Part shown: in pieces, positions 1 through 64,000 of the stretch
Layout of the letters: the number at the start of each line of letters is the position of its first letter
How positions within the stretch are numbered: position 1 is the first letter of the stretch
Source: Candidatus Pyrohabitans jungbluthii
GTDB lineage: Archaea > Hydrothermarchaeota > Hydrothermarchaeia > Hydrothermarchaeales > BMS3B
NCBI GenBank assembly: GCA_002010065.2
Contig: MTMD02000006.1
Span: 15,133-79,132, forward strand
Direction of reading: 5' to 3'
DNA: 64,000 nucleotides
Position numbers and translations under genes: made by a program
Notes under the pieces: generated by a model
The model's database searches: none
What the model was told of the DNA's origin: nothing
The model's input: the letters and a program-made list of their open reading frames with translations, nothing else

Positions 1-301
1 GCTGGGCAAAGATGAGCAGGGAGTCGAGAATCTGCGTGTACTTTTCCTTTTCCTTACCTGTAAGCTGGGGCTCAATCGCATTGTACCTGGTCTCGCCTCC
101 CTCCGGCGGACGGTAGATGTGTACAAACACCGGCACGCCCGCAAGGTAGATTAAGTTGGGGTACTCGTCGTCCGCAAGCTCCTTTGTAAGCTTGAGGTGG
201 AAGCTGGGCATCTCATTTCCCTGGCTGACAAACTCCTGAACATAGCGCCTGAGGTGGGGATTTTCCCTCATGTATTTCTCCCATATTTGAAGCTCATTCA
301 C
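1..301 (-). CDS. flaI: Second FlaI/ArlI-like secretion ATPase, N-terminal part (runs off window)
   Basis: Hand translation from GTG at 301 gives MNELQIWEKYMRENPHLRRYVQEF...NLIYLAGVPVFVHIY...RYNAIEPQL, which aligns by eye with the N-terminus of 298..1974. GTGA start/stop overlap with that gene. Confidence 0.8.
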   Translation of the reverse strand, partial: MNELQIWEKYMRENPHLRRYVQEFVSQGNEMPSFHLKLTKELADDEYPNLIYLAGVPVFVHIYRPPEGGETRYNAIEPQLTGKEKEKYTQILDSLLIFAQ

Positions 302-1974
302 CTCTCCTCACCACCCACAGGCACAGCAAAGGGCAGTGCTTCAAGCCCCTCCTCCGTGTACTTCTTTATCAAGCTATAAACATCGAAGTAGTCAAAGATC
401 TCCCGCTTTATCATCTCCTCAATGATGCGCGTCCTTATCTCAAGCTCACGGTAGATCTCCTTGGGGTTCTCGTAGCCCAGCTTCTTCGCCACCTCCTCCT
501 CGAGGACATAGCTGTTGTAGTAACCCGAGAAGATGTGCTTGTCTGTGCGCGGAATCCACTCAAAGACCGCCCGCGTGAGTATGCCCTTGGCCTCGGGCGA
601 GTAGCCTTCAATTTCCACTATTTCGAGAACGCGGCGTATGAACTTGCCGTGATAGTAGAGAGCCTGCTGGAAGACCGCTAAGTTCAGGTTGCCCATTACT
701 ATTTGAGGCACATTTATGGGGTCGCTGGTGAAGCGCTGAATCATCTTGCGCACCGACGAGGCGTGGAAGGTTGCCATCACTGGCCTGCCCGCTTGAATGG
801 CCTGGAATGCAATCGCACCTTCCTGTCCGCGTATCTCACCAACGATTATGTAGTCCGGCCTAGAGCGCAGCGCCGCCTTAAGCAAATCCTGCATCTCCAC
901 CGTGGAGAGCGTCTTTCGCTTCGCCTTGGTCAGGCTGCCTCTGGTTATAAGCTGCTGCCAGTTCTCGTGAGGCACGTTTACCTCTGGCGTATCTTCAGCG
1001 CTCAGTATTTTTGCACTTGGTTTGATGAAGCTGGCAATAGCGTTAAGAAGCGTGGTCTTGCCGCTTGCAGTTTCGCCGCAGATGAGCACAGACATTCCAT
1101 TTTCCAGCGCCAGCCAGAGGTAGGCTGCCATCTGCGCACTCAGCGAGCCCCAGGCGACGAGCTGGGTTATACTTATGGGCACCGCCGTGAACTTTCGGAT
1201 TGTGAAACTTGAGCCCTTCTTGCTCGCATCTCTGCCGAAGATTATGTTTATTCGTGAGCCGTCTGGCAGAGCGCCGTCCACAATGGGATTGTACTTGCTC
1301 ACTGGCTTATCCAGATACTCGCTTAGCTTGTAGCAGTAGGCATCGAGGTCGCGATCGTAGAAGAACCCCACATTGGTCTCCAGAAGCTCAAACACCTTGT
1401 GAAAGATGTATATATTGCCTATGCCTATGCAGTGGATATCCTCTATGTAGGGGTCGCGGATAAAGGGCTCAAGCGCACCCAGGCCAGCCATCTCCTTCAT
1501 TATCTTGTATCTCAGCTCATCAAATTCGCGAGGCTCGACGCGCACCTTCTTTTTGAGCTCCTCCCCCTTGAGCAGCCGCTTTTTAAGGGGGGGCTTCTCA
1601 TCACCTAGGTCACAGATTTCCTCGAGCATGCGGTCTATCATGAGCTTGAACTCTCTTGGCCCTTGAGGTTCGAGCTGATAGGGCACAATTTCCAGCATCC
1701 TGTCCAAAATGCGATAGTACTTCTCCCTCAGCGCAGAGGTGAACACAGGCTCTATCGCAATGTAGCGCGCCTCCTTGGGCGTGCGCAGGATGTGCACAAA
1801 TATGGGGTCGCCCACAGGGTAAATGAGGTTGACCTCTTCCATGTCCCGCATGTCCCTGCTCAGACTCACGTGAAACTCTGGCTTGGGGTTGCCCTTCTTC
1901 ACAAAATCCTGTATATACTCCCTGAGGTGGGGATTCCTCTCTAATGCACGGGCGTACGCTTTGGCGTCTTCCAT
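298..1974 (-). CDS. flaI: Archaellum assembly ATPase FlaI/ArlI
   Basis: Walker A GETASGKTT, Walker B region RSRPDYIIVGEIRG, TFHA His-box, located downstream of flaH. ATG at 1974 preferred over the TTG at 1992. Confidence 0.9.
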   Translation of the reverse strand: MEDAKAYARALERNPHLREYIQDFVKKGNPKPEFHVSLSRDMRDMEEVNLIYPVGDPIFVHILRTPKEARYIAIEPVFTSALREKYYRILDRMLEIVPYQLEPQGPREFKLMIDRMLEEICDLGDEKPPLKKRLLKGEELKKKVRVEPREFDELRYKIMKEMAGLGALEPFIRDPYIEDIHCIGIGNIYIFHKVFELLETNVGFFYDRDLDAYCYKLSEYLDKPVSKYNPIVDGALPDGSRINIIFGRDASKKGSSFTIRKFTAVPISITQLVAWGSLSAQMAAYLWLALENGMSVLICGETASGKTTLLNAIASFIKPSAKILSAEDTPEVNVPHENWQQLITRGSLTKAKRKTLSTVEMQDLLKAALRSRPDYIIVGEIRGQEGAIAFQAIQAGRPVMATFHASSVRKMIQRFTSDPINVPQIVMGNLNLAVFQQALYYHGKFIRRVLEIVEIEGYSPEAKGILTRAVFEWIPRTDKHIFSGYYNSYVLEEEVAKKLGYENPKEIYRELEIRTRIIEEMIKREIFDYFDVYSLIKKYTEEGLEALPFAVPVGGEER

Positions 1975-1984
1975 GGCTCTGCTC

Positions 1985-2686
1985 CTATGCAACCGAGGAG
2001 ATTTCTATCACGAAGCCAACCTTTGGCTCCACCCTGAAGCCTATGGTATCGGCGACTGTCATCGACGCTCCGCGGAAGCGATACACATTTATTACCCGCT
2101 TTATGCTGCCCCCAACCTCCCTCATCTTGATGGTAAAGTAGATGTCTGAGATTGAGCGCAGTGTCTTGAGCACCTCCTCGTCCATATTGCTGGGCGAAAC
2201 TGTGACGATTATGGTCTTGTTCATGTTGATTACCTTCTTTATGAAGGAAACTAGGCTGAATATGTCCTTCTTTGTGAGCTTGTCTATTATGAGCGAATCC
2301 AGGGTGTCTATAACAACCGCCTGGTTACGGAACAGAGCCTCTGCCCGCATGAGGCGGTATATGAAGTCCTTTCTCGGCACCACCCTACCTATCCTCGGGA
2401 AAACAGGCACGAAGAGCAGCTTCTTCTCAGTGAGGTAGCTCGCCACGTTGTAGCCCAGAGAAGCCATCTGCTCCAGAAAGTCCTGCGTTGTGAGCTCCGA
2501 GGAGATATACGTAACGCTGTTACCGTTTTTCAGGAATCCGTAGAGCAGTCTCTGGGCTAAAATACTCTTTCCAGAGGCGTTTTCGCCTTCTATCACCATG
2601 AAAGAGCCAGTTGGTATGCCTTTTCCTATTCTTCTGTGCAATTCGTCTGTTTTCAGACCTATCTCAAGATATTTTGTCCCCTCCAT
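1985..2686 (-). CDS. flaH: Archaellum accessory RecA/KaiC-like ATPase FlaH/ArlH
   Basis: GENASGKS Walker A, C-terminal FRVEPKVGFVIEISSVA typical of FlaH, adjacent to flaI. Confidence 0.9.
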   Translation of the reverse strand: MEGTKYLEIGLKTDELHRRIGKGIPTGSFMVIEGENASGKSILAQRLLYGFLKNGNSVTYISSELTTQDFLEQMASLGYNVASYLTEKKLLFVPVFPRIGRVVPRKDFIYRLMRAEALFRNQAVVIDTLDSLIIDKLTKKDIFSLVSFIKKVINMNKTIIVTVSPSNMDEEVLKTLRSISDIYFTIKMREVGGSIKRVINVYRFRGASMTVADTIGFRVEPKVGFVIEISSVA

Positions 2687-2815
2687 TACTACGGTATAAC
2701 CCCTGCAGGGTTAATAAACATTTTTTTTCTGCAGTCGAAACGAGTACTGTATGCGACGTTAGAGTTTCGATTTATATTTCGAGAATCGAAAAATGATTCC
2801 CCGGAGGCAGAGAGA

Positions 2816-3103
2816 ATGAATACGCAGCGGCTTGCTTTAGCATCTTTTATACTTCTCGGCATAGTTGATGGGGTGCTCACCTACCTTGGAGTTAATCTGT
2901 TTGGCTTAATTGAGGGCAACATCCTTATGAGAACCCTCATAGAGAGGGGCTGGTTTTACTTCTTTGCGTTTAAGATAGCTGTCTACGCAACCCTCGCGAG
3001 AGCCTCGCTGTACATCTATCCCAGAATAGCGCCTCCGGTGCTCACCGCCCTGGGCGCTGGAGTGGTGATTTACAATAGCGTGCTAATAGCCTCCTCACTG
3101 TAG
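2816..3103 (+). CDS. Small membrane protein (DUF5658-like)
   Basis: Three hydrophobic segments and a D..LT..G....EGN.LM pattern; ATG 2816 follows GGAGG. Confidence 0.55.
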   Translation: MNTQRLALASFILLGIVDGVLTYLGVNLFGLIEGNILMRTLIERGWFYFFAFKIAVYATLARASLYIYPRIAPPVLTALGAGVVIYNSVLIASSL

Positions 3104-5230
3104 TGTGTACTTCCCAGACCTTTTTACCCTCTCAACAATCTCCTTCACGGTCTCTAAGTCTACGCCCAGCTTTTCCATCATGTCCCCATAGGTGGGTCTC
3201 TCGCCGCGCCTCTGGTATTCAATGTAAGCCTTTACGAATGCTTTTTCAAGCTGTTCTAGCTCCTCAGAGGGTATAGAGGAACCACTGCCTCTACCAGGGA
3301 TTTTCGGCGAGATTTTTCCAGGAATTTTCAGATTTTTTGAGAGGGGTATTCTAACATTCAGCTTCCCCTTCCTGTGGAGTACAAACGCAAGCGGGAGGGG
3401 CAGCAATAAAAGAGGCAGGAACTTCAGCTTCCTCCTGAGCTTCTTCAACAAGCCCTCTTCGCTGATATTAACAGGTATAATTAACTCTCCGGTTGATGTG
3501 GTGTAGGTGGCGCCGCTTTCATCGCGGTATATCACATCCATCGCTGGAAGCGCTATCTCCTTTACGCTGGATGTGAGGTTCCTCTCCAGAAGGGTGAAGC
3601 TGATGACCTTCACCTCCTCTTTTTTCACCTCACCCTCCCACATGCTTCTGTCCAGCTCCACACCCTCCGGCACAGCCATTTCAAAGCTGACAAATGCTGT
3701 GCTTCCGCCGATGTTGCGCAGGAGCACATTAATTGTCACGTTTCCACCCTTTGTGAAGTTGCCCTCAAAGTCCCTGTCAACTATCAGCACAGGCGGCGGG
3801 CTCTCCTCTGCGCTTGTTTTATTCTCCTCCTGCGGCTCCGCTTTTTTCTCAGGTATGCTCAGCTCCACGCTGGAGCTGTTTACCCTGTAGCTTCTGCCGT
3901 ACTTGTCATAGTAGCTTGCCTCCGCCCCCGGCAGGGTGTGGTTCCCGGGCAAGAGTGGCATGAGGAGGTAGGAGATTGCAACCTTTTTCCCAGGGCTAAG
4001 GTCACCCCGCCAGGAGGTTTTCCCTGCCAGCACCTCCCAGCCTTTGGGTATATAATCAAAAAGCTTCACATCCCTTGCGATGCCGTCACCAGTGTTCTTC
4101 ACCATCAGCGTTACGTTGACGCTCTCATTAACCACGCTTGCGCTTTTATTAATGATGAGCGCAGGCAGGTACAGCAATGCACGGTCGTACGCGAAGAGAG
4201 CATTGCCGGAGATAAGCGCCACATCCTCGCGAATGCCATCGCCGTCGAAATCCGCTAGGGTAAGTGCGTCTATCTCTACCGAGGTGTCAAACTCCCAGCT
4301 CAGTGCGCCCTCCTTAACAGCGTATATTTTTTTACCTGCTGCGACGAGGTGGTAGTCTATAACACCGTTGCCGTCCCTATCCACCGGCGCTATTGCTACA
4401 ACCTCTTCGCCCAGGTCGAGGCGCCACACCTCCTGCTTATGGGAGTCCACACCTATAACTTCGCTTCCCGCCCCAATCACGAGGTCGTCCAGTGCTCCGT
4501 CGCCATCGAAGTCTGCCGGGGCAAGGGCATTAACCTGGGCACTGGCTTCATAACTCCACACCAGCGAGGCGTTGAAATCCAGCACATCCACGCGCTTGCC
4601 ATAACCCACCGCCACATCGTTGCGCAGCATGTCTCCCATTAAATCAAGGGTGGTGATGCTCTTCACCTTGCTCGAGACAGCATACTTCCATGTATAATTG
4701 CTCGGATAGCTCTGCACCGGCAGGGCGTAGAGGTTGCCGAAGCTCTTATCGATGTGGCTGCCCGTACCAACGAGAAGCATGTCCTCGTAACCATCGCCGT
4801 CAAAGTCTGCGGTGGCAAGAGTATAGATGCGCTCACCTATGTAGAATTCCCACTTCTTGCCGTAGGAATCTATCCTCTTCTCACCCTTGGGCATGAAAAA
4901 AGCATACACTTTGCCGTTCCATACGCCAGCGACGCCGCTGCAGCCCGTGATACCAGTCTTCAGGGCAGTTAATGAATGCACGGGCGCACTGAAGGTATAG
5001 CTTCCAAGCTCTTCGCCCTTTGAATCAAAGAACATTACCTTGGTTGTGGTACTCGCCATAAGCACCTTGTACCGCGAACCGCAGTCATAGTCCACTGCGT
5101 CGAGGGAAGTGAAGTCTGTGCCAAGAAGTACCGGAAAACCCTCCCTGAGTATAAACCCAGGCATGGCTGCGTGTAACGTTCCCACAGCTGCAATATAGGC
5201 TACCAAAATATAGATTACCCTCGACCCCAT
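3095..5230 (-). CDS. Membrane-anchored surface protein: FG-GAP/VCBS-like beta-propeller, two DUF11/BatD-like Ig domains, TM helix and cytoplasmic tail
   Basis: Signal peptide, repeated ADFDGDG motifs, VTLMVKNTG and INVLLRNIG Ig motifs, hydrophobic FLPLLLLPLPLAFVL. Confidence 0.75.
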   Translation of the reverse strand: MGSRVIYILVAYIAAVGTLHAAMPGFILREGFPVLLGTDFTSLDAVDYDCGSRYKVLMASTTTKVMFFDSKGEELGSYTFSAPVHSLTALKTGITGCSGVAGVWNGKVYAFFMPKGEKRIDSYGKKWEFYIGERIYTLATADFDGDGYEDMLLVGTGSHIDKSFGNLYALPVQSYPSNYTWKYAVSSKVKSITTLDLMGDMLRNDVAVGYGKRVDVLDFNASLVWSYEASAQVNALAPADFDGDGALDDLVIGAGSEVIGVDSHKQEVWRLDLGEEVVAIAPVDRDGNGVIDYHLVAAGKKIYAVKEGALSWEFDTSVEIDALTLADFDGDGIREDVALISGNALFAYDRALLYLPALIINKSASVVNESVNVTLMVKNTGDGIARDVKLFDYIPKGWEVLAGKTSWRGDLSPGKKVAISYLLMPLLPGNHTLPGAEASYYDKYGRSYRVNSSSVELSIPEKKAEPQEENKTSAEESPPPVLIVDRDFEGNFTKGGNVTINVLLRNIGGSTAFVSFEMAVPEGVELDRSMWEGEVKKEEVKVISFTLLERNLTSSVKEIALPAMDVIYRDESGATYTTSTGELIIPVNISEEGLLKKLRRKLKFLPLLLLPLPLAFVLHRKGKLNVRIPLSKNLKIPGKISPKIPGRGSGSSIPSEELEQLEKAFVKAYIEYQRRGERPTYGDMMEKLGVDLETVKEIVERVKRSGKYTLQ

Positions 5231-5335
5231 TATATAAGGTAGCTAAAGAAGAAGCAATTATATAGTTTATTTTCACAGATATGTTTCATATGCTGAAAGA
5301 CAAGAAATAAATCCTGGAAGAAGTCCTTTCATACC

Positions 5336-5668
5336 ATGAAAGGCAGCGCCGTGCTTGTTCTGATTTTTATCTACGCTCTTGCCTCGACGGTGATAATGTA
5401 CGCCGTGGAGGAGGGAACAAAGACCAAACTTAAGACCACCCTCGAAGTGGTCTCTGCGAACAGCACCCACGTGGTTGTGAAAAACACCGGGAATAACACT
5501 GCAAGCATGCTGACCTCAACGCCCAGCGCTACCTTCACACCGCCATCAATTGCACCGGGAGAGGTGGCGGTGGGAAAATTCGACTCCCCCATCTACAGCT
5601 ACACCACAATCCGGATAGAGAGCAGAGAGGGTTCGAGCGTGGTCTACACCTACCGCGAAGAAGATTAA
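5336..5668 (+). CDS. Small pilin/FlaF-FlaG-like protein with a class III signal peptide-like N-terminus
   Basis: MKG|S followed by a hydrophobic helix, and an Ig-like VVVKNTG motif. Confidence 0.5.
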   Translation: MKGSAVLVLIFIYALASTVIMYAVEEGTKTKLKTTLEVVSANSTHVVVKNTGNNTASMLTSTPSATFTPPSIAPGEVAVGKFDSPIYSYTTIRIESREGSSVVYTYREED

Positions 5669-5964
5669 TCTTCTCCAGCATCGAGGTAGGCTTTAATCTG
5701 CTCCATAACTTCGCTGAAATCAACATCCTCAGCCAGCGAGAGTAGAGAGCTTAGCTCAACGTAGGACTCCTTAATTATGGGCTTAAGCTCCTCTGCGAGG
5801 TCAACGCAGGCTAAGACGTAGTCCAGCGCCCGGCTTAAGTCGTCAGCGTTCTGCGCCACCTTACGAATAAGCCTCACAAGCGCCTCCCGCTCCTCCTCTT
5901 CAAGCGACGACAGAGCTTCATCCAGCACCGTAAGCGCCTCGAAGTTTGGTTCTTTCCTCTGCAT
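5665..5964 (-). CDS. Small helical protein coupled to SQR (DUF1641-like)
   Basis: ATG 5964 overlaps the sqr stop; acidic and helical. Family inferred from context. Confidence 0.45.
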   Translation of the reverse strand: MQRKEPNFEALTVLDEALSSLEEEEREALVRLIRKVAQNADDLSRALDYVLACVDLAEELKPIIKESYVELSSLLSLAEDVDFSEVMEQIKAYLDAGED

Positions 5965-7166
5965 CACTCTGCACCTCCTGCATACGGAAAATCTTCTCCA
6001 CGAAGCCACAGGTGCCAGTAGAACCACCTGGAGAGGAGCTTGGCAATGTGGTTCCCTTTTGTTACTTTGTTCAGAGAGAGGGGGCCGAGCAGTGGTAATG
6101 GTACTCTGCCATGGTAGAGCTTCCTCTCATAATCGAAGCCCACCACCATAGCCTCGCTGAAACCGGTGAGTATGAAGCAGAAAGCCTCACCGCCGTACTT
6201 TGTCTTTATACCGGAGCCTGCTATATCCTCAGCCAGGTTCTTCGCCACAACCCCCGCCTGGAAGTGCGTACTCGACGCCGCCTTCGAGGTTGGCAGGTTT
6301 GCAGCATCGCCCAGAGCATAGGTGTCCTCGAAATCTATAGCGTTGAGGTGGTGCTTATCTACGCCAACATAGCCCATGGCGTCGCCCATCCCCGAGCTTA
6401 TTATTGCCTCTGAGCCCATGTGGGGAGGCACCACTACGAGCAGGTCATAGGGGATCTCCTCCCCTGTGGGGCTCCTTATTCGCTTTGAGGCAGAGTCCAC
6501 CTCCGCTAGGGGAAAGTTGGGAACTATCTCAATTCCTCTCTCCTCTGCCAGCGCTTCCAGGGTTTTCGCCACCTCAGGCTTGGAAAAAGCCTCAGGCAAG
6601 CTGGTGGTGAGTATTATCTCCACCTCTTTGCGAAGGCCGCGGCGGCGGAAAAACTCATCCGCAAGAAAGGCGAAGCTGAGCGGCGCCCCGGGGCACTTTA
6701 TGGGCATATCTGCAACGCTGATCACGAGCTTGCCCGAGGTGAAGCCGCGAAGCACCCGCCTGAGCCTCTTCGCACCCCTGAGGGTGTAGAACTCGTGCAC
6801 ATGCTCGTACAGCGCCCCGTGGAGACCCTCAACCTCCTCAAAGGCAGGTCTGCATCCAGTGGCAATCACAAGCCAGTCGTAACTCAGAACTCTGCCTCCG
6901 GCGGTGACTTCCTTTTTATCAGGGTCGATTTTCTCCACCTCGCCCCGGAATAGCTCCACATCCTTTGGCAGGAAATTAGCCACGGGCTTGGTACAGCCCT
7001 GCACAGAGTATATTCCAAAGGGTATTAAGGTAAACCCAGGCTGGTACACGTGCTTCGTACTTCTGTCAACCAGGGTTATCCTTACCTCCTCTCCCACTAA
7101 CTTTGCCAGCTTATTTGCGAGGATTAATCCCCCTGTGCCCGCGCCAAGTATTAGAACTTCGTCCAT
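5964..7166 (-). CDS. sqr: Sulfide:quinone oxidoreductase-like FAD-dependent oxidoreductase
   Basis: GAGTGG FAD motif, HVYQPG, KCPGAP and GEAFC cysteines, PTSKA. Confidence 0.85.
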   Translation of the reverse strand: MDEVLILGAGTGGLILANKLAKLVGEEVRITLVDRSTKHVYQPGFTLIPFGIYSVQGCTKPVANFLPKDVELFRGEVEKIDPDKKEVTAGGRVLSYDWLVIATGCRPAFEEVEGLHGALYEHVHEFYTLRGAKRLRRVLRGFTSGKLVISVADMPIKCPGAPLSFAFLADEFFRRRGLRKEVEIILTTSLPEAFSKPEVAKTLEALAEERGIEIVPNFPLAEVDSASKRIRSPTGEEIPYDLLVVVPPHMGSEAIISSGMGDAMGYVGVDKHHLNAIDFEDTYALGDAANLPTSKAASSTHFQAGVVAKNLAEDIAGSGIKTKYGGEAFCFILTGFSEAMVVGFDYERKLYHGRVPLPLLGPLSLNKVTKGNHIAKLLSRWFYWHLWLRGEDFPYAGGAE

Positions 7167-7479
7167 TCTTAATATCTTTCCACTTCAGAGAAGATAAACC
7201 TATCGCGACACCGCCAGACAAAAAGGTCATTCTAGTGCCAATCCTGAGCGCCTCAAAATTGCAGATTTTCAAAGAAAATGGAAATTGCATGAAAAAGATT
7301 TATGCTGTTATTTATTTTCGTTACTTATTGGGTGATGGGGTCCACTTAAACCGTCCCACGGAACTAATGACTCTAGGAGGCTGAACCGTGAAACAATCCA
7401 CTAATTGCAGAATATTATCTCTTGAGCTCCACCTTTTCGTTGCGTTGGGCGGTGTATTTCCAGTCTTTGAGGAGATAAA

Positions 7480-8520
7480 ATGGAACCTTTGAGAATTGTG
7501 CACATTTCTGACATCCACTTTGGAGATGAACTCAAGCCGGACAAATTTAAGAGGGCTGTGAAGCAGATAAACGCCCTTGAGCCAGAGCTTGTGATTGTGA
7601 GTGGCGATATCACAACCTGGGGGATTCACAGGGAATTCAGAGATGCCTATGAGGCACTGGGCGATATTAAAGCGGAGCTTTTTGTGATACCCGGGAATCA
7701 CGACGCAAGAAATGACGGGCTGAAATACTTCAGGCTTTACTTTGGCGATGTCAAGAAGTCCATAAAGCTGGACGACATGATTATCGTCGGGGTGAACTCC
7801 ACCCTGCCCGACTCTGACGAGGGCTATATCGGCGAGGAGCAGATGCACTGGGTGGAGAAAAAGTTCAGAAATAGCTGCATAAACATGCTGGTGCTCCACC
7901 ACCACGTCATACCGGTGCCCCATACAGGGAGAAATAGAAATGTGCTGATAGATGCAGGTGAGATTGTGGAGAGCCTGATGTTCCACTGTCACGGTGGAGT
8001 TGTCCTGTCAGGGCACAGGCATGTACCATACTCAACAAAGCTACTCAGAACCCACATAATCCACGCAGGCACTTTAAGCTCTTATAAGGTGCTCATGCCG
8101 GACAACAACTACAACATAATAGAGTTCAATGAGGAGTCCATCAGACTCAAGCTCAGGTTCATTGACCACGGCGAGATAGACATAGGCAGATTCGCAATAA
8201 AGCACGGCATGCCCAGGGCAATCTCTGTATATCACAGTCTGAGTTCTACCAAGAGGGTGCTCTTTGTAGCCACAGATATAAAGCAGGCAAAAAATGCTGC
8301 CAGCATCTTTAATAAACTCTCTCCAGAGAACATGCACGCAAGTGTGGTCAGCACCCAGAACAGGAGATTGGCAGAGCTGCTCGCCGGTGCAGACTATGTG
8401 GTTGGCTTTGATGAGTTTAAAAATGCGGATGAAATCTGGAAGACAGGTATTAGTGAGAAAGAAATTGAGAGAAAGGTCAGAGAGCTCGTAGAAAAGCTAC
8501 TGAGGGAGGTTGAGACATAA
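7480..8520 (+). CDS. Calcineurin-like metallophosphoesterase (CpdA/Icc-like) with a C-terminal LMW-PTP-like domain
   Basis: DIH, GDIT, GNHD, LHHH and GHRH motifs. Confidence 0.85.
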   Translation: MEPLRIVHISDIHFGDELKPDKFKRAVKQINALEPELVIVSGDITTWGIHREFRDAYEALGDIKAELFVIPGNHDARNDGLKYFRLYFGDVKKSIKLDDMIIVGVNSTLPDSDEGYIGEEQMHWVEKKFRNSCINMLVLHHHVIPVPHTGRNRNVLIDAGEIVESLMFHCHGGVVLSGHRHVPYSTKLLRTHIIHAGTLSSYKVLMPDNNYNIIEFNEESIRLKLRFIDHGEIDIGRFAIKHGMPRAISVYHSLSSTKRVLFVATDIKQAKNAASIFNKLSPENMHASVVSTQNRRLAELLAGADYVVGFDEFKNADEIWKTGISEKEIERKVRELVEKLLREVET

Positions 8521-8538
8521 ATTGTCGCAAATCTGAAA

Positions 8539-9339
8539 CTATCTCCCAGCGCGCGGACACTGTGAGTATTCACACTCGCTGCACTTTCCCCGTGCAGGCG
8601 TCACGGCACTCTCTCCCTTAATAGCCTTTACAGTCCTGAAGGCTTCTTCTACTTTATCATCCTTGCCCTTCAGCAGGAATGTTCTCGAGCCTTCACCACC
8701 CCCAAGTCCACCAGCCCCGAGCACGCAAGCCTCTACCCCAAAGAGCATCTTAAAAGCTTCTATCTCCGTAATAACCTCTCCGGCGACGGGAAATATGCCC
8801 ACAGGTATGCCTGTGGAGCGGGAGATAACGCTAATTCCTGCCTCTTTTGAAACCTCATCCAGCGAACCCGGTACGAGCTTCTCCAGCGTAACTGGAATGA
8901 TGATATCAATACCTCTCGCCTTGGCGATGCCGTAGATGCTTGCTATTGTACCGCCCACGTCGCTGGCGAGCATAACCCCTGCGATGCCTCTCGCATCCAC
9001 TGCGTTGGCGCCCTTTATGAGCACATCCCCCGGCTTCATCCTCTTTACAACAGCGTCGATGCTCTCCTTCACCCTCCTTCCTCTCTCAAGGACCACCTCT
9101 TTAAGGCGCATAGCTTTGGGCACCACGCAGGTTCCGTGCGCATCCACAAAGCCCGCGAGGTAGCGCCCCTTTTCCACTCTCTCTCCCAGAAGTTCCTCGA
9201 TAACATAGGCATTAGTCGTGCCAAGCCCTATTGCAACTATCCCTTCCTTGAGTGCCCTCTTCACCTTCGGATGCGCCGCCACCGCCCTTGCAACAAGCCG
9301 CTTAGCTTCCGCCGAGGTAAGAGTAACCTGGGCCTTCAT
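8539..9339 (-). CDS. Conserved hypothetical protein (CoA-transferase/NagB-like fold suspected)
   Basis: GTTNAY and IKGANAVD..G.AG...GGTI motifs; C-terminal CSEC..C. Confidence 0.55.
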   Translation of the reverse strand: MKAQVTLTSAEAKRLVARAVAAHPKVKRALKEGIVAIGLGTTNAYVIEELLGERVEKGRYLAGFVDAHGTCVVPKAMRLKEVVLERGRRVKESIDAVVKRMKPGDVLIKGANAVDARGIAGVMLASDVGGTIASIYGIAKARGIDIIIPVTLEKLVPGSLDEVSKEAGISVISRSTGIPVGIFPVAGEVITEIEAFKMLFGVEACVLGAGGLGGGEGSRTFLLKGKDDKVEEAFRTVKAIKGESAVTPARGKCSECEYSQCPRAGR

Positions 9340-9359
9340 TAAAAGTGCAACCTCCCTTC

Positions 9360-9638
9360 TCATGTTCTCTCTGCAATGTGGTCTATTCTGCAACCTGTAT
9401 CCTCTGCCAGCTTCTTAACAGTCTCCAGAGCTTTCTCGCGTTCTTCCTTCGGGCCAACGAGATAAAACCGCATTATGGATGGCATCTTCTCCTCTATCCC
9501 CGCCTTAAGCGCAGCGAAACTAACCTCCACGTGCATTACTTCAACATCAACATCGCGAAGCGCCTTCTCCAGCTCAAAAATCACCCCTTTTTCTAGAATG
9601 TGCCCCACCATTCTAATCTCTGTCTTCGGCTCAAGCAA
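9360..9638 (-). CDS. Hypothetical protein (ferredoxin/ACT-like)
   Basis: 92-aa ORF after GAGGTGG, same operon as 8539..9339. Confidence 0.5.
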   Translation of the reverse strand: MLEPKTEIRMVGHILEKGVIFELEKALRDVDVEVMHVEVSFAALKAGIEEKMPSIMRFYLVGPKEEREKALETVKKLAEDTGCRIDHIAERT

Positions 9639-9698
9639 AATACCACCTCTAAAGTTTTATATCCCGCAGCTAAATATAATCCTTGCGCAGGTGTGAAC

Positions 9699-10076
9699 AT
9701 GAAGAAACTCACCGCTAGGGAGATAATGATTCCAGAGCCTGTAATAATCTCACCCAGTGATTCCGTATCTAGAGCGCTGCTGGAGATGACAGTTCGCGGG
9801 ATAGGCGGCTTGCCCGTGGTAAGCGATGAGGGCGAGCTTCTGGGCATGATAACCCACCGCGATTTAATCCTCGCCGGCAACACCGCTGAACAACTTAGGG
9901 TTAGAGACATAATGAGTACTAGGGTGGTTGCAATTACACCTGATACGCCCGTAAAGAAAATTGCGGAGATGATGCGAGACACGGGTTTGCAGCGCCTGCC
10001 AGTGGTGGAAGGAAAGAAACTCGTGGGCCTGGTTACTCAGAGCTGCCTTATAAGGGTGCTTGCCGAAATTTTGTAA
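9699..10076 (+). CDS. CBS-domain pair protein
   Basis: Two LPVV...L.G..T repeats; ATG at 9699. Confidence 0.85.
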   Translation: MKKLTAREIMIPEPVIISPSDSVSRALLEMTVRGIGGLPVVSDEGELLGMITHRDLILAGNTAEQLRVRDIMSTRVVAITPDTPVKKIAEMMRDTGLQRLPVVEGKKLVGLVTQSCLIRVLAEIL

Positions 10077-10120
10077 TTTTTCAGCGATAAGTTTAATACC
10101 TGTCTTTATCTCCCATATTC

Positions 10121-10813
10121 ATGATGAAGCTTTCGGTAGTTGTTCCTGCGTACAACGAAGAGAAGTACATTGAAAGCTGCCTACGTGCGCTTCGCAACCA
10201 GAGCATAGACTTTGAACTTGTGGTTGTAGACAACGCGAGCAGCGATGCCACGGGGGAAATCGCTGAGAGGTACGCAGACATTGTTATTAGAGAGGAGAGG
10301 AAGGGTGTTGCCTTTGCACGGGAGCGCGGGTGGAGAGAAGCTTCCGGAGATGTTGTGGCCTTTACAGACGCCGATACCATAGTGCCCTCCACCTGGGCTG
10401 AGACAATCACAAAGGCGCTGCAAAGCAAAGCGATAGCAGCCTACGGTCCAGTTTATTTAAGCGACGGTCTCCGTCATGAAAAGCTCCTCGCAAAATATGG
10501 CTTTACATCCTTCCTTCTGTTCAATCACTTCCTCGGAATGCCCCACTTCTCAGGGCAGAACTTCGCCGTAAAAAGAGATGCCCTCGAGAAGGTTGGGGGA
10601 TTTAACCTAAGGCTCAAAAGCGCTGAGGATGTAGACCTCTCAAGGAGACTTAGCAAATTAGGAGAGATAAAGTTTATAAGGGATATGGTGGTATACACCT
10701 CTTCGAGGAGGTTGAGAAAGGGTTACTTGAAATTCTTCTGGCATCATAGTGTTAATTATCTCTCCATGCTCCTCACAGGCACTACAAACAGAGATTTTGA
10801 GGATGTGAGATGA
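10121..10813 (+). CDS. Glycosyltransferase family 2
   Basis: SVVVPAYNEE, VVVDNASSD, FTDAD, AEDVDL. Confidence 0.9.
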   Translation: MMKLSVVVPAYNEEKYIESCLRALRNQSIDFELVVVDNASSDATGEIAERYADIVIREERKGVAFARERGWREASGDVVAFTDADTIVPSTWAETITKALQSKAIAAYGPVYLSDGLRHEKLLAKYGFTSFLLFNHFLGMPHFSGQNFAVKRDALEKVGGFNLRLKSAEDVDLSRRLSKLGEIKFIRDMVVYTSSRRLRKGYLKFFWHHSVNYLSMLLTGTTNRDFEDVR

Positions 10814-12080
10814 TGAAGAAGCGCCTGTGTGTTGTCGCAGACACCTACCCGCCGAAAAAGGATGGGGTTATTACTTTCCTTCGCAGCGTGCTGCCCATGC
10901 TTAAGGAGCACTATGATGTTACCCTCATAGCCCCCCACTTTTCAGATGATAAGAGCACCTTCCGCGAGGTAGAGGTGGTGCTCACCCCTTACATACCCCT
11001 CGAGCTGGCGAACTACTACCCCGCGCTGCCCAACGCTAAGCTGGCGACGGCGATAAGGCGCAGCGATGTTGTGCTGGTGAACGACCTCGCGCCTCTGGGA
11101 GCGGCGGCGATTACCATAGCAAGCGCCATGGGCAAGCCTATTGCGGTCTTCTGCCACCATGACGAGGCGACGATGCTCGCTAAGGCATTCAAGCTGGATA
11201 GTCGTCGCTTCGTGCCAGAGGGCAAGTTCAGGAGCATGATCGACATAATTGTGAAGAGGTACTACAGCAAAGTGGACCTCTTCTTTGTTGCAACCTCACG
11301 CTTCAAAAACAAGCTCCTTCGTTTAGGCATACCAGAGGAAAAGATAATCTTTGCCCCCTTTGCGATAGATACCACGCGCTTCAAGCCGCTTAACGGCGAG
11401 GCTATGAGGAAGCGCTATGGCATACCTCGCGAAGCCAAAGTGGTGCTCTATCTTGGAAGGATGTCCCATGAAAAGAATGTGGAGACTATAATTAAGGCGA
11501 TACCCCATGTGGTTGAGGAAGAGCCAGATACCTACTTCGTGTTCGCTGGCGGGGGCGCGAGGCTGGAGGAGTACCAGAAGCTTGCGGCAAAGGTGGCACC
11601 TCATGCCAAGGTAATCTTCACCGGCTGGGTGGAGTGGGAAGATGCGCCGAGCTATTACGCCATGGGCGACATATTTGTCTTCCCCTCGCTGCATGAGGCT
11701 CAGGCTTTCGTAGCCATGGAGGCGATGGCATGCGAGCTTGCGCTTGTGGTGTCCCGCGACCATGGGGAGGGCAGCTACTACCGCGAGGGTGAGAACTGCC
11801 TATTCGTGGGCAACCCGCTGAACGAGAGGGAGGTTGCAGAGAAGATACTCCTCCTGCTTAGCAATGAGACGCTGAGGCGCAGGCTCGCGAAAAATGCCCG
11901 CCAGACTATGCTTACCTACTCGTGGGATACCCATGTTGCAAAGCTTCTTCAGGGGCTGGAGAGGATAGAGAACAAGCAGAGGCTTTCACGGAGGAAGCGG
12001 GTTAAGAGGCTTATAATGAACAAGTACTTCACCTCTGGCTTGGTGCTCCTCCTGTGGGCGAGCAGGGGAAAGATAGGGAT

Positions 12081-12084
<4 letters not shown>
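10810..12084 (+). CDS. Glycosyltransferase family 4 (GT-B)
   Basis: DTYPPKKDGV, LGRMSHEKN, FVFPSLHE...MEAMA. Confidence 0.9.
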
Positions 12085-13348
<1,264 letters not shown>

Positions 13349-13420
13349 GGGCGTGCCTCAGCGCTATTTTCCAAAAAACAAAAGCACATGCCAAATCTGC
13401 AATGCGCTCAAAATTGTCAC

Positions 13421-13732
13421 TTAAGCCTCCATTTCTTCGATTAGCTTCAACACCTTCGCCTTAATCCCATCACACACCTTTCTGAACTCCTCTATGCTTT
13501 TGCCCTTCGGGTCGGGCAGCGCCCAATCTTCGACCTTCCCGCTGCTTAAGAGAAACGCTGGACAAGACTCCCGCGATAAGCAGCCCATGGTTATTATTCG
13601 CCTTGCTGCTCACCTTTGCGCCGGCTCTGTGCCAGCGCTTTCCGCTCTGACGTTCTTAGTAAAAGTGTTGAAAAATCCCTTTGCCATTTACGACCTAGCG
13701 GAGTTGCCCACGCATACAAAGAGCACATCCAT
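13421..13732 (-). pseudogene. arsC: LMW arsenate reductase (ArsC)/PTPase pseudogene
   Basis: MDVLFVCVGNSARS* with TAA at 13688-90, then SAGTEPA, in-frame TGA at 13610-12, a missing middle section, then ITMGC...CP...EDWALPDP. Confidence 0.85.
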
Positions 13733-13733
13733 C

Positions 13734-14597
13734 TTACTCAAAATTCCTCACCAGCACAACGCTGCCCCCCTGAGGCACGCGAAGCTGTTCTGCAACGCTC
13801 TTACATTTAGCTTTGAGCAGGAAAACCACCGGTTTTTCTGTGTACTCATCCAACGTTTCAAAGTGCCCTTGCCCCTTGGCGATTATAAAGTCGGCCTTAT
13901 CAAACTCTCTCAGAAGCTCTTCTGAGGCTTCTTTAAAATCTACGCCAACCACATCGCTGCCTGAGGTTATAACCCTGCACGTGTGCGTAAGCTCAACCTG
14001 CTGCGCATCCTCAATGGTGGCGTCGTTGATTATCGGCGCAGACTTCACCACGGCTATGACCTCAAGCCCATGCCTCTTGAGCTCCTCTATGAGAAGCCTG
14101 TCCAGCGCAATCTCGCCGGCATTGTCGAGCAGATAGAGCACGCGTCTGCTGCTCTCAATAAGGCGCCTAAAGGCTTGGATGTGGTTGATGGCAAGCTTCT
14201 CTTCCAGCGCTCTGCTGAGCATTTCTGCACTCGCCTCTGCCCCATAAACACCAAAGTCAAGCAGATTCCCAGCTAGGGCTACCTTGACAGTAGCTTCGAG
14301 CCTGTCTTCAGCACTCTCTATAATCCTCCTTGCCATAGGTATTAGAGCCTGAGCAAGGGCATTGGAGCGTGCCTTTGCTTCCCGGAATGGGTCTGCGCAG
14401 CCTGTCAAGCTCTTTAGCAGTCTGTGAAGCCCAGTACCCAGAAGCGCAGGTATAGCGTTGCCTGTGTAGTTCTCAGCAAGGAACTCTTCCACCGCCCTCA
14501 TTATCTCCTCTTCTTTCTCTTTGCTCAGCCTGCATTGCCTTAAAACACGCCTACTCTGCTCTACCAAGCAAGCGTAGCATGCCTCGCCTACGTGCAT
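13734..14597 (-). CDS. DUF89/ARMT1-like damage-control phosphatase
   Basis: CxxC, AGNLLDFG, DNAGE, PIINDAT, KGQGHFE, KAKC. Confidence 0.9.
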   Translation of the reverse strand: MHVGEACYACLVEQSRRVLRQCRLSKEKEEEIMRAVEEFLAENYTGNAIPALLGTGLHRLLKSLTGCADPFREAKARSNALAQALIPMARRIIESAEDRLEATVKVALAGNLLDFGVYGAEASAEMLSRALEEKLAINHIQAFRRLIESSRRVLYLLDNAGEIALDRLLIEELKRHGLEVIAVVKSAPIINDATIEDAQQVELTHTCRVITSGSDVVGVDFKEASEELLREFDKADFIIAKGQGHFETLDEYTEKPVVFLLKAKCKSVAEQLRVPQGGSVVLVRNFE

Positions 14598-14598
14598 G

Positions 14599-15852
14599 CT
14601 ACTCCTCCATATCGTATATCACCAGCCCCGTAAGGAGCTTCGGGTAGAAGTAGGTCGCTTTGCCTGGCATTTTTTCTCCGGCAAGAGCAACTTCGCGGAT
14701 TTCTTCAACGCGCGTAGGGTTCAAAAAGAAGGCGGCCGTAAATTCCCCTCTCGTTACTCCTGCAATCGCTTCCTCTTCGTCGATGATGTAGGCTATGTTG
14801 CCCTCGCTGCTACGGAATCCCAGAATTCTCTCCAGAATGAGGGAATGGAGTACACTCACGCTTAGCCTGCGGAGCACCTGAGATTTGTGCTGAAGCAATC
14901 TATCCATAACCTCATAGTCTCTCAGAACAAGGCCGTAAAATTCGCCGCGGTAAAATCCAAAATTCCTGCTATTTCTATATAAAAAGCGGAAGAACACCTC
15001 CTTATCCTTACCAAAGCTCTGAATATCGAAGTACTCCCTCGCCTTATCCAGAAACTCTTCCATGGAAAACTCATGTTTAATCGCACGGTGTGCGGGTAAG
15101 ATGGTAACTCCCTCATCGTACATATTTGCCAGAAACATCATGGTATAATCAAAGGGCTCCTCGCCGGAGGTTTTGCCTGTAAGCCGGCGCATCTCATCGC
15201 GGTAGGCGAGAGCGGTCTCGTATCTGTGATGCCCATCTGCTATGTAAATCCTCTTTTCAAGAAAAGCCTGCGTAACAGCTTCTATCACCTTCTCATCGCA
15301 TATTCGCCAGAGGCGGTGCCTTTTACCGGTGTCGTCGAAAAAGTCCACAAGTGGCTCTTCAAGCGCCTCTTCAACTATCTTAGTCACCTTCGCTTCCTTA
15401 TCTTCATAGAGGCCATAAATCTGGCTGAAGTTCGCCTTTGTATGGCGCAGCAGAGCAAGGCGGTCTTCCTTGGGTGAACTGAGAGTCTCTTCGTGAGGCA
15501 GAACCTCCCCCTCGCTATACTCGCTTAACCTGACCAGCGCAATCAACCCTCGTAGAGCCTTTTTCTCCCCCTTCACCTTATAGTCCTGGCGACAGTAGTA
15601 CAGTGAGGGCTCTTCGTCCTGGATGAGGATCTCCGATTCCTTCCAGCGCCTGTAAAGCCTCGCAGCCTCGCGGTATTTCTCCTCGCCCTCGGCTTTGTTG
15701 TAATCCAGGCGAATAATGTTGTACTCGTGGGCAGCGTAGTAGCGCTCTCGCTCTTCGTCGCTTATAACGTCGTAGGGCGGGGTTACCACCCGTGAGATAT
15801 CCTCCTTCGCAAGGTTATAGCGCACTCCTCTGAACGGCTTTACCAGTACCAT
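14599..15852 (-). CDS. DUF1015 family protein
   Basis: PPYDVI, PHEET, YIADGHHRYETA, MPGKATYFYPK. Confidence 0.9.
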   Translation of the reverse strand: MVLVKPFRGVRYNLAKEDISRVVTPPYDVISDEERERYYAAHEYNIIRLDYNKAEGEEKYREAARLYRRWKESEILIQDEEPSLYYCRQDYKVKGEKKALRGLIALVRLSEYSEGEVLPHEETLSSPKEDRLALLRHTKANFSQIYGLYEDKEAKVTKIVEEALEEPLVDFFDDTGKRHRLWRICDEKVIEAVTQAFLEKRIYIADGHHRYETALAYRDEMRRLTGKTSGEEPFDYTMMFLANMYDEGVTILPAHRAIKHEFSMEEFLDKAREYFDIQSFGKDKEVFFRFLYRNSRNFGFYRGEFYGLVLRDYEVMDRLLQHKSQVLRRLSVSVLHSLILERILGFRSSEGNIAYIIDEEEAIAGVTRGEFTAAFFLNPTRVEEIREVALAGEKMPGKATYFYPKLLTGLVIYDMEE

Positions 15853-15904
15853 GGCTACACCTTTCTGCCTATTTATCTGCGTAAAATATAAACTTGCCCC
15901 TCCT

Positions 15905-16666
15905 TTAAATCAGCGCCTGAAGGTCTGGCAGAAAGGCGGCGCCACCAAAGAGGAAGACAGCTCCAAGCACAATGCTGAAGATACCTATTACCAGCGCCAC
16001 GCCCCTATAAAGCCTCGCCCTATTCGCAGAAGTAGCTATTCCATACGCCCCGAGAACACCCATCGCCGTATTTGTAATTATTAGTCCGGAAACGAAGAAG
16101 AGTATTAAAAGGGCGGCGGTATCCTTACCCGCGGCAGCGCCCGTGCCGAGGGTGAGGGCAAACAGGATCACCTGCGTAGGCGTCTCAGCACCTATACCAT
16201 GGATCATGCCTATAACGTAGGCCGAGGTATTACCGTATCCGCCTTTCCACATGCTGCGCTGCTTCATAGGTGCATTTCTCAGCTTAGCCATGCTCCAGTC
16301 ATAAGCCCTGAGCACCGCGTTGGCAAGAATAGCCCATCGCGGCATAATTCGAAACTCTTCCCCTCTATGCCTGTGAAAGGAATAGAGAACGTAGAAGCCC
16401 AGCAGGAGGAGGGTGATGCCCACCACCTTTTCCATAATGCTGTCTAGGCCCTCTGGAATTGAGAGTCCGATCATCAGCGCTCCAAGGGCAAGCGCAGCCA
16501 CAACGCTCGCGTGCCCAACGGCATACAGGAAGCTCAGAAAAATCCCCTTTCGCCTGCTTTGCTGAGTGCTGGTTATGTCCATAATTGCAGCTATGTGGTC
16601 CCAGTCCACGCCATGTTTGATTCCAACCGTAAGAGCGATAAGGGGTAGCAGCATATCACCATTCAT
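15905..16666 (-). CDS. Nickel/cobalt transporter (NiCoT-like)
   Basis: KHGVDWDHIAAI motif, GMIHG, multiple TM helices. Confidence 0.8.
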   Translation of the reverse strand: MNGDMLLPLIALTVGIKHGVDWDHIAAIMDITSTQQSRRKGIFLSFLYAVGHASVVAALALGALMIGLSIPEGLDSIMEKVVGITLLLLGFYVLYSFHRHRGEEFRIMPRWAILANAVLRAYDWSMAKLRNAPMKQRSMWKGGYGNTSAYVIGMIHGIGAETPTQVILFALTLGTGAAAGKDTAALLILFFVSGLIITNTAMGVLGAYGIATSANRARLYRGVALVIGIFSIVLGAVFLFGGAAFLPDLQALI

Positions 16667-16822
16667 AATTAAAACCTCAGTAATACATTTGCCTTAAATT
16701 GTATTAATATGTAACATATATAGTTTATCTTTTCATCCTCAGTTAATATTAAACTGTTCATATTTTCATAATGATAAGAGAGGGATGAAAAGAATTTTAA
16801 GCGAGACAGGAGATGCACATCC

Positions 16823-18373
16823 ATGCAGGAGGTCGCTTTTGAGGTCTCGGAGTTAATTTCACTGCTTCTCATAGCAAGCGTTGTCGCTGTTGCTGTGAAG
16901 TACATTCGCCTACCCTACACAATCGCCCTTGTGCTTGTTGGTTTACTTGTGGGCAGCCTGAGGATATTTCCTGAAATTCCGCTCAGTGAGGAGATAATCT
17001 TCTACCTCGTGCTCCCTCCGCTTCTCTTTGAGGGCGCAGTAAACATGGACCTTGCCCACCTGCGCAGGAATCTTAAACCAATCGCGGCGCTCGCGGTTGC
17101 TGGCGTTGTAATTTCAGTAGCTCTGGTGGGCTACCTTCTTCATCTGCTGCTTGAACTCCCTCTGCCTCTTGCCCTTCTTTTCGGTGCAATGATTACGCCC
17201 ACCGACCCTGTGTCTGTGCTCGCCACCTTCAAATCCCTCGGCGTGCCCAAGAGGCTATCTACCATAGTTGAAGGGGAGAGCATATTCAACGACGGCACGG
17301 GCGTGGTTATCTTCGCTATAATTCTTGAAATGCTACGAAGCGGTGAGCTTGAGGTAGCGCAGGGTGTGGCGAAGTTCCTCTTAGTGTGCGCCGGTGGGGC
17401 TGCTGTGGGCTTTCTCTTGGGCTATACAGCCTACAAGGTGCTTGCCTACATCGACGACCACCTCATAGAGGTCACAATAACGCTTATACTTGCCTTCTCC
17501 AGCTTCATCATCGCTGAGCATTTCCACACCTCCGGCGTAATAGCGGTGGTCGCCTCGGGTTTGGTAATCGGCAATTATGGCAGGCTCTTTTCCATGTCGC
17601 CCTCTACGAGGCTTGCGCTAATAACCTTCTGGGACTTTGCAGTTTTCATTGTAAACTCGCTAATCTTCCTGCTCATTGGCTTAGACATCCACCCCGAGAA
17701 GCTTCTCAGCTACGCGAGAGAGGTAATCATCACCATAGCCGTGGTGCTCGTTGCCAGAGCCTTGGCGGTGTATCCCCTCCTCAATATCCTTAACTTAAAG
17801 CTGAGGTCGAAAATTCCCCTGCTCTGGCAGCACGTTATTTTCTGGGGTGGACTACACGGCACCATACCTGTAGCTCTGGCTCTGGGTCTGGAGAAGGACT
17901 TTCCAATGCGCGAGTTTTTAGCAAGCCTGACCTTTGGGGTGGTGCTCTTCTCCCTTGTGTTTCAGGGTCTGAGCATCGAATTCTTTGTACGTCGCTCGTC
18001 ACTGGTGAGAAAGCACGAGAAGCGCCTTGTGTACGAGGAAAAGCTTGCGCGAGCTATTGCAGTTAAGGCAGCACGCAAAGAGATTGAGAGCATGCTGGAG
18101 AAGGGAGAGATTTCACAGAAAATCGCTGAGGAGCTGATTTCTGAGCTCGAGGACGCTTCCAAGAAGCTTTCGAGGGAGATAGCTGCGCTTGTGGATGAAG
18201 ATGGGATTATTCAAAAAGAGGAGCGCTTCGCTGCGCTTCGCCGCAGCCTTGAAGCCAAAAAGAGCGCCGTGCGCGACGCGGTTGTGCGCGGGCTAATAGG
18301 CGAGGAAGTTGGGAGGAGGGTTATCGAAGAGATAGATGCAGAGCTTGACCTTCTATACCAGAAGCGCGGTTAG
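16823..18373 (+). CDS. Na+/H+ antiporter, CPA1/NhaP family
   Basis: LPPLLFEG, TDPVSV, EGESIFNDG, SGVIAVV. Confidence 0.92.
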   Translation: MQEVAFEVSELISLLLIASVVAVAVKYIRLPYTIALVLVGLLVGSLRIFPEIPLSEEIIFYLVLPPLLFEGAVNMDLAHLRRNLKPIAALAVAGVVISVALVGYLLHLLLELPLPLALLFGAMITPTDPVSVLATFKSLGVPKRLSTIVEGESIFNDGTGVVIFAIILEMLRSGELEVAQGVAKFLLVCAGGAAVGFLLGYTAYKVLAYIDDHLIEVTITLILAFSSFIIAEHFHTSGVIAVVASGLVIGNYGRLFSMSPSTRLALITFWDFAVFIVNSLIFLLIGLDIHPEKLLSYAREVIITIAVVLVARALAVYPLLNILNLKLRSKIPLLWQHVIFWGGLHGTIPVALALGLEKDFPMREFLASLTFGVVLFSLVFQGLSIEFFVRRSSLVRKHEKRLVYEEKLARAIAVKAARKEIESMLEKGEISQKIAEELISELEDASKKLSREIAALVDEDGIIQKEERFAALRRSLEAKKSAVRDAVVRGLIGEEVGRRVIEEIDAELDLLYQKRG

Positions 18374-18714
18374 GGGCAGACACAGGAGGTTAGCTCTTCT
18401 ATGGTCTGCGCAAGAAGCTCATCGCCCTCATCGAGGATTTTTGTCACCTTCTTGTTCTTCAGGCTGTAGTAGATTTCCCTGCCCTCTTTTCTAGTGGCGA
18501 CAACCCCACACTCCTTAAGCATGCGCAGATGCTGGGAAACTGTGCTCTGCTTCAGTCCCAGCCTTTCCATGATGGAGGAGACATTAAGCTCGCCCTCGCG
18601 AAGCACCTCAAGAATCCTGAGTCTTGTAGGGTCAGCGAAAACCTTGAATGTTTTGGCTTTGAGCTCAAGCCAGGTTTCGTTTGCCTGCATGGGTAAAAAT
18701 GGTTCAAAATTCAA
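18370..18714 (-). CDS. ArsR/SmtB transcriptional regulator
   Basis: FKVFADPTRLRIL, QSTVSQHL..L, KEGREIYY. Confidence 0.9.
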   Translation of the reverse strand: MNFEPFLPMQANETWLELKAKTFKVFADPTRLRILEVLREGELNVSSIMERLGLKQSTVSQHLRMLKECGVVATRKEGREIYYSLKNKKVTKILDEGDELLAQTIEELTSCVCP

Positions 18715-18754
18715 TAAATACTTTTCCTGTCAGATTATGATATTACGATAAATT

Positions 18755-19408
18755 ATGCACGCTCCTACTTACGACGCTTGGTATGCTACCCCCTTCGGGA
18801 TGTATTCGCTTGAGCAAGAGAAGAGGCTACTCTCAAAGCTTGCCAGCTCGCTCAAGGGAAAGTTAACACTTGATGTGGGTTGCGGCACAGGTGTCTTCAC
18901 ATCATGGCTCAGCGTGAAGGGTGCTCACGCTATAGGCATAGACATCTCGCTGGAGATGCTAACCTTTGCAAAAAGAAAGCATCCTGGAATTGCCTTTATT
19001 CTTGCAGATGCTTGTAGTTTGCCCTTCAAGAGCGAGAGCTTTGATTTAGTGATTTCAGTAACCTCCCTGAACTTCATTGAAAATCCTGAAAAAGCTGCTG
19101 GCGAGGCGAAAAGGGTTTTGAAAGAGGAAGGCAAGCTAGTAGTCGGAGTTCTGAATTCTCTCAGCGTTTACGCCATTTTAAAAAGATTAAGAGGCTGCTT
19201 CAGCCGAAGCAGTTACAGAGACGCTCGTTTTTTTACCCCTGGTCAGCTTATGAAGCTCATTGACAGCAGAGATTACCTGAGTGCAGTTCATGCTCCAGAG
19301 TTCCTTCCAGCACCACTGCTGAGGCTCGCTGCTCGGCTTGAACCTATGCTTTCAGTGTTTTTAAAACCTTTTGGAGCTTTCATCGCATCGGCATGGGAGA
19401 AATTCTAG
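18755..19408 (+). CDS. Class I SAM-dependent methyltransferase
   Basis: LDVGCGTG, GIDIS, DACSLPF..ESFD. Confidence 0.9.
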   Translation: MHAPTYDAWYATPFGMYSLEQEKRLLSKLASSLKGKLTLDVGCGTGVFTSWLSVKGAHAIGIDISLEMLTFAKRKHPGIAFILADACSLPFKSESFDLVISVTSLNFIENPEKAAGEAKRVLKEEGKLVVGVLNSLSVYAILKRLRGCFSRSSYRDARFFTPGQLMKLIDSRDYLSAVHAPEFLPAPLLRLAARLEPMLSVFLKPFGAFIASAWEKF

Positions 19409-19447
19409 GAAAAGTTTATATATCATCATATCATAATATATTGTAGG

Positions 19448-19876
19448 GTGAGAATGATGGCTGAAAAGAAAAAGGTGACTGTGCTGCTTTTCCACGATGA
19501 ATTGTGCCAGGTTTTCAATGGTCTTATGACTGCGCTGAGCCTGCTACGCTCTGGCGCTGAGGTGACTGTTTTCTTCGGTTCCCGGGGGATAAATGTGGTG
19601 CACAAGGAGAAGATTCGCGAGCTAAAGTGCCTGCCAGACCAGCCAGAGGAGATTCAGAAGGCGGTGATGGCAAAGATGGAGGAGCTCGCGCTCCCAACGC
19701 CTGAGGACATGCTCACTATGCTGGAGATGGAAGGTGCTCTGCTTCTCGCTTGCCCACTGAACAAAGACATCTTCGAGTTCAAAGACGAAGATTTCATTGA
19801 AGGGGTGGGCATTGCCGACCCGGATACCTTCTATACCGACGTGGTGATGGTTAGCGACTTTGTGCTCAGCTTCTAA
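19448..19876 (+). CDS. DsrE/DsrF-like sulfur relay protein
   Basis: GAEVTVFF...G and LLACP; adjacent to Trx and TusA. Confidence 0.7.
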   Translation: MRMMAEKKKVTVLLFHDELCQVFNGLMTALSLLRSGAEVTVFFGSRGINVVHKEKIRELKCLPDQPEEIQKAVMAKMEELALPTPEDMLTMLEMEGALLLACPLNKDIFEFKDEDFIEGVGIADPDTFYTDVVMVSDFVLSF

Positions 19877-19889
19877 CACGGGAGAAGAA

Positions 19890-20222
19890 ATGACAATCGC
19901 GAAGGTGAGCAGCGGGAATTTCGAAGAAGAGGTGCTTGCTTCGGAGCTACCTGTGCTTGTGGACTTCTATGCTGAGTGGTGCCCTCCTTGCTTTGTTATT
20001 GCCAAGACGCTTGGTGAGCTGGCGGAGGAGTACAGAGGCAGGGTGAAGTTTGTCAAGGTGGACATCGATGAGAACGAGAAGCTTGCTGCACGCTACGAGG
20101 TGTTTTCGGTGCCCACCCTTGCATTCTTCCACAAAGGTGAGCTTGTAGACGGTGTGGTAGGTGCCATACCAAAGGAGGTACTGAAGAAGAAGCTGGATAA
20201 CCTGCTTGATGGGAGAGGCTGA
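19890..20222 (+). CDS. trxA: Thioredoxin
   Basis: VDFYAEWCPPC and SVPT. Confidence 0.92.
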   Translation: MTIAKVSSGNFEEEVLASELPVLVDFYAEWCPPCFVIAKTLGELAEEYRGRVKFVKVDIDENEKLAARYEVFSVPTLAFFHKGELVDGVVGAIPKEVLKKKLDNLLDGRG

Positions 20223-20277
20223 GAACACGCTTTTGACGAAAGAATTTTCTATGCAGAGGTAGGTATTTTAAAGGCAG

Positions 20278-20532
20278 GTGCCACACATGAAGGAGCTTGA
20301 CCTCCGCGGAGAACCATGCCCTGTGCCTCTTATTAAGACGCTTAAGGCTTTGGAGAAGCTGGATGAAGGAGAGATACTCCGCGTGCTTGTAGACATGCCC
20401 TGCGCCAGAGAGAACGTGCCAAAGCACATGGCTGAAGAGGGGCATGAGGTTGAGGTCAAAGATGATGAAAAGGAGATGGAGATTATTATTCGCAAGCGGA
20501 ATGGGGATAATAATTTGGAAAAAGGCTCCTAA
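20278..20532 (+). CDS. TusA/SirA-family sulfur carrier
   Basis: LDLRGEPCPVP. Confidence 0.9.
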   Translation: MPHMKELDLRGEPCPVPLIKTLKALEKLDEGEILRVLVDMPCARENVPKHMAEEGHEVEVKDDEKEMEIIIRKRNGDNNLEKGS

Positions 20533-20565
20533 ATTATAATAGAATAAGGAAATTTTGAGGTAGTT

Positions 20566-21060
20566 TCATCTGTAAATCTGTCCTTCTGATTCTTCCCTCC
20601 CCATTAGCTGTGCAACCCTCCACACTATGTAGAGCTTGCACTTGAATATCTCCCTTAGGGCGTTTATGAGCGCGCTTCTGTTAACATCTTCCACATAAAG
20701 AGCCTTTGTAAATTCCACACCCTTAAGCTCCTGAGCGCTTGGCACCATCCTGAACTCCGCGTCGCGGAACAGGAGGTCGAATCTCCACTGCCAGAGAAGT
20801 GCATTCTTCTCCGCTTTTGGTAGCGAGTGCAAAGCCTTATAGTGCTCCTCCGCCAGCTGGATACTGCTCCCCACAATGATGTAGTCCCTATCCTTGGGTT
20901 TTATCACTTCACTTATGTACTTCGAACCCCTCGGGAACTGAGCAAGAAAGTGAAACTCAGCCTTCTCATTTTCCACCTCATCTTTAAGTATGCCCTCTTT
21001 CTCCAGCCAGCCCTTTACCTTTTCTGCCAGTTCATTCTTGTTTTCTCCCATGATTATCAC
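20566..21060 (-). CDS. Conserved archaeal protein (DUF2299-like)
   Basis: WL.KEG......AEFHF pattern; last host gene before the provirus. Confidence 0.6.
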   Translation of the reverse strand: MIIMGENKNELAEKVKGWLEKEGILKDEVENEKAEFHFLAQFPRGSKYISEVIKPKDRDYIIVGSSIQLAEEHYKALHSLPKAEKNALLWQWRFDLLFRDAEFRMVPSAQELKGVEFTKALYVEDVNRSALINALREIFKCKLYIVWRVAQLMGREESEGQIYR

Positions 21061-21121
21061 CTTGGGTAGAATAGACAGGGAGGGTATTTATACCTTTCAT
21101 CCACGATGGTTAGTGGGAATC

Positions 21122-21137
21122 AAAAAAAAAACAAAAA
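21122..21137 (-). terminator. Oligo-T terminator, the original tRNA-His terminator displaced by integration
   Basis: A-tract on + (T-tract on -) just downstream of the duplicated tRNA 3' end. Confidence 0.6.
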
Positions 21138-21170
21138 TGTTTGCAACAAAAGGCCGAGTTTTAGGAAAAG

Positions 21171-21190
21171 AGGGCCACGGCCGAGATTTG
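21171..21190. repeat. Provirus attachment site (duplicated tRNA-His 3' end)
   Basis: AGGGCCACGGCCGAGATTTG, identical to 59935-59954. Confidence 0.95.
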
Positions 21191-21333
21191 GCAGCATGTG
21201 CATCGTCAGCGTCCTTTCCAAGAGTGCAAACATTTGCGCAACAGGACACTTCACTTTTTCGCCGCTCTCGGGTTAGGTCTTTTTGTGTGGAATACTCCAT
21301 ATATCCTACCTTTGGACACTTGGGGGAATCGAG

Positions 21334-21690
21334 ATGCTTGCGAAGTTTGTTGATCGGGAAGGACATGAGCGCTGGGTGGATGTGCGCATCAAAGATTGCG
21401 TGGAAGTCAAAGAAGGGCAGCGAAAGGTAGTCTTCATCCACGAGCTGAAGTCTGCCACCGTCGAAGAAGTCGCAAACCCTGCAAAGCTGGAAGGTTGGCT
21501 CAGCATTGCCAAGCTCGAACTTGATGCCACTCTGTCGCGTGAGGGAAAGGCAAACTGGACCAGCATGGCTTACGAGCTGAAGTGGACGCTCGGGCTGAAA
21601 AGCAAAGAAGAGGCTGAGGACATTCTCAGGCAGCTCTGCGAAGTCACCGGGGAGTACATCGTGCGCGATGGCTGGATCGTCAGGGTGTGA
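21334..21690 (+). CDS. Viral hypothetical protein next to att
   Basis: ATG 21334 after GGGGG; codon usage resembles other viral genes. Confidence 0.6.
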   Translation: MLAKFVDREGHERWVDVRIKDCVEVKEGQRKVVFIHELKSATVEEVANPAKLEGWLSIAKLELDATLSREGKANWTSMAYELKWTLGLKSKEEAEDILRQLCEVTGEYIVRDGWIVRV

Positions 21691-21701
21691 GCTTATTTTT
21701 T

Positions 21702-22259
21702 CTACCTCCAACTTATTATTACTCCATCGTCTGCGCTATGACCCAACAACTCCCCGTAGCTCTTCAGCCTCGCCTCAAATGTTACCATGGCACCTTTGGG
21801 AATCTCCAGAGCCTTTTCCTTCTGGTCAGATCTAAGTTTAACACTCATATCTGACGTGAAAGTGTCTGGCTTGCATCTCAATGACATCATTAGAGACTCT
21901 GACACATCCACTAGTTCGCAGGTCCACCTGACATACTTCCCTTTATATTTCTCAAATTCTACCTTCTTCTGGGCATCCGTCAGAGAGCCTTCCATTCCAA
22001 AGAGGGAATCAAACTCATAGAAGCTTATATCTATGTACTCTTTTGGAGGAGGCGTTGCTGCAGATCCTGTTGATGTAGAGCCTTCTTCGCCGCCTCCGAA
22101 CAATGCTGCTACGAACATCAAGCCAAAGAGCACTATGAAAGCTTTCGTCACAATGTGCCTTCTCCCCCACCAGCTGCGGTTATCATGCCCGCAGTGAGGG
22201 CACTCTTTGGCTTTTGAAGATATCTCCGCTCCACATTCTTTGCATTTTACCAGCCCCAA
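21702..22259 (-). CDS. Zinc-ribbon, TM helix and extracellular OB-fold-like membrane protein
   Basis: CKECG...CPHCG, one TM helix, KYKGKYVRWTC.L..V as in tRNA_anti-like OB domains. Confidence 0.7.
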   Translation of the reverse strand: MGLVKCKECGAEISSKAKECPHCGHDNRSWWGRRHIVTKAFIVLFGLMFVAALFGGGEEGSTSTGSAATPPPKEYIDISFYEFDSLFGMEGSLTDAQKKVEFEKYKGKYVRWTCELVDVSESLMMSLRCKPDTFTSDMSVKLRSDQKEKALEIPKGAMVTFEARLKSYGELLGHSADDGVIISWR

Positions 22260-22302
22260 TTTCTCAAACCCCCTATATTCTCTAATAAATTCCTTAATTT
22301 TA

Positions 22303-22485
22303 TTACTCCCTCACCCCCTCTTTTTTGTACGTGGTTTTTAGTTCCTGTTCCTTAAGCCACTCGATTAGAGCGGTCCGGACGACATCTGCTTTAGTAGGAT
22401 ACTTCCCTTTATCAACCAACTTCTGGACTTTTTCGTATGTCTCTTCTGAAACACCAATCTTTATGAAATATGTTTTCTGCGGCAT
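22303..22485 (-). CDS. Ribbon-helix-helix regulator (candidate repressor)
   Basis: IKIGVSEE....VQKLVDKGKYPTKADVVRTAL. Confidence 0.8.
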   Translation of the reverse strand: MPQKTYFIKIGVSEETYEKVQKLVDKGKYPTKADVVRTALIEWLKEQELKTTYKKEGVRE

Positions 22486-22644
22486 TTTTTCACGCCCTTA
22501 TTAGTAACTAAAAGGTTACTTATAAAGTTAACGTCACGGTTCCCGATTTTCTAAATATTTTTGCACAGTCCCGGAATCTCAAAAGTTAGAATTTCAAAGC
22601 CGCGAAATCTGGTTCGAATTATTCCCCATATACTACACTTTTTT

Positions 22645-22725
22645 GGAACTTAGTTAGAACTTCAAACCGTAAAGTATTTATACCATTCCCGTATTAGGAA
22701 CTTATCAGGAACTTTATTAGAACTA
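22645..22725 (+). promoter_or_regulatory. Rightward early promoter flanked by 11-bp phased RGAACT operators
   Basis: RGAACT at 22645, 22656, 22697, 22708 and 22719; BRE/TATA AAAGTATTTATA at 22671-22682. Confidence 0.65.
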
Positions 22726-22739
22726 CTGGAGGAGAAAGT

Positions 22740-22961
22740 ATGGCAGAGCGTGAGATTGTGAAACTGACTCTCTCGAAGGGCTTTGCAAAAGCCGTTGACG
22801 CGCTCGTAGAAAAAGGGGACTATAAGTCCCGGCCGGACTTCTTCGAGAAGGCTGGGCATCTCCTTCTTGAGAAGCATGGCATGCTCGTACAGTCCGCTCA
22901 ACCACCGCGCCACATCAGCGACGCCACCGGCAACAGGGTGCAGAAAGTGGAGGTGGACTGA
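22740..22961 (+). CDS. Ribbon-helix-helix regulator (Cro-like position)
   Basis: VKLTLSKG....VDALVEKGDYKSRPDFF. Confidence 0.8.
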   Translation: MAEREIVKLTLSKGFAKAVDALVEKGDYKSRPDFFEKAGHLLLEKHGMLVQSAQPPRHISDATGNRVQKVEVD

Positions 22962-22964
22962 GCC

Positions 22965-23225
22965 ATGCCTGAGATTCTTGCCATCATCGATACAGGGGAA
23001 GAAATAGTTCCGGGACTCACACTGAAGCGTTGGGAGCACCTCTGCTACCTCACCAAGGACGAGATTTTCGAGCTCGGGAGGCGCGGTCTACGCGAGCTTT
23101 TCAAGAAGCTCGGCAAGCAGCATCCAGAGGCGAAGTGGCTGAAGCTGAAGATGCGCGGCATTCGAAGACACTATGGTTTGCACGAGTTCGACCCCTGGCT
23201 GAATCCATACCGGAGGGACAGGTGA
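22965..23225 (+). CDS. Viral hypothetical protein
   Basis: GGAGGTGG RBS, early operon. Confidence 0.6.
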   Translation: MPEILAIIDTGEEIVPGLTLKRWEHLCYLTKDEIFELGRRGLRELFKKLGKQHPEAKWLKLKMRGIRRHYGLHEFDPWLNPYRRDR

Positions 23226-23359
23226 TGGCGCTGGAGCAGGTTCTCAGGCTCAGACTGAGCAGGGAGCAGGTCCAGAAGCTCACCAAGGGGCACAAGATCA
23301 CCGAGATTCTGCCGAGCGGCGAGGTGCTGGAGATCACCGCGGAGGTGAGTGACAATTGA
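23225..23359 (+). CDS. Viral microprotein (44 aa, MALEQVLRL...)
   Basis: Start overlaps the upstream stop; stop overlaps the next start. Confidence 0.55.
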   Translation: MALEQVLRLRLSREQVQKLTKGHKITEILPSGEVLEITAEVSDN

Positions 23360-23676
23360 ACGAGGACGAGCTCTTCCGCAGGGTTGTGCGCGTGTTTTTG
23401 GAGAAGCATGGTGACGAGGTCAGGCGCGCGGTGAAGGGTGACTTGCTCCTCGAGGCAGGACTCAAGCGTCTCGAAGAAATCGCGGGCATCACTCACCATG
23501 GCAGCCCTAAAGTCTCTTTTTCTGGAGCTTTGCAGGCTCGGGCTGCCCATCCCCCCAAACCCCTCCCCACTACCTCCGTGGGCGCTGGAGGTACCCCCCA
23601 CGCCGACTTCGCTGTACGAGGCTTCTCGCCCTCTGGCGCCCACTCTTTTTTCTGCCAGGAGGTGAGTGAGCATTGA
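23356..23676 (+). CDS. Viral hypothetical protein
   Basis: GGAGGTGA RBS, coupled ORF. Confidence 0.55.
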   Translation: MNEDELFRRVVRVFLEKHGDEVRRAVKGDLLLEAGLKRLEEIAGITHHGSPKVSFSGALQARAAHPPKPLPTTSVGAGGTPHADFAVRGFSPSGAHSFFCQEVSEH

Positions 23677-24368
23677 ACCTCAATGCTGCTGATGCGGGTG
23701 TTGGGGCGGGCTCCATCTCCCACATCGCCTCCTCTATACCCAGCGCCCCCACCCCCTCTCTCAAATTTAAAACGTGGAAAGACACCACTTGGTATTATAC
23801 CCAGGTCCCTGACTGGCTTCTTGAGGATGCGCATAAGTACGCCCTGGAGAGGCGGGAGTTCAAGCGTTCCAGCACCGACAACGTGCCGATATTTCAGACC
23901 GATCCCGTTGAGAATGAAAAGGTAGGTATCATAGGCGAGCTCGTCTGCGGCTTCCTCTTCGCCAGGAACATCAACATCAGGCTAATCGATAGGCCTACTG
24001 ATATGATTGATGGTGGCGACGGCGGTGCAGACTTCTATCTGCAGCGCTCCGACGACGAAGACAACCTAGCTAAGATAGACGTGAAAACAGTAGCCAGGAC
24101 AGTTGTCCCAAAGCCTCACTACAGCTGCGTGGTTGCACACAAGCAGCTCATCAGAAAGAGCGGCGAAGAAATCCTGGTTTTTGTCAGCTACACCAAGCCC
24201 TCGAGGCTCGCCTTTGTTCTCGGCTGGCTTACTGTTGCAGAATTCAATGAGAAAGCACGGTACAGGAGGAAGGGCTACCGCTACAACAGCTTTGTAGCTC
24301 CAACAGCGTTCCACGAGGTCTACGTGAGGGAGCTCAGGCCAATTTCTGAACTCCTCGAGTGGAGGTGA
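23673..24368 (+). CDS. PD-(D/E)XK-like nuclease
   Basis: GIIGE...GGADF...KIDVKT motif arrangement. Confidence 0.6.
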   Translation: MNLNAADAGVGAGSISHIASSIPSAPTPSLKFKTWKDTTWYYTQVPDWLLEDAHKYALERREFKRSSTDNVPIFQTDPVENEKVGIIGELVCGFLFARNINIRLIDRPTDMIDGGDGGADFYLQRSDDEDNLAKIDVKTVARTVVPKPHYSCVVAHKQLIRKSGEEILVFVSYTKPSRLAFVLGWLTVAEFNEKARYRRKGYRYNSFVAPTAFHEVYVRELRPISELLEWR

Positions 24369-24373
24369 GAAGG

Positions 24374-24637
24374 TTGGAGGAAGAAGCAAAGTATGATCTG
24401 CAGCTGGCTTTTCTGGAGAAGTTCAATCAGGAGCTCAGAGCAGCCGCCCAAATCGTAGCAGACAGGATGCCCACGCATGGCATCCCTGAAAAAGACTTCG
24501 AATATCACACTGACTGGGCTAGGTTGAAAATCAAGCGGGCGAGGACGCTTCAGACCAGGAACAAGGAGAAAATCATCGACGACCTGCGCGATGCGATCAA
24601 TTACTGCGTCTTTGCGATTCTCTCCCTGGAGGAATGA
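24374..24637 (+). CDS. DUF1599/nucleotide-modification-associated all-alpha protein
   Basis: RLKIKR...E.IIDDLRDAINYCVF. Confidence 0.55.
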   Translation: MEEEAKYDLQLAFLEKFNQELRAAAQIVADRMPTHGIPEKDFEYHTDWARLKIKRARTLQTRNKEKIIDDLRDAINYCVFAILSLEE

Positions 24638-24640
24638 GGG

Positions 24641-25081
24641 ATGGAGGAAAAGACCCAATACGACCCATCATCCCGTAGCTTCGACGACGCCCCTTCAACT
24701 GCAGCGCTTGAGGCGGAGATAGTTCCGCAATTGCTCAGCCTGCCCAAGCAGATTCGGGAGAAAATGCTCGATATCCTGCTCATGCAAAGCAGGATCAACG
24801 AGACAGAGTTCGAACTCAAACAATGGGAAGCGGAGCAAATCCAGGACATTGCCACAGCGGTTGACGAGAATGGCAGAAAGCTCTTCAGCAACGAGAAGCT
24901 GCGGCAGGCAGAACTCGAGCGCAGGAAGGCTGAGGATCAGAGGTACAAGCAGCTCAGCGAAGCGCTGCAGGAGTATAAAGAGCAACAAGAGAAGGACAGG
25001 ATAGAGCTCGAGTACCTGCGCTATCAATTCCGTGCTTTAGAAATCTATACGCGATTTCTTGAAGCGACGAGGGGGCTGTAG
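24641..25081 (+). CDS. Coiled-coil protein (UvsY-like recombination mediator?)
   Basis: All-helical with FSNEKLRQAE; adjacent to an SSB-like gene. Confidence 0.45.
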   Translation: MEEKTQYDPSSRSFDDAPSTAALEAEIVPQLLSLPKQIREKMLDILLMQSRINETEFELKQWEAEQIQDIATAVDENGRKLFSNEKLRQAELERRKAEDQRYKQLSEALQEYKEQQEKDRIELEYLRYQFRALEIYTRFLEATRGL

Positions 25082-25198
25082 CCAGATGAAGCTGGAGAAA
25101 GACCCGTTTGCTGGAATACCAGTCACAGAAGACGAAATTTGCGAATATTTCATGAAAAAATATTATCCACTTGAAAAGAAAGCCATGGAGGGAAAGAA

Positions 25199-25642
25199 AT
25201 GAGTCTGGATGGTTGGATACAGAAGGCTGAAGAGGAAGCGGAAAAGCTCCCCGCGAGCGGCGGGGAGTTCTGGAAGCCAGGCGATGGAATGTACAAGATC
25301 TTGCTCGGAGAGCCGAAGTTCAGAGATCAGGAGTTCAACAAGAAGGACGGCACGGTGGAAAAGAGGCGCATGGCAGATTTTCCAATCCTACTCGTGGAGG
25401 ATGGGCAAGTTGCCGGAAGAGCGACATGGAGCATGAGGGTGAGCAGACATGAGAAGTCAGTATACCAGAAGGTGCTCAGAGCTGCGAAAGAAGCTGTGAA
25501 AGCGGGGGATATCACAGAAGTGGACGGTGCAAAGCTCCTCGCTTTGATTGTAGAGGTGCGAGGCGAAGGGCTGAGTAGAGAGTGGTCTGTCTCAAACGTC
25601 AGCGAGTACAAGAAGAAGCTGGAGCAAGTCGCAAGCCTCTGA
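25199..25642 (+). CDS. Putative ssDNA-binding protein
   Basis: EFWKPGDG.YKI resembles gp32-like/OB SSB N-termini. Confidence 0.45.
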   Translation: MSLDGWIQKAEEEAEKLPASGGEFWKPGDGMYKILLGEPKFRDQEFNKKDGTVEKRRMADFPILLVEDGQVAGRATWSMRVSRHEKSVYQKVLRAAKEAVKAGDITEVDGAKLLALIVEVRGEGLSREWSVSNVSEYKKKLEQVASL

Positions 25643-25646
25643 GGCG

Positions 25647-26228
25647 GTGGCAATGTGCGACTACCCGGAATATGCGGCTCATAGTCTCCCCGGGCCTCTC
25701 CAGGAAGCTCACAAGCGCAGCATGCCCTTCCTCACTAAGTATGACGAGATGTTGAAAAAACACCTAGACAACCTGCCAGAAGAGATAAAAGCCAAGGTCC
25801 TTGAACGCCTCTCCGAGCCACAACCCCGCAAAGGCATGCTCCTCGGTGGGCTGCACCTGGAGGACCTGCCGCGGGTAGTCAAAGAGATTGCTGACTTGAT
25901 GGATGCTAGCATATACGCACCACATCAGCCCGATGTGAGGAGCGTGACCGTCAAGTTTGGCTGGGAGTGGCCGGAAGGCGATGACCACCACGTTTTCCTA
26001 GAAATCGTCGATGTGGACCGCGGGGAGAGTAGGAACACCGTAACACTGAGCAGAGTATTCTGCGAAAACTGCGGTGGGGTCTTCTACATCCCGGTGCCTC
26101 CTGCATGCTTCCCGGGAAACCCTCCAGCATACTCTTGCCCATATTGTCTCGGCGAGTCGCTCCGCATCCTCGAGAGGGTAACAACGGTGGTACAGGCGGA
26201 AGTGCCAGCACCTCGTGGGCGGAGGTGA
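25647..26228 (+). CDS. Hypothetical protein with C-terminal zinc ribbon
   Basis: CENCGG...CPYCLG. Confidence 0.6.
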   Translation: MAMCDYPEYAAHSLPGPLQEAHKRSMPFLTKYDEMLKKHLDNLPEEIKAKVLERLSEPQPRKGMLLGGLHLEDLPRVVKEIADLMDASIYAPHQPDVRSVTVKFGWEWPEGDDHHVFLEIVDVDRGESRNTVTLSRVFCENCGGVFYIPVPPACFPGNPPAYSCPYCLGESLRILERVTTVVQAEVPAPRGRR

Positions 26229-26234
26229 ACCACA

Positions 26235-27215
26235 ATGCCAGAGCTGTGGTTGAAAATCGAGGAAGGTGCAGTCACTGAGGTCAAGCTAGATGGGATATCC
26301 GCAGCTCTAAAGAAGCCTGTAGAGTCCACAGAGATTCCTTTCTTTCTTGAGGCAGTAGGGTTTCTCCAACGTTGTGGTTTCGGATTCAAGGTTCCAGAGA
26401 ACTCGAAAGCTGAGGTCCAGGATCCTGGGGCTGAGGTTCCTACCACACCGAAAGAGAGACACTCTGGTGAAGACGAAAAAAAGCCAAGCGCTTTCTTCTG
26501 TATCCCTCACGACGAAAGGGAGAAAAAGATTCTCACAATTCTCGAGGGTGGAGAAAAGCTCGGTGCAAAAGAAATTGCAGAGAAGCTTGGTGGCATCAGC
26601 TCACGTGGATTGTCAAAAATACTGCGAAGCATGTATGAGAAAGGGCTCATATTGCGGGAAATAGAGGAGGAGAAGGGAAGGCCCTCGCGCTATATCTACT
26701 TCATACCAACGGAGCTCAGGGAAGAAAACCTGCGTGAAGCAATAATAGCTGTCTTCAAAGAGAGCGGACGCAATCGTCTCAAAGCAAGGCAGATCGCAAA
26801 ACGGCTTGAAAAGAGAGGCATCAGCATTTCCATCCCCAAGCTTAGAGTCGTACTGAAAGACCTCGCAGACGAGGGCATACTGGATGTAGAGAAGCAGAGC
26901 CGCCCTCGCTACTACTCCTCAACAACGCAGCAGCCGGAGAAAGTTGCCTCAGAGTCACCATGGGCTGCTCCTCCAAAGGTCGAAGAGGAGAAGGTAGAGC
27001 TTTCCAGCGAGGAGGAGACAACCCTACAGGAGATTTACGATAAAGGGCAGGTATGGGACGACGAGATCAGCAGGGAAACGAGAAAGCTCTACAGGCAGCT
27101 CGAGGACAAAGGACTACTCAGAGCTTCGGTTACCACCTGGGATGAGGGGAAGAAAAAGTTCCGCCGCGCATTCTGGACCCTCACAGAGAAAGGCATTGCG
27201 GCTCTTGGAGGGTGA
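26235..27215 (+). CDS. Tandem winged-HTH DNA-binding protein
   Basis: Three wHTH-like units: AKEIAEKLG...L..M.EKGLI, ARQIAKRL...L.DEGIL, LEDKGLL...LTEKG. Confidence 0.75.
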   Translation: MPELWLKIEEGAVTEVKLDGISAALKKPVESTEIPFFLEAVGFLQRCGFGFKVPENSKAEVQDPGAEVPTTPKERHSGEDEKKPSAFFCIPHDEREKKILTILEGGEKLGAKEIAEKLGGISSRGLSKILRSMYEKGLILREIEEEKGRPSRYIYFIPTELREENLREAIIAVFKESGRNRLKARQIAKRLEKRGISISIPKLRVVLKDLADEGILDVEKQSRPRYYSSTTQQPEKVASESPWAAPPKVEEEKVELSSEEETTLQEIYDKGQVWDDEISRETRKLYRQLEDKGLLRASVTTWDEGKKKFRRAFWTLTEKGIAALGG

Positions 27216-27218
27216 TAG

Positions 27219-27398
27219 ATGCCCGGCTGGAGAGTTTTCAGGGAGAATATCCTGTGTGCCAGAGAGCTCTTCTTCTGCCCGGAATGCGGCAGCCACGACA
27301 TCTACAAAAGAACCAGGAAGGGTGGGTACTACTGCAACCTCCACAAGGGGATCTTCGAAAAACCTCTCATATTCAGGAGGGTGGAAAACAGTGGTTAA
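27219..27398 (+). CDS. CPxCG zinc-ribbon microprotein (59 aa)
   Basis: Hand translation MPGWRVFRENILCARELFFCPECGSHDIYKRTRKGGYYCNLHKGIF..., preceded by GGAGGGTGA; below the ORF-track cutoff. Confidence 0.7.
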   Translation: MPGWRVFRENILCARELFFCPECGSHDIYKRTRKGGYYCNLHKGIFEKPLIFRRVENSG

Positions 27399-27552
27399 AC
27401 GCAGACGGCTCAGCAAGCAGGAGGAAAGGATACGCAAACTGCAGAGGCTCACCAGGCGCGACCTGGTCAAAAAGGAGCGCCCCATCTGCAACGTGTGCTT
27501 CCGCCCTGTAGGCTCATGCGATTACTGCAGGAAGGAAATGCAGAAGGCATGA
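27391..27552 (+). CDS. Basic Cys4 zinc microprotein (53 aa)
   Basis: GTG after GGAGGGTGG; CNVC...CDYC. Confidence 0.6.
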   Translation: MVKRRRLSKQEERIRKLQRLTRRDLVKKERPICNVCFRPVGSCDYCRKEMQKA

Positions 27553-27567
27553 GAAGGAGGTGAAAAC

Positions 27568-27852
27568 CTGAAGATCAGGCTAACTATCGCGGACCTTTTC
27601 ACCATCCTCGATGCTGCGCATGCCCTAGGGAAGAAAGGAGAAACCGCAAAGGTAGGAGAGCTGAGATGCCATAAGCATGCGCTGATGCAACGCCATGGCT
27701 TAGATGAGAGCAGCGTGGCGAAACTGAAGGAAGCACTGAGGAGAGGTAAGTACAGCATCATAGGAGGTGATGCCGCAAAGGGTAATACCCAATTTTTTGC
27801 AACAAAAAGGGGTAATACCCGAGGTATTACAAAAGCAAATTTTTCGCGTTGA
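27568..27852 (+). CDS. Putative 94-aa protein with a CTG start
   Basis: GGAGGTGA followed 4 nt later by CTG; frame open to TGA at 27850-52. Confidence 0.45.
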   Translation: MKIRLTIADLFTILDAAHALGKKGETAKVGELRCHKHALMQRHGLDESSVAKLKEALRRGKYSIIGGDAAKGNTQFFATKRGNTRGITKANFSR

Positions 27853-28036
27853 TTTATAAATAAACTCAAGAAAAAAATCAGGAGGAAGGAAAGAAAAATG
27901 ATATGGATTAGTTTGGAGAAGGAGAAAAGAAAAAAAGCGTTTCTGGGACGAAATGTATACACGCTGATGTATTCCCTCCGCTACAAAAAAAGCCTTTGGG
28001 TAATACCCGGGGTATTACCCCTGAGGGGTATTACCC
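27780..28036. repeat. GGGTA(A/T)TACCC repeat clusters around an A-rich spacer (candidate origin or operator)
   Basis: Copies at 27780, 27810, 27823 (partial), 27998, 28010 and 28026. Confidence 0.85.
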
Positions 28037-28064
28037 TTACAATGTTCATTGGAGTGGTGCGATC

Positions 28065-28451
28065 ATGCCTTCGAAGGACAGCATTGTGGTCACTGCAAGG
28101 TTGCGAAAAGACGAGTATGAAGCTCTGCAAGAGGTCATGAAGATGCACAGACTCAGCGTTGCAGGCGTGCTCAGGTTCGCAGTGGCGAAGCTGAAGAAGG
28201 ACAAGCCAAGCCCGCGCCTGAAGCTGCCAGAGCACCCAAAGCAGTGCAAGCTGTACAAAGCAATGCTTGACTGGATGCGGAAAAGCGGCACGCCAAAGTT
28301 ACCGCCGTCAGAGCTCAGAAAGATCCAGTACTTCACAGGCATCATGACTAAACAGACCCTGGAGCGCTACCTCGAGGCGCTAGAAGTACAGGGCTTCGTG
28401 AAGCGCAATCGCGGATATGTTACGGTGCTGAAGAAGTGGGAGGAGGATTAG
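28065..28451 (+). CDS. RHH plus wHTH DNA-binding protein (candidate initiator)
   Basis: VVTARL...EYEAL......LSVAGVLRFAV and TLERYLEALEVQGFV. Confidence 0.65.
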   Translation: MPSKDSIVVTARLRKDEYEALQEVMKMHRLSVAGVLRFAVAKLKKDKPSPRLKLPEHPKQCKLYKAMLDWMRKSGTPKLPPSELRKIQYFTGIMTKQTLERYLEALEVQGFVKRNRGYVTVLKKWEED

Positions 28452-28452
28452 G

Positions 28453-28659
28453 ATGCTATATGACCTGTATGAGATCATTCTGGAGAATCCGGGCATAACG
28501 AGGAAGGAGATACTCAAGGAAGTTGACCTGCATCCGACGAACGTATCAAAGTACATCTCGCGCCTTGTGAAGAAAGGCAAAGTTGTTAGAGTCAGGGAGC
28601 GGGTGCCAGGAAACGTCACGCGCTACTATCCAGTTGAGATAGCTGGAAAGAGGAGATAA
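28453..28659 (+). CDS. Small winged-HTH protein
   Basis: ENPGITRKEI...TNVSKYISRLVKKGKV. Confidence 0.8.
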   Translation: MLYDLYEIILENPGITRKEILKEVDLHPTNVSKYISRLVKKGKVVRVRERVPGNVTRYYPVEIAGKRR

Positions 28660-28797
28660 AAATGCGTTGGAAAATCTTTTCTTGGCAAAGTTGAGAGGGG
28701 GGAGAGGCGTGAAGTGGAGATGCGTTGATGACTCAAAGCCACTTGGAAGGTGCATCTATAGCGCCTCGACAATAACAGTGAGGTGGGAGTTGGTGCC

Positions 28798-30318
28798 ATG
28801 AGCCGAGACCGCGTCATGATTGAATTGCTAGATTACTCATTAAGCAATCTAAAGAGAGAGTTGGAGCGGCTAGACGAATACATACAAGAACTCCAGAGGG
28901 AGAGGGAAAGGATAAGCATAGAGATAGAGAAGAAGCTCGAGGAGCTGAAGGCACCACCCGACATAGATGTAGAAGAGCTGAAGAACTTCCTCAGAAACAG
29001 GGAGAAGTACATCCTGCTCCACAAGAGGGCAGATCAGTGGTGGATAGTCGTACCGAGATTTGTGAACCTTTACCTTGGTTGGCTGGAGCACGAGACGCCC
29101 TCCTTCAGGGTGTTTGCGATCAACAAGTACTTCAACTGGATTCTCGACCTGCCGAAGGAGATCAGGGAGAAAATAAAAGCCCCCGAGCCAGAGCCCTTCA
29201 CGGTCTCAGATGGATTTCTCATCACCCCACCGGAGTTGCAGGATAGAGCCTGGCAGAAGTACAGAAAGCACCTCACCAGGAGAGAAGGGAAAGACAAGAT
29301 AAGGATAAAAGCCGGGCACGAGTTCCTGCTTATCGCCAAAATAATAGAGGAGGGCTCTCTGCCCTTCGTCCCAAAGCCTGTTTCTGAGAAAGATCTGAGA
29401 GACTGGAACAAAATAAAGCTGAGAAGCCACCAGGAGAAAGCTTGGCAGCAGCTTCTTAAGTGGGGCGCTATCGGCATATTCTGGCCCTACGGCGCTGGCA
29501 AAAGCTACTTCGGGATATACCTCCTTGCAAGGATAACAGGGAGAAAGCTCGTGGTGGTTCCAACGGTTCTACTCAAAGAGCAGTGGATAAAGAGGATAAG
29601 AAAGCACATACCTGAGTTCGAGCATGAAATTGATGTAATAACCTACGCAGGCTATGAGAAAGTGAGAGACAGGGAGTATACCCTGACAATATACGACGAG
29701 TGCCATCGATTGCCCGCGAACACCTACATCAGGCTCTCCACCATCAGAACCAAATATAGAGTTGGCTTGAGCGGTAGCCCCTTTAGGGAGGACGGCAGAG
29801 AGAACTACATCTTTGCCCTGACCGGCTATCCCCTGGGCATGAACTGGAACGAGTTTATCCGCCAGGGCTACGTGAACGTGCCCACATTCAAAGTCTACAT
29901 TGTTAAGGACGAAAGAGAGAAGCTGAAAAAGCTTGACGAGCTGCTTGGAATCCCGCTTAAAACAATAATCTTCTGCGACTACCTTGAGCTAGGTAGGAAG
30001 ATCAGCAGCAAATTTGGCATACCCTTCGTTCACGGTGGCACAAAGAACAGGCTGGAGGTAATCAGAAGCAGCAGTACCGTCGTAGTCTCAAGGGTGGGCG
30101 ACGAAGGCATATCCATTCCCGACCTTGAGAGGGTGATAGAGGTTGCCTTCCTAGGGAGAAGCAGGAGGCAAGAGGCTCAGCGCTTCGGCAGACTTATGCA
30201 CAGCCAGCAGCGTGAACCGCAGCACATCATCATAATGACAGAAAGGGAGTTCAAGGAGTACCAGAGGCGACTGTATGCAATAACCGAGAGGGGATTCAGG
30301 ATAGATATAGTGAGATGA
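28798..30318 (+). CDS. XPB/Rad25-like SF2 helicase with N-terminal coiled coil
   Basis: GAGKS, DECH, GLSGSPFREDG, SRVGDEGI, SRRQEAQRFGR (XPB motif VI). Confidence 0.85.
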   Translation: MSRDRVMIELLDYSLSNLKRELERLDEYIQELQRERERISIEIEKKLEELKAPPDIDVEELKNFLRNREKYILLHKRADQWWIVVPRFVNLYLGWLEHETPSFRVFAINKYFNWILDLPKEIREKIKAPEPEPFTVSDGFLITPPELQDRAWQKYRKHLTRREGKDKIRIKAGHEFLLIAKIIEEGSLPFVPKPVSEKDLRDWNKIKLRSHQEKAWQQLLKWGAIGIFWPYGAGKSYFGIYLLARITGRKLVVVPTVLLKEQWIKRIRKHIPEFEHEIDVITYAGYEKVRDREYTLTIYDECHRLPANTYIRLSTIRTKYRVGLSGSPFREDGRENYIFALTGYPLGMNWNEFIRQGYVNVPTFKVYIVKDEREKLKKLDELLGIPLKTIIFCDYLELGRKISSKFGIPFVHGGTKNRLEVIRSSSTVVVSRVGDEGISIPDLERVIEVAFLGRSRRQEAQRFGRLMHSQQREPQHIIIMTEREFKEYQRRLYAITERGFRIDIVR

Positions 30319-30334
30319 ATTGGAGGCCTAGTCC

Positions 30335-30481
30335 ATGCCGAGTCAGCTTGAAATTGAGACCGTGCTGAAGATCATCAAGCTCAGAATTGCAGAGGGCATG
30401 GGATACAGGAGTATTGCAAGAAAGGTCGGGGTGGATTGGAAAACAGTGCGAAAGTACGTGAAGTTATATGAAAAATTATAA
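30335..30481 (+). CDS. HTH microprotein (48 aa)
   Basis: Hand translation ...EGMGYRSIARKVGVDWKTVRKY..., with GGAGG RBS. Confidence 0.75.
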   Translation: MPSQLEIETVLKIIKLRIAEGMGYRSIARKVGVDWKTVRKYVKLYEKL

Positions 30482-30520
30482 AAAAGAAAAAAGGATGCTG
30501 AGAACACAGCATTGTATTGA

Positions 30521-30733
30521 TTACACTATAGAAACCAAGTCATCGACTATATAGATGGGAACTCCTTGCGATATTAATAAAGCTCTTAGACCAAGTCTAC
30601 CAAGACCATAGAGTTTTTCTTTAGGAACACTAAAAAATCTCTTTCTGCCTTTGTATACACTAAAGTCGTTCTTGTTTAGTTGTGCTCTCCAAGTAACTTT
30701 TCCGTGTCGAATCCGAATTCCTATCCTTTTCAC
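30521..30733 (-). CDS. Small basic protein in an AT-rich segment
   Basis: GGAGGTG RBS/start, own TATA-like element near 30775. Confidence 0.5.
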   Translation of the reverse strand: MKRIGIRIRHGKVTWRAQLNKNDFSVYKGRKRFFSVPKEKLYGLGRLGLRALLISQGVPIYIVDDLVSIV

Positions 30734-30901
30734 CTCCTTTTAGTTTTACAAAATTAAAAAGGAATAGCACACTTATAAATATGTCGATTAATTTATTCAA
30801 CCACATGAGCAAACAATAGTTAGGATTGCAAACCTATTTTTTAAGGGTATACCATAAGTGAATCAGATATGGAAATATACTAACCATTTCAAGTTTTCTC
30901 C

Positions 30902-31102
30902 ATGGACATTTATCAGATTTGGGCCTATGTGGCCACGGTTGCAGCCGCAATCCTCGCGTGGCTCAACACTCGCAAGCCGCAGATCTACGACCTTCTCATT
31001 GAAATTCTCCAGGCTGCCAAGGACGACGAGATAACAGAAGAGGAGTTCCAGGAGATAGTGGACAAAGCTATCGCTGTCCTTGGCATCGACCTCAGCAAGT
31101 AG
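30902..31102 (+). CDS. Small membrane protein, holin-like
   Basis: N-terminal TM helix and acidic C-terminus, 66 aa. Confidence 0.5.
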   Translation: MDIYQIWAYVATVAAAILAWLNTRKPQIYDLLIEILQAAKDDEITEEEFQEIVDKAIAVLGIDLSK

Positions 31103-31130
31103 CGATCATTTCCCTGATGGCGGACGGGAA

Positions 31131-31613
31131 ATGATGCGCCGGCCCCAGGGCGCGGTACAAATACTGGGGCCTTCCTCTCCAGCGATGACGGCGAAAATCT
31201 ATGATCTCCTGGCAAAGACAGGAGTCACTTCACTTGAAACAAAGATAGCCGCTTTTCTCGGGCGCTTCTGGCGGGACAGGGTTCTAAAGAGGCGTACGCT
31301 CGAAGGCGTTGTTGGCGAAGTTTTCATGACTCGGGGTAAAATCAGGGGACAGAGCAGAAACATCATCAAAAAGGGATACGTTCCGCCAGACGAGCTTGAA
31401 TATCCAGACATCTACGAGATAGTTTACCAGGCATGGCTCCTTGCGGACAGCGGGAAGAAATACTTACTCAGCCTCTTCAAGCACCAACTCTGGATCCTTA
31501 ACTCTCGCGTGAGAATCACAAAGTACAACTGCATAGTGCATCTCGGCCATCGTTTTGTGATAGGCAGCGACGTGGAAATCTACCCCGTGGAGGTGGAACT
31601 CGTTGGTATTTAA
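31131..31613 (+). CDS. Viral hypothetical protein
   Basis: ORF with viral codon usage; start uncertain. Confidence 0.6.
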   Translation: MMRRPQGAVQILGPSSPAMTAKIYDLLAKTGVTSLETKIAAFLGRFWRDRVLKRRTLEGVVGEVFMTRGKIRGQSRNIIKKGYVPPDELEYPDIYEIVYQAWLLADSGKKYLLSLFKHQLWILNSRVRITKYNCIVHLGHRFVIGSDVEIYPVEVELVGI

Positions 31614-31756
31614 GTTGCCGGTAGAAGTGGATTATCTCTCAGGAACATTCGCGGGATTGGGAAGGCTATGGAAGCATCATGATACCACTGCTAGTGACTG
31701 CGTATGCCCTCACCCTGGTCACCTCTGCGAAGACTGCCATGGGAGGGAGATAGCAG

Positions 31757-31987
31757 GTGAAGCCACCAGGCTGCAAAGATGAGAGCCCACTTCAGGGCGC
31801 TTGCTGCACAAAATATTGTAAGCATCGCAACACCTGCAACCTGCCGCGGATACCTTTCCTTATCCACGCAGTTGTGATCAATCGCAAGCTCAGGAAAATC
31901 TTCACGGATGCTTACATCAACGACATTGTCCACCTTAAAGCGAAGTTATTGGGTGGTGGAAATAGAGCTGGAAGAACGCATAACTGA
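31757..31987 (+). CDS. Cys-rich hypothetical protein
   Basis: CCTKYCKHRNTC. Confidence 0.45.
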   Translation: MKPPGCKDESPLQGACCTKYCKHRNTCNLPRIPFLIHAVVINRKLRKIFTDAYINDIVHLKAKLLGGGNRAGRTHN

Positions 31988-32243
31988 AATAACGTGCTTC
32001 AATCCAGAATGCTCAAATAGAATAAAAACAACCATAGAGCAGAAGCGCGACTTCCTAATCTCGTTTGCACTGAAGTATGACGCAACAGTGCTCCCCACTT
32101 GCTCTAAAGAATGCGCCCAGAAGCTGCTCAATATCCTCGGAGACTATAAGGAGATAGCAAGGAAGGCAGAAGAGGCACGGCAGAAGATGCGGAAGAAGAA
32201 AGCGTCATCCGACGACCCACGGAATCAACATAGACAAACTTAA
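31956..32243 (+). CDS. Zinc-binding hypothetical protein
   Basis: CFNPEC...CSKEC. Confidence 0.55.
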   Translation: MEIELEERITEITCFNPECSNRIKTTIEQKRDFLISFALKYDATVLPTCSKECAQKLLNILGDYKEIARKAEEARQKMRKKKASSDDPRNQHRQT

Positions 32244-32332
32244 TTACTTTTCACTTTTCCCGTGGTCTAGGGAATGCTATATAAATAGGAAATAGGAAAG
32301 AAAATCTAGTAAAAAAGAGGGGTGATGTAAGG

Positions 32333-32791
32333 ATGGAGGATAAATTTAATTATACGGCATTTTTTGGTGGAGTTACATTCGTTCTTGCGCTTTATTTTAT
32401 AGGGGAGTATATAAGCAATTCAATTGCACCAGTGAACCTTAGTCAATCAAATGCAATTTTGTGGGTGTCTATATTTATAGGATTATCAATGGGTCACTAT
32501 ATAGGGAAAGCTATAACAAAAGGAGGAGGAACACTGAATTCATTTCTTGTAGGTATTTTTGTAACATTAACTTTATTCACTATTGCATTTGTAACAGGTG
32601 TATCGAATCTCACAGGTGTTATGATTTTCCTCACTATTTCTGTGTTCTTAATGCATTATTCAGACTTGCTAGAAAAACATGAAAATGTAGAAATATTAAT
32701 TGATATTTTCGCTCAAAAAATTTCGGGAGTGGTTTTAGTTATCTTCGCCATAATTAAATATCTCATACCTGTTCTCCAAAAAATTATTTAG
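32333..32791 (+). CDS. AT-rich multi-pass membrane protein (moron)
   Basis: About five TM helices, own TATA near 32279. Confidence 0.65.
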   Translation: MEDKFNYTAFFGGVTFVLALYFIGEYISNSIAPVNLSQSNAILWVSIFIGLSMGHYIGKAITKGGGTLNSFLVGIFVTLTLFTIAFVTGVSNLTGVMIFLTISVFLMHYSDLLEKHENVEILIDIFAQKISGVVLVIFAIIKYLIPVLQKII

Positions 32792-32801
32792 CTAATAGGC
32801 A

Positions 32802-33014
32802 TTATTTTGTTCGGAGATATACGCCGAAAGCCATGAAAATGACACCGACTATAATAGTAGTAACTGTTGCACCCTTTATTCCAGTTCCAGTGAGTCCAAT
32901 ACCCCCTGGGCCTGCAAGTTCAAGAGCAGACAGTTTCGCTTCGACTCCGATTGATGATAATAATAGAAGAGACCCAATTCCAATTAGAACTGTCCCAAGG
33001 TCTTTGTTTTTCAT
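32802..33014 (-). CDS. Two-TM membrane protein (moron)
   Basis: Two hydrophobic helices, AT-rich. Confidence 0.6.
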   Translation of the reverse strand: MKNKDLGTVLIGIGSLLLLSSIGVEAKLSALELAGPGGIGLTGTGIKGATVTTIIVGVIFMAFGVYLRTK

Positions 33015-33169
33015 ACGAATTTATTGTGAACTTCTTTATATTTAAAAATTATTGATTTACAAATATTGTTTACTTCTTCTACCAAAACTTGGTACCAAAT
33101 ATTGTGCTAATTGCGGGACATTTCATGAAGTTTAAATGAATTCTACAAAGGTCCTAATACATTATCTGC

Positions 33170-33186
33170 CTGACTTTCCTTTTTAA
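33170..33186 (+). promoter_or_regulatory. Late promoter motif, copy 1 (terS)
   Basis: CTGACTTTCCTTTTTAA, 42 nt before ATG 33212. Confidence 0.8.
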
Positions 33187-33211
33187 CCTAAACGAACCTT
33201 GACGAATCTAT

Positions 33212-33643
33212 ATGAACCTTTACAATCCTAAATGCAAGATCTGCCGTAGCGGGCATGCCGACAAAGTTAACCAGATGCTCATCGAAGGCAGACCCTACAG
33301 CGAGATCATCGCCAAGCTTGAGAAGCACATCCCGGGGCTCAGCAAGGCGAACATCACCAACCACAAGCGCCATTTCCCGGTAGTGCCCGAGGCAGTGAAA
33401 GAGTTTCAGAAGCAACTTGAGGAGGGGAAGCGCAAGGTCATTGACGACCTCGAGTTCCTTGAGAAGGTCAAGGCCAAAGCGGATGCTCTGCTTGACATCA
33501 CCAGCGACCCGAGCGACCTTCAGAAGATAACCGCAGCCGCTGTCCAGGCAATGAAGCTCAAGTACGAGATTTCCGGCGACGTCAACAACCCTGTGAAGGA
33601 GCTCCTGGAGGTCCTCTATGCTGAGGACGAAGAAGCTGGCTAA
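33212..33643 (+). CDS. Terminase small subunit (putative)
   Basis: CKIC plus HTH-like N-terminus, overlaps terL. Confidence 0.65.
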   Translation: MNLYNPKCKICRSGHADKVNQMLIEGRPYSEIIAKLEKHIPGLSKANITNHKRHFPVVPEAVKEFQKQLEEGKRKVIDDLEFLEKVKAKADALLDITSDPSDLQKITAAAVQAMKLKYEISGDVNNPVKELLEVLYAEDEEAG

Positions 33644-34952
33644 ACCTCTCAGGGATCCCGTCACCTTTGCAAAAAAGCTGCTTGGCTGGACACCTCACGA
33701 AGCGCAGGAGCAAATCCTCAGGGACAGGGCAAAGAACCTCACAGTCGCAGCAGGACGAAGATTCGGCAAGAGCGAGTGCATGGCAGTCTCCGCGATCCAC
33801 TATGCCATAGCGCACCCTGGAAGCATTCAGTTCATCATCGCCCCAACCTACGACCAGGCACAGATTATCTTTGACACCATCGTCAGGCTGCTTTCCAGGT
33901 CGCCGCTCATTCAGCTGGTGGATAAGGTGGTCTACACTCCCTTCCCGAAGCTCCGCTTTCTTACAGGCTCAATTATTCATGCCCGCTCCGCTGACAAGCC
34001 TCAGAACCTGCGAGGCCATAAGGCGCACCGCATAATCCTCGACGAAGCGGGCTACATTAAGGACGAGGCGGTCACCAACGTAATTGAGCCAATGCTCGCT
34101 GACTATGACGGAGACCTGATCAAGATTGGCACCCCTGCGGGAAGAAACCACTTCTATGACTCATTCATCAGGGGGCTCGAGAGAAATGAGTACTACAGCA
34201 GCTACCAGTTCCCATCCTGGGTAAACCCGCACATCTCCAGGGAATACATAGAGCGCAAGAAGAAAGAATACGGGGAGAACAGCATCCGCTTCCGCACCGA
34301 GTACATGGCGGAGTTCATAGACGACCAGAATGCTGTCTTCCCATGGCGCAGCATTCAGGCGTGCATCGAAGAAGATATAGAGCTCCTCGAGGGTAGGACC
34401 CATGCCAAGCAGCGCTTCGTCTTCGGCGTGGACGTGGCGAAGTACCTCGACTACACCGTAATCATCGGCATAGATATTGCCCAGGAGCCAGCGAAGCTCA
34501 TATACTTTGACCGCTTCCAGCGCCTCCCCTGGGGAGAGATAGCCAGGAGAATCGAGGACATCCATGCAAGATTCTCGCCCCAGGCAATAGTTGTGGACAG
34601 CACTGGCGCCGGCGACCCCTTGCTGGAGATGGTCCAGCACATAGCACGAGGTATAACCATCACGGGTGGCACCGCAATAACTCAGCAGGGAAACATCACC
34701 AAGGTGCCAAAGACAATCCTGGTGGAGAGGTTAGCGGCTGCAATAGACAATCGCAAGGTCATCTTCCCCAACATCCCCGAGCTGATCAACGAGCTCAAGT
34801 ACTTCGAGTACGTCCGCACGAGCTCGGGTAGCCTGAAAATGGAAGCTCACGAAGGCATGCACGACGACTGCGTCATGGCCCTAGCTCTTGCTGTATTTGG
34901 AGCATTCCACGAGCCATCGCTTCCAGACATCGACGAATGGCCCTTCTTCTGA
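33618..34952 (+). CDS. terL: Terminase large subunit
   Basis: GRRFGKS, ILDEA, IGTP, GVDVAKYLDYT, HDDCVMALAL. Confidence 0.95.
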   Translation: MLRTKKLAKPLRDPVTFAKKLLGWTPHEAQEQILRDRAKNLTVAAGRRFGKSECMAVSAIHYAIAHPGSIQFIIAPTYDQAQIIFDTIVRLLSRSPLIQLVDKVVYTPFPKLRFLTGSIIHARSADKPQNLRGHKAHRIILDEAGYIKDEAVTNVIEPMLADYDGDLIKIGTPAGRNHFYDSFIRGLERNEYYSSYQFPSWVNPHISREYIERKKKEYGENSIRFRTEYMAEFIDDQNAVFPWRSIQACIEEDIELLEGRTHAKQRFVFGVDVAKYLDYTVIIGIDIAQEPAKLIYFDRFQRLPWGEIARRIEDIHARFSPQAIVVDSTGAGDPLLEMVQHIARGITITGGTAITQQGNITKVPKTILVERLAAAIDNRKVIFPNIPELINELKYFEYVRTSSGSLKMEAHEGMHDDCVMALALAVFGAFHEPSLPDIDEWPFF

Positions 34953-34965
34953 CTTTGCTTTTTAT
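34949..34965 (+). promoter_or_regulatory. Late promoter motif, copy 2 (portal)
   Basis: CTGACTTTGCTTTTTAT, overlaps the terL TGA. Confidence 0.8.
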
Positions 34966-34999
34966 GCCTTTCCCGCAGAGGGAACTCTGGTGATGTTTC

Positions 35000-36391
35000 A
35001 TGAGCATCTTTGACCTGCTGAAGCCGAAATCTTCGAGAATGGACCTGGCTCTCGCGGAGCTTCTGAAAGGGGTTGCAAAGGCTGCGGATGATAAAATTTA
35101 TAATCCCGACTTTGAGCCAGAGGGCGGCTGGGATAAGTGGTGCGCCTGGGCTGCGAAGCAGGGCAAAATAGCGAGGATGATTAGAAGCTTAGCTAAGAAT
35201 GCAATGGCTTTCGACTTCTCTGGCGATGACGACAAGGCGTTGGAATTGGTGCAGAAGATGCGCCGGCGCACCCACCTTGATCTAATTCTCGTGCTCGCCT
35301 TCAAGGACTGGCTTGAATATGGACGCTGCTTCCTGGAAGTGGTGTGGGAGAAGAAGCGCATCGGGAACAATGTTGTAGAGGACATCATCAAAATCAAGCG
35401 CGTTAACCCGATGACAGTCCGCGTTTTCAGAGACAACGAGGACGATGTGCGTGAGCTCCGGGACTTCCTGAAGCGTCACTTCCCGAATGTGGACAGGAGC
35501 AACATCAAAGAGGGCAGCGGTGACAACATCATAGGCTTCGTGCAGCACTTCAAGAGGGCTGAGGAGGGCAAGGCGGTATTCTTCAAGCCTGAGGAGCTTA
35601 TCTTCATCCCGCGCTATCCCGACTACGACGCCCCCGACGGTGTCAGTCTGCTCAGGGAGAACTACGCCAATATCATGAACAAGCTCGGCACGGAGAAGTA
35701 CCAGGCGATCATGCTCAAGCGCTTCGTGGACCACAAGCACAAGTTTAAAGTTCCTGAACGTTGGTGGCATCGCATTGAGGAACTCCAGAGCAAAATCAAA
35801 AACATGTTGAAAGCGGGCGGTGACCTCTGGATCCCCGAGGGCATGGAGGTTGAAATACTCGAGCCGAAAGGCAATCCCCTAGCGACGATCAAAGCTCAGG
35901 AGCATATAGAGGACCAGGTAATCGCCGGCATGGGCTTCAGCGACAGCTTCACCGAGAGCAAGAGCAGCAACCGCTCTGTTGGTGAGGTGCAGCTCCAGTT
36001 CTTTGAACGCGATATTAGACCAGAGCGCTACATCTTCAAGGTCGTCATCGAGGACAGGATCATAATCCCCTATGTCAGGAAGAAGCTCGGACCCAAAGCG
36101 AAGCCACCGGAGATGGTATTCGAAGACCTCACGCCACGCGATGAGGTGCGCTGGGCTGCGGTGATGGCTTCCTACCTGCCCTACATGACCAAGTCGCAGA
36201 TCAAGCGCCTCTTCGACGAGCTCGGCTACCCAGTGCCAAAAGAGGAGGAAAAAGAGTTCAGCGCAAAGGTGGACCTCGCAACTCAGAAGGGCGTGCCAAA
36301 GCCCGTGCTGACCGGAAGCGTTGACGTCAGAGAAGAGTTCGCGGAAGAAATCCATCGCCTCCGGAAAGAGCTCCTGGAGGTCTTCGACTGA
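35000..36391 (+). CDS. Portal protein
   Basis: Position after terL, size, YGRCFLEV, P.GVSLL, PEGMEVE. Confidence 0.85.
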   Translation: MSIFDLLKPKSSRMDLALAELLKGVAKAADDKIYNPDFEPEGGWDKWCAWAAKQGKIARMIRSLAKNAMAFDFSGDDDKALELVQKMRRRTHLDLILVLAFKDWLEYGRCFLEVVWEKKRIGNNVVEDIIKIKRVNPMTVRVFRDNEDDVRELRDFLKRHFPNVDRSNIKEGSGDNIIGFVQHFKRAEEGKAVFFKPEELIFIPRYPDYDAPDGVSLLRENYANIMNKLGTEKYQAIMLKRFVDHKHKFKVPERWWHRIEELQSKIKNMLKAGGDLWIPEGMEVEILEPKGNPLATIKAQEHIEDQVIAGMGFSDSFTESKSSNRSVGEVQLQFFERDIRPERYIFKVVIEDRIIIPYVRKKLGPKAKPPEMVFEDLTPRDEVRWAAVMASYLPYMTKSQIKRLFDELGYPVPKEEEKEFSAKVDLATQKGVPKPVLTGSVDVREEFAEEIHRLRKELLEVFD

Positions 36392-37666
36392 ATGCAGCTC
36401 TACGATTTCCTCAGCAAGGATGAGGAAGATGCGATCCGTGCCATTGAGGAAGCGCTTCTCAGGAAGACAGCAGAATCAAGGAAGCGCGCGGTTGAAAAGC
36501 TCGCCAAGCTTCTCACCGTCAGCTACTACATCGGCGCAGAGAGGGCGCTCAAAGAAGTTGGCGCTGACGTGCGCATCACCAGCTTGGAGATCAGAGCGCT
36601 CGAGAAGCTCATAGAGCAGGATGTAGCGCCAGCAATAAAAGAGATGTACGAGTTCCTCGAGCGCGACATTAAGAGCGTCATCGAGGAAGGCATCCGGGAG
36701 GGACTTACCTACGACGAAATCTCTGCAAGGCTAAAGGAAAGGCTAAGAACAACCTTCGGCGAGGAGATTCACTTTGACAGGCGTGGAAAGCTAAGGGAAG
36801 AGATCTACATTGACCGCAGAGGCAGGCTCAGAGTCAGGCAGGTTAAAATCACCCGCACAAAGACGCTGAAGCTTGACGACTACGCCGATCTCCTCGCAAG
36901 GACCAACGTAAAGAAAGCCTACGCCCTGGGGCACCGCGAGGGCTACGTCGCCGCTGGCCTGCGAAAGTGGAGGTATCGCAGCGTAGCAGATGAACGCACC
37001 AGGCCGCACCACTTAGCTCTTCACGGCAGAGTATTTGAGGTTGGCACAGCAGAAGAAGAGCTCGCCCTCCGCGTAATGAGCGAGCCCAACTGTAGATGCA
37101 GGCCCTCGCCATACTTCGACGATCCCAAGCTTGACACGCCTCAAGAGGTTTTCGAGCAGGAGAAGAAAAAATGGGCCCAGGAATGGCAGAGAGAGAAGGG
37201 TCTCGATTCTCTTGGGAAGTATCTAGAACCATTCGACAGAAAAGGCTTAGCACCTCCTTCCTATGATGAGCAGCTTAACTACCTCATAGAGAGGTTTAAG
37301 AAAAGCGAAGACATGCGCACCCTCCTTTCCATTACCGGGGAAAGCCCGCAAGCAAAAGCTAAAGAGATCCTTGGAATCTCTCTCAGGCACTCCACATTTC
37401 ACGGTACCGCTTCATCATACAGGCACATGGTGCAGGATGGGAGGAGGTACTCCCTGTCAGATGTTTTCAGCATAAAAAAGAGCCCGGAATGGGTAAGACG
37501 CGATCCTGATACCGGAGAATTTTTATTGCATGGAAAATCTAAAATATATCAGCGCCCAGTTTATATAATATTGACACCTGACAGAAAAATTAAAACTTCA
37601 TTTGTCATTACAAAAAGGAAAGAAGTTGAGAAGCTTAAGATGAGATTTAAAGAGGAGTTGAAATGA
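36392..37666 (+). CDS. MuF/SPP1 gp7-like minor head protein with C-terminal putative toxin domain
   Basis: LARTN...AY..G, WRYRSVADERTRPHHLALHG, EPNCRC, then a ~190-aa extension. Confidence 0.85.
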   Translation: MQLYDFLSKDEEDAIRAIEEALLRKTAESRKRAVEKLAKLLTVSYYIGAERALKEVGADVRITSLEIRALEKLIEQDVAPAIKEMYEFLERDIKSVIEEGIREGLTYDEISARLKERLRTTFGEEIHFDRRGKLREEIYIDRRGRLRVRQVKITRTKTLKLDDYADLLARTNVKKAYALGHREGYVAAGLRKWRYRSVADERTRPHHLALHGRVFEVGTAEEELALRVMSEPNCRCRPSPYFDDPKLDTPQEVFEQEKKKWAQEWQREKGLDSLGKYLEPFDRKGLAPPSYDEQLNYLIERFKKSEDMRTLLSITGESPQAKAKEILGISLRHSTFHGTASSYRHMVQDGRRYSLSDVFSIKKSPEWVRRDPDTGEFLLHGKSKIYQRPVYIILTPDRKIKTSFVITKRKEVEKLKMRFKEELK

Positions 37667-37935
37667 AGAGGCTCCGAATAAGCTACGGGGACGAGCTGCT
37701 CAAAAATCCAGAGAAACGACCTGCAGAAGGCAAAATTAGAGCAGCGTACGTAAACAACAGAACAGGGTTAGTCTTAGGGAGGGGCGACATTGAGGTGGAG
37801 ATCATAAGGGAGAACGGCGCTGATTATATCACCCTTCCCGAGGAGGTATACAGAGAATTGAAACTCACAGATTACGACATGGACTGGTGCTCTGTCTATC
37901 TGAGGGAGGATGGTATCTTAGTAGAGCTTTTCTAG
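37663..37935 (+). CDS. Small protein coupled to MuF (candidate immunity protein)
   Basis: ATGA overlap, 90 aa, acidic C-terminus. Confidence 0.6.
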   Translation: MKRLRISYGDELLKNPEKRPAEGKIRAAYVNNRTGLVLGRGDIEVEIIRENGADYITLPEEVYRELKLTDYDMDWCSVYLREDGILVELF

Positions 37936-37954
37936 GGTTGTAAGAGGGGGTAGT

Positions 37955-38347
37955 ATGGATATTAACATAAAGGATTTGACTTCTCGTAATTTGGTCAATC
38001 ATTTTGTAATTGGCTATTTCGCTCTTTATGTAATCCTTGGCGATCAGTTTATTAATTATAAATTATTGAAGCAGATAGTCTTGGCGATTGTTGCAAGCTA
38101 CTTGTTGTTTATTCCCGCAAGATTAATCGTCCGCATTCGTTGGGGAAGATGGGAAGAAAATCAAGAGGCGTACACGTACTATCACTTTAGAATATTCGCG
38201 GTTCTTCTCTCTCTTACTATAATCAAATTTATTGATATCATGAGAGGACTATGGCCGTGGTACAAACTGATTTTAGTTTGGTTGTTATCTTTTACAGCAG
38301 ACTGGTTAACATGGTGGCTTTACAGAAAAGATACCACCGACTGCTAA
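37955..38347 (+). CDS. AT-rich four-TM membrane protein (moron)
   Basis: Hydrophobic helices and AT-rich codons. Confidence 0.6.
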   Translation: MDINIKDLTSRNLVNHFVIGYFALYVILGDQFINYKLLKQIVLAIVASYLLFIPARLIVRIRWGRWEENQEAYTYYHFRIFAVLLSLTIIKFIDIMRGLWPWYKLILVWLLSFTADWLTWWLYRKDTTDC

Positions 38348-38363
38348 ATTCTACAACCACTAT

Positions 38364-38380
38364 CTGACTTTCCTTTTTAA
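38364..38380 (+). promoter_or_regulatory. Late promoter motif, copy 3 (protease)
   Basis: CTGACTTTCCTTTTTAA, 41 nt before ATG 38405. Confidence 0.8.
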
Positions 38381-38404
38381 GCTACTTCTCCTCAGCCTTT
38401 ATTC

Positions 38405-39763
38405 ATGAGCGACGAGGTTACAGTAGACTTCACTGTAAGGGTTGCCGATTGCTTGGGCTTTTGTGCAGAGAAAGGCGACTTCGTCCCAGTGGTTGACCTG
38501 AAGAACGAGGACACCTCGAGGGGACTAAAGCGCAGGATCATCGCTGTCACCGAAGGCACACACAACGGCATACAGTTCCGGGCTAATGAAATTGAGGCGA
38601 TGGTCCGGCGTGCCATTGAGGTGAAAGAGCAGGAGAATAGGAAGTACTTCAAGGTGCCTCTTGTTCTGGACCACAGCGATAGCTTCCTGGACAAAGTCGG
38701 AGCCACCTACAACCTCGAGTTCGGCAAGGACCCTGAGAAGGGGCTGCAGGCGGCAATAGCAGACGTGGAGTTCTGGAACACCACGCCCATGCTCAGAGAG
38801 GTTGCAGAGCGCGTGAAGCTAGACCCTGAGAACACCTTCTTCTCCGTCAGGGTGAGGGGCAGAATAGAGCAGGACGCAGAAGGGGAGTACCTTGCTGACA
38901 TGACCCTGGTGCACATCGCCGTGGTAAACGAGCCCGCTGATCCCAATGCCAGGCTGATCTCCAATTCCAGAGGTGCCGATATTTCCCGGGAAATATTCGA
39001 CTTTGGCGTGGTGCCGAGCAACCCGCCAAACTACCGCAAGGCGAGCGAGGACACACCCTGGGAAAAGCCTCGCCTTGAGGACTTCACCAGCAAGCGTTGG
39101 GATGAGCTGAGCGATGCGGAGAAGCGCAGAATAGCCCAGCACTTCGCTTGGGCTCCGAAGATGCCGCCCAACGCATTCACAGACCTCAAGTTGCCGCATC
39201 ACCGCCCTAGCGACGGCGCCGTGGTGTGGAACGGTGTTCGCGCAGCAATGGCAGCACTCATGGGCGCCCGTGGTGGCGTTGACATTCCCGCGGCAGATAA
39301 GCGCAAGGTGTACAACCATCTCGCAGCTCACTACAGAGAATTCGAAAAAGAGCCTCCAGAGGCAAACTTCGCCAAATCTGACTTTGCTTTAAATACAGAA
39401 GGCTCGGAACTCAACAACAAAGGAGGTCTAAGCATGGAAGAAATAGAGAAAATCAAGACAGACCTCAAGAAAGAGTACGAGCAGAAGCTCGAGGAGGTCA
39501 AGCAGGAGTTCGCAGCGAAGATCAAGAAAATCGAAGAGCTGACCGAGCTCCGCGCGGAGATCATCGCGATTTACCCTGAGGTTGACAGGGATTTCCTGAA
39601 GTCGCTCAACAGGGAGCAGCTGGAGAAGTACAAGGCGGACCTCAAGAAGCGCATGGTGGAAACCCAGAGCACCGAGAAGAGCAGGGACAACGCAGCCAAA
39701 GCCGAGGACCCGTTTGAGCTTGCCGAGAAGTACTTCGGCCCGGTTGAAGTGGGGGTGAGCTAA
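38405..39763 (+). CDS. Prohead protease, middle domain and scaffold fusion
   Basis: PLVLDH, FFSV, HIAVVNEPADPNA; middle KLPHH...GARGG domain; C-terminal coiled coil. Confidence 0.75.
   Translation: MSDEVTVDFTVRVADCLGFCAEKGDFVPVVDLKNEDTSRGLKRRIIAVTEGTHNGIQFRANEIEAMVRRAIEVKEQENRKYFKVPLVLDHSDSFLDKVGATYNLEFGKDPEKGLQAAIADVEFWNTTPMLREVAERVKLDPENTFFSVRVRGRIEQDAEGEYLADMTLVHIAVVNEPADPNARLISNSRGADISREIFDFGVVPSNPPNYRKASEDTPWEKPRLEDFTSKRWDELSDAEKRRIAQHFAWAPKMPPNAFTDLKLPHHRPSDGAVVWNGVRAAMAALMGARGGVDIPAADKRKVYNHLAAHYREFEKEPPEANFAKSDFALNTEGSELNNKGGLSMEEIEKIKTDLKKEYEQKLEEVKQEFAAKIKKIEELTELRAEIIAIYPEVDRDFLKSLNREQLEKYKADLKKRMVETQSTEKSRDNAAKAEDPFELAEKYFGPVEVGVS
39378..39395 (+). promoter_or_regulatory. Late promoter motif, copy 4 (intragenic, scaffold)
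   Basis: CTGACTTTGCTTTAAATA inside the protease CDS. Confidence 0.75.
39434..39763 (+). CDS. Nested in-frame scaffold protein (109 aa)
   Basis: AGGAGGT at 39421-27, in-frame ATG 39434, coiled coil. Confidence 0.75.
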   Translation: MEEIEKIKTDLKKEYEQKLEEVKQEFAAKIKKIEELTELRAEIIAIYPEVDRDFLKSLNREQLEKYKADLKKRMVETQSTEKSRDNAAKAEDPFELAEKYFGPVEVGVS

Positions 39764-39764
39764 G

Positions 39765-40235
39765 ATGGTGGAGACTGCAGCTTCACCTGTAAGGGGGTAC
39801 CTCCCTGAAGGTATCCTGAGCGCGAAGGTGGATACCACGCAGACCAAGGACGCCGACGGCTACTACTACAAGGCTGGGGATCTCGTGGAGATCGTTGCCG
39901 ACGAAACCGTGGGCAAGGCAACCACCTCTGGTAAGGCGATAGGCGTGCTCGTTTCGAGCATCCACGAGAGCTCTGCACCCGAAGGGCTTGACTCCAGGCA
40001 CCGCGTTTCCGTGCTCACGAAGTTCAGGGCTATCGTTGAGTTCACCGCGGAGGGTGCGATCAACGCTGGAGACGCCGTTACCACGAGCACAACCAACCCA
40101 GGCAGAGTGAAGGCGCTGCCCCCAGAGACTATCGACGAAGGCGGCACCGCAACGCACACCATAGACTACCGCGACCCCATCGGCATCTGCTGGAAGGGCG
40201 GAGCCGATGGTAGCAAGGTGCTCGTGCTGATATGA
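39765..40235 (+). CDS. Head decoration/cement protein
   Basis: Lies between scaffold and MCP; AGDLV...AIGV...AINAGDAV...IG. Confidence 0.65.
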   Translation: MVETAASPVRGYLPEGILSAKVDTTQTKDADGYYYKAGDLVEIVADETVGKATTSGKAIGVLVSSIHESSAPEGLDSRHRVSVLTKFRAIVEFTAEGAINAGDAVTTSTTNPGRVKALPPETIDEGGTATHTIDYRDPIGICWKGGADGSKVLVLI

Positions 40236-40236
40236 G

Positions 40237-41124
40237 GTGGTGGAGATGACGACCGCAGCTTTCACACAGAAGGATTTAGCATACCAGGACAGCCCCGCCC
40301 TTAAGCCTGAAGTCATAAGGGCGAGGGTCAAGCAGGTCTACGAAAAGACGCTGATAGGCAGGCAGCTTCTGAGTGGACCCGAGCGCATCGAGGGTGATTC
40401 CGTCTCCTGGATAGAAGAGGGTGACATCGTAGGCAACGTGGACTGGATCAGCGAGCTGGGCGGTTTCCCAAAGCTGGACTTCAAGTATGGCAAGAAGGCC
40501 AAGCCTATCCGGCCCTACGGTGCGTATTTCGACGTTACGCTGATGGAGCGCAGATTCTCCCGCGTCCAGACTGTGGGCAGAAAGATCAATCGCAGCGTTT
40601 ACAAGATGCGCCGCTTTGAGGACGATCTGATCTTCAACGCCATGCTCAATGCAACCGGTATAAACACATTCGACGGTACCAACTGGACTGACACCACGGC
40701 AGGGGACCCCATCGCAGACCTCGAGCATGCCAAGACGCTCATCTACGACGCTACGGATGGGGGTGAGGCTACCGACGTCATCATGAGCCCCATAATGTAC
40801 GAGCGCCTCACCAAGTTCGACGTGGTACGCAACAACAACTACCTCCAGGCCCAGGTGGTCAAGACCGGTGTAATCCCTGGCCTCGCAGGGCTCAACATAA
40901 TCAAGGATAAGGCCGTTGATCCCAACGACGACGGCGTGGTGCTCGTGATCCGCAGAAAGGACATAGGCTTTATGGCTGAGAGCATACCCCTGACTACGGT
41001 CAATGTCTCCGGTGAGAACCTCGGCAACCCGATGATAGACAACCGCTACTTCAACTTCGCCATGGCAGAGCCAGTCATCGACAGCCCAGAGTACATCTGC
41101 AAGATCACCGGCTTGAAGGCGTAA
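40237..41124 (+). CDS. Major capsid protein (HK97 fold)
   Basis: Position, ISELGGFP, WTD...DPIADL, DVIMSP. Confidence 0.85.
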   Translation: MVEMTTAAFTQKDLAYQDSPALKPEVIRARVKQVYEKTLIGRQLLSGPERIEGDSVSWIEEGDIVGNVDWISELGGFPKLDFKYGKKAKPIRPYGAYFDVTLMERRFSRVQTVGRKINRSVYKMRRFEDDLIFNAMLNATGINTFDGTNWTDTTAGDPIADLEHAKTLIYDATDGGEATDVIMSPIMYERLTKFDVVRNNNYLQAQVVKTGVIPGLAGLNIIKDKAVDPNDDGVVLVIRRKDIGFMAESIPLTTVNVSGENLGNPMIDNRYFNFAMAEPVIDSPEYICKITGLKA

Positions 41125-41171
41125 GCGCCTCTCTTTCCATTTTCCGGGAAATATGTTTTGAGGTGATGTAG

Positions 41172-41459
41172 ATGCCAAAGAATGAACTGCTTGTGGAAAT
41201 CAGAGCCGCACACTTCGAGAGCAAGCACCTGCGAGGCAAGAGGGGCGACAGGGGCAAGATACCAGCGGACGAGAAGCTTCAGACGCCTGCGGAGCGCGAT
41301 GCATTGAAGAACGGCAACCTCGTCGTTATCGACCTCGAGCCGGTGGAGAGCAAGCCAGCACCTGAGGAGAAGCCCAAGAAAAAGGGAAAGGGCAAGAAGG
41401 CTGAGGAAAGCAAGCCAAAGGGACCAGAGAAAAGCGAACCTGAAGAAAACGCCGAGTAG
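41172..41459 (+). CDS. Small head-associated protein with a K/E/P-rich tail
   Basis: ORF immediately after the MCP, with RBS. Confidence 0.6.
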   Translation: MPKNELLVEIRAAHFESKHLRGKRGDRGKIPADEKLQTPAERDALKNGNLVVIDLEPVESKPAPEEKPKKKGKGKKAEESKPKGPEKSEPEENAE

Positions 41460-41468
41460 GGAGGGGAA

Positions 41469-41789
41469 ATGGAAGAGTCCCTCCTCATGAAGTACCTCGA
41501 CAGCAAGTTCGAGGACCAGCAGAGGCAGATTTCATCCATCTGCAAGAAGCTAGACAAGCTAATCGAAGATAACAGAAATGACCACGTGCAGCTTTACAGC
41601 CGCATTGGGGTGCTCGAGCGCTCTATCACTGAGCTCAGTCAGACAACCACAGCAATCGAAGATCATGAACAGAGGATCCGCGCTCTGGAAACATTCAAGA
41701 ATAGAATAATCGGGGCTCTCGTGGTAATTCCCGCAGGCGTTAGCACAATGGTGGTGAAGCTTAAAGACCTGTTCTCTGGGGGGAACTGA
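41469..41789 (+). CDS. Coiled-coil protein with C-terminal TM helix (XhlA/holin-like)
   Basis: DHEQRIRALE followed by IIGALVVIPAGVSTMVV. Confidence 0.55.
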   Translation: MEESLLMKYLDSKFEDQQRQISSICKKLDKLIEDNRNDHVQLYSRIGVLERSITELSQTTTAIEDHEQRIRALETFKNRIIGALVVIPAGVSTMVVKLKDLFSGGN

Positions 41790-41790
41790 C

Positions 41791-42159
41791 TTGGCAGCCA
41801 CTATCGACGACGTGAGGGCACAGATTGGCGACACCGACCCAGACAACTACATCTTCGGCGACCCTGAGATCCAGAGCGCTCTGGACGAAGCTCAAGCAAT
41901 CATAGAGGCGGAAGGGGGAAATGTTAGCAGTATACTGGGCAAGAGGGCGCAGAAGCTGCTCGCCGCCGCCTTCCTGGTTGACATGAAGACCGGGAACATA
42001 AAAGAGCGCAACGTCAAAACAATCCGCGAGGGCGATGCCTCGCTGGACTTTGAAGACCTCTCTGCGAAGGCTAAGGAGTGGCGCGCCGAAGCTGAGAGGC
42101 TGATTGACAAGCTCAGACCTCTGCCCTTTGGTGTGACCAACGATTTCTTCAGTGAGTGA
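41791..42159 (+). CDS. Head-tail adaptor
   Basis: VRAQIGDTD....F.D.EI pattern and position. Confidence 0.7.
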   Translation: MAATIDDVRAQIGDTDPDNYIFGDPEIQSALDEAQAIIEAEGGNVSSILGKRAQKLLAAAFLVDMKTGNIKERNVKTIREGDASLDFEDLSAKAKEWRAEAERLIDKLRPLPFGVTNDFFSE

Positions 42160-42521
42160 AAATGTTCTCGGCTTTAGACTGGCCCTATAAAATTGAGCTG
42201 GTAAGAATCACAGAGGGCTACACCGACCAGAGCACTGGTGACTATATCCCTCCCCAGGAGAGCGTGGTGGAGATAAAGGGACACATCAGCGATGTTACGG
42301 TCAAAGACCTGCAGCGTGCACCGGAAGGGCTCTATGAGCTGGGCGACAGAAGGCTCTACGTAGCTAAGAGCTACGGCATCGCCGAGGGAGATATAATCAA
42401 AATCACAGAGGCGGACGGCTCAGTGAGCGAGTGGAAAGTTGTGCGCAGGGAGAGAAGCTACGGCTTGCTTGAGAGGTACGCAGCCTCGAGAGAGGCGTTT
42501 CTGCTCAGGCGGAGACAATGA
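42156..42521 (+). CDS. Head closure/stopper protein
   Basis: LQRAPEG, beta-rich, position. Confidence 0.65.
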   Translation: MKMFSALDWPYKIELVRITEGYTDQSTGDYIPPQESVVEIKGHISDVTVKDLQRAPEGLYELGDRRLYVAKSYGIAEGDIIKITEADGSVSEWKVVRRERSYGLLERYAASREAFLLRRRQ

Positions 42522-43027
42522 GCAAAGTAGAAGACAAGAACAACATCCCCAAGCTTGTGGCTGATTTTGAGAAGATCCTCGATCGCGTCGCAGCGAAGAT
42601 TGCGATGTACCTCGAGCAGAAGATCCTTGACAAGATGGAGTCTGGCGACGCCTCCTGGCCGGAGCTGCATCCCTTCACCGTCTCAAGGAAAGGCAGCACA
42701 AAGGCGTGGATCGACACCGGAGAGCTGAGGAATCAGATCACGCACCGCATCACGGGCAAAAGCATGAGCAGGACCATAAAGGTCGGCATCTTCCAGAGCA
42801 AGAAGGCTTTCATAGCGCTAGTCCTCGAGGAAGGGGCAACGATAAGAGTGAGTGAGAGGATGCGGAAGTTCCTCCATGCCCAGGGGCTACACCTCAAGCA
42901 AAGTACGTCAGAACTCCACATCCCACCGAGACCTCTTTTCACGCTGGTTTTCGACATGGAGGAAGAGAAAATTCTTAAAATAGCGCGGCAGGCTCTCGAG
43001 GAAGAGCTGAATCGCTACACCCTCTGA
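42518..43027 (+). CDS. Neck/tail completion protein (Mu gpG/HK97 gp10-like)
   Basis: WPEL...T..RKGS...IDTG.LR..I and IPPRP.F. Confidence 0.8.
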   Translation: MSKVEDKNNIPKLVADFEKILDRVAAKIAMYLEQKILDKMESGDASWPELHPFTVSRKGSTKAWIDTGELRNQITHRITGKSMSRTIKVGIFQSKKAFIALVLEEGATIRVSERMRKFLHAQGLHLKQSTSELHIPPRPLFTLVFDMEEEKILKIARQALEEELNRYTL

Positions 43028-43040
43028 CTTTGCTTTTTAT
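43024..43040 (+). promoter_or_regulatory. Late promoter motif, copy 5
   Basis: CTGACTTTGCTTTTTAT, overlaps the upstream TGA, 40 nt before ATG 43064. Confidence 0.8.
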
Positions 43041-43063
43041 GTTCTGTGCTGTGAGTGCTTATC

Positions 43064-43606
43064 ATGCTCCCTTCGAGTCTAAAGAAAGAGATCTTCAAAA
43101 GCCTGCCCAAGCAGGTAACAATAGGCAACGACACCCTCAGCATATACGTTGACTACGCTGACAGAGTGAACGTCTCAGAGAAGCTTCGCAGCTATCCCGT
43201 GGTGCTCACTTTGCACTACTTCGGTGACAGGAGGAGCGATGTGGAGAGCCCCCTCAATGACATCCTGGAGATAACCAGCGACGGCGTGGATGTGATCTAC
43301 ACCAAGGGGGAGAGGGAGCGGATCACGCTGCGCATCAACATCCACGCAAAGGACCACAGGGGCGCAGAGTTCCACCACAGGAGCGATGTTGTAGACGCAG
43401 TGGTTGACGAGCTGCTTCTGTGGTACCTCAAGCTAAACATCCCCGGTATAGCCACGCGGGGGAGAAGCGAAGTTGCTGCACTTGACTTCCTCGCAGGCGA
43501 CGGAATAGCGAGGCGGAGGATAGACTTCTACCTCGCCTATACGCTGAGCTACCAGGAGACGGTCACCACCATTGAGACCATTAACTACGAGGTCCAGCAG
43601 GGCTGA
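43064..43606 (+). CDS. Tail terminator (putative)
   Basis: Position immediately before the sheath gene. Confidence 0.55.
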   Translation: MLPSSLKKEIFKSLPKQVTIGNDTLSIYVDYADRVNVSEKLRSYPVVLTLHYFGDRRSDVESPLNDILEITSDGVDVIYTKGERERITLRINIHAKDHRGAEFHHRSDVVDAVVDELLLWYLKLNIPGIATRGRSEVAALDFLAGDGIARRRIDFYLAYTLSYQETVTTIETINYEVQQG

Positions 43607-43610
43607 TTTT

Positions 43611-43628
43611 CTGACTTTCCTTTTTAAA
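43611..43628 (+). promoter_or_regulatory. Late promoter motif, copy 6 (sheath)
   Basis: CTGACTTTCCTTTTTAAA. Confidence 0.8.
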
Positions 43629-43677
43629 CCTCTGCATTCAGCTTAAGCTTAAAAGCCGAAACTGGAGGAAGTAAGAG

Positions 43678-44757
43678 ATGCCGACGTCGGATAGCGCAAT
43701 CCAAATCAACGTAGCTGATGCAACTTCGGCTTCTAAGGCCGAAACCTACGGCGAGGTAATTGTGATCGGCGAGGACAGCGACAATCTCGCGGACTTCAAC
43801 ACTGTATACACCTACTATAGCCAGAGCGAGGTTGAGCAGAAGTTCGGCGCTACTTCACCGATATCGCAGGCTACATCGAAGATTTTCGCCCAGGGCGTGG
43901 ACCACGTGAAGGTGGTTAACGCCCTAAAGGACGACGGAGCAGGCGGCTCCGTTGCGGATTATAACACGGTGCTCAACTCCCTGGTGAGCGAGCAAGTTGA
44001 CTACGACATAATAGTCCCGACGATAGACGCCAGCGATGCCAACATGCCAACGCTTGTGAGCCACGCAGGCAGCGAGAAGAAGGTGCTCATCATACCGGAC
44101 ATAGGGGATAAAGCTACCGTGGAAGCCAACATCGGGGCTCTCACGGCAAACGAGTACTGCTTTGCTATTGCTCACGATGATGCAACGCTTGCACCAGGAG
44201 AACTTGCGGGCGCTGCCGCTGGCGTGCTCGGCGTGCTCCGCCCTTGGGTGCCTCCGGAGTGGCATGAGGTGCAGGGCATAAGTGCTGCGAGCTACGCCCC
44301 CAGCGATGTCGATGCCCTCGAGGGCAGCAACATCAACACCGTCATAACTGTGGCGCAGCGCAGCGTGATAAGCGGAGCCAAGAGCCTCACGGGCAGCTTT
44401 ATAGACATCCCGCGCACTAAGATCTACCTCGCCAAGGAGATCAAAAACGCCCTGGTGAACCTGAAGATCCGCCTCGCCAACATGGGGCGCAAGATACCTT
44501 ACTCGCCGGCGGGGCTGGACATGATCAAGGCGACAATCGAGGGGGTCTGCAGAGCTGCTCAGACTCTGGGCGCGCTGAGAGCTGATTACGTGGACGGGAA
44601 AGGCAACCTCGTGAAGGGCTTCCTTGTGAGCGTGCCAAGCTATGACTCAATACCAGACAGCGACAAGAGCAACCGCGTGCTCAACAACGTTTCCGTGACT
44701 GCATACCTGAGCGGCAGCATCAGCAAGATCACGCTTGACCTGGTCATAACGCTATGA
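43678..44757 (+). CDS. Tail sheath protein
   Basis: FIDI.R...YL, KIPYS..G, S.P.....D..NR.L.......LSG.I. Confidence 0.88.
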   Translation: MPTSDSAIQINVADATSASKAETYGEVIVIGEDSDNLADFNTVYTYYSQSEVEQKFGATSPISQATSKIFAQGVDHVKVVNALKDDGAGGSVADYNTVLNSLVSEQVDYDIIVPTIDASDANMPTLVSHAGSEKKVLIIPDIGDKATVEANIGALTANEYCFAIAHDDATLAPGELAGAAAGVLGVLRPWVPPEWHEVQGISAASYAPSDVDALEGSNINTVITVAQRSVISGAKSLTGSFIDIPRTKIYLAKEIKNALVNLKIRLANMGRKIPYSPAGLDMIKATIEGVCRAAQTLGALRADYVDGKGNLVKGFLVSVPSYDSIPDSDKSNRVLNNVSVTAYLSGSISKITLDLVITL

Positions 44758-44758
44758 G

Positions 44759-45172
44759 GTGATTGAAGTGGCGCTTGTGGAGTATAGCGTTAAGGATGTA
44801 ACCGTCTTTATCGACGGCGTTGAAGTGGAAGACATCGCAGAACTCACCATCACGCCCAAAGGAGAGGACAACGTAACGCCAGTGAAGGACTGGAGCAATA
44901 GAACAATAGGCTGGAACGTGAAGGATGACACCGACGCAGAGGGCACCATCGGCTTAAAGGCGCAGAGCAAGACCAACCAGCTGCTCATGGACATCGTCAA
45001 AGCCAAGCGCGGCGTGCAGGTCGTTGTGAAGAGCAACAACAAAGAGGCAACGGGCTTCTCGAAGATGAGCATCGACGACTGCCACTTCTCCTGGCCGGAG
45101 TTCAAGCCCGAGGCAGAGGAGCCCACGTGGAGCTGGAAGTTCATAGGCACAAACTTCGATATCGAGTACTGA
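44759..45172 (+). CDS. Tail tube protein
   Basis: YS.KDV.V.IDG, GTI.L...S.TN..L; follows the sheath. Confidence 0.8.
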   Translation: MIEVALVEYSVKDVTVFIDGVEVEDIAELTITPKGEDNVTPVKDWSNRTIGWNVKDDTDAEGTIGLKAQSKTNQLLMDIVKAKRGVQVVVKSNNKEATGFSKMSIDDCHFSWPEFKPEAEEPTWSWKFIGTNFDIEY

Positions 45173-45182
45173 GGTGGTGTAG

Positions 45183-45494
45183 ATGGCAAAGAAGGGCATT
45201 GATTATTCTAAGATATATGTGGCAGACGATCCTATAACAATCGAAGTGAACGGAGTGGAATTCAAGCTAAAGGAACTGAGTTCCGGAGAGTACTATGATA
45301 TCCTTGAATCCTGCAGCCGTGGAAGTGATTTTGACAGGAAAAAGTACAGCCATAAGCTCGTCCAAGCTGCTGTGATAGAGCCAGATATTAACGCAGCAAA
45401 ATTAAAACCTGGTGTGTTAGCAGTATTGGTCAACGAAGTCGAAAATTCTCTGGGTCTCTCTGAGGAGGCATTGCGTCACATTAAAAAAAAGTAG
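45183..45494 (+). CDS. Tail assembly chaperone (G-like)
   Basis: Follows the tube gene and ends in the slippery A AAA AAG then TAG. Confidence 0.75.
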   Translation: MAKKGIDYSKIYVADDPITIEVNGVEFKLKELSSGEYYDILESCSRGSDFDRKKYSHKLVQAAVIEPDINAAKLKPGVLAVLVNEVENSLGLSEEALRHIKKK

Positions 45495-45673
45495 AATCTA
45501 AGTTTCATCTTTACTTTTTAGCTGAACAATTCGGCGACTTAGAATTGGAAAGGGTCAATAAGCTGCCCATTCACCGTGTTTTAGAGTGGCTTGAATATTT
45601 CAAGCAGAAGCATGAAAAAGTTAAGGCAATTACTATTGATAGCTCAGAGGGACACACGTTCAGGTTTTCTTAG
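45183..45673 (+). CDS. Tail assembly chaperone, G-T-like -1 frameshift product
   Basis: -1 frame open for 60 codons from 45491 (VESKFHLYFLAEQFG...EWLEYF...FS*). Confidence 0.75.
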
Positions 45674-46216
45674 CTATTCATTATTGTAAAATTGTGCTAT
45701 TTTTTGTAAATGATATTCTGAAGGTTGTTTACATTCTGATTTGTCTTTCCAATTTTGAGAAATTTCACGCCTACACACATCTTCCAAAATCAATTGAATT
45801 GCCTCGAATGCTGTCATACCTTCAGACATTATTATACGATCATCTTTCTTTAGGGTCCCATATTCCCCTCCTCTAGGTTCCCACTTGTAGGGTATGGTAG
45901 CCCCATTACCACACACTAAAACCATTGAAATACTTTCAAACATTTTTTCAGGTATATATTTTCTTGATCGAGGCGATCTCCCCACTGGATGGAAGACTAT
46001 TTCGAGTTTCGTATTGGTAAAAAATTTATTGACTATTTTATTTGATTCATAATCAAAAAACTCAAAGTTCTCAAGTACTATCTTTTTCTCGTCGTAAAAA
46101 AAACCTCTAATGGATAAATTCATATAGACTTCTTTCCATCGTGTTTCAATTTCGTTCCTTAATTTTTCAACTATCTTATCAATCTCTTTAATAACAAAAC
46201 TTAAGTGTCTACTCAT
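45674..46216 (-). CDS. AT-rich hypothetical protein (cassette)
   Basis: 180-aa ORF overlapping 46209..46964. Confidence 0.65.
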   Translation of the reverse strand: MSRHLSFVIKEIDKIVEKLRNEIETRWKEVYMNLSIRGFFYDEKKIVLENFEFFDYESNKIVNKFFTNTKLEIVFHPVGRSPRSRKYIPEKMFESISMVLVCGNGATIPYKWEPRGGEYGTLKKDDRIIMSEGMTAFEAIQLILEDVCRREISQNWKDKSECKQPSEYHLQKIAQFYNNE

Positions 46217-46964
46217 TAAACCTCCCCAATTCTACAGAATAGAAATATTCTACTAGTAACCCTGGACTCACATTTCTGTTTCTTCTCCAACTTGTAATAA
46301 TTTTATTCTTAAGTCTATCTGTATTTGTTGAGGTAATCCTGGTTGGGGAGATAGGTAGATACCAACCATTATTTATAGCAGTTTCTATAACTTTAGGAGC
46401 CTCCTCATAAAGCCAATCTATTGTTTTTATTACATAGTTTTTATCTCTTCTATGAATAAAGAACCTATATATCTTCTCCATAGCAAATACCCAATCAAAA
46501 ATTTCGTCATATAATCCAGCAATTATTATCGACTTAAGTGTTGGGATTTTAGGCTTTATTTCTAATTCTGGAAAGAATCTTATAATGGAATCATCAATAT
46601 ATAATAAATGGGCAAATTTTATAACATACTCAAATCCATAAATATGAGCATAATCTTTGAATAAGTTTTCGTAATGCAATTTTGTAATATGGTCATACAT
46701 GTTGTATTTAGATCCCATGGTCTTAACTGTGATCTCAATGTAATCAGAATATTTTATAATAAAAGGTTCCATCTCTTTTAACATTTTGTCTACTTTGTTT
46801 AAAGTCTCTTCTTCGAATATTTCAAGTTCATTGTATTTAAAGAATGGCAGTGCTTTCCATTCTCTAATAAATTCCTCTTTACTGGGTCTGCCAAAAGATG
46901 GTCCAGAAGGGTGATACACACCAATTTTTGGATGATAAACAGAAACAACATTAACGGACGCCAT
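46209..46964 (-). CDS. AT-rich hypothetical protein (cassette)
   Basis: 251-aa ORF with GGAGG RBS. Confidence 0.7.
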   Translation of the reverse strand: MASVNVVSVYHPKIGVYHPSGPSFGRPSKEEFIREWKALPFFKYNELEIFEEETLNKVDKMLKEMEPFIIKYSDYIEITVKTMGSKYNMYDHITKLHYENLFKDYAHIYGFEYVIKFAHLLYIDDSIIRFFPELEIKPKIPTLKSIIIAGLYDEIFDWVFAMEKIYRFFIHRRDKNYVIKTIDWLYEEAPKVIETAINNGWYLPISPTRITSTNTDRLKNKIITSWRRNRNVSPGLLVEYFYSVELGRFNE

Positions 46965-47211
46965 GTATTAGCCTCCAACCTTACATCATTAATTACCTCA
47001 CCTTTTTGCGCCCACCCAACTATATCATATACCTATATCTCTATCATCTATCATAACTTATACCCATATCACCGTATATGTTTATTGTATATTGTATATA
47101 CCTATACTTTCGTATAGTTACACCAACTCTTTGATATATAAAATTTATTGTTCGGTTGTCTGCAAAGCCTTGGCAATCACGTTGATGTTGCAGTCCTGGG
47201 CATCGGGGTTA

Positions 47212-47835
47212 TTACTGATATGCTTTATCCACATCTTCCTCTAGCTCTTTCAGTCTCTTTTTTAATCTCTCATATTCCTCCTTATCAATACTCCTAGCTT
47301 TTTTTAATTCTTGTATTTCTTGATATATCTCATCCAATTTCGCCTCAATATTCGCCAACCTGTCTGTGCGATAACTTGTATAATAAATTGGTAGTTTCTC
47401 ATATTGTAGCTGTAATTTTTCTATTTTGGGTAAGACTTTGCTTAAATTCTGATGGACTTCTGCGAATTGCTGAGCGATTTTCAAAGTTTTTAGAACAGGA
47501 ATTTGAAGCTCTCTATATAGAGATATTGTTTTAGAGATTGACGAAATAGCTGCCATAGTATTCGCCAAACTTTTTTCTAATCTATCAAGCTCAGGGTATT
47601 TTTCATGATATTCACTCAAAATTTGTTTTGCTTTTTCTTTTATTGAAATGTCATCTGATTTTGAGAGTTCCTTTGCTATGAAGTAAGCTTCAATCGGGAG
47701 TGTATCTAAATGTCGCTTTATCAAGTCTAAGCATTCCAAATGTGTATCCTCATCTTTTGCTTTCTCCTTGATTTCTTCCATAATTTTTTGAGCATCTTTT
47801 GAAGAGACCAACTTTTCTGACATATTTTTCACCAC
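47212..47835 (-). CDS. AT-rich helical/coiled-coil protein (cassette)
   Basis: 207-aa ORF. Confidence 0.65.
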   Translation of the reverse strand: MVKNMSEKLVSSKDAQKIMEEIKEKAKDEDTHLECLDLIKRHLDTLPIEAYFIAKELSKSDDISIKEKAKQILSEYHEKYPELDRLEKSLANTMAAISSISKTISLYRELQIPVLKTLKIAQQFAEVHQNLSKVLPKIEKLQLQYEKLPIYYTSYRTDRLANIEAKLDEIYQEIQELKKARSIDKEEYERLKKRLKELEEDVDKAYQ

Positions 47836-48056
47836 ACTTTAAGTATAAGAGCCACAGTTAGAATGATTATAAAAACTACACTTCCCGCAATCCCTGAACT
47901 TTTGCTAATTTTAAATAAACCCGCAAAATATACTCCAATTAATCCGTATGCCACCGCCCACAGTATTAGAGTATTTGATGTAAGTGCATCCACTATTGTG
48001 ATTATTACCAACCATAGCAGAATAAAACCAACTGTGTATCCAGTAGCTACCCCCAT
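47829..48056 (-). CDS. Three-TM membrane protein (cassette)
   Basis: 75 aa, almost entirely hydrophobic. Confidence 0.55.
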   Translation of the reverse strand: MGVATGYTVGFILLWLVIITIVDALTSNTLILWAVAYGLIGVYFAGLFKISKSSGIAGSVVFIIILTVALILKVW

Positions 48057-48072
48057 GACTTTATTTTATAAA
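48055..48072 (+). promoter_or_regulatory. Late promoter motif, copy 7 (tape measure; degenerate first base)
   Basis: ATGACTTTATTTTATAAA, 41 nt before ATG 48096. Confidence 0.65.
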
Positions 48073-48095
48073 TAGGGCCTATAAAAAAGTTTTCT

Positions 48096-49844
48096 ATGCC
48101 TTCAGTAAGAGACCTCTTTCTTAGGATCGGACTTCATGACACCGCATCTGGGAAGATGTTGAAAATAATGAAAAGTTCTGATGCAGTGCATAAACAATTC
48201 CAGAAAGTGGGTAGTAGCGCGGAAAAATTAGGCAAGCAAATGGGGAGTGTAGCTAAATTCTTTAGAGAAATGGATACAATTGAAAAAGACATTATTAGAG
48301 TATCTCAGCAACATAATAGGGCAGTCAAAAAGCTTGCCCAAGCTTATATAAATCTAAAATGGAAAGTTAAACAGTATAAAAGGGAGGTATTAGCACCAGA
48401 ACTTAGAAAGGTAGGGCGGTTTGCAAGGGAACATGCGCAACAACTAAAAGCAATGGGAGTTGCAGCTACCGCTACTATGAGTGGGCTACTCTGGAAGGCA
48501 CAAACGTACGAGAAATCTTTAGCAACTCTGCGGGCGCTCACTGCTGATAATGCAGAAGAGTATGAATATTATCTATCTTTGATTGAAAAAAATAAGGGAG
48601 GGCTTTTTTCGAAGTCTGATATCGCAGCAACTCTCGCCTATGCTAAGGCCAACCGTCTCACCAGAGAAGAACTTGAGACCCTTCTTCCCTATGCAAAATC
48701 TGCTGCAGCAATGTTTGGTGAGGACTTACAACTTGCCTTCATTGCCATGGTAAGGGCGATGAAATATGGAGAGGCGGAACTTGCAGAGAGAATCGGATTA
48801 CAGCTAAGAGAGAACGCAGTCAACCACATCGCCCTTAAACTCTATGGCAAAAGGCTGTCACAACTTAATGCAGAGCAGAAGCAAAGGGTCATAATGCTTG
48901 CAATCCAGGAGCAGATGGCAGATAAGTTAGGGAAGGAAAATGAGATAATGAAGGAAAACATCGGTAAGATGATGGCCGCACGTGCAGCGATAGATGACCT
49001 CTCTACTGAACTTGGGAAAACCTTATATCCAGCTGTAGGTAAAGCTGCTTCTATTCTTGCACAGCTCCTGCGCACTCTTGATAAAGTGCCATTGCTAAAA
49101 GAGTTCGCCGCAGCGGGGCTTATATTAGCCTCTGCGTTGGGCGCTCTAGGCATCATTGCGGGTCCAGTTAGCACCGCCTTGGGCGTTCTAGGCATCAAAG
49201 CTTTTTGGGCTTCAGTTCAGACGAACGGGCTAACTGTAGCTCTTAAAACTAATCGAATTGTCATGCTTGCATCTACAGCGGCTACGTTTATCTACTCTAA
49301 AGCCCTAAGTGCCGCCAATATCGCAACCAAATTATTTGGCGGCGCTCTGAATTTGCTGAGAGTTGCTGCTATTGGTTTGTGGACAGCTTTAGGACCAATT
49401 GGTATCGGGCTACTGGCATTAGGAGCAATTCTAACAACACTGTGGTTTAAGTCAGATAAATTCAGAGCCATAGTAACCTCATTGGCCAGAGGATTGAGAG
49501 AATATTTGGGCAAAGCTGCTGAATGGGTAAGCTCTAAGATTCAGTGGTTGATTGATGTTCTTACAAACGCTTATGAGAGAATCAAACCATTTATCAGAAT
49601 AGCAAGCTATCTCATGCCAGGGATAGGCGGGGTGAAATTGGCAAGGGAACTCGCAGCTGGCGGATTGGTTCCCTCGCCGAGAGAGCTGGTAGCTTCCACC
49701 ACGACAGTGACCAGGACAACCACAGTGAACCAGAGAAAAATAGAGATCAAGCCTGGTGCGGTGGTCATCAAAGGCGTAAGCGATCCCGAGAAAGCAGCGG
49801 ATTTAGCCATAAAGAAGATACAGAGACTCCTCGCATATAGCTAG
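48096..49844 (+). CDS. Tape measure protein
   Basis: Ala/Gly-rich and helical, GEAELAERIG, LWFKSDKFRAIV; position. Confidence 0.85.
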   Translation: MPSVRDLFLRIGLHDTASGKMLKIMKSSDAVHKQFQKVGSSAEKLGKQMGSVAKFFREMDTIEKDIIRVSQQHNRAVKKLAQAYINLKWKVKQYKREVLAPELRKVGRFAREHAQQLKAMGVAATATMSGLLWKAQTYEKSLATLRALTADNAEEYEYYLSLIEKNKGGLFSKSDIAATLAYAKANRLTREELETLLPYAKSAAAMFGEDLQLAFIAMVRAMKYGEAELAERIGLQLRENAVNHIALKLYGKRLSQLNAEQKQRVIMLAIQEQMADKLGKENEIMKENIGKMMAARAAIDDLSTELGKTLYPAVGKAASILAQLLRTLDKVPLLKEFAAAGLILASALGALGIIAGPVSTALGVLGIKAFWASVQTNGLTVALKTNRIVMLASTAATFIYSKALSAANIATKLFGGALNLLRVAAIGLWTALGPIGIGLLALGAILTTLWFKSDKFRAIVTSLARGLREYLGKAAEWVSSKIQWLIDVLTNAYERIKPFIRIASYLMPGIGGVKLARELAAGGLVPSPRELVASTTTVTRTTTVNQRKIEIKPGAVVIKGVSDPEKAADLAIKKIQRLLAYS

Positions 49845-49863
49845 ATATTTCACGGGAAATTTT

Positions 49864-49880
49864 CTGACTTCGATTTATAA
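49864..49880 (+). promoter_or_regulatory. Late promoter motif, copy 8
   Basis: CTGACTTCGATTTATAA, 43 nt before ATG 49907. Confidence 0.75.
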
Positions 49881-49906
49881 CCTCCCGTCTCTCTGATTTT
49901 TTTATC

Positions 49907-50437
49907 ATGCCAGAGATCATAAAGCTCGGCGGCGTGGAACTCACGGCCACGCAGGTCCTCGACCTCAGCCAAAGCGCACAGGTACCAGAACACCGCACTG
50001 AGCGCCAGTTCTCAGTAGCAGATCACATCATTCTCGAGCCGAAGGAGTTCTCTATTTCTGTCATGCTCTTTAAGGATAGCAAGGAACTTGAAGCGCTCAG
50101 GAAGCTCTACGAGTCCAAGCAGCTGGTGAGGTTTGAATCAGAGCTGGAAGACCTCGACGATATGGTGATTACCAGCTTTGACCTCTCGCCGGCGGGAGTA
50201 AACGCATACAAAGCAGAGATCCGCATCAAGCAGATCAGGCGAGCAGAGCTCAAGACTCGAGTGGTCAAATTTGAGGACCCAGCCACGAGTGCGGAGATAG
50301 AAACAGGAGAAGAGCCTCCTGGAGGCGATACAGCCGTATCTCCTAAAGAGATCTCATACCAAAACAAGCCGCAGAAAGAGCAGGGGAAGAACTGGCTTGA
50401 GAGTCTAATCTCATGGGTGGGTGGTCTCTTTGCCTGA
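49907..50437 (+). CDS. Tail tube initiator/Dit-like baseplate protein
   Basis: PEH.TE....VADH...EP, DMVITS, I.IKQIR. Confidence 0.7.
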   Translation: MPEIIKLGGVELTATQVLDLSQSAQVPEHRTERQFSVADHIILEPKEFSISVMLFKDSKELEALRKLYESKQLVRFESELEDLDDMVITSFDLSPAGVNAYKAEIRIKQIRRAELKTRVVKFEDPATSAEIETGEEPPGGDTAVSPKEISYQNKPQKEQGKNWLESLISWVGGLFA

Positions 50438-50720
50438 TGGAGTCCTGCCATTCGAATCTAACTTAGGGTTGCCGCAGAAGCAGCGGGTGAAGATAGCAGA
50501 CAAAGCCTACCAGCTCTATTATTCTTGGAACTCCCTAGGCGAATTTGTCAGGCTTAAAATCGTCAGAGTAGAGGACGGCGCGGTTGTATTCAACTCCAAG
50601 CTGGTGGAGCTCAATCCCTACGAAGTGAGAGACCCTCAGAACTACGAGCTGCTCTTTACCCTTATGCCATACTCGCTGAGCAAGGAGAACGTCGAGGCAT
50701 GGGTGTTCTGGGATGAATAG
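50421..50720 (+). CDS. Small baseplate protein (plug-like)
   Basis: Q...I....Y.L...WN pattern and position. Confidence 0.55.
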   Translation: MVSLPDGVLPFESNLGLPQKQRVKIADKAYQLYYSWNSLGEFVRLKIVRVEDGAVVFNSKLVELNPYEVRDPQNYELLFTLMPYSLSKENVEAWVFWDE

Positions 50721-51525
50721 CACTTTCTGGAACCGCTACATAGCTATTGAAGTTGGCGACGTGGTAATCACCAGCGAGCAGCTTGACATAGAGTTCGTGG
50801 TAGAGAACAGCACCGGCGAGGAGGCAGGCTCTGCCGAGATAACCATCTACAACTTGGCTGAGACTACGAAACAGAAGCTGAAGCCAAGCGAGCGGATCAC
50901 ACTGAAGGCGGGGTATGCAGAGGACTACGGCATCATTTTCTCCGGAGTGATCAAAGAAGTAGTGGACGAGCTCAAGGGCGCAGATGTGGCAACTCAGATA
51001 TTTGCCCAGGACGACACCGCCAATCTCCTTACAACAGAGGTAAAGCTCACCGTTCCCAGGGGCACAACTTTTGAGGAGGTCGTGGAGAAGCTCTTCGAGT
51101 TTGCAGGCGTGCCAGTGGGTAGGGTGGAGCACATAGGGCTAAAGTTCACCCAAACATGGACCTCGGGGAAAAAGAGCATATCGGAGCTGCTCAGCTACCT
51201 AGCTAAAGAGATAGAGGAGCTAAGCGGGAAGAGGTTTAAACACTACGTCAAGAACGGCATGGGTTTCTTCGTTGAGGAGAACACGAGGCATGAGGAAGCT
51301 TTCATACTCACGGCTGAGACCGGCTTGCTGGAAGTTCAGAAGATCAGAAAGGAGAATGGTGAAGCGGACTACAGGCTAAGGACCCTGATGCTCTGGAAGA
51401 TCATGCAGGATTCAATCATTGATCTGGACAGCATAAAGGCGACGGGGCTATTCAGAGTGGTGAGCTACAGGAAAATAGCACGTGGGGAGGAGTACTACTG
51501 CGAACTCGAGGTGAAGGCGGTATGA
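50713..51525 (+). CDS. Baseplate hub protein
   Basis: AEITIYNL, L.AGY...G.IFSG, L.AETGLL. Confidence 0.75.
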   Translation: MNSTFWNRYIAIEVGDVVITSEQLDIEFVVENSTGEEAGSAEITIYNLAETTKQKLKPSERITLKAGYAEDYGIIFSGVIKEVVDELKGADVATQIFAQDDTANLLTTEVKLTVPRGTTFEEVVEKLFEFAGVPVGRVEHIGLKFTQTWTSGKKSISELLSYLAKEIEELSGKRFKHYVKNGMGFFVEENTRHEEAFILTAETGLLEVQKIRKENGEADYRLRTLMLWKIMQDSIIDLDSIKATGLFRVVSYRKIARGEEYYCELEVKAV

Positions 51526-51839
51526 TCCCAAAGCTCATCGATGAAAGGATAGAGAGGAAGCTCAGGGGCATATACACGGCCTGCACCGCAGTGGTTACTC
51601 TTGTAAGTGGCAACTCATGCAACCTTCGCCTTGAGGACGGCGAGGATACCGAGCTCTTCGACGTGCCCTTCACCGAGAACCTCAAATACCTCCACGACCA
51701 CGATGCCCAGGGCGCGGTAATCAGCAAAGCTCTTCGAGAAGGGGACAGGGTGCTCGTTGTCTTCTCGAAGTATCCCCTCACAGGAAAATCGGCTCGCAGA
51801 TTTGACATTAACGACGCCATAGTGGTGGCTAAGCTCTGA
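51522..51839 (+). CDS. Short spike-like (gp138/gpV N-terminal OB-fold) protein
   Basis: LFDVPF...L.EGD.VLVVFS...RRFDINDAI. Confidence 0.65.
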   Translation: MIPKLIDERIERKLRGIYTACTAVVTLVSGNSCNLRLEDGEDTELFDVPFTENLKYLHDHDAQGAVISKALREGDRVLVVFSKYPLTGKSARRFDINDAIVVAKL

Positions 51840-51853
51840 CTTTGGTTTATAAA
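51836..51853 (+). promoter_or_regulatory. Late promoter motif, copy 9
   Basis: CTGACTTTGGTTTATAAA, overlaps the upstream TGA, 42 nt before ATG 51878. Confidence 0.8.
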
Positions 51854-51877
51854 GTCCACGCATGCTGATTTCTCATC

Positions 51878-52243
51878 ATGAGTTATGGCACTACTCTGGA
51901 GCTCGACGCTTCTGGCGACGTAACTATCACGGAGCTGAACACCCTCGGCATGGTCACAGGCGTTGAAAAAGTCAAGCAGGACTTGAGGGTGCTCCTCAAG
52001 ACCGTCAAGGGCGAGCACCCCGAGAACCCGGACTTCGGCGTGGACTGGCTCAGAATCAAGCAAAGTGGCATGAAGGAGCGCGTCATCAAAGCTGAGCTTA
52101 CCAGGGCGCTCAAGCTCTACCCCTGGCTCAAATCTGTTGATGAAATCACAATAGGCAGCCTCGACGAGAACAGGACGCTGAGCATCTCTGTGAAAGTGAC
52201 TCTCACGAGTGGGGAGCAGGTCACGGCGGAGGTGCAGGCGTAA
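51878..52243 (+). CDS. Baseplate wedge/sheath initiator (gp25-like)
   Basis: Q.L...L.T.KGE......FGVDW. Confidence 0.75.
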   Translation: MSYGTTLELDASGDVTITELNTLGMVTGVEKVKQDLRVLLKTVKGEHPENPDFGVDWLRIKQSGMKERVIKAELTRALKLYPWLKSVDEITIGSLDENRTLSISVKVTLTSGEQVTAEVQA

Positions 52244-53452
52244 ATGGCAGGCGTAGATTCTAACGGCTTCACTCTCAAGACCTACAATGAGATTATCGCC
52301 GACATGGAGGCAAGGGCGAAGAACGAGTATGGCTTGGACATAGACCTCTCCGACTCCTCCCCGCTGAGCAAGTTTCTAAGGGACATAGCCCAAGAATTGG
52401 CATCGTTCTGGCAGATAATGGAGGATGTATATTACAGCGGTTATCTCGACACTGCAACTGGCGTAAACCTTGACCGTGTTGTTGCCTTAATTGGATTGAC
52501 AAGAAAGCAGGCTACTAAAGCCACGGGTACGGTAACCTTCTCCCGCTCTACCCCTGCGAGTAGCGATATTCTCATACCTGCAGGAACACGGGTAAGCACA
52601 GCAGGAGACAACCCAGTCTATTTCAAAACTACTGACCCGGTGACCCTCACAGCGGGGAGCACCTCCGTAGACGCACCAATCGAGGCAGTGGAAGCAGGGG
52701 CAGCGGGAAACGTCGCCGCTAACACAATCACAGTCATAGTTGACCCAGTAAGCGGGATAGAAAGCGTGAACAACGCCAGTGCAACTTCTGGAGGGCAGGA
52801 CACAGAGAGCGACGCAGCTTTCCGCACAAGGGTAAAGCAAAGCCTAAGCATCTCTGGCAACGCTACCCTGGACGCTATTCGCGCTGAGGTGCTGAAGGTC
52901 AACGGGGTAACAGCATGCTCAATTGAGGAGAACGACACCACACAGGACAACACAGGCACAGGGGGCTTGCCTCCAAAATCCTTCAGAGTAACCGTCCTCG
53001 GAGGCGATGATAACGACATCGCGCAAGCAATCTTCGACTCCAAGCCTGCTGGAATTCAGGCTTATGGCTCTGTTTCTGGAATCGCCGTTGCGGACGACGG
53101 CGCGCAGTATACGATAAACTTCGAGCGCCCTGAGCAGGTGACAATCTACGTTGACGTGCAGGTCACGAAGGACAGCACCTATCCAGCGGACGGCGATACT
53201 CAGGTACAGACCGCCGTAATCGACTACATCGGGGGAGTCGATGCCAACGGTGATACTCATATCGGACTCGGGATAGGCGAGGATGTAATCTACGCAAAGG
53301 TTGTTGCAGCCGTCATGAGCATCCAGGGCGTGGTGGATGCAACCGTAAAGATAGACACCACCTCGCCACCTGCTGGCACGAGTAACATTTCCATAGGCGC
53401 GACTCAGGTGGCACGCGCCTCCACAACCTCGGTGACGGTGACGAGTGCATGA
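52244..53452 (+). CDS. Baseplate J-like wedge protein
   Basis: ATGVNLD, AGAAGN, GG.DTESD..FR.R, KPAGI. Confidence 0.92.
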   Translation: MAGVDSNGFTLKTYNEIIADMEARAKNEYGLDIDLSDSSPLSKFLRDIAQELASFWQIMEDVYYSGYLDTATGVNLDRVVALIGLTRKQATKATGTVTFSRSTPASSDILIPAGTRVSTAGDNPVYFKTTDPVTLTAGSTSVDAPIEAVEAGAAGNVAANTITVIVDPVSGIESVNNASATSGGQDTESDAAFRTRVKQSLSISGNATLDAIRAEVLKVNGVTACSIEENDTTQDNTGTGGLPPKSFRVTVLGGDDNDIAQAIFDSKPAGIQAYGSVSGIAVADDGAQYTINFERPEQVTIYVDVQVTKDSTYPADGDTQVQTAVIDYIGGVDANGDTHIGLGIGEDVIYAKVVAAVMSIQGVVDATVKIDTTSPPAGTSNISIGATQVARASTTSVTVTSA

Positions 53453-54051
53453 GCGTGATAGATAGGCTTGTCAAAAGGCTCTCAAGCGCATACCGTCGAG
53501 AGCAGGGCAGCAACAACTACAAGCTGCTCTCCATCCCAGCCCAAGAGCTCGACCAGATAGAGGCAGAGCTCCAGAACATCCTCAACGCCCACCACGTGGA
53601 TTACGCCACTGGGAAGAACCTCGACAACCTGGGCAAGCTTTTCAATTGTAAACGTCTGACAGGCGAGAGCGATGCCCACTACCGCGCGAGGCTCAAGACA
53701 CAGATGCAGAGATACACCTCCAGCGCGACGATAAACAATGTTAAGCAGGTTGTGGCAACAATCCTTGGCAAGCCTACCTCCCGCGTGAAGGTCACTGAGG
53801 ATTTCAGCGGAGGAAAATATGCGCACTTCGACGTTTGGGTCTGGCTTCAAGACCTCAATGACGCTGGAATAACGGTGCAAGACCTGAAGGACTTAATCAG
53901 CGAGATAAAGGGCGTGGGAATAAGCGTCGAGACATACCAGCAGGGCACTTTCACATACCGCTCTGCTGCTGAGACATCAGACCCGGCTAAAGGTTATAAT
54001 GATTTGTTAAACTCGAACCCCGACGCGGGGACTTATGCAGGACTGTTGTGA
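53449..54051 (+). CDS. Baseplate wedge protein (gpI-like)
   Basis: ATGKNLD.LG....R..GESD..YR.RL. Confidence 0.75.
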   Translation: MSVIDRLVKRLSSAYRREQGSNNYKLLSIPAQELDQIEAELQNILNAHHVDYATGKNLDNLGKLFNCKRLTGESDAHYRARLKTQMQRYTSSATINNVKQVVATILGKPTSRVKVTEDFSGGKYAHFDVWVWLQDLNDAGITVQDLKDLISEIKGVGISVETYQQGTFTYRSAAETSDPAKGYNDLLNSNPDAGTYAGLL

Positions 54052-54060
54052 GGTGAGATA

Positions 54061-54612
54061 ATGGCTATCACACAGAAGACCAGATGGGACGACACGGGGC
54101 AAGAACCTCCTGCGGGCTCGGCAAAATACGTAGCGGGCGAGCAGCCCATAGCAGAATATGACAACTGGTTCAATTATAGCACTGCTAAAGATATTGAGAG
54201 CTTGAACAAAGAACTCTCTGGAAGAATTCTCAGCAAAGGCAACACCACTTCTGCAACAGTAACAGAAACCACGCTGACACTCAAACAAGAGGTGCTCCCG
54301 GATAACGATTTCATCTCATTTGTGCATTCAATACACGTGATAGCAAATAACCCCGCTGGTTCTGGTAGCACCCTCTATTTCATGCTAAGAGCCCTGCTGA
54401 GCGATGGAGTCACAGAGGTTGACCTGCTGGATGCAGAAGAAAGCGTAGCAGAAGGGGCAAGCTTTGATGACTGGCTGCTTGACATCATTGAAAAAGTCAA
54501 TACGAATGAGAAAATCATGGCGATAAGACTCTACGCATACTGTTCAGTGGCTCCTGCTGCGGGATACGAACCTACTGTGCAAATCGAAAAAGTAACGGGG
54601 GTGCAGAACTAA
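54061..54612 (+). CDS. Tail fibre attachment/proximal fibre protein
   Basis: W...G.EPP.......GEQP.AEYDNW; follows the baseplate genes. Confidence 0.6.
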   Translation: MAITQKTRWDDTGQEPPAGSAKYVAGEQPIAEYDNWFNYSTAKDIESLNKELSGRILSKGNTTSATVTETTLTLKQEVLPDNDFISFVHSIHVIANNPAGSGSTLYFMLRALLSDGVTEVDLLDAEESVAEGASFDDWLLDIIEKVNTNEKIMAIRLYAYCSVAPAAGYEPTVQIEKVTGVQN

Positions 54613-55389
54613 ATGTCAAGGTGGTTAAATAAATCAATCTGGGATTTGATAAAATCGAAATTAGGTGCTGAAGGCTCATTAAACGCAAAATACGACAGCG
54701 ATTTGGATGGAATCGTTGAAATGGCAGATGACGCCGATACTGTGGACGGCATGCAAGGGGATTATATCCGTGACTGGAACAACCTGCTGAACAAGCCGAG
54801 CACATTCCCGCCTGATGCCCATAGCCATACCAAGAGCGAGATAACAGACTTTGCACATACCCACGTAAAAAGCGAGATTACTGATTTTAGCCACACACAC
54901 CCGGGGAGTGATATAACTTCACAAGTTCCAGAGGCGGATATGCTTGACGGGAAGCATCTGAGCGATATTCTTGATTTGATTCCGCAAAGAGACAACAGCG
55001 GAGCAATAGTATACGAGAGTTCCCCCTCTCTGATAAACGATACGACATCACAAAACTCTACAACATCAACAACATGGGTGGATTTGTATTCAAAGACATT
55101 TACAAAGCTGGACAAACACACTTGGATTAAAATCTACTGGGAACAAGCACAAGGAAGCACGGCAAGCCCAGGCGGAAAGACGCGGGTGAAAGTGACGGAC
55201 GGCGTGACGACTCTGTACACTGCCGAATTCACACTCTCAACAACTACATGGACGGGTAGAACCGACTACCTCAGAATCAAATCATTACAGAATGGTACAA
55301 TAACTGTGACTGTCCAAGGACTCTACCAATACTCAGAAACATTCGCAAGGTATCTAAAAGTTTACCGCAACCTGACCGAAGCGGATTAA
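54613..55389 (+). CDS. Tail fibre protein with HxH repeats
   Basis: ADTVDG, NKPSTFPP, 12-aa HxH-xKSEITDF repeats, ADMLDG. Confidence 0.8.
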   Translation: MSRWLNKSIWDLIKSKLGAEGSLNAKYDSDLDGIVEMADDADTVDGMQGDYIRDWNNLLNKPSTFPPDAHSHTKSEITDFAHTHVKSEITDFSHTHPGSDITSQVPEADMLDGKHLSDILDLIPQRDNSGAIVYESSPSLINDTTSQNSTTSTTWVDLYSKTFTKLDKHTWIKIYWEQAQGSTASPGGKTRVKVTDGVTTLYTAEFTLSTTTWTGRTDYLRIKSLQNGTITVTVQGLYQYSETFARYLKVYRNLTEAD

Positions 55390-55400
55390 GGTGCTTCACC

Positions 55401-57452
55401 ATGCCCTCCTGGAACCCTGTCCCCGCAACCGGAGCGCTGGAAGGCAAAATCCTTACCACCCGCCCAGTCGATACTCTCCAGGCGGAGCTCCAGGAGACTA
55501 AGGTCATAATCAGGGGCAGGGAGCGCAGGGGCTTCAAGCTCGTGCTCAGAGACGACCAGAACAGCGAGGGAGGGCTCTTCCGCTTTCATATCTCGCTGCT
55601 CAGGAACTTCGACGTGAAGCATCCCTTCATCGCGCTGAACGGGCAGGTGCTCCCTGCAAAGCTCGTGAACGGCGAGTGGATAGAGGTTGAGATACCTCAC
55701 TTCTCCACCCAGACGCTTGAAATCTTCAGCGGGAGCTACAGCGAGCGCTGGAATGATAAGACGAACGGGGACACCGTGACGCTGAGCCTCGCTAACGTGC
55801 ATAGTCCCACCAACGTGAAAGTAAGGGCTATTGGGCGCAAAGGCGCATGGACGATTGGAGGGGAGACGTTTCAGTGCCGCATGCCAGTGACGGTTGACAA
55901 CTCGCAAAACGCCTCAGCGCTCACAGACTATCAGGTCAAGGTGGTAGTGGACACCGCAAGTTTAATAGCAGCAGGGAAGATGAACGCGGACTGCAGCGAT
56001 GTGCGGTTCACGGACAGCGACGGCGCGACGAAAATACCGTATTACCTTGAGCCGGGCACAGAGAACACGGCGAGCACGGTGTTCTGGGTGAAAGTGCCGA
56101 GCATACCGGCGTCTGGGTCAACAACGATATACATGTACTACGGCAACCCGTCCGCAGTTTCAGAAAGCGACGCGGATGCCGTCTTCGAACTTTTTGATGA
56201 TTTCGAAGGTACAGATATCGACACAACAAAATGGACAGACATTCATGCCGGCTCACAAGTAACTTACTCAGTAGCAAATTCGAAGTTGTCAGTAACCATT
56301 TTGTCAGGAACATCAGGTCTTTATTTCTCAATGAGAACAATAAAACAATTTCCAAACGACATTGTTATACATGAAAAAATAGATAGCATAAGCATTGGCG
56401 ATGCAACCGATATCAAAATTGCAATTGGAACTGGAACAGGACTGATAACGGCAGATGGAGACTACGCTACTAACTTTGGAAACGGCTATGTAGCTAGTCT
56501 ACGTTATCGCAGTACTCTTACTCCTGCCTACAGTGCGCGATTGTTAAGGTTTGATGACGACACAGATTCTTGGACAACGTTGGCTGAAGTTGAACATCAG
56601 GCACAGGCAGGTGTTTACGAGTTTAGAAGGTTTGGTGGTGATTTAGAAGCACGTAAAGACAGTAGTTTGCTTACTTCTGCAACTGATAGCACATACATAG
56701 CAAACTTTTATATGAGGCATATATCGAGAGGAAGTTCAATCGAAGGAATAAGCTACGAGATAGACTATATTTTTATCCGCAAATACGCCGACCCCGAGCC
56801 TTCTACCAGCCTCGGCGCAGAGGAAGCCGCCGCGCTCAACACCCAAGGCGCCGCCGTGTCGGTCAATGGGAGCGCAGCGATTGACCTCATGTATGTGAAC
56901 GGCTCACCAGTCACCGAATTGTTAGATGGGCAAGCCGGGGACTGGATAGACATAGACCCCGCGTTATTGAACCAGGGCGACGGCGTCACGAACACACTCA
57001 CAATCAGCACAGCGAACAACTCCCGCGTGGACATAGAAATCATGATGGACTACAAGGACGACGTGGTTATCGAAACCTTCACCTTCAGCACGCCCAACGC
57101 TGGAATAGTCGGAGAGGTAAAGGACACCGAGATAACCATCTCGGCGGATACCTCCAGCCCGCGCTTCGATTTTGCGTTTTCCAAGCAAATCGACTCTGTG
57201 CAGGCTGTGAGATACGAACTCAACGATGCAGGCATAGTTAACCTCACGACCGACCCCACAGCACGACCCTACTATGCCACATCTGGAAATATCCTCACAG
57301 TCTACCCAGACGACCCGCTCCTGGCAGGAGACAAGATCAATATCCGCGCAGGCGTGAGCTTCCAGGTGAGTGAGAAGCCACCCATCTACACTTCCGCCCT
57401 CGACGTTGAGGTGGAGAAGAAAGAGGTAATCCTCGAGGTGAGGCTCTCATGA
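55401..57452 (+). CDS. DUF2341-domain adhesin/receptor-binding protein
   Basis: LTDYQV...D.SDVRFTD.DG...WVKVP.IP....IYMYYGN, FDDF, D.IFIRKY..PEP. Confidence 0.8.
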   Translation: MPSWNPVPATGALEGKILTTRPVDTLQAELQETKVIIRGRERRGFKLVLRDDQNSEGGLFRFHISLLRNFDVKHPFIALNGQVLPAKLVNGEWIEVEIPHFSTQTLEIFSGSYSERWNDKTNGDTVTLSLANVHSPTNVKVRAIGRKGAWTIGGETFQCRMPVTVDNSQNASALTDYQVKVVVDTASLIAAGKMNADCSDVRFTDSDGATKIPYYLEPGTENTASTVFWVKVPSIPASGSTTIYMYYGNPSAVSESDADAVFELFDDFEGTDIDTTKWTDIHAGSQVTYSVANSKLSVTILSGTSGLYFSMRTIKQFPNDIVIHEKIDSISIGDATDIKIAIGTGTGLITADGDYATNFGNGYVASLRYRSTLTPAYSARLLRFDDDTDSWTTLAEVEHQAQAGVYEFRRFGGDLEARKDSSLLTSATDSTYIANFYMRHISRGSSIEGISYEIDYIFIRKYADPEPSTSLGAEEAAALNTQGAAVSVNGSAAIDLMYVNGSPVTELLDGQAGDWIDIDPALLNQGDGVTNTLTISTANNSRVDIEIMMDYKDDVVIETFTFSTPNAGIVGEVKDTEITISADTSSPRFDFAFSKQIDSVQAVRYELNDAGIVNLTTDPTARPYYATSGNILTVYPDDPLLAGDKINIRAGVSFQVSEKPPIYTSALDVEVEKKEVILEVRLS

Positions 57453-57772
57453 CGGTTATAAGGATGAAGCGGAATGATACTCTCCCGAGCCTTGAAGCGA
57501 CATTAAAATACAGCGACGGCACTGCGATAGACCTCACCGGGGCGACGGTGAAGTTCTACATGGCAAAGCCTGATGGCACAGTGGTTATCAATGCTACAGC
57601 AACAATCGTAGACGCCACAGCCGGGAAAGTGCGCTATGAGTGGCAGGCAGGCGATTTAAGCGAGGAGGGTAGGTATAACGCAGAGTTTGAGGTTACTTTC
57701 CCGAACGGGGACGTTCTAACCGCGCCCTCGCAGGGATACTTTATCATAGAGGTGCAGAGGGATTTAGCTTGA
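57449..57772 (+). CDS. BppU-like Ig-fold tail protein
   Basis: DT.P.L...L...G..IDLTGATV.F...G.V.YEW...D....G.Y.AEF.V. Confidence 0.7.
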   Translation: MTVIRMKRNDTLPSLEATLKYSDGTAIDLTGATVKFYMAKPDGTVVINATATIVDATAGKVRYEWQAGDLSEEGRYNAEFEVTFPNGDVLTAPSQGYFIIEVQRDLA

Positions 57773-58075
57773 TTTTCCCCCACAATCTTTAGATTTCTTC
57801 AATTCATCAAGCTTTCTGGCGAGTCTTTTATATTTCCTTTCTATTGGCCATAAAATCCCAAAAGCTATAAACAAAGAATATATCGTAATTATCTTAAAAT
57901 AATCAAAAAATGTATTTTCCTTAACTAATTTTGGAAAATTAACCATAAGGCCAACGAGTGCTGTAAGAATTAAACCTAAAAAGCCACTCATAGTCAACTT
58001 TTCGATTTCCATAATTGCCCTTATCTCTTCCTCGCCCATGTCTTCCTCTTTTCTCCCAAATTTCCAGAAGCGCAT
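57764..58075 (-). CDS. AT-rich two-TM membrane protein
   Basis: Two TM helices, GGAGG RBS. Confidence 0.55.
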   Translation of the reverse strand: MRFWKFGRKEEDMGEEEIRAIMEIEKLTMSGFLGLILTALVGLMVNFPKLVKENTFFDYFKIITIYSLFIAFGILWPIERKYKRLARKLDELKKSKDCGGKSS

Positions 58076-58169
58076 AATTACCCCTCCTTCATTAAGGCGC
58101 TGAGAAAATCCTTCTTTAAAAACCTTTCGCAGGGCTAAGATTTATTATGAATCGGTATAAGTAAACACT

Positions 58170-58631
58170 ATGAGATTTATCCATACCCTCATCCTAGTGG
58201 CTATTGCATTTATCGCCGGGGTTATCGTTGGCGCCCTGGGCGTGCTCTCTCTGTTTGATGTAGGTTCAAGTACTCAGGCCTCCCAAGTCGCCACCCTGGA
58301 TAATTATGAATATGTAGGCACCGTGACCAGAATAATAGACGGCGATACCATTGAAGTGGACGGCATCCGAGTAAGGCTTGTGGGCATCGATACCCCAGAA
58401 AGAGGCGAGCCTGGCTTCAAAGAAGCAACAGAGTTCACAGCCTCTTTGTGTTCTGTTGGGAGCACTGCAGGTCTTGACATCGACGATCTGGAGCCAAAAG
58501 ATAAGTATGGCAGGACTCTGGCGGTGGTCTACTGCAACGGCGTGAACGTGAATGCGGAGCTGCTGAGACAGGGCTATGCTGAGGTCCTTTATATCCCACC
58601 GTCGGAGTTTGATCCATATAGCTGGCTGTAG
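58170..58631 (+). CDS. Membrane-anchored thermonuclease (SNase family)
   Basis: N-terminal TM, IIDGDT, VRLVGIDTPE, DKYGRTLA, N.ELLRQGYA. Confidence 0.92.
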   Translation: MRFIHTLILVAIAFIAGVIVGALGVLSLFDVGSSTQASQVATLDNYEYVGTVTRIIDGDTIEVDGIRVRLVGIDTPERGEPGFKEATEFTASLCSVGSTAGLDIDDLEPKDKYGRTLAVVYCNGVNVNAELLRQGYAEVLYIPPSEFDPYSWL

Positions 58632-59831
58632 TTACTCAAGCTTCTCAAGCAGCTCAAGCAACTTCTTTTCGTCTTTCCTTCCAGAAAGCTCCATGGCGAT
58701 AAGTTCCTTTACTAATTCTTTCAGCGGGGCTTGGCTTGGCCTAAGCTTCATGCAGTTATAACAGGTGTCCATGTGCGCGGGATTCATGGCGCCGCATGCC
58801 ACGCACTGCCAGGGCTTGTTTTCTTCCTTGGCTTTTCTATCCCTCTTCAGGTTGTAGAACTCAAGGAGCCGGTCGTCAACATCGCGCCCAGAGAGGTGCA
58901 CATAGACGGCGGGCATCCTTGACCCCTGCACCCAGCCGAAGAACTCGCACATCTGCGCTTCCGTCATCACGCTTGCATAGATCGTCGCCCTGGTGTGCCT
59001 GAAGAGGTAAGGGTATATGCGCTTCTTGATCCCAGCTCTTTTCTTTACGGTCCTGAGTATCTTCTGCAGACCATCGCGCTTCAGATAGCCAAGTCCGCGG
59101 TTGTAGGGCCAGAAGGGGAATTCAGGGTCTGGCGGTAGTAGCCTTTTCCACCTGATGAGATATGGCGTCGAGAAGATTGCACGCACTCTCCTCATTCCAG
59201 TCTTCCCGCGCAGTGTAATTATCGCGGTCGGCACCTCTGTTTCATAATCTATAACCACATCCTTTACGCGAAGCCTCAGCAACTCAGAAGGACGGGGCCC
59301 TATGTCGTACATCAGGGCGATCAGTGCTCTGTCGCGGTCATTGTTGCAGGCGTTTATAAGAGCGAGCACTTCTTGCTCAGTCAGCAGGTCCGTCGGGATG
59401 ATCCTGTTGTTGAGCTTAATTGTTGTCTTGAGCCACTTTACTTCCTCGGGATATTCTTCTCCCTCCATCCCCCTGAGCCACTGATAGAATTTTTTCAGGA
59501 CGGATTTGAAGGTCGCTCTTGTCCACTCCTCCCATCCCTCCCGTCTGAGCCTGCCCATCATCACCTCGATGTCGCGCTTTGTGGCAGCCTCGAACTCCTT
59601 ACCGAGCCACTCTGAAGCCTTGGTGAGGTACTGGATGTACTTCGTGAGCCTGGCATAGCCTATCTCGTGTGCGGTCATTACATCGATGAATTCCTGAATG
59701 GTCTTGCGATTCGCTTCTATCACGCGAGGGTCCGTTTTCAGAAGTTCGCAGGCTCGCTCGAATTTCTGTTTGTCCTGGGAGACATCGAGAACTCTGGGCG
59801 CTTCGATCACTACTGCTGCAGCGTCCCCCAT
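58632..59831 (-). CDS. int: Tyrosine integrase with C-terminal zinc ribbon (SNJ2-like)
   Basis: GPRPSE (R), GKTG (K), YLFRH, FFGW, AVY (Y), CVACG...CYNC; abuts the att site. Confidence 0.92.
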   Translation of the reverse strand: MGDAAAVVIEAPRVLDVSQDKQKFERACELLKTDPRVIEANRKTIQEFIDVMTAHEIGYARLTKYIQYLTKASEWLGKEFEAATKRDIEVMMGRLRREGWEEWTRATFKSVLKKFYQWLRGMEGEEYPEEVKWLKTTIKLNNRIIPTDLLTEQEVLALINACNNDRDRALIALMYDIGPRPSELLRLRVKDVVIDYETEVPTAIITLRGKTGMRRVRAIFSTPYLIRWKRLLPPDPEFPFWPYNRGLGYLKRDGLQKILRTVKKRAGIKKRIYPYLFRHTRATIYASVMTEAQMCEFFGWVQGSRMPAVYVHLSGRDVDDRLLEFYNLKRDRKAKEENKPWQCVACGAMNPAHMDTCYNCMKLRPSQAPLKELVKELIAMELSGRKDEKKLLELLEKLE

Positions 59832-59934
59832 GCCCCTCAAGTATTACCACCCCACTTTAAGCTGATACCGCGAGTGCACGGTAAAAGTGAATTCTTCCAA
59901 AAATGCTTGTAAAGAAGTAATGGAAGTGGGCTAT

Positions 59935-59954
59935 AGGGCCACGGCCGAGATTTG
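59935..59954. repeat. Provirus attachment site within tRNA-His
   Basis: Identical to 21171-21190. Confidence 0.95.
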
Positions 59955-60011
59955 AACTCGGGCTAAGGGATCCACAGTCCCTTGTGCTAACCAGGCTACA
60001 CTACCGTGGCC
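59937..60011 (-). tRNA. tRNA-His (GTG)
   Basis: G-1 GCCACGG...CCGTGGC C acceptor stem, AGGGA-CTGTGGA-TCCCT anticodon arm, GTTCAAATC T-loop, no encoded CCA. Confidence 0.95.
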
Positions 60012-60083
60012 ATGGTGCTCAGGATAGATTACTCTGGTAACAATGGGAAGCATATTTAAATGGAGAGAGGGAAGTAACATACG

Positions 60084-60740
60084 ATGCTCCTTATAGCTTT
60101 CGAGGGCATAGACGGCTCCGGCAAGGGGACGCAGGCGAAGCTTCTCGCACGGTGGATACGGGAGAAGGGATATGACGTCTTCCTTACAAAGGAGCCCACC
60201 GAAGGGGCGATAGGGAAGCTTCTCCGCGAAAGTTTGCGCACCTCCTGCTTTGACGCTCGCACAGAGGCGCTGCTCTTCGCCGCTGACAGAAGTGAGCATC
60301 TGCGCGAGATAATGAAAAAGCTCCACGAGGGCAAGGTGGTTATTACAGAGCGCTACCTGTACTCCTCCCTGGCTTACCAGTCCGCTTCCGGGCTTGAGCT
60401 TACTTGGCTGAGGGATATCAACGCTTTTGCCCCTGAGGCTGATCTGGTAATCTACCTCGACGTCTCGCCAGAGGTGGCACTGGAAAGGATATCCTCCCGC
60501 AATTCGCTTCGCGCAAGCGTGCGCGAGAGGGAGCACTTTGAGAGGAAGGAGTTTCTTGAAAAAGTTCGAGAGGTTTACTTAGCCTTGGCAAAGGATTCAG
60601 AAAATTTTGAGGTGGTCGACGCCTCAGGCACCATTAATGAGGTTCAGAGTGCAATAAGGCGCAGGGTTGGCAGGCGCTTAGCAGCTTTTGAGGAGGAGAA
60701 GAAGCACAGCGAGCAGCGTGCCTTGGAAGATTTTACATAG
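60084..60740 (+). CDS. tmk: Thymidylate kinase
   Basis: FEGIDGSGKGTQ, LLFAADR, ERYLYSSLAYQ. Confidence 0.95.
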   Translation: MLLIAFEGIDGSGKGTQAKLLARWIREKGYDVFLTKEPTEGAIGKLLRESLRTSCFDARTEALLFAADRSEHLREIMKKLHEGKVVITERYLYSSLAYQSASGLELTWLRDINAFAPEADLVIYLDVSPEVALERISSRNSLRASVREREHFERKEFLEKVREVYLALAKDSENFEVVDASGTINEVQSAIRRRVGRRLAAFEEEKKHSEQRALEDFT

Positions 60741-60748
60741 GTGAGAGC

Positions 60749-61384
60749 ATGAAGGAGCTTCTTGCTGCGATTTGGAAGCTGAATTTCTTGGGAGAGAAGG
60801 CAACCCCAGAGAGAATAATTCGGGAAATGAGATGCAGAGAAAGAAATCTAAGAAAGAGGCTTGGGGAGCTTTTAGAAGATGGACTGCTAGAAAAGGAGGG
60901 CAAGGCTTACAGGCTCACCGACATGGGAAGGAAGAAGCTTAGCATAGTAGCGGCAGGTGGCGTCTTCGACATCCTGCACCCAGGACATGTGTTTTTCCTG
61001 GAAAAAGCGAAGGAGAAGGGCGACATGCTAGTGGTGATAGTGGCGAGGGACTCGACAGTTACGAGGCGAAAGCGCATCCCTATTGTGCCCGAGGAGCAGC
61101 GCCTTGAGATGGTTAAGGCTCTTAAACCTGTGGATGTGGCTGTTCTTGGAGAGGTGGGTGATATCTACGCAACAGTGGAGAAGATTAAGCCGGATATCAT
61201 CGCCATCGGTCCGAATCAAACTCATCGCGAGGATGAGATCAAGGAGGAGCTGAAAAGGCGCAGCCTTCGCTGTGAAGTGGTAAGGATTCGCGAGTATAGG
61301 GAGTGTAAGCTTCCTTCAACGAGGAGCATACTCCAGCGCATAATAGAACTCAACTTTCCTGACCAGAGGCTGGAGAAAAAGTAA
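60749..61384 (+). CDS. ribL: FAD synthase RibL with N-terminal wHTH
   Basis: GGVFDILHPGH, VIVARD, PEEQR; near ribH. Confidence 0.8.
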   Translation: MKELLAAIWKLNFLGEKATPERIIREMRCRERNLRKRLGELLEDGLLEKEGKAYRLTDMGRKKLSIVAAGGVFDILHPGHVFFLEKAKEKGDMLVVIVARDSTVTRRKRIPIVPEEQRLEMVKALKPVDVAVLGEVGDIYATVEKIKPDIIAIGPNQTHREDEIKEELKRRSLRCEVVRIREYRECKLPSTRSILQRIIELNFPDQRLEKK

Positions 61385-61400
61385 TACAGGAGAAGAAGGG

Positions 61401-61814
61401 CTACTCCTCTATCTCCTTCAACCTGCGATACATCTTGACCACAGCTTCAACGGCGCGCTTCGCGTACTTCACCCGCTGATGCGCCTCAAGGCGGCTCATG
61501 CCTGGACCAGAGATGCCGAGGGCGACTGGTTTGTCATACTCAAGAGCGAGGTCAGCTATTTTGCGCGAGGCGTGCTGCATCACTATCTCGTCGTGCTCCG
61601 TCTGACCCTCAATAACCGCGCCCAACGTTACGACGCCATCAATGTCCTTGCGCTCCAGGAGTTTCTTGACCGCTAGGGGCATGTCGAATACACCCGGAAC
61701 CTTGACCACCTTCGTTACCTCAGCGCCCAGAAAGTGGGCATGCTCCTTTGCAAGCTCCACCATCGCATAGGTTATGTCGTAATTAAACTCTGCCGCTACT
61801 ATCGCAAGTTTCAT
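61401..61814 (-). CDS. ribH: 6,7-dimethyl-8-ribityllumazine synthase
   Basis: AEFN, VPGVFDMP, LGAVIEGQTEHD. Confidence 0.93.
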   Translation of the reverse strand: MKLAIVAAEFNYDITYAMVELAKEHAHFLGAEVTKVVKVPGVFDMPLAVKKLLERKDIDGVVTLGAVIEGQTEHDEIVMQHASRKIADLALEYDKPVALGISGPGMSRLEAHQRVKYAKRAVEAVVKMYRRLKEIEE

Positions 61815-62202
61815 CCTATCATCTCCTCTCCTTTCCTTTCTTTTCTCATTTATATACTTTCTTGAGTAGCTACTCATTTATGAGTTACCCTCTAATTTGG
61901 CTTAATAGAAATCTCATAAGAACTTTGCCAACCTTCCTGAATAAGCTTGCGGACAGAAACTTAACATATTTGATAGCCCATAGCGATGATGCGAGTCAGC
62001 CTCATACTTGGCATACTCTGGGCTCGATGGCTATAGGAGACGAGAGCACCACCCCCAACTTTGAAGAAATAGGTTATAACCTTTATTATAAATCTGGTTT
62101 CGACTTATGAAAAATAAATAATAAATAGACCGTTCAAACCACATAAGAACTCAGTATTCCTGTTTAGAAAAGCACATCAAAATACAGGGGAGTGTTGAGG
62201 GG

Positions 62203-64000
62203 ATGAAGGATAAACTTGCATTTAAGATAATATTGTTGGTTCTGTTTTCGGCACTGGTACCGCTTAGCTTTGTCACATACATTTCCTCCCAGAAGGCAGG
62301 AGATACTCTTAAGGCGCAGGGTATGGAGCAGCTAAAAACAAATGTTGAAGGTGCAGCCCTGCGTACAGTTGACCACTCCAAGAGTTTTGAAAATGAAATA
62401 CGGCTAATCAAGAAGCACCCTGCAGTGCAGAGATTGATAAGAGAGAGGTACGAGAACAAAGCCTTGGACGAAGAGGTTAAGAAGTATGAAAAGGGTGCCG
62501 CTTACCCACAGCTACTTAGAGATTCTGAAACCTACCAGGAAGTTCTGAACTATTTTATGGAGATCGCCAACGAGAGGCCCAATATAGATATGATAAGAAT
62601 TTTCTGGAAGGATGGAAATGTGCTTGTGGGCGTCAAACTTGGTAAGGAGGACGTTAAAGATTACAAAGGCGACAAGGGATGGTTCGACGACATCATCCGC
62701 AAGAAGGTGGTTAGCGAGGATGAGGTTCACGTCTCTGCCATAAGCATTGCCAGGGCCACAGGCACGCCTGCGATAAGGTACTCCATGCCCTTTGATATCG
62801 CTGGGGAGAGGGTGGGCCTTATCATCATCAACTACAAGGCGGACGAAATCACAGAGCCTATTAAAAACCTCAAGGTGGGGAAGGAAGGCTACGGCATGCT
62901 TATCGACCCCAACTACAGAAACGCTGAGGGTAAGGTTCTCGGCGCCCTCTTCGTTGCAAATGGCAGAAATCCTGACCTAGAGTTTGACGAGTCCAGTGCG
63001 GGGAATCTGATAATTAACGCTGAAGACTTAACTGGTGACGAAGGCACACTCACCTACGTGGATGATGGCAGGGAGTGGACCGCCTACTACAAGAAGGTGG
63101 AGCTGGCAAACGGCAGGGAGTACTATGCTCTCGCAGCTATTCCGTCAAGCGAGCTTACAGCAGTCTCTAGGGATATTAGAAGGAACAGCATAATGATTGC
63201 TGCGATTGCAGGTATTCTGGTAGCGGCTCTCGGGCTGGTGATGTCCCGCAGGATTACAAAGCCCATAGATAGGCTGGTGGAAGATGCCAAGGCAATTGCT
63301 GGCGGCGATCTGGACCGCGAGATTAAGGTTTCAGACTCCAACGACGAGGTAGGCGTTTTAACTAGGGCGATCCAGGAAATGAAGAACAATGTGGTCAATG
63401 CTCTCAAGAAGTCAGATTCGGTGATAAAGGGTATCCCGGACCCGCTGGTAACAGTGGACAGGGACATGAGAGTTACCTACTTCAACAGTGCTGCCGAGGA
63501 GATCACTGGCTACTCTGCCTCAGAGGCGCATGAGACACGTTTCAGAGAAATATTCCAGGACGAGGTTGAGGCAATTGTCCGCGAGGCTATCATGACAAAA
63601 GATATCGTAAGGGGCAGAGAGGCGAGTTTTTCCGGCGTGAATGGCGAGGAGATTCCTGTGCTGGTGAATGCAGCACCTCTCTTTGACGCCAGCGGTGACG
63701 TCTACGGCGGGCTGGTAATCTTAAAAGACATGAGAGAATTGAAGGAGAGGGAGCGCCAGATTATTGAAGCTAAGGAGTACCTTGAGTCGCAGGTGGAGAG
63801 ACTCTTGCCTGTAGTGAAGGCAGTTGCAGAGGGAGACCTGACCAAGGGTATAACCGCCGATAGGAGAGATGCCTTTGGCACCTTAATAGAGACATTCAAC
63901 AAGACCCGAGAGAACCTGGCAAAACTGGTAACAAAAGTTAAGCTGGCATCTGAGCGAGTTGCTGCTACTGCAGAGGAGCAGGCGGCTTCGTCGGAGCAGT
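62203..64000 (+). CDS. Methyl-accepting chemotaxis protein (TM, Cache, TM, HAMP, PAS, HAMP; runs off window)
   Basis: Hand translation MKDKLAFKIILLV..., ITKPI.RL....IAGGDL...DEVG.L, FNSAAEEITGY, AEEQAASSEQ. Confidence 0.88.
   Translation, partial: MKDKLAFKIILLVLFSALVPLSFVTYISSQKAGDTLKAQGMEQLKTNVEGAALRTVDHSKSFENEIRLIKKHPAVQRLIRERYENKALDEEVKKYEKGAAYPQLLRDSETYQEVLNYFMEIANERPNIDMIRIFWKDGNVLVGVKLGKEDVKDYKGDKGWFDDIIRKKVVSEDEVHVSAISIARATGTPAIRYSMPFDIAGERVGLIIINYKADEITEPIKNLKVGKEGYGMLIDPNYRNAEGKVLGALFVANGRNPDLEFDESSAGNLIINAEDLTGDEGTLTYVDDGREWTAYYKKVELANGREYYALAAIPSSELTAVSRDIRRNSIMIAAIAGILVAALGLVMSRRITKPIDRLVEDAKAIAGGDLDREIKVSDSNDEVGVLTRAIQEMKNNVVNALKKSDSVIKGIPDPLVTVDRDMRVTYFNSAAEEITGYSASEAHETRFREIFQDEVEAIVREAIMTKDIVRGREASFSGVNGEEIPVLVNAAPLFDASGDVYGGLVILKDMRELKERERQIIEAKEYLESQVERLLPVVKAVAEGDLTKGITADRRDAFGTLIETFNKTRENLAKLVTKVKLASERVAATAEEQAASSEQ

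Follow-up and report, generated by a model that had tools for sequence, protein, structure and literature searches.

What kind of element occupies the 38.8 kb between two copies of a tRNA-His 3' end in this archaeal contig, is it whole, and does it belong to any virus group already described? From the letters of the window (the whole 64,000-nt stretch of DNA that was analysed), the original prediction had been a complete, myovirus-like archaeal provirus of a possibly undescribed group. We find it probable, at roughly three chances in four, that the element is a genetically intact temperate Caudoviricetes virus of the contractile-tail morphotype, integrated in an archaeal chromosome.

Integration site and host

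The following features define the borders of the element.

21122..21131, minus strand: oligo-T run from the original tRNA-His downstream region, now 38.8 kb away from the tRNA
21171..21190, unstranded: attL core, 20 nt duplicating the tRNA-His end (19 nt and one further base)
58632..59840, minus strand: intact tyrosine integrase with a C-terminal zinc ribbon (Pfam Phage_integrase, E 3.6e-13)
59935..59954, unstranded: attR core, the 3' end of the intact tRNA-His
59936..60010, minus strand: intact tRNA-His (GTG; ARAGORN; Rfam tRNA, 62.7 bits)

The two cores are still identical and form an exact 20-nt direct repeat, AGGGCCACGGCCGAGATTTG, which spans the final 19 nt of tRNA-His plus one base; by an arithmetic estimate, about 0.001 exact 20-mer pairs would be expected by chance in 43 kb. 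The borders of the provirus are also set independently: of four genomes of the same genus, three lack the 38.8 kb inter-repeat segment at this locus. In two of these (G001 and G004) the left flank directly abuts the tRNA-His side, with the junction at the repeat, and in the third (G003) 78 nt separate the flanks. A 93%-identical contig from an independent hydrothermal-vent run likewise reads across the core, linking the left flank to the tRNA. The oligo-T run beyond the left repeat can be aligned with the same run 3' of the uninterrupted tRNA in G001, as expected for the displaced terminator that had been proposed. The remaining predictions for this site, namely a tRNA-His target, an exact 20-bp att repeat and an integrase adjoining the intact tRNA (its ORF lies 95 nt from the right repeat), were also borne out.

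The integrase gene is not split by integration, and its translation shows the catalytic R..K..HxxR..W..Y residues. The enzyme would recombine the host tRNA (attB) with attP, the copy of the tRNA end that the virus brings in; the tRNA would thereby stay whole, and the old oligo-T run would be left at the far end.

The host is apparently an uncultured deep-sea archaeon of the Hydrothermarchaeota, a phylum of 38 species. Its archaeal nature, also part of the original prediction, agrees with the archaellum genes FlaI/ArlH that flank the provirus and with the archaeal SSU rRNA in the genome. The genome is a 2 Mb assembly in 15 contigs, and viral DNA could in principle have been wrongly joined to an archaeal contig during assembly or binning. 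We consider such a chimera hardly conceivable: host genes stand on both sides of the provirus within one contig, the left junction is spanned by contigs from three runs (although these runs may be the source of this sequence), and in relatives the flanks meet precisely at the repeat, a pattern that a chimera would not give.

Morphogenetic genes and their completeness

Head, neck, contractile-tail and baseplate genes are collinear and all on the plus strand (33212-57772). They are listed here with a candidate promoter element and an island that lies among them; G041 denotes the closest relative found, the 39,127-nt IMG/VR contig IMGVR_UViG_3300027323_000064, which is classed as a provirus.

33170..33186, plus strand: candidate late-promoter element CTGACTTNNNTTTWTAW, 17 nt, first of seven copies (motif search)
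33212..33643, plus strand: putative small terminase subunit, by position (overlaps the TerL start; 37% identical to the same-position G041 homologue)
33618..34952, plus strand: large terminase subunit, TerL (Pfam Terminase_6N, E 1.5e-14; Terminase_6C, E 1.1e-8; phrog_2, E 3.2e-47)
35000..36391, plus strand: Mu-type portal protein (Pfam Portal_Mu, E 2.1e-11)
36392..37666, plus strand: Mu F-like minor head protein (Pfam Phage_Mu_F, E 8.5e-16)
38405..39763, plus strand: probable prohead protease fused to a coiled-coil scaffold
39765..40235, plus strand: capsid cement or decoration protein (Pfam Phage_cement, E 1.3e-5, just under the cut-off)
40237..41124, plus strand: HK97-type major capsid protein, MCP (phrog_1650, E 1.2e-27; Pfam Phage_capsid_4, E 8.8e-7)
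41172..43606, plus strand: neck genes, including four small proteins conserved in relatives
42156-42521 and 42518-43027, plus strand: head closure and Neck1/tail completion (phrog_161, E 5.6e-5; phrog_222, E 5e-22)
43678..44757, plus strand: tail sheath (phrog_205, E 6.4e-37; Pfam DUF3383, E 3.4e-11)
44759..45172, plus strand: tail tube, assigned by fold
45183-45494, plus strand: tail assembly chaperone (Pfam Phage_TAC_5, E 6.1e-5)
45674..48056, minus strand: foreign island of 2.4 kb and low GC (26-38%)
48096..49844, plus strand: tape measure protein (phrog_1272, E 1.9e-8; residues 1-334 50% identical to G041)
49907..54612, plus strand: baseplate block with Dit-like, plug-like, hub (50713-51525) and one unknown protein, and the next three
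51878-52243, plus strand: gp25-like sheath initiator (Pfam Sheath_initiator, E 3.4e-8)
52244-53452, plus strand: baseplate J (Pfam Baseplate_J, E 8.4e-33)
53449-54051, plus strand: Mu gp48/P2 I-like baseplate protein
54613..57772, plus strand: fibre/receptor-binding genes (a fibre-like protein of 258 aa, a 683-aa DUF2341 protein and a BppU_N protein)

Further matches were obtained in the baseplate block (Pfam Dit_like, E 6e-17; phrog_196, E 3.5e-41; phrog_1160, E 6.6e-37) and the fibre block (phrog_5413, phrog_8443; Pfam DUF2341, E 1.2e-33; BppU_N, E 3.2e-13). The small terminase candidate matched no family with a function in Pfam or PHROG. For the protease-scaffold protein, of which the AF2 model is poor, residues 160-405 are 44% identical to the homologue L017, which matches Peptidase_S78 (E 4.5e-8) in a stretch overlapping this alignment, and residues 247-318 are 42% identical to the "head maturation protease" of Thermus phage Riverbug. 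Heads would assemble around the Mu-type portal with this protease-scaffold fusion. The tube gene product was modelled with AF2 (pLDDT 80.8), and the best Foldseek matches are myovirus tubes (Bas63 9mt4_O, E 6.5e-6; Pam3 8hdw_1, TM 0.64). With the sheath, the gp25-like initiator and baseplate J also present, the myovirus-like description stands.

The tail chaperone would exist in two forms through a predicted -1 frameshift at A_AAA_AAG (45485-45491), which extends the product to 45673. In G041 an A7 run is also present, and the -1 frame extension is homologous and conserved as protein. This conserved frameshift is new here, as are the island and the late-promoter element.

The seven copies of the CTGACTTNNNTTTWTAW element (the others start at 34949, 38364, 43024, 43611, 49864 and 51836) all lie on the plus strand, which is the coding strand; none occurred in 100 shuffles, and there is no copy in the rest of the 2 Mb genome. 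Relatives G041 and G042 carry 8 and 3 copies, on the coding strand and at homologous places (before the portal, protease, sheath and Dit genes). The spacing to the start codon is 25-27 nt in four of the seven copies, and near-leaderless mRNAs are therefore implied. We infer a promoter role for the element: the late genes would be transcribed as about seven units, each from one such virus-specific copy.

Was the provirus, as first predicted, free of obvious disruptions? No gene is itself interrupted, but the set is split between the chaperone and tape measure genes by the minus-strand island. The island, unique in the host genome, consists of four ORFs of 180, 251, 207 (coiled coil) and 75 aa (membrane), for which Pfam, PHROG and PADLOC gave no family; a single homologue of the 251-aa protein was found among 5.8e9 proteins. 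It stands between the sheath-tube-chaperone unit and the tape measure gene, before which the motif search found no late element. Tail assembly could therefore be impaired, and the element might be a cryptic provirus, recently integrated and whole in appearance, that can no longer complete its cycle because of the island or of the loss of an unrecognisable function (an excision factor or lysis). A close relative in genome G009 is clearly defective, with a truncated portal gene, no Neck1-to-chaperone genes and no TerL found in a 98% complete genome; decay therefore occurs in this lineage. No excised or circular form was seen in assembled contigs, where the three runs with the full sequence, which may be its source, show the integrated junction only. 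Nor was an excised-form junction or the exact attL 41-mer found among JGI metagenome contigs.

Against this stands the state of the genes themselves. Every recognisable gene is full length, and homologues in G041, G042 and L001 align across nearly the full length of each morphogenetic protein, which upholds the claim of completeness. The att repeats have not diverged, a TATA-like stretch lies 15-30 nt ahead of the tape measure start, and the end of the frameshift extension is intact where it adjoins the island. A cryptic state thus seems unlikely to us, and we retain the reading of an intact temperate virus.

Lysogeny, early and replication genes

The left arm and the integrase-proximal region hold the following features.

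21702..22259, minus strand: leftward 185-aa protein with an N-terminal zinc ribbon, lysogeny-side operon (Pfam Zn_Ribbon_1, E 2.7e-6; phrog_14275, E 5.3e-11)
22303..22485, minus strand: 60-aa ribbon-helix-helix (RHH, CopG-type) regulator, candidate repressor (Pfam RHH_1, E 1.2e-4, above the cut-off)
22486..22739, unstranded: divergent control region, in which five RGAACTW repeats (22645-22725) surround a TATA-like box
22740..22961, plus strand: 73-aa RHH-like protein that opens the early operon, candidate Cro-like regulator (Pfam RHH_8, weak at E 0.012; coding-potential call)
22965..27552, plus strand: early genes, mostly of unknown function (ORF calls)
26235-27215, plus strand: 326-aa protein with repeated winged-helix domains (Pfam wHTH families, E 7e-7 to 4e-3)
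27780..28036, unstranded: candidate replication origin, two clusters with a total of five exact GGGTAWTACCC elements and about 170 nt of A/T-rich DNA between them
28453..28659, plus strand: 68-aa winged helix-turn-helix protein (Pfam HTH_24, E 1.9e-9)
28783..30318, plus strand: superfamily-2 DNA helicase, XPB/Rad25-like C-terminal part (Pfam ERCC3_RAD25_C, E 1.2e-11; ResIII, E 1.8e-10; phrog_16, E 7.8e-30)
30335..32791, plus strand: small HTH protein (30335-30481; Pfam HTH_28, E 4.2e-7) and further ORFs in a lower-GC stretch
58170..58631, plus strand: Staphylococcal-nuclease-like accessory protein beside the integrase (Pfam SNase, E 3.3e-14; phrog_452, E 8.4e-19)

The control region and its pair of RHH proteins may act as the lysogeny switch. 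The small RHH repressor, transcribed leftwards from the control region, would hold lysogeny, and the RGAACTW repeats would overlap the rightward early promoter. This motif has 23 plus-strand copies in the window, five of which cluster in the control region over a span of 75 nt. All five GGGTAWTACCC matches in the window lie within 27780..28036, and none occurred in 100 shuffles, which is consistent with an origin. After the switch, the early genes would fire this putative origin, aided by the winged-helix proteins and the SF2 helicase, and replication would use host polymerases; Pfam and PHROG family searches recognised no polymerase, primase, excisionase or lysis gene in the provirus.

The provirus is the sole copy in its genome and carries accessory genes (the nuclease and the island), as might a domesticated particle-producing element, a gene transfer agent or tailocin-like structure kept by the host. 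This is very improbable. Three of the same-genus genomes have an empty site here, and none of the four yielded an MCP; the element is therefore not a conserved host trait. It has retained its integrase, att sites, regulatory switch and replication module, and its size fits its own capsid gene set.

Relationship to known viruses

No nucleotide match was obtained among 50,697 deposited phage and virus genomes. Against deposited viruses, TerL is at most 31.5% identical, the MCP reaches 24% at E 1e-3 and nothing matches the portal; just 37 representative relatives of the MCP reach E<=1e-3 among 1.84e9. At a strict cut (E<=1e-5 and >=30% identity), HRTV-24 shares 1 of the 53 proteins, Sam112 2, Hardycor1 0 and Riverbug 1. 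With at most 2/53 proteins in common with the nearest classified viruses, the provirus therefore fits no existing genus or family, and these comparisons suggest a small, unnamed group of about family rank without a classified member. The proposal of an undescribed group thus holds against deposited genomes, but public metagenome collections already contain about ten relatives, all uncultivated. Hydrothermarchaeota proviruses are also mentioned, in the part available, by a survey of proviruses in archaea from 2026 (PMC13573593).

These relatives include G041 and about six further IMG/VR contigs. G041 has 24/52 proteins in common with the provirus, at 30-77% identity and with unchanged order over the terS-to-baseplate stretch, as well as the late element and the chaperone extension; portal residues 1-458 share 61% identity with IMG/VR relatives. 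However, the early, replication and lysogeny genes of G041, which is uncultivated, are not shared with the provirus, save one small ORF, and no similar integrase was found in it.

Among classified viruses, the 34 kb temperate myovirus Riverbug of Thermus thermophilus is similar in size, with a TerL 31% identical and a shared layout: terminase, portal, Mu F-like protein and a long protease gene directly before a ~290-aa capsid gene, then neck, sheath, tape measure, baseplate, fibres and the integrase at the end. It differs in its bacterial host, in its LexA-like rather than RHH regulators and in that just 3/53 proteins are detectable at E<=1e-3. The Hafunaviridae (haloarchaeal myoviruses such as HRTV-24 and HJTV-2) are archaeal and contractile-tailed, with a baseplate J 41-42% identical and an annotated chaperone frameshift (-2 in HRTV-24), but their larger genomes (75-77 kb) encode a family-B polymerase, ribonucleotide reductase and tRNAs of their own, only 2/53 proteins match, and there is no nucleotide similarity. 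The provirus, called compact for a myovirus in the original prediction, is so beside these archaeal isolates, which have the nearest baseplate J, but not beside Riverbug. Bacterial P2 and Mu also have genomes of similar size.

Halorubrum phage Hardycor1 (Graaviviridae) has the same head order (TerL, portal, Mu F-like, ~490-aa protein, ~145-aa protein, MCP), yet TerL, 28.6% identical, is alone detectable (1/53). The portal, F protein and gp48 baseplate protein match families of bacteriophage Mu, and the tube model matches the Mu tube; no transposase was found, however, and the provirus integrates through a tyrosine recombinase, its target being a tRNA and its core 20 nt long. The bacterial viruses PBSX, Bacillus phage Sam112, cyanophage Pam3 and Pseudomonas phage E217 represent the simple contractile tail type. 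The sheath aligns over its C-terminal 45% only, at 28% identity, and 5/53 proteins are detectable in Sam112, but the gene order is alike: sheath, tube, XkdN-like chaperone, tape measure, Dit/LysM-position protein, hub, gp25-like protein, J, I-like protein and fibre. The cement and plug proteins of the provirus also match the Pfam families of those of Pam3 and E217.

Integration site and borders

The element appears to be an intact, temperate provirus of the myovirus type, delimited to the base in an uncultured archaeal phylum and belonging to a rare unclassified lineage. In its essentials, the original prediction was right. The following features lie at the integration site.

21171-21190 and 59935-59954: exact pair of the 20-nt repeat AGGGCCACGGCCGAGATTTG, the att core (attL left, attR right)
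58632-59840, minus strand: tyrosine recombinase (integrase), 402 codons, Pfam Phage_integrase (E 3.6e-13)
59936-60010, minus strand: tRNA-His(GTG), the single tRNA of the window by ARAGORN, with Rfam in agreement

The core pair was recovered by a repeat finder (pair D15) and its sequence read directly. The right copy consists of the final 19 nt of the tRNA-His plus one base; by our own arithmetic, about 0.001 exact 20-mer pairs would be expected by chance in 43 kb. An Rfam scan of the window returned nothing beyond the tRNA-His. The integrase ORF lies 95 nt from the right core copy, and its translation shows the R..K..HxxR..W..Y residues and a zinc ribbon at the C-terminus. Both the exact att repeat at the end of the tRNA-His and the integrase adjoining an intact tRNA, as first claimed, are borne out by these data. 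The oligo-T run that had been called displaced is found at 21122-21131.

We searched the left host flank across 41 related genomes and compared the resulting loci with the window. In two genomes of the same genus (G001 and G004), homology of the left flank runs to window position 21190, after which the DNA is directly homologous to 59934 onwards, and the two flank alignments overlap on the repeat. ARAGORN places a tRNA-His at the same spot in both, as the alignment shows base by base. A third same-genus genome (G003) has 78 nt between the two flanks; in the fourth (G002), the 970 nt past the left flank contained no match to the right flank of the window. A 93%-identical contig of run X4, which comes independently from a hydrothermal vent, covers the left flank and the core and then reads on for ten letters that continue the tRNA. 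The empty sites in relatives and in this contig establish that the insertion is real. Its core-to-core length is 38,764 nt, and close relatives do not share the insertion. Contigs of the runs that hold the sequence show the integrated form (contigs only), and the runs listed as holding it include no RNA. The exact 41-nt stretch across attL was absent from JGI metagenome contigs.

The mode of integration differs from two other schemes. In SSV-type archaeal integrases, attP lies within the integrase gene, which is partitioned on integration, whereas the gene here is whole. Mu-like transposable phages use a DDE transposase and insert at random with short target duplications, whereas this insertion is site-specific at a tRNA, and no DDE transposase family was found among the 52 and 14 ORFs scanned.

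In G004, 9-10 nt outside the core and downstream of the tRNA (positions 3150-3170 of its locus L007, against window 59915-59934) are more like the right end of the provirus than like the left flank of the window itself. Either the att arm carried by the virus may have come from a host resembling G004, or an earlier integration may have left a scar in G004. A 204-aa ORF on the minus strand (21097-21711) crosses the att core and is doubtful.

Morphogenetic genes and intactness

The gene map was built from Pfam and PHROG scans of 52 ORFs, 14 small ORFs and a coding-potential pass.

33212-57772, plus strand for all genes: morphogenetic module, tightly packed, in the order given in the next five lines
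Packaging and head: putative terS (by position), TerL, Mu-type portal, Mu F-like gene, two small ORFs
Then: conserved 452-aa protein, cement protein, MCP, six neck genes including head closure and Neck1
Tail: sheath, 137-aa protein, XkdN-like chaperone, tape measure
Baseplate: Dit-like, plug-like, hub, gp25-like sheath initiator, baseplate J, Mu gp48/P2 I-like
End: fibre genes, including a 683-aa DUF2341 protein

The large terminase has both ATPase and nuclease domains (Terminase_6N E 1.5e-14, Terminase_6C E 1.1e-8, phrog_2 E 3.2e-47), the portal matches Portal_Mu (E 2.1e-11), and family matches of the MCP (phrog_1650 E 1.2e-27, Phage_capsid_4 E 8.8e-7) predict an HK97 fold. The large terminase, the portal and an MCP of predicted HK97 type together place the provirus in the Caudoviricetes (tailed dsDNA viruses).

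Tail genes include a sheath (phrog_205 E 6.4e-37, DUF3383 E 3.4e-11), a gp25-like initiator (Sheath_initiator E 3.4e-8, GPW_gp25 E 1.5e-6) and a J wedge (Baseplate_J E 8.4e-33). The 137-aa protein was modelled with AF2 (pLDDT 80.8, from 3 sequences), and the model has 25 PDB matches at E<=0.001; those listed all come from phages or contractile injection systems and are tube or Hcp-like proteins. The best are myovirus tubes (Bas63, E 6.5e-6; the Pam3 tube, TM 0.64), followed by PhiTE, phage 812, Sf14, P1, Mu, monocin, diffocin, PVC and AFP. On the basis of this model, the protein has the predicted Hcp/gp19 fold of a tail tube. Sheath, tube, gp25-like initiator and J wedge together predict the contractile-tail (myovirus) morphotype.

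The 452-aa protein has no family match of its own, and a profile search against PDB sequences returned only coiled-coil noise; its AF2 model is poor (pLDDT 47, 8 sequences). Its homologue in G036, a genome of the host phylum (44% identical over residues 160-405), matches Peptidase_S78 (E 4.5e-8) in an overlapping stretch. Residues 247-318 are 42% identical to a gene annotated as ‘head maturation protease’ in the Thermus phage Riverbug, and the position of the gene matches that of the Riverbug protease gene. These three lines of evidence suggest that the gene encodes a prohead protease joined to a coiled-coil scaffold. Its motifs may resemble those of HK97-type proteases.

A full gene set without obvious disruptions had been claimed, and we found no stop or frameshift in any recognised gene. 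Homologues in IMG/VR records and in a sister-genus genome of the same family (G009) align over nearly the full length of TerL, portal, protease-scaffold, MCP, neck, sheath, hub, gp25 and baseplate J, and residues 1-334 of the tape measure are conserved, start included.

Putative regulatory elements, frameshift and low-GC island

The early region carries the following features.

Left end, leftward pair: 60-aa ribbon-helix-helix (RHH) protein (RHH_1 E 1.2e-4) and 185-aa zinc-ribbon protein
First gene of the rightward early operon: 73-aa RHH-like protein, weak (E 0.012)
Right of the putative switch region: 326-aa protein of winged-helix repeats
Two clusters either side of about 170 nt of A/T-rich DNA: five exact copies of GGGTAWTACCC
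Right of these repeats: 68-aa winged-helix protein, SF2 helicase (phrog_16 E 7.8e-30) and 48-aa HTH protein

In the 254-nt divergent region, five RGAACTW repeats occur within 75 nt around a TATA-like box; across 64 kb, that strand has 23 copies of the motif. We infer that this divergent RHH region could be the lysogeny switch. All five matches of GGGTAWTACCC in the window fall in its cluster region, and 100 shuffles gave none; with its neighbours, the cluster looks like a putative origin with initiator and helicase. Neither a polymerase nor a primase was recognised among the provirus genes. A minus-strand ORF at 22662-23039 is probably spurious, since better-scoring plus-strand genes overlap it.

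Run X4 also has contigs that match parts of the early region (22304-25473) at 90-95% identity, with some stretches skipped and rearranged; the early module has mosaic relatives in circulation elsewhere. A 111-aa ORF of the middle region (31908-32243) has homologues, 54-62% identical over residues 30-77, in the IMG/VR record IMGVR_UViG_3300027323_000064 (G041), in a further relative (G042) and at loci L099 and L101. Such homologues lie between head-closure and Neck1 genes in the relatives, and this small gene therefore shifts between modules.

We set aside a scan for bacterial promoters and terminators, which is not meaningful for an archaeon. The 17-nt word CTGACTTNNNTTTWTAW occurs in seven copies, always on the plus strand, ahead of terS, portal, protease, the ORF at 43055, sheath, the Dit-like gene and gp25; it was absent from 100 shuffles and from the rest of the 2 Mb genome. 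For four of the seven copies, the end of the TATA-like 3′ part lies 25-27 nt ahead of the start codon, a spacing that in archaeal promoters goes with near-leaderless mRNAs and implies such mRNAs here. G041 and G042 carry the element as well, in eight and three copies that are all on the coding strand and stand ahead of the counterparts of the portal, protease, sheath and Dit genes; protein identity there is only 30-77%. Its retention at homologous places despite this divergence is good evidence of function, and we regard it as a candidate late-promoter element. This element, like the chaperone frameshift and the foreign island described below, went unseen in the original prediction.

At the end of the chaperone gene, A_AAA_AAG at 45485-45491 is followed by a -1 frame that stays open to 45673 and adds 61 residues. 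In G041, an A7 run stands at the same place and the -1 extension is similar as protein. The predicted -1 shift is that of a classical tail chaperone frameshift; for the corresponding gene, the record of the haloarchaeal virus HRTV-24 gives a -2 shift. In the provirus, an island sits exactly between the end of the extension and the start of the tape measure gene.

45674-48056, four ORFs on the minus strand: low-GC island of 2.4 kb, GC 26-38% vs about 50-55% around
Minus strand, within the island: ORFs of 180, 251, 207 (coiled coil) and 75 aa (membrane)

The island is a recent foreign insertion. The block occurs once in its own genome, and its proteins matched no family in Pfam, PHROG or PADLOC, with Atlas feature scores (0.76-0.85) under the meaningful level. 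The 251-aa protein has a single homologue, at 79% identity, among 5.8 billion proteins. Since the tape measure gene has no late element ahead of it, the island is also the single feature that could impair expression of the tail genes. The 18-nt sequence ATTCTCTAATAAATTCCT occurs twice without a mismatch (repeat finder pair D17), once at 22277-22294, where a spacer separates the RHH gene from the zinc-ribbon gene, and once at 46859-46876 inside the 251-aa island ORF; by our arithmetic, the chance expectation for such a pair is about 0.01.

Relatives, rank and host

We compared the provirus with 50,697 deposited phage and virus genomes. Its 25 kb structural region had no megablast match among these records, and the head-to-tube part had no blastn match. 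TerL reaches at most 31.5% identity, to Thermus phages and an acidobacterial phage (28.6% to the Halorubrum phage Hardycor1), the MCP matches one phage only (24%, E 1e-3), and the portal matches none of the deposited genomes. For the sheath, an alignment at 27-28% identity covers 45% of the protein, and baseplate J is 41-42% identical to those of haloarchaeal Hafunaviridae (75-77 kb) and of the Bacillus phage Sam112.

Table. Matches of 53 provirus proteins in four deposited genomes (E<=1e-3; strict cut, E<=1e-5 and >=30% identity)
HRTV-24, Hafunaviridae: 2/53, strict 1/53 (first 50 kb of 77.5 kb compared)
Sam112, family unassigned in record: 5/53, strict 2/53
Hardycor1, Graaviviridae: 1/53, strict 0/53
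Riverbug, family unassigned in record: 3/53, strict 1/53

For archaeal tailed viruses, the family criterion is a shared protein fraction above roughly 10-20%, according to a 2026 survey of archaeal proviruses (PMC13573593). The fractions found here are far below it, and there is no nucleotide similarity, the measure at genus level; the provirus therefore belongs to no classified genus or family among the 50,697 records. The suggestion of an undescribed viral group holds with respect to classified viruses (0-2 of 53 proteins shared at the strict cut with the four nearest records), but uncultivated relatives exist in IMG/VR.

For TerL and MCP, identity is 24-31% to all deposited viruses, compared with 51-77% to the uncultivated relatives. 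Three IMG/VR contigs carry TerL at 52% and four carry MCP at 74-77%; G041, a record of 39,127 nt assigned to the proviruses, has 24 of 52 proteins in common, with their order kept. Contigs of metagenome-assembled genomes titled Archaeoglobales and Methanosarcinales encode an MCP at 75-76%, and their binning is uncertain because they are short. At E<=1e-10, the MCP recovered 31 clusters among 5.8 billion proteins, none named as virus, and at E<=1e-3 it recovered 37 representative relatives among 1.84 billion proteins. For one relative (P0069; 51% identical, contig of 95 kb), the source gives the name ‘encapsulin [Bacteroides sp.]’, probably a wrong label for a prophage capsid gene; a bacterial record within a small capsid lineage would deserve attention.

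Within the host phylum, for which 38 species genomes were compared, the MCP is present in three (its own, G009 at 93% and G036 at 26%) and TerL in four (its own, G036 at 51% and two weak matches), while integrases of the provirus kind are found in 16. The head genes of G009 (locus L001, 5740-18776) are 90-98% identical to those of the provirus, but its portal begins at residue 187, no TerL was found in this 98% complete genome, and the stretch from Neck1 to the chaperone, including the sheath-tube segment, is missing. Of the frameshift extension, a remnant of 43 nt (93% identical) is left directly after its head-closure gene, followed by an unrelated low-GC minus-strand ORF and then a different neck and tail gene set. 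The relative in G009 is either defective (decayed) or recombinant, and its retention of such similar heads with other tail genes shows module exchange in the lineage. A 28-nt junction word common to the provirus and L001 was absent from IMG/VR. The 180-aa island ORF, considered as kin of the ORF at the matching place in L001, proved unrelated to it.

In the parts of the literature available to us, a full-text search for Hydrothermarchaeota with provirus or virus yielded no paper describing a virus of the phylum beyond one sentence in PMC13573593. That survey reports Hydrothermarchaeota with lysogenic proviruses only and proposes 16 new families from complete proviruses. A 2024 study (PMC11705971) describes 38 head-tailed proviruses with one clade that includes an Archaeoglobi host, and a 2025 ICTV summary (PMC12451623) gives the viruses of Archaeoglobi as pleomorphic only. 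A genomics paper (PMC6946796) mentions viruses in general terms only.

As a kind of thing, the provirus is ordinary; its value lies in a certain host link and in a testable promoter word, origin and frameshift. A bolder and tentative reading, to which we give about three chances in ten, is that the provirus remains a live virus, the best-delimited one in a new tailed lineage of approximately family rank, infecting archaea of the hot, anoxic marine subsurface (relatives binned with Archaeoglobales, Methanosarcinales and Hydrothermarchaeota). In that lineage, late genes would be under the control of its own 17-nt word, in which CTGACTT replaces the usual factor-B recognition element and is read with a virus-encoded DNA-binding protein. 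If true, this would be a compact, testable case of virus-specific promoter recognition in Archaea. The provirus offers a reference genome for a rare capsid lineage with a certain host, its att site and integrase could serve genetic tools, and three sequence-level hypotheses (late-promoter word, origin repeats and chaperone frameshift) lend themselves to in vitro tests that need no host.

The Hydrothermarchaeota, which live in ocean crust and vent sediments, are archaea without cultured members. The host genome (1.99 Mb, 15 contigs, 99.95% complete) has an archaeal SSU rRNA, the flanks of the provirus encode the archaellum proteins FlaI and ArlH, an archaeal NMN adenylyltransferase and further housekeeping genes, and the runs holding the sequence are labelled as subsurface, marine and hydrothermal vent metagenomes. 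CRISPR spacers had been proposed as a check on the provirus. The sole array found in its own genome (contig C15, 93978-94271, outside the window) has five 30-nt repeats with 36-nt spacers, and none of the five spacers matches the provirus beyond 12 nt. A 23-nt fragment resembling a CRISPR repeat was seen at C1:45308-45330.

No further copies of provirus genes were found in the host genome, except for a 48% paralogue of a 130-aa ORF. This ORF (37955-38347) lies between the Mu F-like and protease genes, its partial counterpart is at C2:381327-381533, and it is the only provirus protein with a counterpart on the host chromosome. In the host flank, a methyltransferase ORF (18755-19408) is without counterpart in G001 and G004, where the alignment breaks off near 18755 and resumes near 19406; this 650-nt host indel (18756-19405) is unrelated to the provirus.

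Follow-up and report, generated by a model that had tools for sequence, protein, structure and literature searches.

The provirus and its late module

The window, meaning the whole 64-kb stretch of DNA analysed here, contains a 38.8-kb provirus of the head-tailed type, lying at a tRNA-His gene between two direct copies of a 20-nt repeat. The features that delimit it are:

21171-21190, no strand, left attachment repeat of 20 nt, identical to 59935-59954
58632-59840, minus strand, integrase gene, adjoining the right attachment repeat
59935-59954, no strand, right attachment repeat, within the tRNA-His gene and adjoining the integrase gene
59936-60010, minus strand, tRNA-His gene, containing the right attachment repeat

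The packaging, head, tail and baseplate genes form a late module of 24.6 kb (33212-57772), the head part of which is Mu-like, with portal, Mu F and gp48-like matches. Several wHTH and RHH-like proteins are also encoded by the provirus. The host genome (15 contigs; 1,993,079 bases, or 1.99 Mb) is that of an archaeon with one TBP gene and two TFB genes. Profile searches matched the TFIIB cyclin repeat (PF00382) in two genes, on contigs C15 and C2, and the TBP repeat (PF00352) in one gene, on contig C8; neither repeat was matched on the provirus contig, C6.

A composite element precedes the particle genes

The pattern TGACTTNNNTTTWWA has nine exact matches in the window, all on the plus strand between 33170 and 51853 and all preceding particle-building genes of the provirus. 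Each copy consists of an invariant (C)TGACTT block, three poorly conserved bases and an 8-bp TATA box (TTTWWAWN), with TTTWWA present in nine of nine sites. The copies are listed below with the distance, or offset, to the start codon that follows.

33170-33187, plus strand, putative late promoter P1; ATG 33212 (offset 42) opens a 143-aa ORF, followed by the large terminase gene (33618-34952)
34949-34966, plus strand, putative late promoter P2; its TGA is the terminase stop codon; ATG 35000 (offset 51, with GGTGA) opens a Mu-like portal gene, followed by a Mu F-like gene
38364-38381, plus strand, putative late promoter P3; ATG 38405 (offset 41) opens a 452-aa head-module ORF without a known family
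39378-39395, plus strand, putative late promoter P4; inside ORF 38405-39763, before an in-frame internal start at 39434 (offset 56, with GGAGG)
43024-43041, plus strand, putative late promoter P5; its TGA closes a Neck1-like gene (42518-43027); ATG 43064 (offset 40) opens a 180-aa ORF
43611-43628, plus strand, putative late promoter P6; ATG 43678 (offset 67, with GGAGG) opens a sheath-like gene (DUF3383)
48055-48072, plus strand, putative late promoter P7; ATG 48096 (offset 41) opens a tape-measure-like gene
49864-49881, plus strand, putative late promoter P8; ATG 49907 (offset 43) opens a Dit-like tail gene, with a baseplate hub gene further downstream
51836-51853, plus strand, putative late promoter P9; its TGA closes ORF 51522-51839; ATG 51878 (offset 42) opens a gene for a gp25-like sheath initiator

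Cement-like and major capsid genes lie downstream of the internal start at P4, and baseplate J and fibre genes follow the gp25-like gene, extending to 57772. The offset of P5 is counted to ATG 43064, which is in frame with a longer ORF beginning with GTG.

An earlier note on this DNA had described nine such elements, all on the plus strand, and its account of the individual sites agrees with ours. Six (33170, 38364, 43024, 48055, 49864 and 51836) lie 40-43 nt before an ATG, at offsets of 42, 41, 40, 41, 43 and 42, and in six of the nine the TATA box is about 27 nt upstream of the start codon. The remaining three (34949, 39378 and 43611, at offsets of 51, 56 and 67) precede starts that bear a ribosome-binding site, GGAGG or GGTGA. 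As the note had also recorded, three copies (34949, 43024 and 51836) overlap an upstream TGA and one (39378) falls within a coding sequence. Its single first-base deviant is P7, which begins with A rather than C because this position is shared with the start codon of ORF 47829-48056, which runs divergently.

Two one-mismatch matches, at 6905 and 14245, are found in the host flanks of the window. Shuffles predict 0.84 matches of TGACTTNNNTTTWWA at up to one mismatch, and a count of 11 was reached in 0 of 100 shuffles. The bare hexamer TGACTT shows no enrichment (25 found against 35.7 expected), and it is accordingly the whole composite, at fixed spacing, that forms the signal.

The element is confined to the virus and occupies the BRE position

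Across all 1,993,079 bases of the 15 contigs, TGACTTNNNTTTWWA occurs nine times, each time in the late module of the provirus. A 21-nt weight matrix at 18 bits or above finds no host sites, nine provirus sites and three in the reversed control, while the reduced core ACTTTNNTTTWWA has eight host matches compared with 14 in the reversed control. The host genome thus holds no excess of the element at any stringency, whether exact pattern, weight matrix or reduced core. The other 37 genomes of the phylum are likewise at control level, except for a related element in G003.

Among host TTTWWA sites with leaderless geometry (n = 198), A is found at positions -5, -4 and -3 in 41, 52 and 61% of cases, and upstream of host tRNA genes the TATA box follows stretches of A. 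At these three positions the viral sites read T, apart from a C in one of the nine, and none of them carries the purine-rich BRE of an archaeal core promoter. Judged by its position in the sequence, the conserved block sits just before the predicted TATA box, where a BRE would be expected. Two further claims of the earlier note are borne out by these searches: that the element is specific to the virus, since the genome-wide pattern and weight-matrix searches find it neither in the rest of the host genome nor in the early region, and that it replaces the BRE, T being found where host promoters are A-rich. A site at 19410 that the note had cited as an early promoter lies outside the provirus, the left end of which is at 21171-21190.

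Conservation in related viruses

Searches for relatives started from the capsid or terminase protein and made no use of the element. Uncultivated relatives with a capsid protein 75-93% identical to that of the provirus carry the same element. The 39-kb record G040 has 14-15 sites, on the gene strand only and from the small-terminase gene onwards, with none on the gene strand of its 9.6-kb early part; G038 has ten forward sites and no reverse ones. Pooling the window with nine distinct relatives gives 50 unique sites, all 50 on the gene strand. An ATG follows at an offset of 39-43 nt in 40 of them, compared with 9.1% of 20,000 random positions, which extends the leaderless geometry proposed in the earlier note to the relatives.

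The internal site P4 keeps 18 of 18 bases in six of seven distinct sequences, in proteins that are about 57% identical. Among codons with conserved residues, synonymous variation affects none of the six motif codons, compared with eight of 11 flanking codons (Fisher p = 0.009). This pattern of substitution indicates that at P4 selection acts on the DNA itself, even within coding sequence.

Two more distant viruses, G045 and G046, were found through the zinc-finger protein described below. G045 carries the variant YTRACTTTTCTTTATA, with 11 copies on the gene strand and one opposite, all from the terminase gene onwards, and G046 carries the variant CMGACTTTYYTTTATA, with five copies on the gene strand and two opposite.

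Candidate factors

The earlier note had named four provirus proteins as possible readers of the element: a triple wHTH protein (26235), the product of ORF 27212, an HTH protein (30335) and an XPB-like helicase (28783). None has a tblastn or phmmer homologue in the relatives that keep the element. Its further suggestion of a provirus-encoded TFB-like factor is not borne out either, there being no TFB or TBP on the provirus contig. Among proteins encoded before the late module, only a zinc-finger protein, a Cys-rich ORF and a small membrane protein have homologues in other clades, and no early regulator common to the element-keeping clades was found. The absence of homologues of the early proteins is drawn mainly from the complete genome G045, which has a variant motif, since the majority of relatives are represented by fragments and G040 may lack part of its early region. 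The two cysteine-containing candidates are:

31757-31987, plus strand, conserved small Cys-rich ORF, directly upstream of the zinc-finger gene and overlapping it
31908-32243, plus strand, Cys4 zinc-finger protein of 111 aa with four invariant Cys (C-x4-C ... C-x3-C), candidate reader of the element

Homologues of the zinc-finger protein occur in element-bearing relatives wherever the available sequence covers that region, and its gene is adjacent to the Cys-rich ORF in all clades examined. On this sequence evidence the pair appear to be better, if unproven, candidates than the four named earlier. No zinc-finger gene was detected in G003 though it has 3-4 elements; the viral element of G003 looks partial, and the contig ends within it.

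In the window and in G045, the terminase genes come directly after this pair. In most relatives the zinc-finger gene is within the late module, its stop codon being the TGA of a late element, and this location is more what would be expected of a late gene product than of an early switch. The identity of the zinc-finger protein does not simply track the first three bases of the motif. The window and the G040 clade both have CTG, yet their zinc-finger proteins are 42-47% identical, while G045 uses YTA and has a protein 58% identical over the match.

The zinc-finger protein matched no known family or fold and had no significant structural neighbours, and neither zf-FCS (PF06467) nor Ogr_Delta (PF04606) of Pfam matched it even at E up to 5. 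Atlas feature matches to MYM-type clusters reach 0.87-0.88, which falls short of a score taken as meaningful. A sub-threshold Ogr_Delta match (E 8e-4) comes from a single distant, fused member of the family. That the zinc-finger protein binds DNA is a guess on our part.

Proposed mechanism and alternatives

Taken as a whole, the sequence data are best explained if the nine elements are virus-specific late promoters with a conserved block in the place of the BRE, switched by a factor, and we consider this probable. That the elements constitute a promoter family is very likely on the same data. The sequences show the element itself, its confinement to the virus, its geometry and its conservation, from which promoter activity, late timing, a requirement for a factor and the choice of protein for that role are inferred; of 12 sequencing runs listed for this stretch, none is recorded as RNA. 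At six of the promoters, host RNA polymerase would start at or beside the A of the ATG to give leaderless mRNAs, and the other three would give short leaders with a ribosome-binding site. The nine promoters would divide the late module into nine units, of which the one from P4, starting within a gene, may yield a nested, in-frame, scaffold-like product.

Because the canonical BRE is absent and the block is conserved base for base, we infer that the promoters are weak for host TBP and TFB alone and that a factor recognising this sequence beside TBP switches them on. This factor would most likely be viral; given that the elements are promoters, a virus-encoded reader has a slightly better than even chance. 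The best candidate is the zinc-finger protein, perhaps acting with the Cys-rich ORF, and given a virus-encoded reader its identity with that protein is plausible, somewhat short of evens. A more specific form of the proposal, rather unlikely as it stands, is that the virus possesses its own specificity factor for archaeal RNA polymerase. The Cys4 protein, with or without its Cys-rich neighbour, would bind CTGACTT at the BRE position and there either stand in for the contact between BRE and TFB or bring TFB in, steering the host machinery towards a private class of late promoters.

It is also conceivable, if unlikely, that host machinery alone reads the promoters. One TFB paralogue, or TBP on a strong TATA box, would suffice; the block would be the virus's optimal promoter sequence, and timing would be set by a repressor, antisense RNA or genome copy number. 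The presence of two host TFB genes fits this explanation, as do the lack of an early regulator shared by the element-keeping clades and the report that class II repeats of halovirus HF2 drive a reporter without viral genes (PMC8707807). Host promoters should then have CTGACTT beside TATA, however, and they lack it at every stringency; the control-level counts in the other 37 genomes of the phylum (the related element of G003 excepted) and the T residues at the A-rich host positions also argue against it.

Preferring factor-switched late promoters, we find it quite improbable that CTGACTT is instead an operator at which a viral repressor occludes TFB and TBP, silencing all the late promoters in the lysogen. 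The element does overlap the BRE position, and known archaeal virus regulators, as reviewed, mostly repress at sites overlapping the BRE or the start, F55 and SvtR being examples (PMC5569661). The wHTH and RHH-like proteins of the provirus could supply such a repressor, but they are not kept in relatives with an identical block, and the block is asymmetric, without a dyad or tandem repeat of the kind used by RHH or wHTH dimers. Repression would also leave unexplained why every copy lacks an A-rich BRE.

That the elements are mainly T-tract terminators or boundaries of module recombination, as a run of five T in five of the nine sites, the overlap of three sites with an upstream stop codon and two homology blocks shared with relatives and starting exactly at an element (at 33167, at P1, with L014, and at 38363, at P3, with G003) might suggest, is highly improbable, since four sites have no such run whereas TGAC and the TATA box are invariant, the fixed distance to ATG and strict strand bias serve neither termination nor recombination, and one copy is intragenic, ahead of a nested start.

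Relation to known systems

To our knowledge, how archaeal viruses time gene expression is largely unknown. The characterised regulators are, as reviewed, mostly repressors of crenarchaeal viruses (PMC5569661). The closest published case in the literature surveyed is that of the intergenic repeats of HF2 and other haloferacalesviruses, in which 29-bp class II repeats were identified as promoters by reporter assay (PMC8707807). According to that report, the late repeats drive expression in uninfected cells, where no viral genes are present, and function in the reverse orientation as well; its authors invoke sequence-specific factors of viral origin, for which they put forward CxxC zinc-finger proteins (PMC8707807). 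As there, a short conserved sequence with an AT-rich promoter motif is repeated before the morphogenesis genes of an archaeal tailed virus, and related viruses keep both its sequence and its place (PMC8707807). Set beside the published description of HF2, the element studied here, known from sequence alone, differs in that its conserved part is 7 bp long, stands at the BRE position and keeps a constant distance of 3 bp from TATA, in being strictly one-stranded and in its leaderless spacing. Since the HF2 late repeats are active without viral factors, a viral activator is not a necessary conclusion in the present case.

Activator-dependent promoters with a weak BRE have been described for TFB-RF1 in Pyrococcus furiosus (PMC5937170) and for EarA at the fla promoter of Methanococcus maripaludis (PMC5512572). 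As described, these and Ptr2 share with the viral sites a TATA box with a poor BRE and a proposed upstream-bound factor that recruits TFB or TBP. In those cases, however, a regulator of the host itself acts on a single host operon, at sites defined by experiment and lying upstream of the BRE, whereas the viral block overlaps the BRE position itself and is present in nine copies in one virus. The GTC element of the rudiviruses SIRV1 and SIRV2, with the host activator Sta1, is likewise reported as a virus-specific cis element on core promoters (PMC5569661, PMC1635249), but these are crenarchaeal viruses and not tailed (PMC5569661).

No virus-encoded late switch of the proposed kind was found for archaeal tailed viruses in the literature surveyed. 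In temperate bacteriophages, late-gene activators include Ogr of P2, a small Cys4 zinc protein, and C of Mu. By analogy, several late promoters for morphogenesis genes would share an upstream site for a small virus-encoded activator; the phage proteins, however, act on bacterial transcription machinery and have no sequence relationship to the window protein. If the proposal is true, such a factor would do in archaea what late activators or late sigma factors do for phages.

The element is a sharply defined cis element in fixed register to TATA, present in 50 copies, absent elsewhere in the host genome and, at P4, under selection as DNA even within a gene. A signal of this kind would have to be recognised otherwise than through the ordinary contact of TFB with a BRE. 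Together with one small conserved candidate protein, it offers a well-defined system in which to study activation at the BRE position, and in metagenomes it may serve as a practical marker both of late transcription units and of membership in an uncultivated virus clade.

The composite late element

An earlier note had placed nine elements of the form (C/A)TGACTT, three bases and TTTWWA ahead of the virion genes. All nine are present, with their first base at 33170, 34949, 38364, 39378, 43024, 43611, 48055, 49864 and 51836. The composite pattern TGACTTNNNTTTWWA has nine exact matches in the window, on the + strand only, and allowing one mismatch adds two more, both in the host flanks of the window. 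At up to one mismatch the expectation from shuffled sequence is 0.84, and not one of 100 shuffles gives as many as 11 matches. The hexamer TGACTT by itself is not enriched (25 found versus 35.7 expected), so the signal lies in its fixed combination with the TATA box.

The motif had also not been seen in the host flanks or the early genes. This holds for the whole assembly (15 contigs, 1.99 Mb), in which the only nine matches are the nine sites. In the remaining 37 genomes of the phylum there are zero to five TGACTTNNNTTTWWA matches each, about as many as in a backwards-read control, with the exception of G003, where three of five matches lie inside a related provirus. The proposed comparison of provirus and host gave the same picture with a 21-nt weight matrix made from 50 viral sites: at 18 bits or more it finds nine sites in the provirus, none in the host and three in the reversed control. 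At lower thresholds the host count never rises above the control, and the reduced core ACTTTNNTTTWWA likewise shows no host excess (8 host versus 14 control matches), so no host regulon carries the element.

In ordinary archaeal promoters the TFB recognition element (BRE) directly upstream of the TATA box is purine-rich, and the earlier claim that pyrimidines replace it here is borne out. The viral sites have T at -5, -4 and -3, whereas 198 host TTTWWA sites, chosen at equal distance to an ATG opening an ORF of at least 100 codons, have A in 41, 52 and 61% of cases, respectively. Upstream of the 44 host tRNA genes, reading by eye also shows A-runs ahead of the TATA box in many cases. Two canonical early promoters had been cited for comparison; the one at 19410 proved to lie outside the provirus. 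The one near 22671 is inside it, and its TATA box does follow an A-rich block. Many host tRNA promoters also carry GGTTA or GTTA some 8-12 nt downstream of the TATA box, which is found in none of the viral late promoters and may be a host promoter-proximal element.

Setting and geometry

The nine sites are located in the provirus. An exact 20-nt direct repeat (21171-21190 and 59935-59954) overlaps tRNA-His and adjoins a tyrosine integrase gene. The products of the late module indicate a contractile-tailed virus:

Head and packaging: large terminase, Mu-like portal, Mu F-like protein, cement-like protein, major capsid protein
Head-closure protein, Neck1-like protein, tape measure, baseplate hub
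Sheath-like protein
Dit-like, gp25-like, baseplate J and Mu gp48-like proteins

Within the tail module lies a low-GC island (45545-48096; 32% versus about 50%) with four minus-strand ORFs without known family, two of them common to the near relative L014. Another TATA-like box, at about 48078-48089, points in the opposite direction, so that 48056-48096 looks like a back-to-back promoter pair.

The leaderless spacing claimed for six of the nine sites, 40-43 nt upstream of an ATG, is as described; at the other three the start is 51-67 nt downstream and has GGAGG or GGTGA ahead of it. At three sites the TGA of the motif is the stop codon of the upstream gene, and at the single site beginning with A that base is shared with a divergent start codon, both as the earlier note had it. 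The TATA box occupies motif positions 11-18, and transcription beginning some 27 nt from the centre of the box, the usual spacing in archaeal promoters, would start on the A of the ATG. This layout is that of leaderless archaeal mRNAs. A T-tract terminator as the sole function was rejected, as the T-runs are not conserved among the sites.

The same geometry was examined in the window's provirus and 12 related stretches after removal of identical 60-nt contexts. Fifty unique sites remained, from the window and 8 of the 12 stretches; all are on the gene strand (47 of 47 in the tally before duplicates were taken out) and 40 are followed by an ATG at offset 39-43, compared with 9.1% of random positions.

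Conservation among related viruses

Relatives were retrieved by protein searches with the capsid and terminase, without use of the motif, and the element is carried alike by three groups:

L014: near relative from a metagenome, capsid 93% identical
G003: genome with a partial related provirus
L010-L019 and L026-L028: second clade, capsid 75-77% and terminase 52% identical

The capsid protein matched none of 50,697 phage records, and a terminase search of genome contigs gave distant bacterial matches only. In G040, a 39-kb record, there are 14-15 sites, all from the small-terminase gene onwards; its early part (9.6 kb) is free of them on the gene strand, with a single relaxed match on the opposite one. 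The G003 provirus (contig C2; L008 and L009), from a genome of the same family, shares DNA with the window at 35564-37176 and 38363-42514 only. Its portal gene is missing the 5' part and no zinc-finger gene was detected in it; the contig ends inside the provirus, which is probably a remnant or mosaic.

Site 39378 does lie within a coding sequence, as had been noted, namely an ORF of the head module (38405-39763; 452 aa), 56 nt before an in-frame internal ATG at 39434. A nested C-terminal product of 109 aa would be expected from this start. Searches of the ORF for families and solved relatives were empty, and the putative product is called scaffold-like by its position and nested start only. 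The 18 bases of the site are the same in six of seven distinct sequences, with one change in L014, though the proteins that carry it are only about 57% identical. Synonymous change is absent from all six codons that the motif covers, versus its presence in 8 of 11 nearby codons with conserved residues (Fisher p = 0.009). In the second clade the internal site lies 41 nt upstream of the nested ATG, a leaderless arrangement, whereas the window has a ribosome-binding site instead. The invariant codons and the second-clade spacing show selection on the DNA itself and tie the element to the downstream start. The exact 18-mer occurs in 11 IMG/VR contigs, seven of them clade members; the single copies in the other four may be chance. 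We conclude that the nine elements are very probably real late promoters of one conserved family.

Searches with the zinc-finger protein discussed below led to viruses with variants of the element, mostly YTAACTTTTCTTTATA in G045 (11 matches on the gene strand and one on the other, from the terminase gene onwards) and CMGACTTTYYTTTATA in G046 (five on the gene strand and two on the other). The core ACTTT plus TATA box is thus older than the CTG prefix, which does not simply track zinc-finger identity. G045 (L117-L119) is a complete 49-kb genome with terminal repeats (completeness 100 by the record's own estimate). Its terminase, some of its head genes and the zinc-finger pair are shared with the window, and it would make a good reference genome for the wider virus group.

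Relation to known promoters and alternative readings

Virus-specific conserved promoter repeats ahead of late genes are described for halovirus HF2 (PMC8707807), and a virus-specific promoter element in rudiviruses and activation of weak-BRE promoters by host regulators are known as well (PMC5569661). The present elements resemble those of HF2 as conserved virus-specific repeats before late genes, here known from sequence. What is new is the invariant block at the BRE position with fixed spacing, its absence from the entire host genome, the selection visible within coding sequence, and a specific conserved protein as candidate reader. A literature search found no account of the element or of this virus group's promoters. 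The word 'promoter' is absent from the main text of a provirus survey (PMC13573593), whose supplementary tables may list this provirus.

The archaeal host has two genes for TFB and a single one for TBP, all of them on contigs other than that of the provirus. Its two TFBs would suit a reading by host machinery alone, as would the HF2 late repeats, which were active without viral genes (PMC8707807); the element is nevertheless wholly missing from host promoters, and we regard this reading as unlikely. A repressor operator would agree with what is known of archaeal virus regulators (PMC5569661), but would leave both the missing BRE and the asymmetric block unexplained, and is distinctly improbable. 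Homology with L014 (33167-45194) and with G003 (38363-42514) begins exactly at late elements, so these may also mark module joints, but terminator or recombination function alone is highly improbable, since it explains neither the strand bias nor the spacing to the ATG. The segment 32195-33167 is an insert absent in L014.

Candidate reader of the element

If the elements are virus-specific late promoters, a viral protein may read them. The following genes were considered:

26235, triple wHTH protein
27212, ORF
28783-30318, XPB/Rad25-like helicase (103 bits, under the family cut-off of 610)
30335-30481, HTH ORF of 48 aa, after the helicase
31757-31987, Cys-rich ORF
31908-32243, zinc-finger protein with four invariant Cys

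The first four had been proposed as factors, but they have no homologue in the early part of G040, where no protein of window 21702-30507 was found by tblastn (E ≤1e-3) or phmmer (E ≤1), and they are also absent from the complete G045. The triple wHTH protein has no relative in viral contigs. Here the window and G045 have in common only the 68-aa wHTH protein at 28453, ORF 24641, ORF 22303 (a weak match) and the integrase.

Besides structural genes, all clades share the neighbouring last two genes. The pair lies directly ahead of the terminase genes in the window and G045; the remaining clades have it between head and tail genes, with the TGA of a late element serving as the zinc-finger stop codon. 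In G040 a small membrane protein (30902-31102 in the window) also accompanies it. The zinc-finger family comprises 73 clusters among 1.8 billion representatives and is present in 1 of 38 genomes of the phylum. Many members have an extra N-terminal part, predicted to form three strands and one helix (pLDDT 89), which the window's form lacks, having instead a predicted basic C-terminal helix. The protein has no significant match in Pfam, PHROGs or NCBIfam, Foldseek searches of the PDB and BFVD with two AlphaFold models (pLDDT 77 and 89) gave none with E ≤0.001, leads from an Atlas search were all below 0.9, and ten longer family members revealed no informative fusion domain. The zinc-finger protein is thus a candidate reader by conservation and position. 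The family profile aligns upstream of ATG 31908 through one TGA (31848-32156, equivalent to G000:C6:46980-47288), so the window gene may have a shortened N terminus and overlap the Cys-rich ORF in this form.

Elsewhere in the provirus, a palindromic 21-nt sequence (GGGTAATACCC..GGTATTAC) occurs in three copies at 27780-28018, in the gap upstream of two genes, ORF 27996-28451 and the wHTH gene at 28453-28659; the copies resemble operators or an origin. At 22640-22725, RGAACTT is repeated four to five times around a canonical early promoter (TATA box near 22675) and between divergent genes, 22303-22485 (-) and the RHH-like ORF 22740-22961 (+), in what may be a region for the lysis-lysogeny switch.
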